From contig MCFE01000201.1 of the NCBI GenBank assembly GCA_002104905.1, positions 62,001-126,000 on the forward strand: a DNA stretch of 64,000 nt, given 5' to 3'. The DNA comes from Basidiobolus meristosporus CBS 931.73. Lineage: Eukaryota; Fungi; Basidiobolomycota. A program made the translations under genes and the position numbers. This document shows, one piece after another, positions 1 through 64,000 of this stretch; within the stretch, counting starts at the first letter, position 1, and the number at the start of each line of letters is the position of its first letter. Under the pieces are notes generated by a model. It was given only the letters and a program-made list of their open reading frames with translations. It was not told where the DNA came from and did no database searches.

Positions 1-746
1 AGCATGTTGCATGTTACCCATATGAGTTGTTGTCATCTGAGTGGAGTCGGAGAATTGCGTTCCTGGTATGGAAAGTGCTTGAATGCCTTATGTAGGTTTC
101 GAATAGTCCAGGGGCTCTGCATACCATTGTTTGAGAGTATTACGTAAAACATGGAGATTGGAACGCACGCTCGGGAATCTGTGAGTCATCGAGAATATAC
201 AGGCTCTGTGGTGGAAGCTGGGGCTGAGAGACCACCAGATAGGCAGCCAAAGACTCAAACACAATGTAGATGCTGAACATCGTTTAGCTGGAACATGGGG
301 TCGAGGGTACAATTGGCCCATTTGTAAACCTTGTGTGTCGTTCAATAGTGGATGCAGCCTGAGGTCTCATTTAAAGGCCACGTTGCGTGACCATCCGCAT
401 TTCTGGATTAGGCCTTAATGGGTGATACATTTGATTTCACCAGAAGGGCGTTCCTAGGACTCCAGTTAAGCGAGGGGGAACCCGTTGATGTGTTCTGCAT
501 AGGAGCTTCTAGGCTGCGATGCATATAGCGTGCTAGATAGCAAATTCTCGATCTCAGACTACGGGATTTCGCTTACAAACTTTGCACTGAGCTTTAATAT
601 CTATTTCGAAGCAAGGATTATGGAAGAGGGAAACCAAAGCGAGGGTGCTGAAGAAATCCCACAAAAAAACAAGCATACTGAAAGAGGAATCGGTGGAGCG
701 AATGCAGAAAACCTCGGCATCTTCTACTTGGATCGGAGATATACCG

Positions 747-3404
747 CTACTCAGCAGCTGTTCCATGGACGCGAAAACGATATAGGCACGTGTAGGCCTC
801 TTGCCCATAATTGCTTAGGACACGAAGCTGTACTATACGTATTGGTCTTGAGACATTTACTTGTACCTGGGTAGGGAACGTCTGGATATGATGCATCCCA
901 TCGATATCGTACTCGTATGAAGCCAAGTACTGTTGTTCATATAGTTTGTTCTTGTAGCTTAGGAGCTCTAGCCTATTCTCGTCAGGTACCGAACCTGTCT
1001 GTTCATATAAAGCATATACTTCGATCCTCTTTGGTGCACTTTTAACATCAATCGCTATACTGCGAGGGACATGCTCAATTGAAAAATTGCTAGGGATGAT
1101 GTCTCGCGAAAGGGAGATCGTAAGATTCCCCTGATCTCCGGGAAATGGCCAGCATTGCCCCAGATGAATATCCGGGTTGAGTGCAGTCGTTGGTGGATTG
1201 CCCAGACCAAGCGCATCCAAGCCCACTAGTTTAGTAACCAAACGCGCAAAAATCGACTTCGAAGGTACATTATATGAAGTTGAAGTGAGGGAGTGGATCA
1301 CACGGCCGCCTCCGGAATACAAAGCGTAGTCAGGAAGCCCAAGTATATCGGCGGAGTGTTTAGCTAGTGCCTTCTCCATGAGGCGGTTTACCAAGGAGAC
1401 AATCTCGGTGTTTTCGATCAATCCACTGGAAGAAATCGCTTTCAGTGATGCACTTAGCTCGTGATGGATATTGGAGGTGATCTGCTTTTTAAGATCATCA
1501 AGCTTTCCCTGCAGCACAAAGAGTAATTTTTCTTTACTTATAATTGCTCCAGTGTTGCTCATTGACTTGATTGATGTTTCGAGGGTGTCCTGAATGATAG
1601 AGTACAGCACTTGTTTGTTGTCTTTCACAATATAGTTTGCGCCCGTTTCTTGAACTATAGCTTGGAGTTTCTCTGGTGTAATGAAAAGGGTGTTTAAATG
1701 GTCAAGGAGCTCGGGGGAAACATCGAAACCACCTGTTCTACTATTTCTCTGAATGACAAGGTATCTTGGCAAAGCTTGCTCGACGCTATCGGCAATTCGG
1801 CGGGAGTAGTAATCATATTGCGAAATCTCTGCCACTCGTGCTTTCACCTGCTCAAGATCAGAATTCACGTTCTCCACCCTCGGACCAAATAAATCAATCC
1901 TCTTCTCAGCATGGGCCACTTGGCTCTTCAAAGACTCCACGTACGCGGTGAATCCTTTCAATTGATTACCATGCTTAAAGGCATCCTCAGATATTGATTC
2001 GATGACCTGCTGCTGATTCTCCGAATGCTTTACAAGTTCACTGAAATATTTCTTCAAGGATTTAATTTCGTCGGGCATATCCGAACGAATATCCGTACTA
2101 TCACGAATACCCGCATTGTGCTCTATGATATGCGATAAATGCTTGAATGCCAGCTCCAAAGATTCAATGCGAGATTTGAATTGTTCGAAGGATCTTGGCT
2201 CGGCACTTGAGCTATATAACTTTTCATCATCGGGGTTCCTATGCGGTATTTCATTCACCGATCTTGAGGGGAGGCCGAAAGAAGGCATAGCACTGCTTTC
2301 ATGTGAAGATTTCGGAAGTATTTGTTGTTGTGACGAGCTCCAGGATGGAATGCCAAGTTTTATCGAAGGCATGTATTCCCGAAGAGACAGTAAAGGAATG
2401 GGAGTATACTTCAGTTCAGTGCTTTCCATATCCGATAGCTTGTTAAGAAATTGGTGGTGATTGAGTTCCGTATGCTTGTTCGATAAATTGGACCACAGAA
2501 TTCCAGTGACAGTGGAGGCGATCACTACCAAGCTGAGATACTTCAATTGGGGCCCAGGTGCGGTTGTCAAGTTAAAAGGCGTGAAGAATATAACTGAGGC
2601 AAGAGCCTTTACATATGAATAGGAGGAACCTCCAATTTCCTTTATGATCCAGACCAGCGCGAATACCACGAGACGGGCCGCTGAGTAAACACTCTTGATA
2701 CTCTGACCAAGTCCTAGCAAACTATTGGCAATCCGTGCCTGAGTTGGATGTAAAGTTGAGTGTTGTATTCTTTGGGGGAAGTCGTCTTCCGTTTCGGTGC
2801 CTGATAGAAGTAGGTCATCGTCTTCCTCTTCTTCAATAGCTGCATGGGCTTGATTGTATTTGGACGAAGCTATTGGCATCCACTCTTCATCCTCCGATGA
2901 GGAGGTAGATTGCTCAAGAGGTTGAATAAGAGTATGTCTAGCCCAGTGTGGTGAATTTCGCCTTGGCCTTAGATGATATCGCCCAGCGACGTGAACAGCC
3001 TTTGGTGCATCGTCTATTCCATAATTTTCTGTGTTGTCGATTTGTAAAAGCTCGTTCAACTCGTCATTCTCCGAGTCTGAAGCCGTTTCCGATTCAGTTT
3101 CAAGGCTACTCAAGCGCTGAGAAAAAGTCGAGCGAACCCATTTAGGCGAATCAACATATTTGCTGATGAGCTCTTCGTCTATGTCACTTCCCGCGAGATT
3201 TCTTCGAGATTTTGGAGTGGTGGGGTCGGCACCCAGTCGACTCCGTGATATCCGCTCGTTATCCGAAACAGATTCTGCTATTCTAGAAAGCTTGAAGGCT
3301 GTGGCAATGTTGACCGAGGTATTTCCTATAGGGGCAGATGTGTTGATTTGTCTACTTGTTGAAGCTCTTTTCCACTTGGCTCCATCGGGAGGTGTATTAG
3401 ACAT
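747..3404 (-). CDS. SUN-domain (Sad1/UNC-84) nuclear envelope protein, 885 aa, intronless
   Basis: C-terminal SUN motifs (CWPFPGDQG, SIEHVP, SAPKRIEVY, LRVLSNYGQEAYTCLYRFRVHG), central hydrophobic segments and coiled coils, low-complexity N-terminus. Confidence 0.93.
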   Translation of the reverse strand: MSNTPPDGAKWKRASTSRQINTSAPIGNTSVNIATAFKLSRIAESVSDNERISRSRLGADPTTPKSRRNLAGSDIDEELISKYVDSPKWVRSTFSQRLSSLETESETASDSENDELNELLQIDNTENYGIDDAPKAVHVAGRYHLRPRRNSPHWARHTLIQPLEQSTSSSEDEEWMPIASSKYNQAHAAIEEEEDDDLLLSGTETEDDFPQRIQHSTLHPTQARIANSLLGLGQSIKSVYSAARLVVFALVWIIKEIGGSSYSYVKALASVIFFTPFNLTTAPGPQLKYLSLVVIASTVTGILWSNLSNKHTELNHHQFLNKLSDMESTELKYTPIPLLSLREYMPSIKLGIPSWSSSQQQILPKSSHESSAMPSFGLPSRSVNEIPHRNPDDEKLYSSSAEPRSFEQFKSRIESLELAFKHLSHIIEHNAGIRDSTDIRSDMPDEIKSLKKYFSELVKHSENQQQVIESISEDAFKHGNQLKGFTAYVESLKSQVAHAEKRIDLFGPRVENVNSDLEQVKARVAEISQYDYYSRRIADSVEQALPRYLVIQRNSRTGGFDVSPELLDHLNTLFITPEKLQAIVQETGANYIVKDNKQVLYSIIQDTLETSIKSMSNTGAIISKEKLLFVLQGKLDDLKKQITSNIHHELSASLKAISSSGLIENTEIVSLVNRLMEKALAKHSADILGLPDYALYSGGGRVIHSLTSTSYNVPSKSIFARLVTKLVGLDALGLGNPPTTALNPDIHLGQCWPFPGDQGNLTISLSRDIIPSNFSIEHVPRSIAIDVKSAPKRIEVYALYEQTGSVPDENRLELLSYKNKLYEQQYLASYEYDIDGMHHIQTFPTQVQVNVSRPIRIVQLRVLSNYGQEAYTCLYRFRVHGTAAE

Positions 3405-4374
3405 AATAAATATGAGTGGCTTATGTGAAGGCTAGAGATATCGCAAAACACTCGGGACACGTGAAGTCAAGTACTGTGTACCAGGCTTGGGAGTCAATTA
3501 TGATAAAGCTTTAACTATTAAAAACAAAGACCACAATTGATATGAAAGTTGGCTGAAATATTAATGGCAAATTGCAGCTAGAGGGACAAGCCAACAGCTA
3601 CGGAATCGGGGTGATTTTAAGAGTGTTAGTGTAGGTTGGTTAAGAGGGCAGGAGCACTTCTAAGTGGGTGACTCACTTTTTGGTCTATGCTTAATAAATT
3701 GGATAATAATATCGATAACAAATAGAAATTACTATAATCGAGGTCATTAGATTTGTAAGTAAGACATCAGCTTTCCGCTAACCAGGTGAATGCGCTATGC
3801 TTAACCCCGATCCATCATCATCAAATTAGGTCAGAGTGTTTCCAAATGCTGGATTGCAGCCTGGGATGATTATTCACAAATATGGACATGGATTTAATTC
3901 ATTGGCATCCAGCCCAGCACTGTGGTTATGTAAGTGTTGGTGGAGGGAAGCGCAACATCACTCCATCTTTCTACAACGAATAGTATAATCCCATTACTCA
4001 AGGGGAACTTCGCCCTTCCCAGTATACTCTTCCTGCGATAGATTGGAAATGGACAATGCTAGTAAAGGGTGGCGTTACATCTTGCCACAACAATTATCCT
4101 TCTTTATTCATGCTCACTATGTTTATTCCAGAATAGCTGTATCATAACTTGGAACCATCTCTACTACAGACACCAATGTTCGGCTCCTGACCCCCTTCAT
4201 AAATTCGCTTTCGACAAGAATGCACTCCAATACTATGCAAATAAACCAGCTCCTGACCAGTATATGGGCTCTTTGTTTATTGTGTTCGAAGTGTATATAT
4301 ATCTGGACAATAAAGGGAAGTGTTGAAAGAATGCTCAGTTGAATAGGGTATCATTGGTGCTGGTACAAAGCCGA

Positions 4375-5736
4375 TTATGCCTCACATGGATCATTATCAT
4401 TGGAATGAAGTGAGTTTTTTAATGTGAGCGAAGATTCATCAAGTCTACGTTGTTGTTCGCTGGTACCGTTGTTGCTCGTATGGGATTCGGAGGCTGGAGT
4501 CTCCGTATTGACTGATCGTATTTCAGTATCTTGGGCAATATGAGACCGTTCGGTGCTCATCGCGGACTGGAATGATAGCTCTTCCTGTGCCTCTCGCTTG
4601 GCCTGTTTTTCGTGGCGCTCACGTTCCTCACGTTCTTGCTCTTCGATAATGCTTTGACGAATCGCCTCCATGACCATCATTTCCTCAAGATCCCCACCTA
4701 GTTGGTCTATATATGCTCCATGGTCTCGCCGTCTATTTGAATGCCTGTTACTATTAGAAACTGCTTCCCCTGATAGTATGCGGGCTGCATTGGCTATCGT
4801 ATGAGATTGCGTTTGGAGTTTCTGGAAATAATCAGGGCGAATTTCGTCTAAGAATGCCTGTGAGCAACATGAAAATGTGAGCATTAAAATATTCCCAGCA
4901 TAGTTACCGCTTGTGACAACATCCGGATGCTTATAGTCAATTGCTTTCCTACGATGCTCCTCTTCATTCTCAGTGCGTGTGTTGAGATGTCGATCTGGCA
5001 TGGTAGGTCTCTAGAAAACAGCGAATTCATTACCAGTACGGCAAATGCACTTTGTACGTAGAGAAATACCAGCTCGGTTGGTATCTTGTGCGAGGTATCG
5101 TGGGTCTCATCGGGTGCTTCAAGGTAATACATCACATCCTTGGGCGGCTTGTAAAGGACTCCAAAATGGGGGCGTACGCAAAAAGGGCACCTATTCACGA
5201 AGAGGATTTAAGGGTATTTTTGAGGAATCACATTTGCGTCCTACACCATCAAAGCAAATGAAAAGGATACACAGCAGGTGTACCGGTGGCTTCAGGTCGT
5301 TTGATCTGAACAAAACATTCGGTACAGATCGGTTGCTCGCAGCACCTTGAGTAGTTGATGTTTCGAGGATAATACTATAAAATAGAGCGTTAATAAAGTT
5401 ACAAGACGATAGGTATCTACTCCTTCCTACCAAAAAACATATAGGACACTCCACCGCCCCACGATATAAGTCTGTTAAGGTCAGTCTAGCTGAGCTGTTT
5501 CTTGACCTCACAGAGCTGCTTCGACGTTTTGTTCGGTTTCGCTGGCTATCCGTGGCTGCTACTTTTAGAAACTCGAGGTCGGGCTGACCTTTGTAGAATG
5601 GAGACAGCCGGCGGTCCTGTATCAACTTCCTTACTGCTTTATGGTCGAAATCTTGAGGTGCAGAGTAAATCCCGTGAGGTTGGAAGCCCCCTCCATCTAC
5701 ACTCTCCTCTTCCTTTTTGGTATTTACGTTGCCCAT
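4375..5736 (-). CDS. SIP5: Sip5-family RING-like protein (spliced; one U12 GT-AG intron)
   Basis: MGN start; [32 protein letters not shown]; [33 protein letters not shown]...CPFCVRP; C-terminal [14 protein letters not shown]; exons joined by hand. Confidence 0.82.
5191..5270 (-). other. U12-type GT-AG intron in SIP5 (80 nt)
   Basis: Donor GTATCCTTTT, branch-like ACCCTTAAAT about 15 nt before the AG; removal gives PAV-CPFCVRP. Confidence 0.8.
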
Positions 5737-6380
5737 CACCGCAAGTTTGCTGTATTGGCACAGAGGCGAGGCTGACGGTAACTGTGTGTTAGAAGTGTTT
5801 GCTAGTGAGGTGGAATTGGGCCTTTGAAGTGCTTCGATGTACAGTTCCAGTCGATCGAAGGAATCTTTACAATGCCAATGATGTGAGGCAACTGTGGAAA
5901 ATTATGGGATTTGTGGGTAAGGCTGTATTTATAATCTTCTAATTCATCGGTCACTCCCATCCTCCATCCCCAAAATGACCACCCACTGACGATTTAGAAA
6001 CCAGCGATCATGTGAATAGAGCTATTTGCTCAATATGTATTAATTGATTCCACTTTATTTATTAGGCAGGTAAATCTGGGTCACATCTATCATCTGACGG
6101 TCGGTGATGTTGATCTACTTGAACTAGATTTCGGTCCCAAGTTCATCGACTTCATCTGATTGCCTGGCCACTTGGCAGTAGCTAACTATACAATCGACAA
6201 AGCGGTTAGCTCGAAGCAGATTAGGGTTGCAAAACCACTGGGTGTAAATTGCAGGGAGATGTGAATAGCGTTTAATGAAATATCTCCCGAAAGAAAATGA
6301 ACAGCGTATCTGTGTGGGTCGGTGGATTATATGATCAAATGATATGCAAATGTCCCCATGCATTCTGGGGTGTTTGGAGT

Positions 6381-7181
6381 CTAACTCATAGATTGCTTAG
6401 GCTTTAGCCATTCTTGAGGGAAAGCAAGGTTAACCTTGGGCTGGGGCTTAGTTTGCAATGGAATGTCTGCGAATGTATCCGAGGGATCCTGTAAAGCGAT
6501 TTAGTGAGTACACCTCTGGGTTGCGGAACAGCTTCATAAATACCTTGGAATATTCAAGTAGTTTGTCCAGCAAGTCGGAGGCATGCTTGTAGTTCTGTTC
6601 GCGAAGACGGTACTTTTCGCAAGAAATCTTAATCTCGTTTTTGCCGGGATGGTAGCGAGGGCCACAAAGCAAGAGAAGTTTGTGCTTTTGAGCGGCATCA
6701 AGCGAGAGCTCGTCGACGTTGACAGTCAAGACAACCTTGCGAGCATTGGGGTGTTCTTCGCCGAAGTACTCAGTGCTCTTGTAGGCGACAATTTTGCCGA
6801 CTGATTTAGGTGGAACAAAGGGTTTTTGGAATTCTGAAAGGAAGCACTAGGTTAAATTTCGAGAAGATAAGGGTTACATTGCTTCTGTGCTCGCTAGTAA
6901 ACGGGCGGATACTTACTGGCAAGTTGAGGAAGTTCATATTGGGCTTTTTTCAAGTACGATCTCACGTCACGGATGTTCTCGAGCATGTTGTGTCCAAACC
7001 AGGTATGATCGTTGAAGTCATAATCCGGAAGATCACCAACATCCTGCTCGGGAAGTTTGTTACCAGCTCCGGGTTTGGCGCGAGCGAGAACAGCCGGTGT
7101 CATAGAAATATGACGCTTGACCACAGTGGTGGCGCCAACTTTGTATAGTTGAACGAGAGGAGTTTTTGTGAGGTTACTCAT
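6381..7181 (-). CDS. RSM24: Mitochondrial small-subunit ribosomal protein Rsm24/mS35 (MRP-S28 domain), 2 introns
   Basis: Presequence-like N-terminus; DLPDYDFNDHTWFGHNMLENIRDVRSYLKKAQYELPQL; HKLLLLCGPRY..IKISCEKY..QNYKHASDLLDKL; DTFADIPL. Confidence 0.85.
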
Positions 7182-7971
7182 TTATGCCAGTATTCTGTAT
7201 TCACCAAAAGCAGAATTCAAAGTTAAGAGCGGGTGGCCAAAATACAAGCTTTGACTGGTGAATTTCAGTACTACTGTGGAGCTTCATCGAAAAATGGGAT
7301 TGGCAGGGAAATATCTGCCCAACATGGGGAGAAAATCTCATGGATAGGGATGATGCCTCTTGATACCGAATGGGGTATGGTCCATCTGGCGAACCCCATT
7401 TTCGTGATCTCTCATTAAGGGCATGATAGCTAAACAAGTTTTGGGTATTTGGCAATTAAAGTACAGCTCAAATCTCCTTGCTGCTGTACATAATTCCATC
7501 GGCCAACCAAGACTAAACATTGCCCAGGCTTGCACAAATACGGCCGGGTAAAGGTTTTATGATTGCAGAATGTATACACCAGGTGCGGGCGCAAGATAAA
7601 GTCTTAATATATAAATTTATGTATACATATCCTTAAAAGCGCGGTTGGAGGTTAGGAATACATGAGGAAGTGAATATTGTGACGATTGTTTGGGAGTTAT
7701 GTGGCAATGCTCTGGTACTGGGAATCCATTTATTGCCGATAAATCATCCCAAACAAATCCAACACAATCGTTATATAGTTCGGGAAAATAAGTTCTAATA
7801 TGGCGAGTAGGGAAGCATGAAACCGCATATCTACATATATACCGTGGTGGTTATCTGGCTTTCTGGTAGCACTGGTTGACTGTTAGCTTTCACTACTGCA
7901 CAGGTCTTCTGTCCCTCCACTAAAGCCCTCGTTTAGCAAAGCCATTACGTTAATCTCAGAGTACTTTTGGC

Positions 7972-8000
7972 TATACATATATATATATATATATATACAT
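7972..8000. repeat. (TA)n microsatellite upstream of the cyclin gene
   Basis: About 10 consecutive TA units visible. Confidence 0.9.
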
Positions 8001-8087
8001 AGATACTATAGCTGTAGGCTTATTGTTGTGACATTGTCCAGATAACTGAGCCCAAGTTACGAATTGTTTCCTTGAAGTTATCAAGTC

Positions 8088-9069
8088 ATGATTGAACAAC
8101 CTACCTCCACTTTGGCCCAAAACATCCTGTCCCGATATTTTCGCCATTCCTCTACCTCTACCTCTTTCGACCCTGACTCAAAGACAAGCTGTGTAGCTTC
8201 TAGTACAACCAGTCGCTCAACCAAAACCGTAAAACCTGATAACTTACAAGATTCAGCATATCACCTTAGACGTCACTTGATAGGTAAACTTATTTGTTCT
8301 AGCTACCGAAAGGCCAGGCTCTGCAGAAATTCACCATAGATATGTATCCCTCTAGAAACTACTGCCAAGTTCGTAAACTGCTTATTTCAGTGTGGAAGAC
8401 CTAAATCAAAAGAACCAGACGAGCTTCCCAGACTAACCGACTTCATCTATCGTCTTTTACGTCGGACGAACCTATCCAACAACAACCTTTTGACCGCTCT
8501 GATTTACCTCATTCGACTCAAACAACGGCACCCAGGTTGCAAAGGGGCGTACGGCTCAGGGCATCGGCTGTTTTTGGCAGCCCTGATCTGTGCCAACAAG
8601 TATCTCCATGATGATGCTTATCACAATAAATCCTGGGTAATCGTGACGAACGGGCTATTCAACCTGGATGAAATCAATCAAATGGAATCCGAATTGCTGT
8701 TCTATTTGAACTTCAAACTAGTGGTCACCAAGAAACAATGGCTCGACTTTCTAATGCTGTTAGAGCCCAAAGTTCAAAAATGCTGGGCCCGCCACGGTTC
8801 TGTCGGCCCAAGTAACTGCCTTCTCGACGCTTGTACACTGAACATTGACTCCCCTCTAGGAAATCTAACCGATGGGAACGGTACGGCCCTTTATCCTTCT
8901 TCCAAGATTCCCGTACTAAGAGTTTGTCTTTGTAGCAGCTGGAGAGACGCAAACCTTGGCCATCTCAAAGCGATCTAAGCTTGACACGGTCATGGAGAGC
9001 TTGGACTTGGCTTTGTTGAGTGGAGGCAAAGAGCGACCTTCCAGCATTACTGGCTTTCCACTCGTGTAA
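8088..9069 (+). CDS. Pcl/Pho80-family cyclin (about 2 introns)
   Basis: LPRLTDFIYRLLRRT..LLTALIYLIRLK..HRLFLAALICANKYLHDDAYHNKSW..EINQMESELLFYLNFKL; the 3' exon is inferred. Confidence 0.88.
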
Positions 9070-9573
9070 GAGATCATATCCCTGAAGAAATGAGCACGCC
9101 ACCTCCACGTACAATACCGCCCAGCGTAAGCTGAGCCTGACTATAGTGCTATCATTTCTATCATATCACCCTAGGAATATGGGGTTCAGGCCCCACTATT
9201 CGATTGACTGTAAATGTGAATCAACAAGCAAATGCTCTAACCATTTTTGTAATAGAAGCGCATCAACATATAGATGTTTTCTAGGAGTGTATATAAATGC
9301 CACCTCAGTATTTAACAAAGAAATTAAATATAAACCAATTTCTCACAACCATGCTTACAGAAGCAGCTATATTTTAGTGGAGTACAGTGTTTGACATCGA
9401 CGTACGGAGCTTGCGTGGACCCGTGTCGCGCTGCCATCAGCTTATATTTACTTCACAAATACTATCCAAGATTGACATGATACGAATACGCTATAGAGCA
9501 CCGTGGTGCTTTACTCAGAGACTCTTGCCACTTTTGGATTGCGGCGATAATCATCTTTGGCTACTGCGCCGGA

Positions 9574-10556
9574 TCATTGATACTTTCGCTCACTGCCGCT
9601 CTTGGCTTCCCGCCTCTGCTGTGCAATGTCGTAGAACAGAGAGCCGTCGTACATTTTTCTGATCTGCTCCTTGTGAATCAGACCATCAGTCTGGACCAGT
9701 AAGTAAAGGGCGCCCCACTCAAAGAAGGCGGCCGACCTGATGTTTCTCTAGTTAAGATCTCCATAAGCAAGAACAGTAAAAGCGTTGCATCATACCATCC
9801 AAAGGGGTCGCCTGCATTTCTTGCTCCTTTCAGCATATCAGTCATCTCCCAGAAGTTTAGCGCATTCCGCCTGTTCAGATCGTACTTGCTAAACATCTCC
9901 TCAAACTTCTGGGGGACGAATCGACCCTAAAACCGGGGTCATTAGAGCCTACCAGGGGTGAAGAAACTTGCGCAGCGTACCTCGGTATCGTAGACTTCCT
10001 GGTCGGAGCCATGCTTGCTTTTGTGGATGTTTTTGGTGTATATTTTGAAGAATGGGCTGGGGATGAATGAATCTTGCGTAGGGTAGGCCAGCGCGCCATG
10101 GATAATGGCTACTGCGACCAAGCTGAAAATGAGATTGAATCCCAATTCGCGGAAACCTATTTTGCCAATACATTAATGTCCACCCAAGAGGCAACCCACC
10201 CAGAGCGCTTACCAAGGAATGTTCCGTAGGGTGTTATCACTCCATCTCCGTTTCTAAGACGAAAGCCGGTGAGATATCCGTCACGATACATAAGCTATGC
10301 TACAACCACTCCTACTTGTCAAAGAAATCAACATGCTGTTGAAGCACAGTGCGCGGGGGAATATTCTTGGAGCTAGTGCCGTCAGGCTTCTCTTTGCTGG
10401 CTGCGATGGAGACACGAGGCTGGCCTTGGAGAGGGTTGGTGAGCTTGAATGGAGTGTTTGTATACTGGAATTACCTGGGTTGTCCAGAGTCTTTTCGAGA
10501 TCGCTAGGAAGGGGTCGTTGACGCACCACGTCTGGAAGTGTGTTGTTGATCGCCAT
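9574..10556 (-). CDS. Caleosin/peroxygenase (about 5 introns)
   Basis: VLQQHVDFFDKNGDGVITP (EF hand), GFRELGFNL, proline-knot-like AYPTQDSFIPSPFFKIY, NIHKSKHGSD..YDTEGRFVPQKFEEMFSKYD, EWGALYLL. Confidence 0.92.
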
Positions 10557-13101
10557 CTAGTATCAGTTGGGTTGGTGCTGTGTTCAGGAGAAAGCGAAAT
10601 ACTTTATAGTAGGTTGGAGGTTGGACGTAAGCTAGCCTCATCCAATTTGAGGATCTTCACATGTGAAAGTCATGATCCATTTCCATATAGCAAAGTTGGA
10701 TTAACTGGCATCTAACACAAAGACCAGTCATTAGATGAAATCATTGCATCATCCTCATTCCCTGATAGAGTGCACTTTTTGAAACCAATCACCCAATTGT
10801 CAGTCCAGCTGAACGTGTATTCAACAATTCGGCCCACCTCAAGCCTGGGTTCAGTCCATCACAGTCGTGTCGAGATGACGACTAACCACTCGATTCGGAC
10901 TTTGATAGTCTACAGACCAGCGTCCAAATACCTCCCACTTTATGTTGCCGCCCTAACACAACGTCATAGGGCGGCAAATATTGAAAATATCAATCATAAT
11001 AAAGCTTACACTATGTCCCCAGATTTAGTTGGTTTTGAGTAACCAACAAGGTTTCCCCATCACTCCACATCAATTCCCTGGCTGGAGTCCCGGGGAGAAT
11101 TGTCAGACTAGCATCTCACGTTTCTTGCTTATGGTGCTGGATTTGCCTACTATTGATGTTAAGCTTTCCGGAATATCACATGAATACCTATATTTAGTTG
11201 TCGCAGAGCTGATTAATGAGATCATTACTCCTGTCTATTGGGCCACTCAACATTCATTTGTTTAGAAATTTTCATGGGATATGTCTGATCAAAAGTTTGT
11301 GTAAAAGATACTGACTTTTCACCTTTCATTTTTAGTGCAATCGTTGGATTTATGATATTTGCTGATGACTATAGTTCAAATGACTTACTTTTGATAGTGC
11401 TGACTATATTTCTCTGGACTCCCACCTATACTACAAGCCCGTATAAGTGATACAGATCGAATGGGATTCTATTACTCATTTGCGTTGGGCCTAGAATATG
11501 TTGCAAGATTCTGGGGAGTATTGGAAGTGATACGGAGAACTAGAAGAATTGCATGATATTCATTTGCTTATTTATCGAGTTTAATTCAAGTACTTACACT
11601 TTTTAGAAGAACTTTGTAGAGCTAATGAAATGCGTGTTGTCTAATAAAGGTCACCGGATGTGGTGTGTATAACTTGCAGCTTTTCAATGATTGTGAAAAT
11701 CAAGATGACTTCCAGACCTTCACTAACTCAAAGAACTAGCCGATATCCTACGGACTAGATCTTGAGTAAATAATTCATAGTTTAGCAATAAACTTAATAG
11801 AGTCTTAAGGTGTATGAATAATTTAGGTGCCACCTCAGTTTATACAACAGAATAGTTGCATATCTTATGCTTCTACTCAACTAATTATTGGACATTGTAC
11901 TATGAACTAATGATTGGGTTGATGGGATGATAGCCAATACTTGAAGCTGGTGATATCCTGAAAGTAAGCATCATTCTCAAACTAGTTCAAATAGCTCCTA
12001 CCATTTCCACCATTGCAAATGATCAGTCCAGCACATAAATCTTCGTATTGTTGTTAACTTGTACTTACAGATGAAGATTGATATTGACCTAGCCACTTGG
12101 ACCATAGCTGATGAATTTTATTATTTTCCGATCCAAACTCTTTAGAAGTACAAATATCACTTCCACACTCAATAAACCATTAAGTGATTCGGAGCACAAG
12201 TAGATAATGTGGTTCTCACTTGATGATGTATTGAATGTAAAAGATGTATATACATGAAGGTTAAAAATACACCAACATTGAAGAATATATATTAAGCTAA
12301 AACTGACTCATCTACTAGATCTCCCAATCATTTCCAATACCCCCAGATTTCCCGCAGAAAACTTGAAAACCAAACAAAATGCTGTGCCCAGAGCATGAAG
12401 ATTCTTAAGGTTCCTCAAAGGTCCTCAAACTTTGCACACATGCTCTTAGGACCTTCCTAACCATATTACAAGCGCTAAATTACGTGAAAACCACATGATC
12501 TACCGGTTTCAATAATCACTTCCAATAGCTCGAAACTCTCACCGTATTATTATCTAAAGGCTTGATTATTTTAACCGAGCTTTTCATAACTCATGGGGGA
12601 AATATTTTGGGGGTTCTAGTAAGCTCTGTTCAAAGTTTTCGGCCTTTTGGGTAAGTTGCAATATACGTTCAAAGTCAATCCCAAATCACTATTCCAGCTG
12701 CTCTCTAGTCCTAGCCTAGATAGCATCCCTAGAGCATCATGTTTAGCCTACCCACACAGGTAATCTCGGTAACAAGTAGGGACAAGATTGCTACTGCCCA
12801 GGCCTGTTGGGATCTTATGGCAGCTGGCCAAATTTGGAGGTCATACTCTACCCATGGATCCAGCTACAATTCCCATTGAGTCCTACCATACTCTATTCTA
12901 TCCACTTCCTCTCTGCGAACAACATTGGAACACAAGACAACCCAACGCCAACGAAATATCGCTGATATGATGGGTAGGCGTGAGTGTTCCTCGGAACATT
13001 AAAGGTGGGCCTGGTGAGTCTGACAAGAGGTGATTACGGTTTATTCGGGAGTACAAATGATTAGGTTATACATGTAAAAGGAGGGGTCAATTTACGAACA
13101 C

Positions 13102-14171
13102 TCAAAGTTCTTTCTTGGCCGCTTTGGCCTTGGCAAGGGCTTGCTTGGCGCGGAACTTCTTGTACTTGAGGTCAGTACCGAACAGGTGATCCCAGAAACG
13201 GAACGAGGACGCGTAGTTGTTGACGAAGAACTGGTGGTGGTAATCATGATGGTCGGAGCCTGGGGGGATGGAAACTCTCGGGTTAGCTTAATGAATTGGG
13301 GTTTCAGCCACTAGGCTCCCTTACCGCTCCAAATTGGGCACCAATGACGCATCGACCAGGGGAAGTCGTATCCAGAATGGGAGTCTACCGCTTGCAACAG
13401 GCGACTGGCCATCCAGATAAGTACAGTGATAACATGGAGATCCCCGGTGCATGAAATCCAGATAAGGGGTCCTCCAAAGGTGCCCATGGCCAGAAGGATC
13501 GTCTCTAGAGGATGGGCATACTCCGCAGCCTGTAAACGTTTAGGTAAGCAGCGGGACTCCCGGGTCACGATAATGCCATACATACCAAGCCAAAAGGTGC
13601 ACTGAATTCGTGGTGGACCTTGTGAATGTACTTGTAGAAAAAGCTCCAATGGAAAAGACGGTGGGCCCAGTAATGATAGAAATCCTCGAACAAGAAGAAC
13701 CAGAAAACCTGGATCACGATTTGCATGCTAGACAACTCAGGTTAGTCCGGAACGGCTGGTCAGCAGTACGTCGCTTACTTACAGGCTTGGGAACGGATCA
13801 GTCACCTTCATTCCAAGCATCTGCGTGCCGGGATGAAACGCAAGGATCATTGGAAGCTGGATGAAATGGTTCTGAATAAGGACGCCCTTCAGGCATTTCC
13901 AACGTTGGGCACTTGTCACTGGCTTGTTCTAGTCGTTGGTTAGCATAGCCACTATACAGAATACTCTAGGTGTGAACGAGCTTACATCTTGAATCTTGTA
14001 CTTGTCCATGGCGGGGATGTGCTCAGCGATCCAAAAAGGAACGTAGCGACCATAATAAAAGAGTTGATGACTAACAAATGTGATGGCAGCAAGAACTATA
14101 GCGTGGTTTCTTCCTTCAAAGAGGGACAGCCACCAAGACTCAATCATTGAGGGTTGGTATTCCATGCTCAT
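13102..14171 (-). CDS. ERG25: C-4 methylsterol oxidase (4 introns)
   Basis: His boxes [28 protein letters not shown]; AAEYAHPLE; [17 protein letters not shown]. Confidence 0.93.
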
Positions 14172-15274
14172 TACAGTTCAATAGAGCAAGTTGGTAACAA
14201 GGAGAGGGGCGACTACAGTACAGAAGCTTAACAAAGCTAACGCAGCCAACTTTGGGATAGAATGCTGTGACCTTGCTCACACAGTCCTTTATAAGACGAA
14301 TGGCATTCCTGGCTAGAATGGCCCATCAGCAACTCAGTTCCGCATTTGGAATTAAGAAGCGTCTTTGAAATCACCCCGAAGGCCCTAATAGTCACAAAAT
14401 ATTCGGCTTTATAATGGTAAATGAACTCTATCAAAAAAGGGCGAATACTTGTTTTGCCATTGCTTATTTCGGTACACTCCACGGTCCTAAGCCGATTTAT
14501 GCAATTGGTAATATGTCAATCATGCTGATCTGTGGATTCCCTGAAATCTAGACACACTCCGACTCAGGCTAGAGCTCAATTGGATGCTCGTAGAGAGCTT
14601 ATCAGGTCAGTAGATTGCCTCTAGTTGAGCATGTCGGTTGCCCAGTTTCTGGAATATCCTTACCAATTCGTACAAATAGGTCAGTTTGTGGTACCAATTA
14701 CAAACCTGGCCTGAATTCCACCCTAATTTGATATACACTTTCCGTAAACAAGATCGGGTTGGATAGCAACAGGTATTGGCTCAATGAATTGATGGAAATG
14801 AATGCCACATTTCCCAGCCTATGCAACCCCAAGATTAAATTTGGGTGCTACGCGTGTGTAGCATAAATGGTGAAATTGGATGTCCCTTGGCTTATGCCAA
14901 GAAATCTCTATATTCATGCCTAATTTCAACACACCAAGTCTAGATCCTTGCGGGAACCTGCCTATTTGATGACATGTCTGGCTAAAGCTTAAATGGGAAT
15001 TCAAATTTTCCAGGACTGCTCACTCGAAAATCAAGGCTCCCGGGATTGTTCATGTGCATGGAACCGTACATTTCTGAATAGTGCATGCAGTAAATAGTTT
15101 GAACGCACATATTGCCCGTACACGCTGTGGTGGTTGAGATGGTGTCGCACCCTAACTACTCGTGATTAGCAGCATTAAGAGATGAATGAAAATAGGGAAT
15201 TTAATGTTGATAATCCACTAAGATTGAAATGACAAAAATCAATCGGGTTCACAGAGACAGAGATGCATGGATAC

Positions 15275-17117
15275 TCATTCTTCTTGCGAATTCCGTCTGG
15301 GGAAGTAGGCAGAGTATCGTTTATTCTTCAATGAGACGCTTCCCAGGTCCTCACTAGTGCTCGCCCTATACAATTGCCTGGGGTTTATTGATTTGTGTCG
15401 CTCACCTCGGATGTTCTCTCTTCTTCCCTCAAACCCATTCACTGTGGTATTGGCGGATGCGGTATACTTGGGGCTCACGATATCCGAGTCAGGGATTGGA
15501 TACAAACTCTCTGGAAATAGTGCATCTACGTACTCTATGCAGAGACGGACCACGCTTCCCACAGTTCCGCTTCCGACGGTGCACATCATGACATCCACCA
15601 TCGGATTGCCACTACGCACCAAATTTGGAGACCATACAACTGCTAGGTTGTATGGAGTCATGAGATTTATGGAGCTTTTGGTAGATACATCATTCATAAG
15701 GCGGAAGATTTGGGCAAGTAGAATGAGCATTGGCTTAGAGAATGTCGGGAAGATATTGTTCCGGATGTAACGAATGGACTCTGTATCGTTGGAGCAGCTC
15801 TGCATCTCCCGGACAATATCGTAGATTTCGGCTGGGAAGACCGGGGTAGGTAACTCACGGAAGAACATCTTTAATAGCACAGCGGCAACATGAATTCCAT
15901 ACTCATTCAAATCCAACCGATTTCCTAAGTGTCGATAATGATTAATATGAAGGGGATTGGTACACTTGGTATAACCCTACCCCTATTGTAGATCTCTTTG
16001 GCCTCTTTCAGAGATGTTGAGGAGGGTGAGCGTCGGAAGATTCCTTCCACCTCAATACCTGTACGGCAAAATAAGCTTAAATGGCCAATTCATCTCCAAA
16101 TCGAGAATATAAGCAAACCGTTGGCTCTAACAAATTCGACGCATTCGGAAAAAAATTGCGGAATTCCCAATTCAGCATCAGGTCCCATCAATGTTTCCAA
16201 GGATACTCCAAACGCTTGGGGGGTGTAGGGGCCTTTGTCGTAGCTGCTAGGGATAATGATCTGCGACTCAAACTTAAAGTTATACCTATATCGGGAGTCA
16301 ACTACAGGTCAATAATGGCGGGAACCACGAATCGCGAATCTGGTATTACAAACTCGTAGACGGCTTCGGGTATTTGCATTTGCTTGATTGGCACGTAGCT
16401 AGCCAGCTTCGATAAAGTTTCGACATAAACCACTTTCTTTGCGAATTTTGGACTGAGATTCATGACTGTAAGGTAAATGAAGAGTATTCACATTGTTTGA
16501 AATATTAAATGCCAGCAACCTGATAACTATATTCATCGTATCCAAGATAAGTCGGGGCCATCTAGAAGGGTGAACGACGTAAAGATTCTTCAGGTTTTTC
16601 TTGTACCTGGAAGCAAAGTATCAGCATCCTTTTTGATAGTGGTTGAGAGTCGAGTGTCTGAAACTTACTTGCGACTCAATCTACCATAGGCCTTCAACAA
16701 CCAAACCCAGCTCGGACGAAATACTGCTCCGCCGGAAAAAAGCACTACCGTATAGTCACTTTCGACGAATTGGTCCAGTTTCGCCAAAATCAAACTGCAT
16801 TGAGGGTTGATATACAGCTCTAGTAACGAGAAGTCAAAACAGGTACGTACGAAAGGATTTGGTCGTAATCCATTTCTTTTGGGTTGGGTAGGTTACAAGC
16901 ACAGAAGACCAGCATCGGCTTACTCTCGAGGTCGACTCCTATAGAAGTATTTAGCTGAATGCCAGTGAATAAGTGTAATTTAGACTTTTTGAATACCTGA
17001 TTGATAGATTATCTTTGTGTCAACTAGCTCCGATAGCTCCTTTTCTGTGTGTGCCGAGGTTGTTGTAGCAATAGTGGGGAGCATTGAGCGCAAACCGCCG
17101 AAACTGAAACCGGACAT
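15275..17117 (-). CDS. BCH/CRAL-TRIO + RhoGAP protein (ARHGAP1/8-like), about 7 introns
   Basis: GVDLESKPMLVF; FVESDYTVVLF; YKKNLKNLYVVHP; FGVSLE; GIEVEGIFRRS; LLKMFFRELP; MTPYNLAVVWSPNL. Confidence 0.9.
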
Positions 17118-18939
17118 ATTGAAAGTGCTGAGAGAGGGCAAATGAACTCAGATGAAGATTGGTCTATGGTTGCTCTTAGAAATGCAGTGTGTTTATGTCT
17201 CGGCGTGTTGAATAGTACAGAAACTTTTCATTAACAAACTCAACGAACAAGTGACGGAAAGGCGCACTCGTTGGGCTCTAAATCCCACTAGCTCAATTAA
17301 AAATAATCCGCTTATATCGGCCTGCAACTTTTGGATCAATGCAGATATTTAATAGTTAAAGAATGGATTGCAATTTGTCATGCTGTGGAGTGTATTCAAC
17401 ATTCAATTGGCACGTTATCATTGGTACATCAGCACCACTTCTATAAATACCTGATTAGTTGTATGCGGGCGATGAGCACAAGGATATATATACTTTGAAA
17501 TCATGAATAGTCAGGGTCGATGATTCAGATCTCACCCTATGACATCATCATGATTTCGGAGCACCTGATACGGACGACCCATGCTTAGTTCGCCTCCATC
17601 AACTGATTCATCAGAGATGTTCTGCGAAATGCATTGTACATTTCCACCCTTGTGATCGATAGTGAGTGTGCTATCTGGTCTTGAAGCTGTCATCGGCTCA
17701 TGGTTCTTGCATATTAGTGGCCGAGATGCGCTCGAGGCTAAGCTGTATTTTGCCCACGTGCGAACACAGGGTGAAGGATAAGTTGCATTGGAACGTGTCT
17801 TCGCTACCTCAGTGCCACTGGTGGTCTGAGCATTCGCACCTGCTGCAGTATCTTTTATTGATCATTTAGGGCTAGTAGTTGCCCATTTCTATGAGCATAT
17901 GCGTACTAATGCTATATAGAGTTCGCATCCCCCTGGTAACTCAATTAATGCTTGTTGGAATGCCCAGGCCCATGTTACGCTTCCTATACTAATCAGAAAT
18001 ATAGGCTAACTATGGCGTAGTAGTGTATCCTTCGCTTTGGACGAAGCACTTTATATCACGCATCAGAGATCTGGCCTCTGCTACGCTCAGATATGGTTTT
18101 CAGTATCGCTCTCCAAATTAGGCAGTCGCAGTTCGACCCTCAATAATCTAGATCGGGGGTCTTCACGGACGAATCGAGTGGCAAGACTGGGCATCACTGC
18201 ACACCATTAAATTGATGTTGGTATTGATCAGCAGCGATACATTGATCTCCTGTATGACTGAATCTTTACACCTTGGTCGTTGATATGCCCACAACAGCGT
18301 TAATAGTTTGTTCCTTCAAGCTATCTTCTCGGGGATTTAGCAATATGCAGTCAATCAGACCAGTTCCACGACTTGACATGAGTGTACACCTCAGCGCGGC
18401 AATTCCAAATGAATATAATAGAAAAAGCGGAGATTTCTGGTATGATGGTGATCGCCTTGGATTGTGACTGCAGATTTTAAATTGTGCTCACAAATGGGGA
18501 TCGGGCCATTAGGAATAATCAGAGTTGCTGGATGGCCGATTGTCAACAATACCATGGTAGCTTGCGAAGTAAGGAAAATGAAGAATTGCCACACACAACG
18601 CTCCGGTTCAATGGTCCACATTGTATGCAAACTCTCTTCTCAATTCCCGATCCAATCAGGCGGTCAATTGTGTGAATAGCTAAATGTACCTAACGCATCT
18701 ACTTCCAAGCTTATTTATTATACCTCATACCCCACTGCCCACCTTTCTCTGTTTGATTTCAAGCTTGACATACATTCTATCTTTTGCACAATATTAACCT
18801 TCCTAACTAAAGTGTTCTCTAACTGACTGAGGAAATCCTTGCTCAACCATTATCTATTCCATTGCCAATCGCCTTTTTGTCTCTAACTGGTCTTTCAAAA
18901 CAATAGCACCTTTGGCTGCTTTGATACAGTAAATCTATA

Positions 18940-20545
18940 ATGCGACTGCCAAGTGTCGCTGGGGTAGGAGTCAATTACTTTTATCTCTGCTTTAGTGTGT
19001 ATATTGTCAGGGCTTTACCAAGTCTCGGCCATCTTGATCCCCAGGACACATATCTAAAGCGGGATGGTAGAGTCATTCACATACATCCCTATGCCTTTCC
19101 CTATTGAAGGACAGCTCATGAAATTTTTCATTTAGTGGCATCTTTAACCGAGCAATGTGGGCCAGATATCTATTGTTTACCAAAATTCAACACCACGTGG
19201 ACGATGGGTAGTGTGGGCTTGCTACGGTGGAACTCCAATTACCCCACATTCAAAGTCCAAGGGCACGTGGACATTCGATTGTACGAAATGACCAACCCCC
19301 GAAAGCCAGTCAAAGAATGGCTGGATATCACCAACGACGAAGGATTATGGTCCGTAAAGCTGGATCATAGCAGTGGGATATTTCCCGAGTATTTCAAGCG
19401 TCCAAAAAACACGACAGTGGTCAGGAATTATCGCTTCTTGGTAACTGTCAAAGATGACTTAACTGAGGGGAGGCAGAAAGGCCCGATTTTTAATATAGAA
19501 GGTGAAGTTCTCAACCAATACCTCGGCATGTCAGTTTCGCTTCATTGAGTCTGACCCTAACATCTCCTAGATCCTCCTCCACCTGAGGAAGTAAACCCAA
19601 CCTCTGCAAACGCTTTGCATTTCGCCATACCTATAGCAAACCACTCGCTGCTGCTGCACCCAAGCAAGATTAATCAGAGTGCAACTGCAGCAGTGTCAGC
19701 CTCACCAACTGGTGCAACATCCACAGCAGCGTACCCTACTAACGAACCCAAAAAAACCTCTAATATCGAACTGATTCATACAAACTCTATTTTAAACGCG
19801 CGCCCAGATCAGAGCTCGCCCTTCGATTTGTCCCTCAACACGGTTATAGGGATCACGGCGAGTGTATTAGCAGGCCTAATACTTCTCATTGGATATCCTT
19901 TGCATACAGTGCTGAATCCCACTAGCAATTATCCCAAGTCTTTAGCCTTAACTCCACAACACTCTAACCTATTGCCTTGTGCGTCGATATAACAAAGCTA
20001 ATTATTCTGCCACAGTAAGAAAATGGAATCAGAAGAATGGGAAATACACTATGGCGGAGAGTGCTCAGCAACGAAACACTTGTGACTTCTCACGATACTC
20101 TGTATCCGGTTATACAAGCACAGACGCTTTTCTGCCAGTTAATGAACCCGAACATCAAGAGGCTGTATTTGACACAGCTAATCAACCAAGTCCATGCATA
20201 CTAGCGGCTTTACCCAGCAGTCTGGTATCGGATAGTCACTTATCACCTACGGATGAGCGATCGAAGCCAATGTCTTTATGCTTGACCGTCAAGGATGCTC
20301 AACTGATTGCAGACACATACCGAAGATTACTCCGGAAACCCAGTTGGAATGAAGACGATATAAAGGAGTTTGGAAAGAGAAATACATATACAGACGAGTT
20401 GATGAGAAGGGAGTTGGAGGCGGAAGGGAAGGGTGTTAAGCACGTGAATACCGCCCCTACTCTTGTGGTTGTGAATGAAGAGCAGAAGGTCGATCGTAGG
20501 AGTATGATGTCGATACGAGAGCTGGAAGAGTTACCCAATTCCTAA
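18940..20545 (+). CDS. Single-pass type I membrane protein of unknown function (signal peptide, Cys-containing ectodomain, S/T stalk, TM, cytosolic tail); contains a U12 AT-AC intron
   Basis: Exon 1 MRLPSVAG..LKRD joins ORF 19135; the full TM VIGITASVLAGLILLIGLTYCLVRRYNK is formed only after removing 19893-19962. Confidence 0.75.
19893..19962 (+). other. U12-type AT-AC intron (70 nt)
   Basis: Donor ATATCCTTTG, branch GCCTTAAC about 10 nt before the CAC acceptor; restores frame between ORFs 19615 and 19979. Confidence 0.9.
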
Positions 20546-20971
20546 CGATGGTTGCCGTATCTTTCACTCAGAAGAACGGTGATCTAAACTAGTTCACTCA
20601 CTTCCTGTGCTCAGGCTGTCATATAACATAATTTTTAATCGATCCTTCTTGGGGAGCTTCACTTGTCTTTTCTACACTATACACACTTTATTATTATTGA
20701 TCTTTGGAGCAAGCCTTTTTCTCGAATGTCGTCTTCTAGAGTAGACCAGCCGTTGTGAATACAAAGTGCATACTGTGCCCTAGAATAAACCTTGGTATAT
20801 TTTTGCGGATAGCCGACTATTTTGCTAAGGGGTTAATACCCCTGATGCGGCGGATACTTGGTCCGGTTTTGAACAATAAACGAACACCGAAAGAAACTTC
20901 CCACTTCATCACCGGTACGAAGAGGCTCATCTACGTGATATTAAGCGATAATTTTATTACAGATGTAGCTA

Positions 20972-22081
20972 TTATCTAAATTTCGAACCAAGTGATATTA
21001 AAAGGGCAGTTGTCAAAAAGCAGGCCGAGGCTTTCCCAGCGGAGCTCACTGGAGCGCTGATCTTCTCGTTTTCCTTATCATTAGGATCGCATTTCGGATC
21101 TTTACAAATGGGCTTTGTTGGCTTTCCTTCGCAAGTCTTCTCCATATACTCGGTGCCAGTGATTCTGATTCGATACGAGGATAGCTGTATGGGTAGATTC
21201 AGGTCGAAGTTCTTTGCCTCTAGCAGTCCGTACAAGTCATGAACTCTGTCAGATGAGGCAGGCCACACTTGATCAGGGAAGCAGCAAAGCAACTTCCAGC
21301 GGGTTTTTAGAAACCTGTCTAAATACTCAGCCTCATCCTTGTACGGACCAACCAGTTTGATAATGCTCCTCAGACTCATGCCGTTATCTGCTTCCCAACC
21401 ATGCTGAATAGCTGTATCGTAGAAGATAGCCTTTCCAAGATTGGACTTCACCCCCACATCCGCAGCCAGCCCCATCGCGGGCAGAAAATACATAGTATCT
21501 GCCAGTTTGTCCTGGGCACCCCGGAACTTCTCATCACACGACTCCAGCTTCCAGGCCTGGTCAAACCCGTTTAGACCAACAATATCGTTGTTTGCGCTGC
21601 CACAGTCAAGCCGATTGCTTACTCTCTCCAGCGCAGCGTTGAACGGGGAAAAACTGGTATTGGTGCCCTTGCTTTTCTCATAATCCTCCACTACTATTAA
21701 CGCGTCGCCAGTTCCAGTGGTGAACCCGATGCTTCCGCAAGTATAGCCTCGACCGTCACCAATATCTCGGCACTGGCCATACTCAATGGTGGTGGTTCCG
21801 TGTTCAAAGCTGTTTGTAATAACCTGGGCAATCCTCTTCGCAGTTTGCGGCATACTCGTCGCATATTTGGCATATATAGAATCATTGGTTGAATTCCTGG
21901 AGCATACGGTGGCAAGCATGTGCCTTCCAGCGAATAGTTGAAACCTTTGAAAAGTAAACAATTGGCAATTCGCACCTGTTATAGCAAATTCCCCTTTACA
22001 GTACTGGAAGGTTTCTTGGGCCGAGGTGGGCCGATACACAGTTGCGCAGCAGAAAAATGAGAGGAGGAAAAATCTACGCAT
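20972..22081 (-). CDS. Secreted GH46 chitosanase with possible GPI signal, intronless
   Basis: ITNSFEHG..RDIGDGRGYTCGSIGFTTGTGD (GH46 catalytic Glu and Asp), YDTAIQHG, YLDRFLKTR; signal peptide; hydrophobic C-terminus. Confidence 0.9.
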   Translation of the reverse strand: MRRFFLLSFFCCATVYRPTSAQETFQYCKGEFAITGANCQLFTFQRFQLFAGRHMLATVCSRNSTNDSIYAKYATSMPQTAKRIAQVITNSFEHGTTTIEYGQCRDIGDGRGYTCGSIGFTTGTGDALIVVEDYEKSKGTNTSFSPFNAALERVSNRLDCGSANNDIVGLNGFDQAWKLESCDEKFRGAQDKLADTMYFLPAMGLAADVGVKSNLGKAIFYDTAIQHGWEADNGMSLRSIIKLVGPYKDEAEYLDRFLKTRWKLLCCFPDQVWPASSDRVHDLYGLLEAKNFDLNLPIQLSSYRIRITGTEYMEKTCEGKPTKPICKDPKCDPNDKENEKISAPVSSAGKASACFLTTALLISLGSKFR

Positions 22082-23849
22082 ATCTGATACAGGATCAAAA
22101 TCTCTCCTGCTAGTCGTCTATAGCTAAATCGTGTGAGGCGCTGAAGGCACCTTCTCGCTTATAAGCAACTCCAACGCATCCTCCGCCCCTGTAAGAGTAA
22201 AGTTACATCTGTGGATGCTAAATGAATCTAGATCTGGTTAATTAATCTTTCAATTTGAACTTCGGTTCCCCTTTATTTGAAAAGCAGTCGATTCAGCAAG
22301 GAATTGGATACTCGACACACGTCTGAGCTGCAGATTCAATGGCTAGATGATCTCAATAACGAAGTTGATTGTTGCTCGGCTATAATTCCCTATAATTAAT
22401 TGGAGCACTCCATCCTCTAAAATATGCTGGATTTCCCGAAAGTGGTGGAATGTTCGCTCGAGCAACTAGGAGACATCTCTTTTGTAGAATAGATACCAGG
22501 ATGATGTAGATCATCGCATGCCCCCCTCATGTGTGCACCCTACAATGGCATCAGCGAAAGGATCAGCATTCCTGACAAACCCTTTGTATCACCGGGGCCC
22601 CTACTTTGGCATTAGGAGGTCCGTGGATGCTAATCTCCTGATATCTAGTAGCCGCGAAGGATCAGGACAATCAGCTATACCGGTGAAACAGTTTCCAGTG
22701 GCACTTGAATACCGCACAATACAGGGAATACTCAATGCTTCCGGTTGATCAGTGTTTGCATGTAATTTCTCGAGTGAAACCCAAGAACATACTATTCCCC
22801 CATCTCCCATTACGGTTGTATGTGCCAGCCAAGTTTACCGAGTAGTTGTGCTTGTCAGCACGCTTTGTTGCTGGTGGCCTACATTTCCATGATTGGTATT
22901 TCCCATTGCCACAAGCGGCTGAAGGCCCAATTCCAAGTTATCCTACGAGATTAGCCGTGCCAGTATGGGAAAGCACACCCATGGCCCAAGGACCCCGAGT
23001 ACTATTGATCCGCGGTAGGTTGTATAGACTATATGCAGCATAGCTAACTCAGGTAGGATCGAGAAAAAGCATCTTGTCCCTTCCTTTGATAACATCCCCT
23101 TGTCTTGTTTTAATGAGGCCACAGCATCTATTCACTTCCATGCATGGCAATCATAGTCAACTACTTCATTCACTAAGAAGCAATCATTAGCCAACCAGAT
23201 GTAGGGTTAACAATAGTTTTTTTGGTTCACACTGGGCTGTTCACTTTCACACTACCAAGCCGACGTGTCAGGGACACGACCTCGAGGGTATAGATACATA
23301 ATTCAAATTTAAAGCAACTGAGAATGTTGCTTATCCGCAAGTCATACTTATGTATCCACTTTCTGATGCGGACTACCAATCGTCTAACGAGTCCCAAAAT
23401 GTGCCATCAAAATAGATAATAGAATCTAGATTGCAAGTACAGCTACATCAAATGCCTGTATTTGATATGCCACAGCCACAGAGGCTAATACAACAAGAAT
23501 TCCCATTAAAAGTGGTGTCTCTTGGAAAATTAGGCATTCTATGCTGCTTTTGTGTGATTAATCGACTCATCAAACAAAGTGACAAAGCCCTTGATTGTAG
23601 TCGACTAGTCTACAGCTTCCTGAAATATGGCATATCGTTTACAGATAGATTTCAATAGACTCTTGAATCTTTAATGTATTGAATTCACCATACGTGTCTT
23701 CCAAGTTATTATCGAATTTGATTTTGGGCTGCTGTTACACACCTCCGTACTTAATAGCATAGATTTCTTTATGGACCCACTATGGCTGCCAGGAATACTC
23801 TCATCAAACAACCTGGTATACTAACCTGACCTCACCAGCGTCATTCCAT

Positions 23850-26103
23850 ATGTTGCATGAATTACTGTTAGTACTTTCCGGTCATCCAGGAGACATCTTC
23901 GTTTTGCAAACGTCTCATTCGTCAGCCACTCCGACTTTCCGTATACCGGAGGACTTCAGTTTTTTACACCCCTCCGAGAAAGGTGCTCTACAAGAGCTGT
24001 CACAGCTTGGGGGTTGGTACAAGCGAATTACCACGTTTCTCGAGAAGTACAAAAGTAAAGAATGGACAAGAAGTTCACCGAGGGCGAGGCTACCTCACGG
24101 CGCTTACTTTCAGGGCTTTTGCCAGGGAGTACGGCAATCATTGAGGGGATATGAGCATACAATCGTTAAACTGGAGGCTTGTCTCTTAGAGAAACAACCC
24201 TCGCAAACCCCCTTGAGCCTTGTCTTTTCTTGGTTCTCCCCGTACTTCCTCATTCTCCCTCACTTGGAAAATCTGATCACCCTAATCGAGCAGAAGCCTG
24301 AACTCTACCATGGTGGGCGTTTGCTATCACTCATAGTATCTAAAAGTGAGTCAGGGGTGGCAGTGATCAGGGACACCATGCTGGCACTAACTCAGCACGT
24401 AAGAAAGGTCTTCTATCAGCAAATCACTTCGTGGATTGTCTACGGCTCACTTGAAGATCCTTGTGGCGAGTTTTTCGTCAATTTTGTTGCCACATCAACG
24501 GATATCAATGAAACCAGCTATTCACTGCTGGAGGAGGAGAACCTTCCCTCTGGACAACTATTCGTTCTCGATATCAAACAGATACCAGAATTCATTCCGA
24601 TCAAAGTGGCAAATTCCATCTTGTTCGTGGGGCAATCAGTATATACCATTCGCATGTCCAATACCAATGGTAACCATGCATTACCCCCCTCGCTTACCTC
24701 GAAACATTTGAGGATGCTTCTGGAGCTGAGCGAGGCCTCGATCTATCGTGGGATCGAGCTCGAGTCGGTGGTATTGGAGATGCGTCGAGATGTATCCGAA
24801 TGGCTATGGAAAGTGGTGCTGGTTGGGGAAAAGACTCTGGTTTGCCTGGACGTCTTCAGAAAATTCTTTCTGCTAGGCAGTGGAGACTACTTTTTGCAGT
24901 TGATTGACGCCTTTGAGGCACTGCGGACCCTCCGTCACAGGGAGATGCGTCGACATGTTATCAAGGAGCAGGAGCTCAATGCGTTGATGATCCAATCATC
25001 AGTTGGTACATCCGTGGAGGACGACGCTGCTTTGGAGAAGCTTGCCTTCAAAATTACCCTCGCTTCGGCCAAATCTGGGTATGAATCCAACCCTGAAAAG
25101 CTGAGCGAGACGCATAATCCAGGAGATTTCTATAATGACCTGCTCTTGGGATCTCGAATTGAGCTTGACTACTCGATTGTATGGCCGATGAACCTCATCT
25201 TCAGCGAGGTCGAGATTGAACGGTACAACGCTCTCATGAGCTTTCTGCTCGTGTTAAGGCGCACTCATAACCGCCTACAAAAAGCCTGGATGTTGGGAAA
25301 CGCTACACGTCGCCAGGATCTTCGTTGGCAACAGAAGGGAAACCTGCATGACGACAGCCATTTAGATCTCAGGGAGATGGCTCACGATGAGAGAATGTGG
25401 ATTTTGAGGACCAGGATGCTTCACTTTGTCGATGCCCTATGGTCGCATGTTCAGGTAGTCTCATGTACACTAATACAGGTCTGGCCCTAATTCGTCTAAC
25501 GTAGCTTCGAGCTAGACGGACACTATCGAGATCTGCTGCGACGATTTTTCTGAGTTGATACGGGCCACAGCGCTGACCGAGCCGGGGGAACTTGCTGTCG
25601 AAGGTCGTAAGAGCCTGAGTAAATCACTGCATGATTTCGAGGACATCCGTTCGGCCCACGCGCTCCATCTGGACCATCTCTTTGCGGGATGTCTTCTGTT
25701 CTATCGCCCACTTAGCCTGTCCCTAAGAAAGATTTTCATCGCATGTGACACGTTTTGTAATCAACTCGAGAAAGGCCTCTCATCGGACTTCAAGATGTTT
25801 CAGCGTAAGCAGAATGAGCACCCCATTGGCCAAATCGAGCAGGTACTGTTGATGCATGTAGGAGCTGCCTTCCTTCCTGGACTAACAACTGTCGGGCATT
25901 TGAAACATTAGGAGTTCACCGAGCAAAGCGAAATCTTCTTCAGAACTGTGACGGACATGAATCGACAGGGTGGGACCAACACTGGCCCAGCCCGACACCT
26001 TGACCAACTGTTACTCCGTTTGGACTTCAACAACACCTATTCAAAAGTGAGGGCCCCCCTTGACGATACTCAGTCTAGTGAAAATGGTGCCGATGAGCCA
26101 TAG
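23850..26103 (+). CDS. GCP4: Gamma-tubulin complex component 4 (2 introns)
   Basis: MLHELLLVLSGHPGDIF start, RKFFLLGSGDYF, LDYSIVWPMNLIF, FEDIRSAH, LDQLLLRLDFN. Confidence 0.88.
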
Positions 26104-26804
26104 GCCAAGTGTGACTTGTTCAATTCTGACAGACCCAAGTTGATGTACATGTTTGTGTGCGCGTAGGAAAAACCCGAATAACCCAAATAACAAACCCCTA
26201 ACAAGCCATACATATTAGGCATATTATTGAGGCCAACTGCAAAGTAGTCATGAATCATATCAAATGGCTATTGAACAGCTCGTGAGGATCTCATGGCATT
26301 CGGGACCTCCCACTTGAAGCCTTGATATCCACTTCGATGGGTATTGGTGGAGATCGCGGTGTGTTTTCATATTAATTAACCTCATGCAAGGTTTGTACAT
26401 GATCGACATGATTTAAAGTCTTGTCACATTTCTACGCTAACCATCTATGTTGACGAATCAAGCATGCCATGCCTCATGCACCTAAGCAGTGAACCAAATG
26501 GAAGTAGCATTCCACCGGGTGAGTACCCGAATTTGGATTTTGCATTCGAGTTCCCAAGAACGAGACTGTAATATCCATGCATGGCAACATGGAGTGCTGA
26601 TTGCTGCTCAGTACGAAGCGCAAACAGGTTTTGCATAGTCCGGCCATGCAGCTCGTAGTGTTTGGTACAGCGGCTACTTCTCGGGTCCGTACTCCCCTAG
26701 ACAAACCTTTAAAAACGACCTTCGGCCACCACTAAAAGACAAAAAGCCTCCAATTCCCAACATATTTGCCTCGATAGTTTAGCATTTACATCTGTAGTCG
26801 AACA

Positions 26805-27519
26805 ATGAATTACAAAGGTATCACTTTCATCTGCCTCCTAATAGCAGTGCAGTTCCTGGGCTACACACAAGCTCAAAGCCAAGATGCAGACAGATCAGAA
26901 TGGAGATGTGGCAATGGCAACGAATGTCCTGCCGGTAGTTGTTGCTCGGTCTGGGGATGGTAAGCATGATCACTGGAAGCAACTCCCATTGTTCACAGCA
27001 CCTGAATCTCACAAAAACCTCTTCGTTATCTGTAGGTGTGGTAGAAGCGAGACACATTGTACAGTCGAATGCAAATCACAGTGCAAAAACAATGTTGGTG
27101 GACTATCACCTAGTGCTACCTCGGACATGACTCAAGGTGAACAGAAGGCCACTTTCTCCAGCAGCTCTCCCACTGGAAGCAGCCAGGTAAGTGACTCGGC
27201 AAAGGAAACCGATGTGTCAAGTATGAGCTCTGGCATGACAACCCCTGCCTCAGCTAATACTGCAAGCCCTACTGGCAGCCTTACTGGCAGCCCATCTGGC
27301 AGCCCATCTGCAAAGGCTACCAGCCTCACCAACTCCGGAATGAAGACTACCAATGCCCCAACAACCACCACCCCGTCAGTTTCTGGTAGTACCAACAAGC
27401 CAGGAGCAAGCACTGTCTCTACCTCAAGCGCGGTCAGTATTCTGACCAGCCCATACGAATACCAGGTACTCGTTATCTCGGCCATTCTATGCGCCCTTTC
27501 CAGTAGATACACCATGTAG
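26805..27519 (+). CDS. Secreted hevein/CBM18 chitin-binding, Ser/Thr-rich, probably GPI-anchored protein
   Basis: ATG 26805, signal peptide; CGNGNECPAGSCCSVWGW, intron 26960-27035, then CGRSETHCTVECKSQC; S/T stalk; hydrophobic tail. The N-terminus is missing from the ORF track. Confidence 0.85.
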
Positions 27520-29469
27520 ATTGATTCATAGAAAGGCCTTGAGCTCCTGTGGCTCAATATTATTCCCCCCGGAGGCATCGCGCATCCGTCGATTATGAAT
27601 AGCGTTTATCTCTTCTTTTTATATCCAGAGTATAGCCAATCTGAATTTAGGAAACCTACATATTGATAAAGGAAAATTTGTGAAAAATAAGTCACATTGT
27701 TGCAACCAAGACAACCAGCATACTGCCGAGAAATCCTAAGCCATCCTGAATGATATTGATTTCAACACTGATTGATCCCCCATAATGTTGAACGATCTGG
27801 TTGGAGGATGCCTATGAATATTGGCAAGCGCTTGATACTATACAACTCTGCTGGGTGAGTTCCACACGTTCATCGGCTGCAGGTCGCCTATCCAGGATGT
27901 TGTTTGCTCACACTCGATGGACAAATGCAGTGGGCAGCCGAGGAACTTTCGGCCGGAGAAAGCGTGGAAGCCCCACGATGTTAGCATGTTCAGCTATCAC
28001 AAAACTTCAGGTTGGTGGGTGGAGGATATAGCGTCGCTTCAATAGGCTGGGACAAACGGCGATCGAGTATGTCGCCAGACTGGCCCTGTGTCTATCTGAT
28101 GTATACCCGCCGGCCGTAAACCTGGCAACTGGTCCCGATTACAGGTCGCATTGCTGGTGTAGCGCATGGGGCTATGCTTTTGCACGTAGATGAAGCTACT
28201 TTGACTCCGTTGTAATACCCTACTTCAGCCCAATGGGACTGAGCCACTTTACGCTATCTGGGAGACATCTCGTCTCCTGGCTTTAATCGCTGCTGTGATC
28301 ATGCTAGATAAGATCTTCAGCGACTCGCCTAGCCTGGCCAATAAGCATACCGTTTCTACTCACTCAATTTGTTTCATCTAGAGTACCCAGCATGACCAGT
28401 GGAAGACGTGGAGAGTATGCCACTTGACTACTCACCGGGCCAATCTCTGCACCCTCTTGCCTGCTGGGGTAGGCGATCTCGATAATGGAATAGTAACATT
28501 ATTGACTGCGGGACGTTTGACGAAGCAATGGTCCATCTGAGGATCAGCAATGATTGGCTGGTGGGTGTCTTCGTGGATCCCATTTTAAATGGATTGATTA
28601 ATCAGGATGACACATTGCGGAATGAGTGCCGTTCAGATGCAAATACCTGGTATATGTTGATGATTGTGCGCCCAGATTCGTTTGGAATTTACACCAATTT
28701 GAAAGGTCAGCATCAGTTGTGCTGGGATTGCTTGCAGCTGCATCCGGATGGCTCAATCCTTTCAATTTGCTCACCACCAAAGTTGGATTTAACTCCAGCG
28801 AATATCCCTGAAGCTCGCGAATCACCATTGGCCTCCTTATTCGTTCACTCTCAGTTTAAGATTGGGATTCAGGATCTAAGGTGACTGAGCTGTTGAATCT
28901 TTTGGTTCGTTGATACCGTGTGGGTTTGGTGGTTCAACAGCGGATTATTGGACTGCAATTTTCAGAAACGCGTCACTTGACGAATCACCTGATGAGAAAT
29001 GCATTCTGCTTATCTTCCCATTATTCAGTCCCTATCCTCTGATTACAGCTCAGTTTTCGTTATTTAGACGTTGTCTTAAGGGTATCAACAACTCTTCAGG
29101 AATAAACACTCGCAAGGCTTCTCGAACTTGCATGGCTCAGCCCAGTCTCAATATCCTTGTATTTCCAACTCTATAACTATAAGCATCGTTCTCTGTCTCC
29201 TTCGATTCCACCCCTGTTCTTCATAACCTTTGTCGTAAGCTTATTTTGCAGGAACTTCCTTGATTGAAAAGCTCCCTGTACTCTAAACAACAGCCAATTT
29301 CCGGGTTCTCTTTACCCCCTACTTGACTACTTGGTCTCCCCTTTGGCTACCTTCACACCAGATATAGCTGAGTCATCAGAGCTGCAGGTGTGAATCCCTC
29401 CACTCTCCTTGTCCAACAAACCTCGTCTCCACCACATCGTATCTTTCTTTTCCGTCACTTCAGCTCTCT

Positions 29470-30750
29470 ATGTCAGGACGCCCTAATTCTCACGAAATGC
29501 CAGGAAATAGTTACACCAACAAACGTGAGCGCTTTACAAATGAGCTAGATTTGGAGGAATTCGCTCAAGAATGGTCCAGCGGTTGTGCTACTCCAGTTAG
29601 CATCACTAGTATGTTCGTTCCTATGCTTTGGGAGGTTCTATAACGCTAATCTTACATGTATATCAGATTCATGGGTTCAGATATCCAGTCGAGAGATGTC
29701 TTCAGCCTCTGAGGGCGAAGAAGAAGAAATCGAGGAGGAAGTTGAAGATAACCAAAACCGCCGTCGAATCCATATCGGACTCGAAGAGACTCTTCTAAAG
29801 GCTAGGTACGTGTTTATCCTGATAGGAATATGATTCTAGAGTGTTATCTGATTTTACGTTCTCTCTCTAGTCTACACTCGCTACTCGCCACAACCTCCAC
29901 CCCCCGTGTTCAGAAGAAATCCAAAAAACGCCGCAATCATGGCACACCTCTGTCTACCTCAGTTGCAACCTCTCTTCCACAAAGTTCACATATCACCGGC
30001 TCCCCTCCTCTCCGGCCCCTACCCTCTAGCCACCCGCACTCACCCCCAACTGGACGGATACACAATATGCTGTTAAACAATGAATCGGATGCTTTCAGAC
30101 ATCCCATCGAGCGAACGGCGAGCAGAACATCTCTTTGCATGGACGAGAATATACCTCAGGCGGTGCTACTTGATGAGCGTGAATTCGAGGAAGCGATTTC
30201 ATACAACATCATTGACTCTGGGCATACGCATCGCCCGATGGAAAGAGACTCTGGATTACCGCGTGTTCAAATCACCAAGCCTGGATCTCCGCCCGCGCTG
30301 TCGTTGAATTGGAACCGAGCCAGATCTCTAACCCCACCGCCGTTGTCAGTCGACACAATCCCCTCCACCGGCTCGATAGATAGCAATGCCGAGAGGCCTT
30401 TGCGACGAAGAAGGCGGGAGATCTCTCCGCCCAAGCACAAATCCAAAAACCGACAAAGCGGGAAGAAGCAAGCGGAAGAAAAGGCGGAGTATAAGCACAA
30501 AAGGTACGTCGAGTTAGCATCGCACACTACAGGGGCAGCGATAACTGAATCTCTGCTAGGAACGACGAGATCACAATACAGCTGTGGATGGCCGCATTGG
30601 TTTCGGTCGCATTGTTCGGGACTGGATTCTCCATTGGATTTGGAACAGGGTGCGTACATTCGCCGTTCTCTAACCAACTCTGAATGCTAACCCGCGAGAT
30701 TTCATTCTAGATACTATATGCGCTATACCCGGTTCTATGCTACTTCATGA
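29470..30750 (+). CDS. Tail-anchored protein with N-terminal LIR/AIM-like SWVQI motif (4 introns)
   Basis: GT-AG introns give a continuous frame ending LWMAALVSVALFGTGFSIGFGTGYYMRYTRFYATS*. Confidence 0.7.
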
Positions 30751-31257
30751 CAATTTGGTCAGGAAACGGCATGCGTCAAAGTCTTGCGCAACACCATCTT
30801 TACGAAATCAGTCATACCAACTCTGCACAAGAAATAGGCATTGGAAATGTAGTTTTGCTCACAAACCCCCATGCGTCTACGTGGGGGAAGCGAACCCACC
30901 CTGTAGTTTATCTTGAACTTGACCAATATTTTATGTTTACGCCCTGTATGTTTAGTTTCTCCTCATTGCACTTTTGTTTATCTTGTCTCGACTGGCTTCT
31001 CTCCAAGTGTGCCTTGGCCATTAGCGAGATTTCTACACGGCCAACGAGGAACATCGCCCTTTGGGGCTACGTGATTATCGGGATTTTTCCATTTATTTGC
31101 TTGTAAACTTGTCTATTTCTCATGTTCCATTGATCTGCACATATTGGCGATCTATGATGGAAAACATTAAATCCACTCTAAAACTATCGAATTCCAAAAT
31201 TAACCATCTCCATCTCCGTCCCCCGTTGGCTTCCGGGATTTCCCCCAGCGGATATTA

Positions 31258-32147
31258 TTATTTGTACATTGGGACACTCTGGCTTCGCGAATGAGCCCAT
31301 TTGGGTTGTCCATGTAGCTTACAGTGCTTCAACCGGCTTTTCAGGCGGCGTTTCCTTGCCGACCATCCAGTTGGGATCCACTTTGGACACTTTGGAAGCC
31401 GCAGCAGCCATAAGCTGGTCAAAGGCAGGCGTCCCCTCCTATTCGCATGAGTCAATAAAAACAGCAAGCAATAAACACGAACAGAAATCATCCCACCTTG
31501 ATCCCTACGGCAGTAACTCGAGTGACTCCCAAAGCCAAAGCAAGCGCTTGCTCAGCGTTTTTGCCCAGAGGGAAGATCACGACACCAGCTTGCGCAGCAA
31601 GCATCAACAGATGGTTCACCAATATTGAGGGGTGTACATCGGCTTTGCAAACAAACACCATTCTGAGCCCGGCCCTAGCTTGGACAATGTCCTGGGTATT
31701 GGAGGGGCTCAGGGATTTGAGGGCGTACTCCAAACACTTGGTCACCTCCCTTAGGCCGAACACAATACCATCTATCTGCTTGGGTTTGGCGTTGGGTCTA
31801 GGCGTCACGGGGGCTTCGGGCACGAACTTTCGCTTGGAGGCTTTTGGCGTGCAACTGCCAGCGTTCTTCTCTGGTAATGGTTTGGAGTTGGCGACAAGCT
31901 GAGCCCGGCGAAACTCCCCTACCGGTGAGAATAAAGCTAGCGCCATCTCCAGTATCTCGGCCTGCTCCTGAGCCGGTACGAACGGCCAGCGTATATCAAA
32001 GGGAGAATCTAGCGAGCCTTTGAACGCGGTCCGTTTTCTTTTGTTAACGTTTCTTATGGCGCTGTTGGCGTGCGCGATAGACGGGGTATTCATCCCTCCA
32101 GAGCCCCGTGGAGTCTGAAAGTGAGAGCTCTTGGGAGTAGAACTCAT
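31258..32147 (-). CDS. L7Ae-fold RNase P/MRP subunit (Pop3/RPP38-like); 3' end approximate
   Basis: WPFVP..ILE; IVFGLREVTKCLE; MVFVCKADVHPSILVNHL; AEQALALALGVTRVTAVGIK. Confidence 0.75.
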
Positions 32148-34393
32148 ACGGTTTTGCCAAAATAAAAGACAGAAAACATAATACAGAATAAGGAATATAT
32201 GTACTCTTAAGGTTGCTCCACTTTTTTTCATCTCCATCGGTGTTGCCCGATTTACATTGGAAATTCGCTTATCCAAACGCAACACGACCATACCTCGGTT
32301 ATATCTTGATTAAATTGATGGAACGCTTGGCACCCATTGGCCAATACAGGATACGCTTCAGGCCTTGGGGATGAAGCGCATTCCAAAAGACTCAGTGGAA
32401 CGTCGAGTATGGGTATCTTTGGCAACTCCCATCTTACATTCGTGCAGCGGCTTCTATTGAGTGGTATTCCCAGCAAGCTCGTCGATATGTAATTCATTGC
32501 TTTCTCCACCCCTAGATTCCCCTCATTTGGTGAAATTGTACTATTTGATTTGATATACCCTCTCTGCATAGTGCATTGGTAGTTTACAACAGATTAATTC
32601 CGTACGGCGAAGTCGCATCATGTAAATACGCTCAATTACCACCACGCTATCCCCGTGACCCCGGATATGCCCATGACGCCTGGCCTCCAATAGTTACTCT
32701 TGCTCCCAATCACTGGCTTTACATCGAATGCACTGGGATGGAAGTACTTATGCTTTACATTCGTCCAAGGGGTTCGATTGTTATGTGAATCCGGTAGCTT
32801 GCGATTGCTATGCAACGGCCATTGGCGCCGTCAATTAAGATGGGCCAAAGTACTATCCCGAAAGGAATCTGAAGAGATAAACAATCGTATGGGTGGATGT
32901 GCAAATTCTAAGCCATATACTTTACTTCACATGAAAAGCTCTTCGATACTCAACCGACGTAAAGGCGCCCAGTAAAGCTTCAGATCCGGAGCAGTTCATT
33001 CGTGCCGCTCTCCCTTGTAGCGCAACCCTAGACATGTCATGTTCTCTCGTTCCTCACCAACCAAGAGGCTGATTTGACTTCTGTTGCACCAACACACTGG
33101 AGAACTGGCCTCAGAAATCGTAGATGTAATATTGAAGGGCCCAAATTAGCAAGATTGTCTATCATACCTGCCCTAAGCTAGTGTAGACAAAGTGTGCGTC
33201 CTCTGACCACCAGTTAATCTTGGGCCATTTATTCTGTGAGATTGTGGCACAGCCTATCAATGTTATACCGAATTTGATGGGGTTAGCCTCCTCTCGTGCT
33301 ACACTGGGCCCCCGTCGGATTGCCACAAGAGATATATATATCTGGCGATGCGGCCACCACATGGATTGTAAATCAGATCTATCTACCACTCTATCCTCGT
33401 CAACCGTCACCGTACATCATTACCGGAAGCACTTGGTTTACATGGCGTTTAATAACTCGACGAGGAACGCTCAAGGTGATGGCGAGGGAAGGAGGGCGAG
33501 CCTAAGTTGCGGTCCACTAGTTTCGCACCGACTGTTAACTCAGCTTGTTTTATCAAAGGCTCAGAATCAACAAACTCCCGTCGTAATTAGGCCAGACGAG
33601 TGCTCAAGATATCGGATATTAACAGATGTGAAACGAGTGGTGATGTGATGTTATCTGTGCAGTAATGCTGTGCTTCGGGAGGCTTTGGGCCCATTCGTAG
33701 AATACCGAAGTTTCCGGTAACAAGGAAGCAAATTGTTCGGTGATAAGACGCATGGCAGAGATTAGGTACAATAATATGCACGAAGAAGTTTGAAGCCTCT
33801 CAACCACAGCATTACGAGTGTGCTGGATGTGAGATCACAACAGCCGAACTGAATAGGAGCCTCATTCATCCCCTTTCGGAGTCGCTGATATCGTCACAAC
33901 TGAATGAACGTGGGTGATTCGTGCAGGTTAGGAGAAATACGGAGAAGCGGCATTCTTCATATGTCCGCTTGAGGCCCATCATCCCACCAAGGACTGGCAA
34001 GCCAGTAATCTCTCCACGTGGGCTCTTCAGCGCTTTCTCTTCATTCGGTGTTTTGTTGCTCCCTCCCAGGATCCGACATGCTGATCACCACACATGGCCT
34101 GGAATCCAATGCTGATTTGTCCAATGTGGGATTACGGGGAAGCAGTGAGTAGGAGTAACTGAAACAAACAGGTATATTCTCGACAAGATAGGAATGGCAC
34201 GCTTGACACGATTTGACGAAATTTCCAGTTATTTGATGCCACCCTTGGCCGTACATGTGGGTTATAAGCAATCCGCATCGCAGGCTGCTCTTCTTCGAAA
34301 CGGTGTCCCAAGACTTAGCGCCACTTTCCTCAGCAGAGCATGATAGAGTGTTGAATCCATTCTTGCCACTCCGATCTTTGAACAAGTGCATTT

Positions 34394-35622
34394 ATGCTAC
34401 GAAGCTTAGTAAAATTCATATTTTCTAAACTGGCCACCGGATCAGATGATCTCAATTCGAAGGACTCCTATATGCTGAGGTGTCTGTTTTCCGCGATAAA
34501 GTCTGGAGCATGTTACCCAGCTCCACCCATTGAAGACACTCCAAGGAAGCAACCTTTAGACATCAGGTTAACCTCTAACCTGCTAACGTTATATGGACGG
34601 CCAGAGGATTCAGCAGGCGTAGTTCTTCGAGGCACGGTGTTTGTGAACCGTAGAAGGCCTTTCAATGTCAAATCCATCACGGTGATTTTCAAGGGGACGT
34701 TCAGCATCCATTCACCAATAGGTTAGTATGCCCCAGCTATAGTTGAGTGTTCATATAGTAATATCGAATAACTATAGACCAAATCTGCCGAGAGAAGACC
34801 ATCATTGAGAGCCACACAAGCATACTAACCACTTCGGTTGACGCTCAAATCTTGGACGCCCAGAGTCAGTTTGACTTCGAATTACCACTAAACGGGGATT
34901 TACCATCCTCCATTCACACCAAGATAGTGAACATCCGATACCAAGTGATAGGAGTAATTGAACGTCCATTCCTCTTCAAGAACATTGTTGCCCACTCCCC
35001 AGTTTCCATTCAGCGCTCCACTGTCTTGGAAAATTTCGAAGTCGACGCATCCACCTCGTTCTCTGGAGTGTGGGCTTCACGGCTGTGCTACGATGTATTT
35101 ACTACCGATTTAACCTTTGTGATTGGAGATCCAATCCAACTGTCCTTTAAACTCTTTGCCTTAAAGAAGTGCTTAAACCTGCATTATGTTCAGCTGGTAT
35201 TGGAGGAGAAAATCCTTTACCAGGAAGAAGAGCTGCTGTTCCCTACGCCCTTGAAGAAAACAGTGGCGTGGACAACTGTAGATTGCCCAGACCCTCGTAC
35301 ACAATGCTGGGAGGAAACCGTCTCTCTGACGGTTCCCAATGATGCTCATGAAGACTGTGAGTCAGCAATTTTAGACATCTCTCACAAGTTGATTGTGAGC
35401 TTTGCTGTCAGTGGGTCTGATGTGGGGAAAAACATTATATATGGGCAAATCCCCATTAAACTCATGTCCTCTACCCAGGCTGAGGCCTCAACCCCTTTAC
35501 CGCTTTACGAGCCACTGCCGCACTTTTTGCAGACAAATACCTTACAACAATCAATCATGAACATGGGTTTACCAAGCTATGATTACCAACCACCGCCCAA
35601 ATATACCACGTCTGTAGCCTGA
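34394..35622 (+). CDS. Alpha-arrestin (ART-like), 1 intron
   Basis: LRGTVFV..VKSITVIFKG; FDFELPLNGDLPSSI..IRYQVIGVIERP; ISHKLIVSF; C-terminal PY motifs LPLY, LPSY, PPKY. Confidence 0.88.
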
Positions 35623-35843
35623 ATCCCTAGAACTCATGCACAGTTGAATGTTGGACGTAAAATACTTTCTATGTTGTAGCACGTAGCCGTTAAAACCATA
35701 CTTTAATTACATTGTATATTCTGCACAATATCGTACTGTACTTACTACTCCTACAATCGCTCACTTGCATAATCTGAATAAACTTCACTGTTGCAGCTGT
35801 AACACTTCAGACCAAGTAAGAGCTGTGTCCGTCTACCACTTGT

Positions 35844-37123
35844 TCAGAGGGTGAGAAACCTCCCATCCATTTCATATATAATTCCATTCACGGAGAGCTA
35901 AAGGGATTTGAGGTATTATATGCCGTTAGCTGGCTGTGCAACTTGGGACACAAATCGTCAAAACTATTTACATTATTGACTGCAACTTGGAGTCGGGATT
36001 TATCGAACAAAACAAACTCATGAATCAGTTGGTCCATAGTTCTGCCATTGCCATTCGCCTTGCGAATGAAAGCCTCAATCTCACTCTCCACAGAATCTAT
36101 TGGAATACGGTCAGGTTTGGCAAGGATGATGACCAAATGAACGGAGATTTACCACCCAATCCAATGGTTTCAACACTGAACTCATCCATGTCTTCACCTT
36201 CGTCTTCGTACTGACTAGAACCCAACAATTTGAAAGGTGACACCTTCGGTTCGTCTATAGGGTTTTCTTGTGACATTCTAACCGGAGTTTGCATCTCATG
36301 CGTCGTTGAATGAATTTTTTGAGGTGACAGAGAATAACGGCCTTCACCGGCTCTGCGAATTGGTGAAGGGGGAAACTTTCCGGCGAAGTAGTTGTCCCGA
36401 TACAATTTTACCAGTTCCAAAGAGCGTAAAACTTCATATACGGGGTCTTCCTGTATTTCCCAACTTCATATCACTTAGTATATGAGGAATCCAGAGAACA
36501 ACCGTAAAAGGTAAAGTTACCCAGTACAATCTATCCACCGCCCCCACTCTCCCTCTGGAAGCTCTGAGGTGGATAATCCTTGCTCGGTGAAGTAGCTACC
36601 TAAGTCTTGTGACTTCAGTAACCCAATCACCTCCAACTGATCGCCCAGTACGAGATTTCTTACACGTTGCAAAGGGAAGCTTTCGGAGTTGTTGAGTAGA
36701 AGTGGTATAATCCCAGTGCCATCGTCTTGAAAAACAGAAATGAATTGATATGCTGGAAACTGCGCTAGGGGAGGACAAGCATACCCAAAAAGCACAAAGT
36801 TTTGATAGCTCCAGATTGTTGCGCTTCTGGGACAGAATTCCTGGGACTTTGGCTGGCATCAACGTGACTCTGAAGGACTAGTATACCCGTAAACCTTAAT
36901 TGAGTATCTTATTAACACGAAAGGCAACTTTGTCTGGTAAACTCGACAGGAAACCGCTGAATGCTCACCTAACCTTATCAAACCCAAATTTAGGGAAGCC
37001 AGTGTAGAAGAGTTTCTCACCCAAACTGTATTTCGCCGATAATAAATCTTGTGCGAAGAGTATTCGATGGATACGGTGGTCTGTCTTACTCTGCTGTGAC
37101 TTGGTTCTCTTGGGTTTAAACAT
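35844..37123 (-). CDS. STN1: OB-fold + winged-helix protein, Stn1-like (CST complex); exon structure partly uncertain
   Basis: RFTGILV..LDDGTGIIPL..LGDQLEVIG (OB fold); EDPVYEVLRSLELVKLYR resembles the Stn1 post-OB helix; inferred C-terminal LSVNGIIYE winged-helix motif. Confidence 0.6.
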
Positions 37124-37393
37124 AGTCTTGCGTATACTACCGATTCATCAGACAATATATAACGAACTCATATGCTGAATATATGCATCAGAATCTCTTC
37201 CAATCAGATACCCTGTTATGGGGAGAGCAAATTCAGCCCGACGATTGCGGAAGAGTGAATCCCTGTTTAGTGTGTGGTAACTCTACAATTTATTGGGTGC
37301 ATGGGGTATTCTACATTTCCGGAGATCATGTCAATGGCTCCTATCAAAAAGGTGAATTGCAAGTCACTCTAGGGTATAATGCTAACATCGTGC

Positions 37394-38302
37394 TTAAAGT
37401 TCCCAGACACTGCCAACATCAGAATGAAGGTCTTCGTGAGGTTGCCACTTAACAATTGCCTCAAGAACTGCGCGACCGCCCTTCATTTCCAAAGCAGGTA
37501 CGATGCTATGATCGATAAACTCATTGGAGGCACGATCAGCAAATACCATCATGGTGGAACCAACGCTGATACTCTTTTTGGCGGTCTTTTGGGCGAGTGG
37601 GGCGGTGGTGGAGCAATTGGCCAAATGGTAAAGAATGAAGTTCTCCATTTCAAGTGAGACTGCGTTGGGAAGCTCCTTATCAATTCTATCGAAGAGATCC
37701 TCATTGTGATCCACAAAATTCTCATCAATACGACCTTGTGAGGAATAGAAGGAATCAGCGTTGATGTTCAGTCCTTTGTGGACCTTCTCCTCGCCAAATA
37801 CAGTGGTTAGCTCATTTTCAAGAAGTGCAACCACATCCGAGTCAGCGGGGGCAGGCTTAGTGATCATGTAAGGTAGCAGGCCCTCATTATCAGGCAGGAA
37901 GTAGTCGTAGTTTCTGAAAATGCCGACTGCGCTATCAGGGACAATAAAGTTGCCTACATGGGCACCCTTGAGGGAGCCACATGAGCCAAAGCGGATCATA
38001 CACATTGGACCGTCAACGACTGCTCTAACTTCACGAACGAAGAAATCGACCAAAGCATTGCCCATACCGATGGCAATCACGGTAACCGGGACTCCCTTGT
38101 AGCGACCGGTGGCTGTGTAAAAGTTGCGATGGGAGGTGTACTCGAAGACTGGGGGGACGGGGTCAAAGAGCTTAGCCATGCGTTTGGCGCGGGCGTGGTC
38201 GCCAACTGTGATAACTCTGTTGGCACACTCACCACGCTTCAACTCGACGTGGTAAGTTCGACCATCGGAGGTCATAGGGAAGTTGGCGTTAGAGAAGACC
38301 AT
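37394..38302 (-). CDS. Uridine/purine nucleoside phosphorylase (PNP_UDP_1), intronless, 302 aa
   Basis: RVITVGDHARA, GRYKGVPVTVIAIGMG, IRFGSCG, ADSFYSSQGR, LEME. Confidence 0.9.
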   Translation of the reverse strand: MVFSNANFPMTSDGRTYHVELKRGECANRVITVGDHARAKRMAKLFDPVPPVFEYTSHRNFYTATGRYKGVPVTVIAIGMGNALVDFFVREVRAVVDGPMCMIRFGSCGSLKGAHVGNFIVPDSAVGIFRNYDYFLPDNEGLLPYMITKPAPADSDVVALLENELTTVFGEEKVHKGLNINADSFYSSQGRIDENFVDHNEDLFDRIDKELPNAVSLEMENFILYHLANCSTTAPLAQKTAKKSISVGSTMMVFADRASNEFIDHSIVPALEMKGGRAVLEAIVKWQPHEDLHSDVGSVWEL

Positions 38303-40276
38303 TGCTGAGGTATAGAAACTAGGTTGAGAGTATCCAATGAATAAGAAGTGCTTTTTATAACTTGAATGATAAATTTGAATGGCAGGGAATGACTGAAGGA
38401 GATTTTTAAACTCAGGGGTTGGAATGAATTTATTATACCGTTAAGTAAATTCCTAATCACAATGATTCCTAATCTGGCTCCACAGGCTCACCAATCATTC
38501 GTTGTGAATTCAGAGCTTTCTGGAACTCTAGGGAAGTGTCTGAAATACCACTCTCAAATTCTAGAGAAACATGCCTTTTATGGTGCGTCAAGAAACAATT
38601 CTAAACAGAAAGTTGGATGAGCCCATCAAATGTGTAGGAGTGAGTACGACACTGGTTTAATTGGAAGCGACTTGGTCCCCAATTTGGTATATGATTTATT
38701 TCACAAGAGTCGGGTCTAAGAAAGAGCAGTGATACTTACCCAAGGACGAATTAATGACCGTCGGGATTCTGCGAAACAGGAAATTTGCGATTGAGCTCGA
38801 ATCTTCATTTGCCACATATGCAATGAAGGCAGAAGCAATTAAGGCCGTCTAGACATTTTTGAGCTACTCACTCATGTGAAAGCCCTTGGTTCATGCTGTT
38901 GTTGGCTACTTCCTCGGACTGAAGATGTGGGACCTCGCCACATGGTTTGCTGATTTGTCTTCCAATGAACTGGGGCCGGATTATGACTTGGTGGATTTTC
39001 CCGATTCATCATGGTGGCTGCATATGCATACGAGCATAACGTTAATAAATGCAATCGGCCCTGAACATACACTAGACCCCACATAAGGAACAAATCTTCC
39101 AAAAGCTCCTGGTAGCCCGAATCCATCGGTTTTGAAATCCAGTCTACTTGACAAACCTATTTATCATCGTACTGCCTGAATCATATTTCGGTATCTGTTA
39201 TGGATCGTGGTATTCAGTAACACAATCCCACTTTCTGCGCCAGATATACAGTCTGGATATTCAGTAATGTCGATCGTACCAACCTTGCATTTTTGGGGCT
39301 CAGTCAAACTGACATAGGTAGCAAGGATGCAGTGGAATGTTGCATTTCAAACTGTACCAGCATCGTGTACATTTTGAATATGTTTGTAGTACAAAGCGCT
39401 GAGCTGAAGTCATCCAATGCCGTAAGAATTCGTGACTAGAAAAGCCGGTGGACCTGCTGTCGTAGACCTAGTCCACTGATTAGTCTATAGGGTTTCCATA
39501 TTAGTATTTTACGTCACCCTCAAGAATATCCTCAAATCGCACTCCTGCCATCAGGTTTAATTAATCTTTAGTAGTGTGAGAATATCTGGCTAGTTCTGGT
39601 AACAGTGGCAGCTACTGTTCCTCATCGAGTTTCTTGGCTGTAATATTTCCAGTATCTGCAGCAAGTTCATTGAACTAATGGCGTACGTACTTCGTAGTTT
39701 ATTAACACGCTGATTACTCAATTGAGGAGTGATGCCAAATATTGATCGGGTATTCATAACGCGAATATAGTCTATAGATAGTAGCAACGTTCCTAATTTT
39801 TACCATTTCCAATAGTGTTACAAACTTGGGTAAATGTATGGATACTGTGGCGCATTAGGCCAATCCTATCTCGTAACTTGACCCCTTGAAGACAGACAAT
39901 CCTTCAGCAGAGGTGAACAGGTTTTCATAGAATCCTCTGATAAATGTTAGAAATCCTTTGGAGTTATGACGAGTGCTTGACCAATATTCATCGGATTTAT
40001 TATATTATTCGTTGTTTACAAAAACATGATTGCATGAAAAGGTTTATCTGAGTGTTTTACGGCCTGGAATTCGGCTGCTTACTTCTGTCGCCCAACTGGC
40101 CAAGCTCACCATGCGTAGCATGCTATGATACTTTGCGTTCAAATACATTTTCGCGTTACGTGAAGTCAACGGTTCACCATCCTCTTTCTTCCAAAATCAA
40201 AGAGCTGAACTCTCTTTCTATATAAGCTGATACGAGGAGATTATAATCCATAGAGTCGCAAGGACATATGATACGT

Positions 40277-41582
<1,306 letters not shown>

Positions 41583-43175
41583 TCTGAGAATCAAGGAAAA
41601 TGGAATACGAGGATATGTAAAAAGATATTTAAGTGACTTTCTTATGAGGTGGTGGTGATCTATTTATATACAAATCAGGAATCTTGGCGTTGACATAATC
41701 GTATAATGAGCATTCATATAGTGAAATTAGGATCAAGGCTTAGATAACTGATCACAACGTAGCAATGTATTAGTACATAATAGAAAACTTACCCTTAACA
41801 ATCACTGAGCCCCACATCCGATTATTATGCACTTGGTTGTTTTATCGGATGATCCCTCTCCGAGTCATTCGTGTAGTCGAAAATAGCCCAGAGAATGAAT
41901 GGGCGTATTATAGTAAGCATATATGTTTAATATCTATCGGAAACGAAAACTGCCCTCAAATGAACTACAAACCTGATATATCATATATGGAATGCAAACA
42001 CAACAAATGATGGAATTTACTTGGTTCGGGCATCTCTTGTTTCAACATTCATCCCATGGATAGTTCGATCATTTAATGTTGATAAACATCGTGCTGAAAC
42101 TGGGCTTGCGGTCAAATAAAGTACCTCTTACGGAGAGGTGGTTAGTAGACTCCATGCTTCTATATGAAGATCGGACCAAGATCATATGAGCGAACATGCA
42201 TGACGAAAGCGCTCTTCGAGGCTTAGGGTTACCGTGTGTGTGTTTAATCATGACGTACATAGCACGCATTCGCCCAATATAGATTGAGTTTGAACTCACT
42301 TGCTGTCTGAGTCATCTAGAAATAGATCTGTATGAATAATCATTTGCAAGCAAGCACACAATGCATGTGGTTGAGATGAAGAATTCTAAATCGGACATTA
42401 CTCCGTTACTTGTTAAGGGTAAGCTGATTTTCGCCACTGGATTTGATCTAATGCTTAGGGTTTTCCTCGCCCATGACTCAGCGGGTCAACAAATCATCGG
42501 TGTGAGTGGTGATTTCAGGTACTATGCGACCCGAATTGATCAGAGCCTTCGCCTGCGAAGAATGCAGTAGAATCATTCGCACAAAAAAGCCTTGCGCAAA
42601 ATAGGAGTGCCTTCCAAACGTGTTCAATGAGAAAAGCCTTCGGTTCGGTGACTGTCGAGTGTGATGAGTAGGAGCTTTGTGATCAACACACTACAGGGAA
42701 TTTGCTTTGTTCCTTGGCCCAAATGGGTGTCCACAGCACTAAGCCTATCGCATCCCTTAGTCAGTGAACTCATTTACTATGAAACATATACCGATTTGTG
42801 CGCAAGGCTCAGCTAGCATCATAATCAGTAGTCGCTTCATTTACGCATACCGTGTATTGCCGCAGACATTCATCGGATTCTGATTAGCCGTGTTATGATT
42901 AATTGCTATCTGTAAACATGCTATTCAAGAAATATTCAATATCGAGCTTTCGCCATCCATAATAACAAACAAATACACTATTTGGAGCCGTTTGATGAAA
43001 AGGGACAGAACCAAAGCTTCTTCTTCTCCCTTTGCCCTTAACTGACTGCTAAAAATTTGGTTTGCTTCTTACTTGGGGCATAATCTGTTTGGCCCCGGAA
43101 TTTCAGTCTAATTCATATATCTATCTTGGAGGCACTTGAAGTTTAGCTCCTTGATCTCGACTATAATATTTCTGA

Positions 43176-46100
43176 ATGGCTGGCGCACCCAATCCAGATA
43201 TTTCTGAAGATCTTGACACAGAGAAACGACCTAGCCGAATTCCGATCTTTAGTTGCCGGATTGTAAATATAGACTTCGAGCTTGTTCGTCCAGGTCCATA
43301 TGATATCCAGCGTACCAATGTACACCCTGATATTTCCCTCGAAAAAGTTCCGGTGATTCGAATTTTCGGAAGCACCGAAAATGGACATAAGACCTGTATT
43401 CACATACACCAAGTAAGTATGGCATATTCACACGTTGAACACCTACGCAACACGCTCACTCTCTATAAGGCTTTCCCATATTTTTATATAGAATATAAAG
43501 GCGATTTGAAACTTGATACCTGTAGGTTTCCATTACAATAATATTATCAAGCGTGCATCACTAACCTGAATTAGTGAGGAATTTTTGTATACAGTTGGCT
43601 ACAAGTATTAACCATGCCGTTGCTGTATCGTTGAACAAAGATCCAAATTTGAAAGTGAAGAATCAGTATGTCCTTGCTGTATTACCTATCAAAGGAGTTC
43701 CTTTCTATGGATACTACAAGGGGCATAGATGCTTTCTGAAAATATATTTATATCCTTATGGTCTATTGTGCCTGTCTTTAAGCAATATGCAGAATTCACC
43801 CTTAACCTAAAGTATACAGTGAACCCAAACATTGTTTCCAGAGTTGCTGAGCTACTGCAAATGGGTGCCATAATGGGTACTATCTTTCAGCCATACGACG
43901 CACACATCCCTTTCCTGCTTCAATTTTTTGTGGATTACAATCTTTATGGGATGAATTATATTCATTTGGATGATATGGTGCCTAGGGTAAAATCCCATGG
44001 TCAGTATATTGCAGATGTTGCCTGCTATGCACAGACACTAACTATGCATTACATGTACACAGAAAAACAGCCGTGGGATGATTCCGTTATGGCCAAAGAA
44101 ACTGTGTGCGAGATGGAGGTGGATACCGTTGTAGGAAATATCCTTTATTTGATGTTGCTCCTCACATTACACACATACCGCACACGTGCTTTGATATCCT
44201 TGATTCGAAGTTTTACATATAGTAAACAAGGACTTTATAGCGGAAAGAGATATCCACACTGTAGACTCTGAGTTATATGACGACCAGGTGAATGCTCGAT
44301 TAGTGCATTCACTTCATGCCTTATGGCAGGTAATATTCGCTCCAAATCCCTTGCATAATTACGTAACACTTCATATTGACAATGTACAAGGATGAGGAAG
44401 GCCGACGCAAGGAGCGCTTGTTGCCGACCGATGCGAAATCCCAGGCAGAGGAGAGAGGCTACTCTCCTTGGAACAACGAAAGTGCTTTGAGGGAAACGAT
44501 CCATAGCTTGATAGAAAAAAACCCGGGAGTTGGGCGTCCTCCAGCAGAGCAATCTGAAAATCTGAATACCGATGTGTTAGATAGATTGATGACTGCCTAT
44601 CAAGCCATTGATGGGCTATTCAAAGATTCTATTTTTCTGGGGGCAGATGTGGAGCCATCTCAAAAGTATATGGTGGCCTTTCTTTGATGCTATCCCAAAT
44701 TACGTTGTCTAACCAATCGACTGTTTCCAGTTCATCTCCTGCCGAGGTGTTGGTTGATAATGTTGTAGTTAGTCAAAGATACAGTTCGCAAAACGTAAGT
44801 AGACACATCATTCCTTGCTTAAATGGCTCCCTAAAGCGCTCACATCTATAAAGGAGAATTGTGACGACGTGAGCAACGTAGATCCAGAAATTCCACAGGA
44901 GGAAGAGAGAGATGAAGATAGCTCGCATGATGACGAGTTCTGGGAGCAGTTCAATGACGAAGATTTTTTTAATGTTAACGTGGATCATCAGCTAGAAGCC
45001 TTGCACCAAAATATCAATCAACCCGAACAATCCTCGACAATCCAGCCGGTCCAAGCAGCCCAATGTTTGTCGAACCACGAGAATGATAAGTCTCCTGGGG
45101 TTGCATCCAAGCCCAATCATTTTCTGAACCAAGAGGCTCTTCGTGGATTATCTATCTCAGATGAGCCGGCTCCGATCAACTTTGCTACCTGTCCTGTTTC
45201 ACGTAGAAAGTCTCCTAATCAGAATGATGATTCCGGCTGTTCGCTTCCTATCCGTAGAATTCCTCAATTTGATGGTCCTGGAGACCTATTCCCGCCAAAC
45301 TACTCAACACTGATGCCTGATAAGAAAGGAAGCCGGACTCCCATGATGGGGTCAGGTATGTTGTAATATGTAATTCAGGTGTTGACACCTGCTAAGAAAT
45401 CCAACTGAATCTTGGTAGCATCGCGTAAATTTTGTCGAATTGTTGACAAATCCCACAGTAGCAATCGAAAACTATTATATCAGGCTAAGGTAGACTAATG
45501 ACGCACTTGTTTTTGAGGGAATTGTTCTGAATCTCACGAGTAATATAGAACCGAGAGTCCAACCAAAAAACACCCAAGGCCGCGCTCACCTCTACAGTCT
45601 CAAGGATGCCATCTTCGTCAGAATCTCCCTCTAAAAGGAAAGCTCGAATGTTTTACTCCACTTCAAGAAAGCCAGTTGAAGAAACCCGACTACACAATCG
45701 CACATTCACAGAACCTAGACGTCGTATAAATTTTCAGAAGTACTTCATTGACGAGGATGATTATGAGTATGACCGAATAGAAAGCACGTTTACCTCAGGT
45801 ATTTACACCAAAGCTAAACCGAGGAAATGTCCTAATACTGACAAGCTTTGATCAAGCATCTAGCCATAGTACGGCTCGGATGGTAATGGACTGTGTAGAA
45901 ATACCAAGCAGAAGTTATGCTGATGACGAATTCTTCACGAATTACGGGTCTAACAGCAGTAATTTAATATCTAAGAATATTGTTGACATTGAGAATTATG
46001 CATCAAGTGTAGACACGTATTCCAAGATATCTATCGTCGAGTCTACCCAAGCAAGAGCTTCGCAACAAACATCGCGCAAGGTGTCGAATATTCTCACTAA

Positions 46101-49100
46101 CATAATACAGCCAATTGATACAAATGATCGAGAATACTTTACCAAAAACATAACATCTATGTGGTCACCCACAGTATCGCCTATTCAAGAAACATTTGAA
46201 GAGCAACCAATCATTGAAATCTTGTCCATACCCAATTCTCCTGTCGAAGACAAGTATATTCCAACACAGCCAGATTTATCGCCAGTTGAACAGTTTGAGT
46301 TGCGTGCCGAGCCACAAAGAACCCTCTTATCCGAGATTGTTGTACCTGCTACAGCAGCTTGTACTCGTCCAGGAGATATTGATTGTGAAGATATTGAGAT
46401 AGTCATTCCTGCATCAAATATACCGCGGAATGAGTTTCTTTCCTTTGTAGATAAGACGGAGGTGCCAGAGATGCATAAGCCAGCTTATGACATCACCCTA
46501 CATCCGCCACGCACAAAAAAGACTTATTCATCCAACCATGAAAGAGTCGTCCCCAATTTTGTAATTGAAGTGCCTCCACTTAAATCTCCACGAGAGACCT
46601 TTATGATATGCACAACCTCAGCGGATGGCTCCGGTAGCGAATTGGATCCTGATGAATCCCCTGCTGAGCATCTCGAAGCCGAATATGAAGTGTACTCCTC
46701 GGAAGATGCAGCCCACTCCGATTTTGTTGATGAGGATGGACTTAGCTCATCATCTTTATCCGATGTCGTCGAAGTGACGCCAACCAAAAGGAGACGACAA
46801 GGTATTCTTTTCAGCCGTTGGAAGAAATCTTACAACCTGCCAGGGACATCAGAAAGCGATGATGATGACTGCAACAAGGTGTTGGTAGAGAGCACTCCAA
46901 CCAGAACACGAAGCCAGCATGATGTGCTGGAGCGAGATCAAGACCCATTCAGCAGACTTCCTATTCGGAAAAGCTCGAAGATTCGGAGTCAACCTACGAA
47001 GATGAGACATACCCCACGTTCATTTAAAGAAAGAAAGCCATGCTCTCTTAGTTTGAAACGCATCAGTGACTTCAAACCGAAAGACAATACTGCCATCACA
47101 TTCTTAGATGTTCTGATGAAATCGAAGAGAGTTGACCAACTTGGATATCATAGCTCACCCCGGAAGGAAAGCGTACTTAAACCAGTGGTAGAAAGCCCGA
47201 ATGATACGCCGATTGAGGGTAACGTTGAAGCTTACAACCATCCAGTGTCTGGCACTCGAGTCACTCAAGTATCTGGCGACATGAAGACACCTTCACCACC
47301 AATCCAAAGCCAGGATAAAGGGAAATCCGTGGCTCATGAGGACGATCCGTTCAGAGTAGAATCCCGCCTAGCGACTGGGTTCAGTGCTTCGGGGGAAAAC
47401 AGTGACCACAATGAAGAGGTAGCACATGTGCTTCGACTAGGGCCTACCTCAAGTCAGTTACGTGCCATTGAGCAAAATGATGTATATCACACAGGGGATA
47501 CACCACAATATTTCAGGAACCGCAACTGCTCTTTATCTCCCTTTCAAACCCCTACCAGACAGAAAGGTATTGAGCCTTTGCTACATATGTCTACACCATC
47601 TGCTTTCCCTAATCTTACACCCGGAAACAAACACACACCATCTACACCTACGAAGTGGTCTTTTAAACAAGAATTGGATTTTCTTGCTTCCCATACCCCG
47701 TCGACCGGACGTCGCTCGATCAATCGCTCACAACAAGGATTACCGCCCGTCATGCCCCACTATCCATTTGCGCCAGTATTTAAAGCGTCAAGCTCAGAAA
47801 GGCTTCCTATTACTGAACATATAGGCATTTTCAAGATCCCTATATCGCCCTTTAGTGGTCGTAGAGCTGCAATGAATCCGGTTTTAAGTAGGTTTCAATG
47901 GGGATCAAAGCGCAGTTTCATCTACCAGAAGCAACCTCCAATGTTGGAGTTCCTCGAACAGACCTGGAAGGAGTTTGATTTGCCAAAGGTTGACTATCAA
48001 GTACCCTTTTTCAGCAATAATAAGGATGTCCCGGAGAAACCTCGACTATACGCAGGAAAGCTTTGGAAGATAAAATCTAAATCAGTCGCATATTTAAAAG
48101 AATTTGAAACAAATTTGAAATCTGGACCTGATGCTGAGAATGAGCCCTATCACGGCATGAGCGAAAATCCCAAGAGAACGAAAGAACGGTTTTGGACGAG
48201 TGCAAGAACCCCACCTACTCTCGAGCAAGTCCATCGATGGCTCCAAGAAAACAAAAAGGGTCAGGAGTCATCACAAGCAACTACACCCTTTTTAAAGCGT
48301 GTAAAGCATCCGTCGCAAATAGAACCCACTACCCCTAAGAACCGATATGGCTTTAAATTAAGCCAGTTTACTCCCGTCTCATCGAGCGAGAACCAAATCG
48401 ACATTCTTTGTATCGAAATCCTCGTCAGTACCCGAAGGAATCTTTTGCCCGATCCAAACGTAGACCCTTTGAAAGCTATCTGCTACGCCTACAAGAAATT
48501 TTCCGGCTCTGATAACGGCAACACCCTGTAAGTGCCAAATTAAGACTGTAACCAAAGCCCCATAATTGCAGAGGGATTAACGTTCGAAATCTACTAGACG
48601 TACTGGATGTATACTGGTGACCCTGGAGGAGTCCAAGACCGCGCAAATAGCAGGTATATTTAGTTTGCACCGAATGAAGCAAAACACGTAAATACCAGTT
48701 CGTATGCTGATGTCTCGCCATGTTTTTCTAAAGGTCATGAAATCCGGTATGTAGCTGACGAGCGTGGCCTAATTGACACGTTGATCGAGCTGGTCCATCA
48801 GTTGGATCCTGAGATCTTGGGTGGCTTCGAAATTCACAAATCCTCTTGGGGATATTTGGCGGATCGAGCTAAACTTGCATATGGTATTGTTTTTGCTTGA
48901 TAGCCAAGATCTCTGCCTAAAACCTAACAAGATATGGAATGAACTCTTACAGGAATCGAATTGCATCAGAGAATATCGAGAATGCTAATGCAAAATCCAA
49001 ATAGCGCCTACGTGGATCCCAACAAGAACTCCTGGAATTACAAAAAATCCTCCACTTTTGTTGTTACCGGTCGACACGTACTAAACATATGGAGGATTAT

Positions 49101-51938
49101 GAGAGGCGAGGTTAGCCTGAACATATATTCCTACGAAAACTTGGTGTTTCACGTTTTACACCAAAGGTTATGTCTGAACTGCTCTTAGCCCTCGAATGTA
49201 TTTTAACACCCCCCTGATCTTTAGAGTTCCGCATTACAAACATTCCACCATTAACAAATGGATTAGCCATCCACAAAAGCTGTTCCGACTACGTGCGATC
49301 CAATACTATATAGCAAAGGCCAGCATGAATATCAGGTTACTGGAACAAACTGGTGTACTAAACCGCACTATTGAGTTTGCCAAAGTGTTTGGTGTGGATT
49401 TTTTCTCCGTCCTCTCCCGTGGCTCTCAATACAAAGTCGAATCAATGCTTTGTAGAATTGCAAAGCCCGAGAATTACTTGTTGATTTCACCAAGTAGACC
49501 TCAAGTAAGTAATTTGTGGTTGCGCATCAAGATTTCCCGAGGGATCCAGACCTGGACAAACCTATCTATATCCTAGGTTGCAGAAATGAGAGCCGTTGAA
49601 TCGCTACCACTGGTAATGGAGCCAGAATCCAACTTCTATACAAGTCCTGTCGTCGTATTAGATTTCCAGTCGCTGTATCCCTCAATTATGATTGCGTATA
49701 ATTACTGGTATGCGAAGGCTTTCTCAGTACCGGTATCATTCAATTCTTTGAATTAATCATTCGTGTTCTTATTGTTGTCGGTATAAGCTATTCGACTTGC
49801 CTGGGTAGAATTCAACCAACGTTGGAAAAACAAAAGTTCGGAGTTACCTCCTACGTTCCACCTATCGATGTTCTCTCCAAGTTTCAAGATCAGCTGAATG
49901 GTATAGATTATAATATACTTGACTGGTATTCTTAATTTCACAATAGCTTATAATCATTTCAGTGGCACCAAACGGCGTCGCATACCTAAAGCCCAGCGTT
50001 AGGAAAGGGTTATTGGCCAAGATGCTAACCGAAATCCTCGAGACTAGAGTTATGGTCAAGAAATCCATGGGAAGATACAAGAACGACAAAGTAGCACCAA
50101 ATCATCAATGATTCCATTTCTTCTGTGTACTTACAACCGCGTTCTATTAAGGCATTGACCAGCTTGTTGGATGCACGCCAGTTGAGTTTGAAATTCATCG
50201 CCAACGTAACTTATGGGTATACCGGTGCTAGTTTCTCCGGTCGGATGCCAAGTGTGGAGATCGCTGATAGTATAGTTCAAACTGGCCGAGAAACACTAGA
50301 AAAGGTCAGCTGAAATTACTTAATCGCTGAGGTTAACCATACTAAATCATCTCGGCAGACCATAGATCTCATCAATAATACTGCCAAATGGGGTGCTAGA
50401 GTAGTCTATGGTGATACGGATAGGTAATATTCTACTCATGTTCAAAACTACACACTTGACTAATTCTGGACGTAAATCCCAGTGTTTTTATTCATATCCC
50501 GGGGGCTTCGCGCGACCAAGCATTTGATATTGGCAATGAAATTGCCGAAACAGTGACCCGGATGAACCCACAACCAGTCAAACTGAAATTTGAAAAGGTG
50601 GACATTATTGATAGCCCCATCCCAAGGTTGATGTTAATTATGGCTATTACTAGGTCTATCACCCATGTGTAATGATCACGAAAAAGCGATATGTCGGATT
50701 CAAGTACGAAGCAAAAACGGATACAGAACCAGTATTCGAGGCGAAGGGGATTGAGACCGTTAGAAGAGATGGCTGCCTTGCAACGCAGAAAATGATGGAG
50801 AACTGCCTAAAGTAAGCCAATATTGTTAAACTGGGAAACCTTGCAGAACCTAACATTTGACTTTCGATAGAACACTTTTCCGGACTCAGGACCTTTCGCT
50901 AGTGAAAGACCACCTGCAAACACAATGGGCAAAGATTTTGGCCGAGCGAGTTGCCTATCAAGATTTCTTTTTCGCGAAGGAGGTGAAATTAGGCACTTAC
51001 AGGTGTGTCATCCACAATGCAAGTGGTTAACTATTGATCTGACTAATGTCGATGTTTCCTAGTGAATCCCACTTGCCACCAGGCGCACTGGTAAGCGCTA
51101 GGAAGATGGCCAAAGATCCGAACGCTGACCCTCAATATGGTGAACGAGTGTCGTATTTAGTTGTTTATGGCGGCCCCAATTCTAGACTTATGGATCAGGT
51201 TGTGTCACCAGAAGAATTCATCAAGAGCAAGTACGTAACCTTATCTTTCCATTAGTACCAGTGATGATGTTGACTTGTATTCCTAGATCCCTGCGTTTGA
51301 ATGGCCACTACTACATCACTAAACAGATCATCCCTAGTCTGTCCAGAGTGTTTAATTTGCTAGGGGCAGGTAAACCTTCCTTGTATCGACTTTAATCAAT
51401 TTCAGATATGCTAAACTCACGACCATTACAGATGTTCAGAGTTGGTATGACGAAATGCCAAAATCCTCATTTGTAATGAAATACGTAGAAACCATGGAGA
51501 ATACGGGAACCAGTAGGAATGCCAACCGGTCAACCATTGACCAGTTCTTTAAGAGTAAACACTGCTTAGTTTGTGGAGAAGTTAACTTGAATGGTAATCA
51601 TATCCCAAGCATATGTCAGGGTTTTTTGAGCTCGTTACTAACACATTTCTTAAAACCGTGTGTTAATAGAAAAACTGTTGTGCAATAGATGTTTGCAGGA
51701 CCCGCAAACCTCAATCTTTCACTTGACTAGGTCCAAACAGTATTCAGAGTCTCGAGTTCGGGATTTTCAGAAAATATGCAATGGATGTGCCGGCTTTCCT
51801 GTCAACTTCAAGCATTCCACTGAAAACTTTTGTCAGTCCTTGGATTGCCCTACTTTTTACGACCGTCTAAAATCCAACGAAAACCTCGAAATTATAAAGA
51901 AGCAGTTCAAGGCAGCTCAAGACCTGTTTTGGTATTAA
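43176..51938 (+). CDS. REV3: DNA polymerase zeta catalytic subunit (over 20 introns, two of them U12 AT-AC)
   Basis: KVPVIRIFGST..CIHIHQAFPYFY; LQFFVDYNLYGM; LDFQSLYPS; KFIANVTYGYT..SGRMP; YGDTDS; KKRYVG; C-terminal CysA/CysB clusters. Confidence 0.95.
43750..43817 (+). other. U12-type AT-AC intron in REV3 (68 nt)
   Basis: Donor ATATCCTTAT, branch CCCTTAAC, acceptor TAC; splicing gives KIYLVNPNIV. Confidence 0.85.
44138..44216 (+). other. U12-type AT-AC intron in REV3 (79 nt)
   Basis: Donor ATATCCTTTA, branch TCCTTGAT, acceptor TAC; splicing gives EVDTVVGNIVNKDFIAERDIH and continues to LVHSLHALWQ. Confidence 0.87.
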
Positions 51939-54209
51939 TGAATGAGAAGTAGCTCTACCCTCACCCTCCCCTCTCCAATTCTCTTGGGAAATAAGTATTC
52001 ACATTTTAATATCTAAGAGGATTGTGTACAAATTAGACAGCTTAATAAATACTTGGTGAAACCGAACCTTGGACATAAGTGAGATTTGTAGATGAGACTT
52101 CATTGAATATATTGTGCTGCGGTCTTTATTTAGGACGTTTCGTGGATTTTGAATCATTCATTTCACTAGTCAAGTTTGCCGACTACATCCAAGGACTCCG
52201 TTGGTGACGATAAACCAGTTTATCAATACATTTATATGATGGATGACCGGCTTACGTTAGTGTGTGAACTCTGCTAAGAGCTACTCTACAGGCCTTCGAT
52301 GTCGGCAAACTCCCCTGGACTCATCCAGATCATGCAGAGTAGACAAAGAGCTAATGAAGTATTTAAAATTGATAGCTAATGCATGAAACAAAAATGATCT
52401 TGGATTACTGTGTGCTTGATATCGCATAAGATCAGCATTTAGTGCACATCCAAAACACTTCACCTCACCCGTGATTTGCCCGGATATAACCGGGAATCAC
52501 CCTGATACTTCATACTGTCATGGAACAGCCAATTCTAGCTGCCTGCAAAAAGCCAAAAGGGGTTAACTAGAGTACTAGTTAGAACAGCAAGTGAATCTAG
52601 ATAATTGGCTGATGGCCAGATTTGGAAGTGCGCATTGATTTAGTAGATAATCTAATCATTTCTGCCTCTTCCTATCTAGTAGCAACCTATCGCTAGGTGC
52701 TTGGAAGTAGCAGACCCGATGTAAAATTACATCTACAGAGGCAGCCAATAATAAGGGTTCAATGCAACTCGATCTCCAACCCGTAATCTGACACTTCAGC
52801 AATTCCTATAGGACCTGTTGGATGCCAGTTTGATACACCCATGTTATGGAGTACTGGAGTAATAGTAGTAGTAATCATGATGCCACTTCCAGCTTCCGGA
52901 CTGATGGGATCGATCTATATCATTTGTCTGTTCTTGAAGTGATTCCTGTTCAATTACATGGTCAACATCGGTCCAGATTCTCCAAAAAATGTTCACATTG
53001 TTTGAGCATGATAAGCTATCAAGACGAGTGCCAATGGCTCCTGCGTAAAGAAGTCTCGCATAATGATTGCCTGGTGCATTGAGCATTTCTAATTCCAGAG
53101 TTCTCACCCACGCCATTGGAGCACACCTTTCACCCAATAACAGAGAGGCCTAGAATTTGTTAAAGCCCCGGCAATAAGGTGTCTGCGCAGGATCATGAAA
53201 AATCATCCACGCAATTCAATGCTTTGTACTCAACATCCTTAATACGGCATCCCGAGTGTATTTGTTCTTCCGATGTAGTTGAAGGCTCGTCATTGACACA
53301 CGGTGGCTTAGCTTGTGGGCCATGATTCCATCAGTAGGTGGAAGTCAAAACAAAACTGGATTTAGGAGGAATCACATACAAGATTTCTACATGGCAGTTC
53401 TCATATTGTCTAGCGGTGCAAGATTTGAGGTGCGGTGTCAGGTGTGAGGTTATCGATGTATCTATTGGTGGCCTTGTCAAACCTAGCGAATAATCAATAT
53501 CGTGTGGCATCACACGAGTCTCCAATCCACCAATAGTGCCCCGTTAAAAATTGCGTGAGGGTAGCCACGGCAGCTATCAAGGATAAGTCGTAAGTTTTAC
53601 GAACCACCCCGAGGTTTAGCATCTTGCGTACTCCACAGTGGAGTTTAACCGAGAATTCAGTTGCACACCGGCTATCGCTGGTGATACAAATGACACTAGT
53701 ATGTTAATACGAATGTGGAGTGATGCTTTACCGCTTTTAATAAACTACAGCTAATCCAATCCATCTCCCATCGATCCCGCTTCCCTACATACTACCGGGA
53801 AGTGTCAACAGCAAAGATCTCGTCGGCACAGATGTTAAATTGCTGGCGCAGTGTAAGCTCGACAAATTATGGGGGAAATCTTGTTCATTGATGGTTGGAT
53901 AAGGAGATAGGAGTCGGGATAACTATATATGGATGTATATACATTTCAGATTCTGTATAGTAATTACTGCATTGCCTATCGCATTGTCTCGAAGACAAAA
54001 GAGTTCCGTGTGAACGAATCCAATTTGAGCGTGGCTGCCATATTTGGTAGATTTTATATTTGTATCCTTCAGAATTAAATGGCACCCCTATGAAATCGGT
54101 GTCCCGCGTTCTGAAATTTGCCTTTCGTAGCTATAAATACCGATGGGTCCGTTGGTGAGGCATGTTTGTTTTTTCTTGTTGAGTTAGTTAACTTGTTTAT
54201 GTATTGAAG

Positions 54210-55536
54210 ATGGCAGTTGAAGAAACGAACTTCCCGTATTACGTTGCGAGTAGAATCACGCAACCACAAGCGATGTCTCAAAGCTTACCTACCAGAGGCT
54301 CTCATTTCAGTTACTTCGGCAGCTCTCTCAGCTCCCAAATCTTCCTTGACCTATCTCCCACCTCCCACGTAAAGCCCGACCCAGGTTTCATTAATTATTT
54401 GGCAAAGAAATCGAAGTTCCCCATCAAGAATGAGACTATTACGCGCGACAATGCAAGCCCTGAACCCAGTTTTGATCAGTTCACTTCATGGGCCCAACCA
54501 CTGTACTTAGAGGATAGTGTGTGTAATGAGGAGGTTGTCGAGTATTCCAATTCCTTCCCCAAGTTTACATTCCTATTTGATCAACTACCCAAAGAGTCCG
54601 AGCACGACCTTGCTGAGCGCGTTAAGACCTTGTCGGGGGTAAGTCTTGACAATCTTCTCTATACACTTGACTGCGTCTTAACAAGATCGAATTCTCCCAG
54701 CATGTAGAGGCTACTTTGAACGATAAAGTCACCCATATCGTGACAACACGCTCCACTCAAGAAGTGAAAGCCTTTATTGGTATGATGGGCACTGAAGCTA
54801 GATGCCAACCGAGCAATGGTCTAGAGGAGGAGAGCACGGAATTGCAAACATTGTTGCGTAGACTTCAGAAGCAAGGAGTGAAGCTGTGGAGCTTGAATAG
54901 TGAGTGACTTGTTTTTATTGAGGAGAGAAAGGATATTTATTGATACGATGTTTAGAAATGAATCTTGTCCTTGATCAGCTTGCTCCCAAGGCTCAGGTTG
55001 CCAATGACTCTGCTGGGCATGTAGAAGTTGAGCCTGCCTACTTCAACAATCTCTTTCTTTTGGTTGAGGATGCCACTAGCGAGCATCGTCCGATAATGGC
55101 TGATGATATTATAGTGCCTGTTGACTTGGGATCTCGCAGTCCAGTGTGGGACTTTGTAATCCGAGAAAACCCTGAGTGGACACACTTGCTTCCAGAGGAT
55201 AATGTTCCGGTGAAAAAACGAAGCAAAGCACCTCGTAAACACAAAAATGGAAAAGCTGCTGCTGGGAAGCTGACAAAGCTAATCAAGCCGAAGAAGAAGC
55301 CAGCTGTGGCGAAGAAGACAAAGCGCGGTTATTGCGAAAACTGTAATACTTTGTTCGAGTGTATGGAAGAGGTAGGACATCCCATGCCGTGATTTCGTTC
55401 CTTTTGGCCACATACTCATCTAAAGTCTTACTAGCATCTGCAAGAACCCACGCACCAACAACTCTCTAGAGATTATTCTCGATACGAAGATCTTGATAGT
55501 GTAATTTCTGGAGTTCAAAGAATTGTAATATCATGA
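54210..55536 (+). CDS. DBF4: Dbf4/Dfp1 Cdc7-kinase regulatory subunit (3 introns)
   Basis: BRCT-like motif N (FTFLFD..VTHIVTTR), motif M (LLVEDATSEHRPIM), DBF zinc finger GYCENCNTLFECMEEHLQEPTH. Confidence 0.85.
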
Positions 55537-56892
55537 TTGCTTAGTCATGGTTGTGGCATTTAGCCAATCTTTTGTATATAGTCCACATTAATGTAATACG
55601 CAAAAACAGCATTAATTCGAAGTGTTGGTGACCATCTTAAATAAATGTAACATACGCATCTACTGATCCATGGAGGTATCAATTGAACTGTATCCACCAG
55701 CTAATTAAGGGCTGACTTGCAACGCCAAACTGCTTCCGGTATGCATAAGGCCACTTCTACCTAGATGTCATCCTGACTAATTCGCAGTCTTACCTCACGT
55801 TCACCTTTGCCATGGTACCCAAACACATTACATATATGGAATGTTGAAATGGTAAAAATGCCGGGTTTCTTTTAAACTGCAATCTATTTACTTATACTGT
55901 AGTTTCCTCAGATCTGGATATACTGAGGTGGCTAACAACTCCGAAAGTCCATTCACACAATACCAGTCGTTAGTCCGTCGACTAGTGGCTATTTTGCTGT
56001 AGCAAGTCCTCTTCTGGCCGTAATTTTTTAATCCCGTTTACTAGGTTGCTTATAACAAACAGCCTCGAAATTATCCCCTTCAAAGTCGTAAACGAAAGTG
56101 GCATAATAGTTTTCACCACGTTGACTTCTTACGACAGAGACGCCATTGTCTTTACCACCACTTTCCAATGCGGCCTTATCAAACTCATCCACTTGCTTAC
56201 GGGTAGCGGCGTTAAATGCGATATGAATGTTGGTAGGACTACCTTCAGCAAAGGTAAATAAGGAATTTCCATAACACGCTGCTGTTAGGAACTCCTGCTC
56301 AATTGTGTAGCCTAGAGGCTTCGGGGCCCAGCAATAGAATGGTTTGCAACGAAAAAATTCTTGACATTGTTACCGAGGTGATGGAGTAAAGCAGTAGTCA
56401 TACTACATTGGCCTACTCATGTTAATTGTATAGATACTGGACAACGTCACGCCGTAGGCCACTAAATACATCCTGGGAAAAATTGGTGGAAAAGTAATTG
56501 GTGCAGATATCTGTTGATAGGCCTGGCAGGTCTGACAATTGGCAATGTGTATTTAGGTTATAAGCCAATTATGTACATAGGACCAAGGATTGGGTGCAAC
56601 TGCGGATCATCAAAGGGGCAACATTGAGCCAGGTTACTGGGGATACCAACTATCCTCTCTGTGATTGGTGATGATTAAACAAACAGCTCGGGGATGACGC
56701 TTTACATTATTCTCAAGTTGTAGTTATATTTCAAATTGGATAGTACATATGTGAACAAGCAATTGAAGTGCATAATGTAAATAGCAAATAAAATATTATA
56801 TCAACAATAATGGGCAAGAACCACTTGAATTACAAAAAAGATTATTAGAAAAATAATATATTGAGGTGGGACTAGAGTACTACTGCTTCATT

Positions 56893-57476
56893 GGGGGGGG
56901 GAGACAGTCACCTACAGGTGAAATCTTTATTTCAGTCAAAACAAAGAAGCCAGTGCTACTGTTGTGCTTTGATACAAGAATGTGTAGCTGAGGGGATTGG
57001 TAGGTAAGTTAATAAGGAGAGCTGATAGTTCTTCAGTGCTTAATACACTGTTCAGTGGGAAGAGGGGTAAGAATGATTTGTCAACAACATTAAAAAGGGG
57101 AACATGATCTGGATTGAGGCTCATCACAAAGGGAGTGGGCAACTGCAGATGTTGCTGCCAAAGGTCTGTCAAGTACTTTAGGTAGGCCAACTTGGGTTTT
57201 TCTGACTGCAGAATGTGATGAGCATACTTCTTGACATCTTAATCTCCAAGTATAGTTCTCCAGCAGGAGCCAGGTGTGGTGTGGTGAGTTCTCTTCCAGG
57301 CCTTGATTGGTGGACTGTTGCAGTGGTGAAGTCCAAGATATAATCTGGTTCTAAGGTACAGAAGTCTGATCTTGTAGGGGGGAAACAATCACTAATGGTT
57401 GACTTCTGGATCCCCAAGTATGGTTCTCCAGCAGGAGTCATGTGTAGTGTGGTGAGTGCTCTTCCAGGCCTTGATT
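56893..57476 (-). mobile_element. 5'-truncated copy of the non-LTR retrotransposon at 61330-64000, with an internal duplication
   Basis: Alignable by eye to 61330-61823; same AATAAAGATTTCACC-loop-GGTGACTGTCTC(C)n end. Confidence 0.9.
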
Positions 57477-57623
57477 ATGTTGTAAGAGTCTTGGAGATAT
57501 TGGAAGTGATTGGGAGAACAAGCAGATTATGAGGTATTCACTCAATGATCTGCTGAATGTAACAGTAGTAATTATACTTTCACATGGTCTTGGCATCTCA
57601 ATCATGTGAAATATGTTGGGTTA

Positions 57624-57812
57624 GGGGAGGGGAAAGTCACCAAGGTAGGTGAAATCTTTATTTGATTTCAGACAAGTCTAACTACAAATAAAGAAGCCTT
57701 AGGGTGTAGGTGTTATAGTAAGGGCTAGGAAAAGGTTAGAAGAGCAGGGGGTCTGGGGGACGCAGTCCCCTAGAGAATAAAAAAGCAGGGGGTTTGGGGG
57801 ATGCAATCCCCC
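57624..57812 (-). mobile_element. Short SINE-like repeat: GC hairpin head plus LINE-like 3' tail
   Basis: Tail AAATAAAGATTTCACC-loop-GGTGACT..CCCC shared with the LINE; two GGGGAY-GCA-RTCCCC hairpins; part of it recurs at 61270-61325. Confidence 0.55.
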
Positions 57813-58329
57813 ATACTGCTCCCATACTCTTTAAATTCCCATTGGATTACTTTTCTCTCATTCTTGGTTCTGGTCCCTTAGGGTTAGAATTCCTCCTCCT
57901 AACCCTTATCACTCTAACCATAAACATTTTTACCCTACAATTGGCACATTGTCTGCTCATACAGTGGGCATGTCTGGGCCAATATTTGTCTCCCTATACT
58001 GTCCATATGCTCTGTATAAGTCTTGATGCCTATTTAATTAATAAATTGTTACTTTTAATGTATATCAAATAATTAATGGGATTCATCCCAATCTGGCCAC
58101 AATCCCATATTTTGATAAGCTTTGGGCACCTTAAACTCCGCGGCCCTAATATGATAAAAAAATTCATGGCCAATACAAATTTTCTGTAACCCAATTGCTT
58201 TTACCAAATATAAAGTGTATCCCAAAGTTCAATATATATTATGGCTATAATAGAAACTTTATTTGACACCATCACAACTACTACTTATGTTCTATGCGCA
58301 CATGTATCCCGCAGCAATTGTAAAACTTA

Positions 58330-59196
58330 GCCATGTGGTACAAAAGTGCTTTTATTTTTCATCATGATAGTTTTACATGAGTTCCTAATGCACTTTGAAA
58401 GTATGCAGTAGCCATACCCCTACAGGTTTTAAGGATGTCCACTAGTTACGTCTACTTGTGTCTAGTGGGAGGCATCAATCATCAGCCGTGCAATACTGAA
58501 ATGCTTTTATTTTTCATCATGCTAGTTTTGTATGAATCCATAACGCACTTTCATAGTGCATGGTTACCATACCCCAACAGGTTTTAAGGATACCCACTTG
58601 CTACATTTACTTGTGTCTAGCGGGAGTCATCAATCATCAGCTGTGCGGTAATAAAGTGCTTTTATTTTTCATCATGATAGTTTTACATGAGTCCCTAACG
58701 CACTTTTATAGTGTGCAGTAACCATACCCCAACAGGTTTTAAGGATACCCACTTGCTACGTTTACTTGTGTCTAGCAGGAGTTATCAATCATCAGTTGCG
58801 CGGTATTAAAGTGCTTTCATTTTTCATCATGATAGTTTTACATGAGTCCCTAATGCACTTTTTTAGTGCGTGGTAACTATACTCCAACAGGTTTTAATGA
58901 TACTCACTTGCTATGTTTACTTGTGTCTAGCAGGAGTCATCAATCATTAGCCGTGCGGTAATAAAGTGCTTTTATTTTTCATCATGATAGTTTTACATGA
59001 GTCCCTAACACACTTTCATAGTGTGCGGTAACCATACCCCAACAGGTTTTAAGGATACCCACTTGCTACGTTTACTTGTGTCTAGCGGGAGTTATCAATC
59101 ATCAGTTGCGCAGTAATAAAGTGCTTTTATTTTTCATTGTGATAGTTTTACATGAGTCCCTAATGCACTTTTATAGTGTGCAGTAACCATACCCCC
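58330..59196. repeat. Tandem array of a 155-bp unit, about 5.5 copies
   Basis: RTGCTTTYATTTTTCAT anchor at 58346, 58501, 58656, 58811, 58966, 59121 (exact 155-bp spacing). Confidence 0.97.
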
Positions 59197-59636
59197 AGAA
59201 AGTAGTGTGGATGCTTACTTTAAACGCTCACTTGTGTATTGTACGGACTATCAACAAACAGCCGCATGGAAATGGAACATCATAGAAAAGCATTGCTTTG
59301 TTGTTAGCAAGTATTGATGCGCAAATAGTGGTACTATGTGAATTATTGAGTAACTATTTACTCTAGTTGGTTCCAAGATATTCCTAGACAATATGCTCAA
59401 AATCAATATTAGCATCAATAGCTTGCTCTTTGATCACTAAACCACTGCACCCAATATGCGGTGGCCTTGGTTTTGTCTAGCCGTCAAGGAATGAAACCAG
59501 AGTACAGTCACAAGAGAGGCAAAAGTGAAATGTGATGAAGTAAGTGTATATGAAAGTAATATAAATCTACAGGACAGAAGAGAACAACTAGTAGTTAAAC
59601 AGCACTCACTGACACTCCACCAAGTAGAGCACCAAC

Positions 59637-60116
59637 ATGGATCATAAACTAGTCATGAGGGGAAAGCTTAAGGACTGCTACTTGGGGATCAAGACCTAAA
59701 GAGGAAGCTACCTCTACCATAGCAGTCCTTGTGCTCCAAAGGAAGACCAAGAGTCTACTATAGACAAAGATTGCGGCAAGAAGAGTAGTACAATTACCAG
59801 TTCTGGTAGTGGTAACTTTGGAAGTCCCAAATACCTGGAGAAAACTGGGAAAAAATTGGCAGATAACTCAGTTGTCCTGAGGAGAAAACAAACCAATGCA
59901 ATTGAGCAGTTCCAAAACAAACTTCAGCTTAGTTCTTCTTTGCCTCACTATAAAGTACTCCAAGTGGCTTATTTGGATTATAAGCGTATGAAGGAGAATC
60001 AGGCAGAGACTGATAAATTAAGTGATAGTCAATTGCATCACTTCTTATATCAGGTAGAGAAACAGTTGCACAGCCAAGAGATGGAACAAGAATTGATGAT
60101 TACAGAAACCAAATAA
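59637..60116 (+). pseudogene. Decayed ORF of unknown function (one in-frame TAA at 59697)
   Basis: ATG 59637 is in frame with ORF 59856-60116; helical, charged C-terminal part; CpG-poor. Confidence 0.35.
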
Positions 60117-60348
60117 TTTTGCCAATGTAGTTTTGCATTTTAATAAAATAAAAGGGTGTTAATAAGAACAGAATAAAGTTAACTTATGTGTCCATCAAAT
60201 GATTCCAATACTGGCTAGATGGATGTTACGTAGGAGCAAGAAGCTCAGTAACCTCAAAGGAAAGATATGATGAATGGGCCACCAACATCATCCAAATGAG
60301 TATAAAAGTGGAGAAAGGAGACATAATCCTTCATAAAAAACAAGAAGC

Positions 60349-61260
60349 ATGGAAGCAGGCAGTAGCCGGGTAGATGCCAGGAGTGAAGGTAGAGTACAAA
60401 GAGAGCAAGGAAGGGGACAAGGACGTGGACCCAGGCACGGAAGTGGAAGAGGGCAAGGAAGTGGCCAAATCCAAGAGGAGTGTGAAGGAGGTGTTGCAGC
60501 AAACGTGAATGATGCTGAGCAAGTTACTGTAGTCACTACCAGGCGGCCAGTCAACCAAGTTTCCCAAGCATTGTCAGAGGTTTGACAAGAGCTTCCGGAA
60601 TATAGGACAACATCTCACCATGAGATATTGCAACGTATGTGCCAGGAGATTAAACAGAGGAGGTGCGATATTGTAAAGCTAAATTGGGATATTGCTGGAC
60701 TTCAAGCCCAGATTGATTTCAGTTTCCACCATTCTACTGAGGCATTAGTAGCACAAATGGTGGAAAAGTTTGCCCGCATCAGGGCAAGCAATGAGCAGGG
60801 TGCATCTTCCAACCCAGGTGTACTTGCAAGTGACAGTATTGGAGGGGATACTACTTCCTCCCTTGAACCTACCACAAGCCAAGAGACAAGAGCAGAATCC
60901 CAACCCAAGTCAGGAAGAAATGAGTACAAAGCAGCTACTAGGCGCATTCTTAATGAATTGGCAGCAATCTCTCAGCGGCACAAGAGGGAAGGCAAAGGAA
61001 GTGCTGAGACTGAAAATATCTTGCAGCATAGTGCCATGTCTTACTGTCCACTTAAGAACCATCAAGCATTTGGCGTACAATGCTGATGTATACAGAGCCA
61101 TCTATAAAGGAGCATTGCTTGCCAATTCCATAGGACTTGGAAAGACATTGCAGATATTAAGTCTCATATTGAGACACCTGAGCAAGGCCAAATCTTATTG
61201 TTGTCACGCTTGGAATACTTCTCAATTAGTGATGGAGATAAGACATAACAAGGATATCCA
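60349..61260 (+). pseudogene. Decayed coiled-coil + SNF2-family ATPase gene fragment
   Basis: ORFs 60349 and 60628 are in frame across one TGA; Q-motif-like LKNHQAFGVQ, Walker A region GALLANSIGLGKTLQILSLI, motif Ia LIVVTLGILLN* across frameshifts. Confidence 0.7.
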
Positions 61261-61329
61261 ATGAAGAGCTTAGGTGTAGTGTTATAGTAAGGCTAGAAAG
61301 GTTAGAAGAGCAGGTCTGGGATGCACTTA

Positions 61330-64000
61330 GGGGGGAGACAGTCACCAACAGGTGAAATCTTTATTTCAGTTGAAACAAAGAAGCCAGCGCTACTGTTGTA
61401 GCTTTGATACAAGAGTGTGTAGCTGAGGGGAATTTGTAGGTAAGTTAATAAGAAGTGATGATAGTTCTTCAGTGCTCAAGACACTGTTCAGTGGGAAGGG
61501 GGGTAGCAAGAGAGGTAAGAATGACTTGTGAACAACATTAATGAGGGGAATGTGATAAGGATTGATATTCATCATAAAGGGAGTGTGCTGCTGCAGATAT
61601 TGCTGCCAAAGGTCTGTCAAGTACTTCAGGTAGGCCAGCTTGGGTTTTTCTGACTGCAGAATAAATTCAGCAAACTTCTTGACTTCAGGATCTCCAAGTA
61701 TAGTTCTCCAGCAGGAGCCAGGTGTTGTGTGGTGTGTTCTCTTCCAGGCCTTAATCAGTGGGTTGTTGCAGTTGTGAAGTCTGAGGTATAATCTGGTTCT
61801 AAGGTAGAGAAGTCTGATCTTATAGGGCATAAACCCAAAAGCACCAAGAATAGCATGTCTGTAGGGGCATTCAGGCAAATGAGGCACCAAGGAGGTAATG
61901 CACCATACTGCAAACTTGTCAAGCTTAGTGCAGTCTCTAGAAGTAAGAGAGAGAAGTGGTAAGCCAAATTCCAGGACAGGGAAGACAAACTGCTTGAGTA
62001 GAAGGAGGCAGCTGGGAGCTGAAGTTGTAGGAGGAGTAACAGCCAGTAGCTTGTGGAGTGCCTGTCTTGCCAGGATAATTCTCTTCTTCAGGTGTGCTCC
62101 AGAGTCTAGTCCAGTAGGAAGGAAAGGAAAGCCAAGATATGTAGCAGAAACCTGAGCAGGTAGAGTGGAGTTCTCCAAGTTGATGGGAGAGCCCAAAGGT
62201 ACTGTCTTTGCAATGGAAAGCTGGAGATTATTCTTCTGCAGATACTGGTGGATGGTCTGGGAGTCTTGTTGCACATTGGAGGAGGATATTCTGATGTCAT
62301 CAGCAAAGAGAGTAACCAGGCAGTCAGCTGAGAGTCTTGGGAAATCATTCAGGAAGATGGCAAACAGTATAGGACCAAGCACAGAGCCTTGAACCACTCC
62401 ATTAGGAACTGAGAACACAGCTGATTGCTCACTTGGGTGCAGAATTCTTGCTTGTGGATCCAGAAACAGAGACCTGACAAGGAGGGTGAGAGAGGTACTG
62501 GAGAAGCATTGCAACTTGGACCAAAGCAGATTTCTGTCAACTGAATCAAAGGCCTTAGTAATATCAAACAGAACAGAGGGATACTTGCACTGGAGAGAGT
62601 GATCTTGGCTAAGTATGACTGCATATTCCAAGGAGAGGCCAGGAACAAAGCCAAACTGTGCAGGATGAAACTTGAGAGGAGTCAGAGTAGAGCTCCTGAG
62701 CAAGCAGAAGCTCAAACACCTTTCTGCAGGTGGGCAGCAGAGATATTGGCCTGTAGGAGCTAGGATCCAGGTGCTTTCCTTTACCCTTGTACAGTGGCAG
62801 AACATTTGCAAAGGACCATTCCTCAGGAGTAGAAAGCTGGGCTGAGCATTGCTGAAACAGTGGAAGCAGAAGTGCAGACATGGCCTTGGTACTAGTCTTC
62901 AGAAGCTCATAGGAGATTGTGTCCACACCTGGAGCAGTAGAGTTGGGAAGCCTCTTGAGCACATTATGGATTCTCCTTTGATCAAGTGCAAGTGGGATGG
63001 GCAGAGTCTTGAAGTCAGGATGAAAGCCAGGAGTTGAGTACTGCTTTGTAGAGAAGAAGATGTTAGCCAGCTGTTCTGTTGAAGGTAACTTCCTGGAAGA
63101 GGGCCTCATTGCCCTGTAGAGTCTTGATACTGTTCTTGTTATAGAGTTGGAAGATTGCAGAGGCAAAGAACTCATAATATGATCCCAGAGCTGAGTATGC
63201 AGAGTGTGGTGAATTGCCTTGGAGTGGTGTATTGCTGTCAGGAGGAGTTTCTCTGTTTTTGGGTTAGGGAAACTCAGGTAGCTTTGTTGCAGGGCTGAAA
63301 CAATGGATTCCCATTTTCTTGAGGTAACAGCAGTAGTCTTGCATGGCAGTGAGAGGGAGGCAGACACCAGAATCAGATGCTTCACAAAGAGCCAGGCATA
63401 GTTGAGATCATCTGGCAGAGAAAGTAGCAAACTGGCAAGCTTCAAGTAGTTCCCAAAGTCTTTCTTCTGATTCTTGGTAGCTTTGTGGGTGAGCACAGTA
63501 AGTTTTGGCAGCTTCTTCTTCACAACTGGTTGCATAGAAAGGGACCAGGCTGGGTGGTCAGAGGCTCTCAAGGATCCTAGCTCAGCTCCAGAGAATTGCT
63601 TAACTTCATTCACAAAGTAGAGGGCAGCAGCAGAAGGGCAGATCCAGTCAACACATCTTTTCTCAGATTGAGCACCTAGTGCTAGCAGGTGGCTTTCTCT
63701 CAGGAAGTTCAGTAGGAATGTAGACCTTGGCTTCATTCTTGCAGTCAGAGTAGTCTTGTTCTCAGGATGGGGAATGTTGAGATCTCCAAGCAAGATAACA
63801 GGTGTTGATATAGATTGTTGGTATTGCTGAACCTTCTGGCATATAACTTGCACTTCCTGAAGGGCAAGACTTGGAGGCAGATAGCAGAGCACCAGACTGA
63901 TAGTTGGCAACTGGAGAGCAGCACAGTAAGGGGAGTAAAGAGGAACACAGAGCTGAGGAGTATTGATGGTAGAAGAGATGAAGCAGATAGAGGAGGTATT
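61330..64000 (-). mobile_element. Non-LTR (LINE) retrotransposon with APE endonuclease + RT; runs off the window; one frameshift near 62680
   Basis: APE: VILLGDLN, VDWI, SDH; RT: YRPISLLPTCRKVFE, QFGF, FDITKAFDSV, GVVQGSVLGPILF, LFADDI, YLGF. Confidence 0.95.

Follow-up and report, generated by a model that had tools for sequence, protein, structure and literature searches.

Four probable U12-type introns in an apparent local cluster in Basidiobolus meristosporus, with AT-AC introns mis-drawn in public gene models

Minor splicing was long believed to be nearly absent from fungi, with Basidiobolus as the published exception. In animals and plants, U12-type introns combine the donor /RTATCCTT with the branch motif TCCTTRAY, placed 10-15 nt before the 3' end, lack a polypyrimidine tract, and show the bias away from phase 0 that is known for this class. 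B. meristosporus is the fungus in which minor introns are densest, at 249 introns or 0.554% of the total (PMC10639083), and a second survey counted 237 (0.5%), reporting U11, U12 and U6atac genes at high confidence together with a putative, divergent U4atac (PMC11347168). Physarum polycephalum, cited in PMC10639083, is likewise minor-rich, far beyond the usual <0.5%.

Here we analyze a window of 64,000 nt of B. meristosporus CBS 931.73 (MCFE01000201.1:62001-126000), for which a preliminary description had reported four U12 introns, three of them AT-AC, in three unrelated genes. All four short introns are where they had been placed and carry the full U12 signature, and their hosts are a zinc-finger gene (intron a), a gene for a Mid2-domain membrane protein (intron b) and REV3 (introns c and d; Table 1). 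Every donor reads [AG]TATCCTT[TA] and is placed exactly at the boundary that restores the frame, such that removal of the intron yields a long open frame and retention yields stops or a frameshift. None of the four has a polypyrimidine tract at its 3' end, and their phases lean away from 0, as is known of the U12 type. The introns belong to the same species and class as those catalogued previously (PMC10639083, PMC11347168). Their donor and branch consensus is identical to that of animal and plant U12 introns, and they likewise place the branch close to the 3' end, lack the polypyrimidine tract and show the phase bias, but at 68-80 nt they are much shorter, like the U2 introns of their own genome. 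Together our results make it very probable that the window holds four genuine U12-dependent introns (three AT-AC and one GT-AG) forming a local cluster in a species known to be minor-rich, and that annotation-based counts for this species are lower bounds.

Table 1. Probable and candidate U12-type introns in the window and the gene that hosts two of them (window coordinates; branch distances are to the 3' end of the intron)
Feature	Position	Strand	Type or content	Length	Phase	Intron ends	Branch	Distance
Intron a	5270->5191	-	U12-type GT-AG, class assigned from motifs	80 nt	2	GTATCCTTT...CCCTTAAAT	CCTTAAA; CCTTAAAT	17 nt (branch A) from AG
Intron b	19893-19962	+	U12-type AT-AC	70 nt	2	ATATCCTTT...GCCTTAACT	CCTTAAC	11 nt from AC
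Possible fifth signature	29151..29281	+	candidate from motif scan	131 nt		ATATCCTTG...TTCCTTGAT		18 nt to AC
REV3 (DNA polymerase zeta catalytic subunit)	43176..51938	+	about 25 introns; hosts introns c, d
Intron c	43750-43817	+	U12-type AT-AC	68 nt	2	ATATCCTTA...CCCTTAACC	CCTTAAC	12 nt from AC
Intron d	44138-44216	+	U12-type AT-AC	79 nt	1	ATATCCTTT...ATCCTTGAT	CCTTGAT	13 nt from AC

Intron d is the one of the four whose excision is verified by RNA. A transcript contig from run X3 joins 44137->44217 and skips exactly the 79 nt that begin with AT and end with AC, at a depth of 37 and with 76 nt on the shorter side of the joint; the contig is at least 99% identical to the window, and the run, though labelled 'DNA?', is transcript-like. 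This joint supports the earlier proposal that minor splicing is active in this lineage. Besides it, the REV3 transcripts contain seven GT..AG joints, and the U2 introns that these verify all have GTA-type donors, with RTATCCTT or CCTTRA in none of the seven. We identified the host gene as REV3 from Pfam matches to POL3_N and DNA_pol_B_exo1 on exon pieces and from PDB matches to yeast Rev3, and gene calls on the locus gave REV3_N, POL3_N, DNA_pol_B and zf-C4pol. For introns a, b and d, Pfam matches on the short exon pieces did not resolve where the junctions lie. For introns a, b and c, excision is argued for by frame, homology and conservation, as far as each of them has these.

Intron c lies within the N-terminal domain of REV3, where yeast Rev3 provides a reference. 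The exon before it aligns up to residue 161 and the exon after it from residue 164, and the spliced junction supplies exactly the two residues in between, giving a gapless alignment; a 2-nt insertion in a related species, at 43810, falls inside the intron. Protein P0122, which lacks the REV3 N-terminus, offered no second protein comparison. We considered removal of one or more of the four introns by the major (U2) spliceosome instead, either intron c at GT 43761/AG 43819 or intron a via U1/U2. For intron c, this alternative junction is in frame and is the one drawn by the public model, CTTAAC is a possible U2 branch, and RNA support among the four introns is confined to intron d. However, its donor GTCTAT does not resemble those of the seven U2 introns verified by RNA, all of which start with GTA, and splicing at 43761-43819 adds three residues, YPY, to an alignment with yeast Rev3 that the U12 splice leaves gapless. 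The same public model is also shown to be wrong at intron d.

Intron a interrupts a motif of the zinc-finger gene directly before CPFC; the gene starts with MGNVNTKK at 5736. A database search for the identity of this gene was uninformative; by its motif, the gene may resemble SIP5. Frame restoration and motif suggest a U12-type GT-AG intron. The U2 alternative gains some ground here from the published observation that a GT-AG intron may be a hybrid case when its donor is U12-like (PMC11347168), but introns a and c both have perfect donors of 8-9 nt and CCTTAA branches at the proper distance. We regard major-spliceosome removal of any of the four as unlikely.

Intron b is positioned inside the transmembrane helix of a single-pass Mid2-domain membrane protein, encoded at about 19288-20592. 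Splicing it out rebuilds the helix and the RR that comes after it, an arrangement also present in the paralogues P0245 and P0248-P0251. We identified the orthologous intron in B. ranarum (locus L009, 4720-4802), which keeps ATTGG|ATATCCTTT as its donor, CCTTAACTC as its branch and AC|TCT as its end. The branch is invariant between the two species, and the interior of the intron has diverged, with indels of 3 nt and 10 nt that are not confined to multiples of three.

We also asked how often such signatures would arise by chance. RTATCCTT occurs 18 times in the window versus 5.2 expected; a tandem repeat at 58.4-59.1 kb accounts for three of these copies, and another is the branch region of intron d. 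When introns of up to 600 nt were allowed, the count of full signatures was not significant (8 versus 4.6 expected), so we switched to short signatures and flanking open frames. Complete signatures of up to 150 nt numbered 5 versus 0.148 expected in 500 dinucleotide shuffles, and the stricter version, with at least 30 open codons on both sides, gave 4 versus 0.008. The reading that the motifs arose by chance in sequence outside introns could draw on the long-intron count and on nine other RTATCCTT sites in the window that are not introns. The short-signature counts speak against it, and RNA, homology and cross-species evidence has already refuted it for introns b, c and d; we give it practically no credence.

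The possible fifth signature at 29151..29281 has weak, ambiguous coding potential on its flanks and could represent either an intron in a UTR or a match by chance. The nine sites set aside, at 7627, 14654, 18025, 54062, 61257, 54936, 41032, 17487 and 16206, are without a usable branch or frame, and the one at 41032 is inside a protease ORF. Exact-product look-ups for the single-exon ORFs of an Asp protease, a SUN-domain protein and a GH46 protein returned no match.

Based on these motifs, the four introns would be removed by the minor spliceosome, the excision of intron d being the step directly seen. U11 would recognise the rigid 5' splice site /RTATCCTT by pairing, and the branch site CCTTRAY, at 11-17 nt from a 3' end without a polypyrimidine tract, would pair with U12; U4atac/U6atac.U5 would then take the place of U11, with catalysis to follow. 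U11 and U6atac are predicted to be complementary to ATATCCTT, and U12 to CCTTAAC. Rfam found no U11, U12, U4atac or U6atac genes either in the window or across 134 kb from other loci, and for the machinery's presence we rely on the literature cited above.

Minor-intron richness itself is not a new discovery, since earlier surveys had already ranked this species first among fungi for it (PMC10639083, PMC11347168). The texts of these two surveys do not list or discuss individual introns or local clusters. What is new here is that public gene models mis-draw both AT-AC introns of REV3, substituting GT-AG introns, and that a B. ranarum gene is split. The public annotation breaks REV3 in two: P0121, of 833 aa, spans window positions 43176-48607, and a second model, of 714 aa, starts near 48982. 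P0121 places an intron at 43761-43819 in place of intron c and at 44186-44264 in place of intron d, the latter wrong against the RNA joint, and the resulting protein contains invented residues and misses conserved ones. In B. ranarum the annotation cuts the Mid2-domain gene in two at its AT-AC intron. The prediction that GT-AG-only gene finders would mis-annotate such introns is supported in both species, and users of Basidiobolus proteomes or of annotation-based minor-intron counts inherit these model errors. The two REV3 AT-AC introns cannot be in the published counts, as different, GT-AG introns take their places in the public model, and the counts are lower bounds because they cover annotated introns only and AT-AC introns are mis-modelled. 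Our analysis adds concrete, checkable cases in the form of one AT-AC intron in REV3 that RNA verifies and another, in the Mid2-domain gene, that is conserved between two Basidiobolus species.

To place the cluster in its genomic context, we compared the window with independent loci from the same genome. A crude gene finder predicted 41-73 introns in the window, which makes the roughly 70 counted by hand in the preliminary description a reasonable denominator; this gene finder reproduced 4 of 8 RNA joints exactly and predicted 9-10 introns in the RNA-covered part of REV3 versus 8 in RNA. The independent sample (L003-L008) covers about 110 kb with about 37 genes and about 77 introns, and is small, with several loci near contig ends and gene-poor. 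It yielded one strong and one doubtful U12 intron, versus about 7 predicted from the per-kb density of the window. The doubtful one, at 18720-18798 in L004, is flanked by short frames, and its gene is poorly modelled. Per intron, a count of 1-2 among about 77 firmly excludes neither a share of 0.55% (P about 0.35 to 0.07) nor one of 5.7% (P about 0.07 to 0.19).

The 5-6% share put forward for the window is not supported as a figure for the genome, given the independent loci and the surveys at 0.5-0.554%. It looks like a local cluster rather than a genomic rate, and the caveat of local clustering that accompanied the original figure is the better reading. Part of the high share arises because intron-rich REV3 carries two U12 introns. 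The opposite view is that the window is typical and about 5% of the genome's introns are U12-type, a Physarum-like expansion nearly all missed by annotation-based surveys. In its favor, both REV3 AT-AC introns are missing from the public annotation, four of the five strong U12 introns are AT-AC, a class that predictors overlook, and the independent sample rejects 5.7% weakly per intron. We nevertheless hold it to be very improbable in view of the shortfall per kb, the agreement of two independent surveys and the fact that this window was singled out for being extreme. In addition, the L004 AT-AC intron is compatible with an annotated 138-aa product, showing that some AT-AC introns are annotated.

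A milder undercount can also be entertained. The true minor-intron complement of Basidiobolus could be several-fold larger than 237-249 (at least 1.5% of introns) and mostly AT-AC, which we offer as a tentative possibility with the odds against it; such an undercount would follow if predictors swapped AT-AC introns for nearby GT-AG introns or split genes. If true, Basidiobolus would exceed every other known lineage outside Amoebozoa in minor introns and offer a practical model for studying minor splicing in fungi. Across the window and the independent loci, the AT-AC share of strong U12 introns was 4/5, a tiny sample, compared to about 26% in human.

The preliminary description had further suggested a possibly expanded minor-intron system. 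A several-percent genome-wide share was found neither in the independent loci, whose count sets a loose upper bound, nor in the surveys, leaving expansion by new gain unsupported. Whereas P. polycephalum reflects massive genome-wide gain, the high share in Basidiobolus is local, and at least one case suggests retention. One of the independent U12 introns sits in an NR2C2AP-like gene, and in human and mouse NR2C2AP also contains a minor intron of the AT-AC type, which for that one intron points to ancestral retention.

Scanning downstream of every RTATCCTT in the window for a branch site and acceptor, we confirmed four introns with the full U12 signature at the places where they had been described, three AT-AC and one (intron a) GT-AG. 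In all four, the CCTTRA branch sits 11-17 nt before the 3' end, and none shows a polypyrimidine tract on inspection of the sequence. Removing any of them joins long open frames, and retaining it produces stops or a frameshift. The donor motif occurs 18 times compared to 5.2 expected, an excess inflated by the tandem repeat at 58.4-59.1 kb, which contributes three copies, and by the branch region of intron d, which contributes one. When introns of up to 600 nt were permitted, full signatures were not significantly enriched (8 seen, 4.6 expected). Within 150 nt, the size range of B. meristosporus introns, five complete signatures were seen versus 0.148 expected from 500 dinucleotide shuffles, and four versus 0.008 when at least 30 open codons were required on each side. 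Coding potential around the fifth signature is ambiguous, and on inspection none of the remaining RTATCCTT sites was credible as an intron. The U11/U12 di-snRNP recognizes the donor and branch of U12 introns cooperatively. By analogy with these characterized introns, introns a-d would be recognized by the same particle at both sites, and we infer that their removal depends on the minor snRNPs.

Coordinates of U12-type introns and neighboring features (window positions unless a sampled locus, L004 or L009, is named)
Feature	Position	Strand	Type	Length (nt)	Phase	Remarks
Intron a, zinc-finger gene	5270->5191	-	GT-AG	80	2	
Intron b, gene 2	19893-19962	+	AT-AC	70	2	
Intron c, REV3	43750-43817	+	AT-AC	68	2	
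Intron d, REV3	44138-44216	+	AT-AC	79	1	
Fifth signature	29151-29281					
Strong U12 intron, L004	11973-12045	-	AT-AC	73	0	ATATCCTTT...TTCCTTAAC, 11 nt to AC
Doubtful U12 candidate, L004	18720-18798					
Intron b orthologue, L009	4720-4802					
Gene 2 orthologue, L009	3719-5388	+				
REV3	43176-51938	+				
Gene upstream of zinc-finger gene	5772-7181	-				
GH46 gene	20972-22081	-				PF01374, E 3.5e-42
GH46 gene, L009	5990-6874	-				
Tandem repeat	58400-59060	-				period ~155 nt
LINE-like gene	61390-63910					

Two sources of spurious donors were apparent. The tandem repeat, which adjoins a LINE-like endonuclease/reverse-transcriptase gene, carries GTATCCTTAAAACCTGT(T/A)GGGGTATGG in each unit, so its three U12-donor look-alikes are repeat copies, not introns. 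Within intron d, the branch region GATATCCTTGATT (44190-44201) is a perfect 5'-splice-site look-alike (ATATCCTT); because the U12 donor and branch consensus have a common core, TCCTT, simple donor scans count this branch twice.

Intron d is excised precisely, as one contig of the sequencing run X3 runs from 44137 straight to 44217, omitting 79 nt with AT..AC ends. This run is labeled 'DNA?' under a different organism code and was treated as a transcript assembly; its short contigs, uneven depth, identity to the window of at least 99% and eight precise joints are transcript-like. The other seven joints in REV3 are GT..AG, with donors GTAATA, GTATAT, GTAAGT, GTATGT, GTAGAC, GTATTT and GTATAT. 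U12 motifs were found in none of these seven RNA-verified U2 introns, indicating that the two classes are distinct. Over intron c X3 coverage is absent. Yeast Rev3 aligns with its upstream exon as far as residue 161 and with its downstream exon from residue 164, the spliced junction supplying exactly the two missing residues. Genomic contigs of a related species are colinear across the intron but have 2 nt inserted at 43810; were the segment coding, this would cause a frameshift. Elsewhere in the gene, one X3 contig ends at 44062, at most 3 nt from a predicted U2 acceptor, as would arise where the assembly graph forks into spliced and retained forms.

Intron b interrupts gene 2, which belongs to a family of single-pass membrane proteins with Mid2 domains in Basidiobolus; splicing restores the transmembrane helix with RR after it, an arrangement shared by the paralogues. 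In the syntenic B. ranarum contig (L009), the donor ATTGG|ATATCCTTT, branch CCTTAACTC and AC|TCT end are unchanged, while the interior has diverged, with 3-nt and 10-nt indels, and the distance from branch to AC is 21 nt versus 11 nt in B. meristosporus. Differences in the flanking exons fall mostly at third codon positions. By this comparison, the donor, branch and end are under purifying selection, and the intron is older than the split between the two species. The support for intron a consists of frame restoration and motifs. Its host encodes a product reading MGNVNTKK ... CPFC, which may be SIP5-like. The gene finder fused this gene with its upstream neighbor, which putatively encodes a mitochondrial ribosomal protein S35-like product; RNA support is therefore needed for models in this region. 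The window also contains an intronless GH46 (chitosanase) gene, syntenic in B. ranarum; as GH46 is mainly bacterial, this gene is a candidate for an old horizontal transfer.

From four U12 introns in about 70 (5-6%), the preliminary description had proposed an active, possibly expanded minor-intron system, an interpretation that is partly supported. The AT..AC joint of intron d supports activity, and a system unusually rich for a fungus is already on record for B. meristosporus. The window matches positions 62001-126000 of contig MCFE01000201.1 (GCA_002104905.1) at 100% identity, and a protein of strain CBS 931.73 matches its aspartic protease at 99%. Larue & Roy (2023) reported a minor-intron density of 0.554% (n=249) among annotated introns classified with intronIC, the fungal maximum so far (PMC10639083). 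Girardini et al. (2024) independently counted 237 (0.5%), with high-confidence U11, U12 and U6atac genes and a putative, divergent U4atac (PMC11347168). The richness of B. meristosporus is therefore known and not new.

As a count for the window, 5-6% is fair, since the gene finder gives 41-73 introns (over the RNA-covered part of REV3, 9-10 predicted versus 8 shown). As a genomic rate it is less likely. We applied the same scan to six loci (L003-L008) that surround paralogues of two unrelated genes and were chosen regardless of U12 content; they total ~110 kb, ~37 called genes and ~77 introns, the last estimated from gene span minus CDS. We found one strong and one doubtful U12 intron, both in L004, compared to ~7 expected at the window's per-kb density, which disfavors that density genome-wide. 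Per intron, 1-2/77 (1.3-2.6%) is compatible with 0.55% (P ~0.35 to 0.07) and rejects 5.7% weakly (P ~0.07 to 0.19). At a 0.55% share, the genome should contain about one window with four U12 introns; at ~1.3%, about a dozen or more. This window was flagged for being extreme, and REV3, with ~25 introns, supplies two of its four. Local clustering, offered originally as a caveat, is thus the better reading: the 5-6% share most likely reflects a local cluster, and the genomic share is probably 0.5-2.5%.

The expectation that standard GT-AG predictors would mis-annotate such introns was borne out. Public annotation divides REV3 into two models, and the N-terminal one (P0121; 833 aa, 'ribonuclease H-like protein, partial', 43176-48607) errs at both U12 introns. 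At intron c it draws a GT-AG intron (43761-43819, donor GTCTAT) that adds YPY, residues missing from the gapless yeast Rev3 alignment. At intron d the model continues into intronic sequence (GN-ILYLMLLLTLHTYRTH-SELY) and places an intron at 44186-44264, removing exon sequence IVNKDFIAERDIHTVD, which the RNA joint 44137->44217 contradicts. P0121 also leaves a probable U2 intron (~44002-44064) unspliced and includes a bogus 1,924-nt 'intron' (44673-46596) spanning RNA-supported exons. In the B. ranarum annotation, two genes of 172 and 165 aa stand in place of the gene 2 orthologue, whose transmembrane exon and AT-AC intron fall in the unannotated stretch separating them. Not all AT-AC introns are missed: without its intron, the L004 gene encodes exactly the annotated 138 aa, a length also reached by 12 GT-AG-only combinations. 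These documented errors at AT-AC introns are new here and imply that annotation-based counts are lower bounds and the published ones underestimates; Larue & Roy themselves warn that such counts may run low (PMC10639083).

As for origins, REV3L is not in the human and mouse minor-intron lists (supplement of PMC6717393), and our literature search found no paper linking it with minor introns. Given its absence from these lists, introns c and d may have been lost in other lineages or gained in Basidiobolus. For the L004 gene, the atlas gives a match to 'Nuclear receptor 2C2-associated protein' (score 0.92, 179 shared features). In human and mouse, NR2C2AP has an AT-AC-type minor intron (donor ATATCCTG, branch TTCCTTGAC; supplement of PMC6717393). 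This correspondence of genes, intron position aside, suggests ancestral retention, and the strong L004 intron may be inherited from the ancestor shared by animals and fungi.
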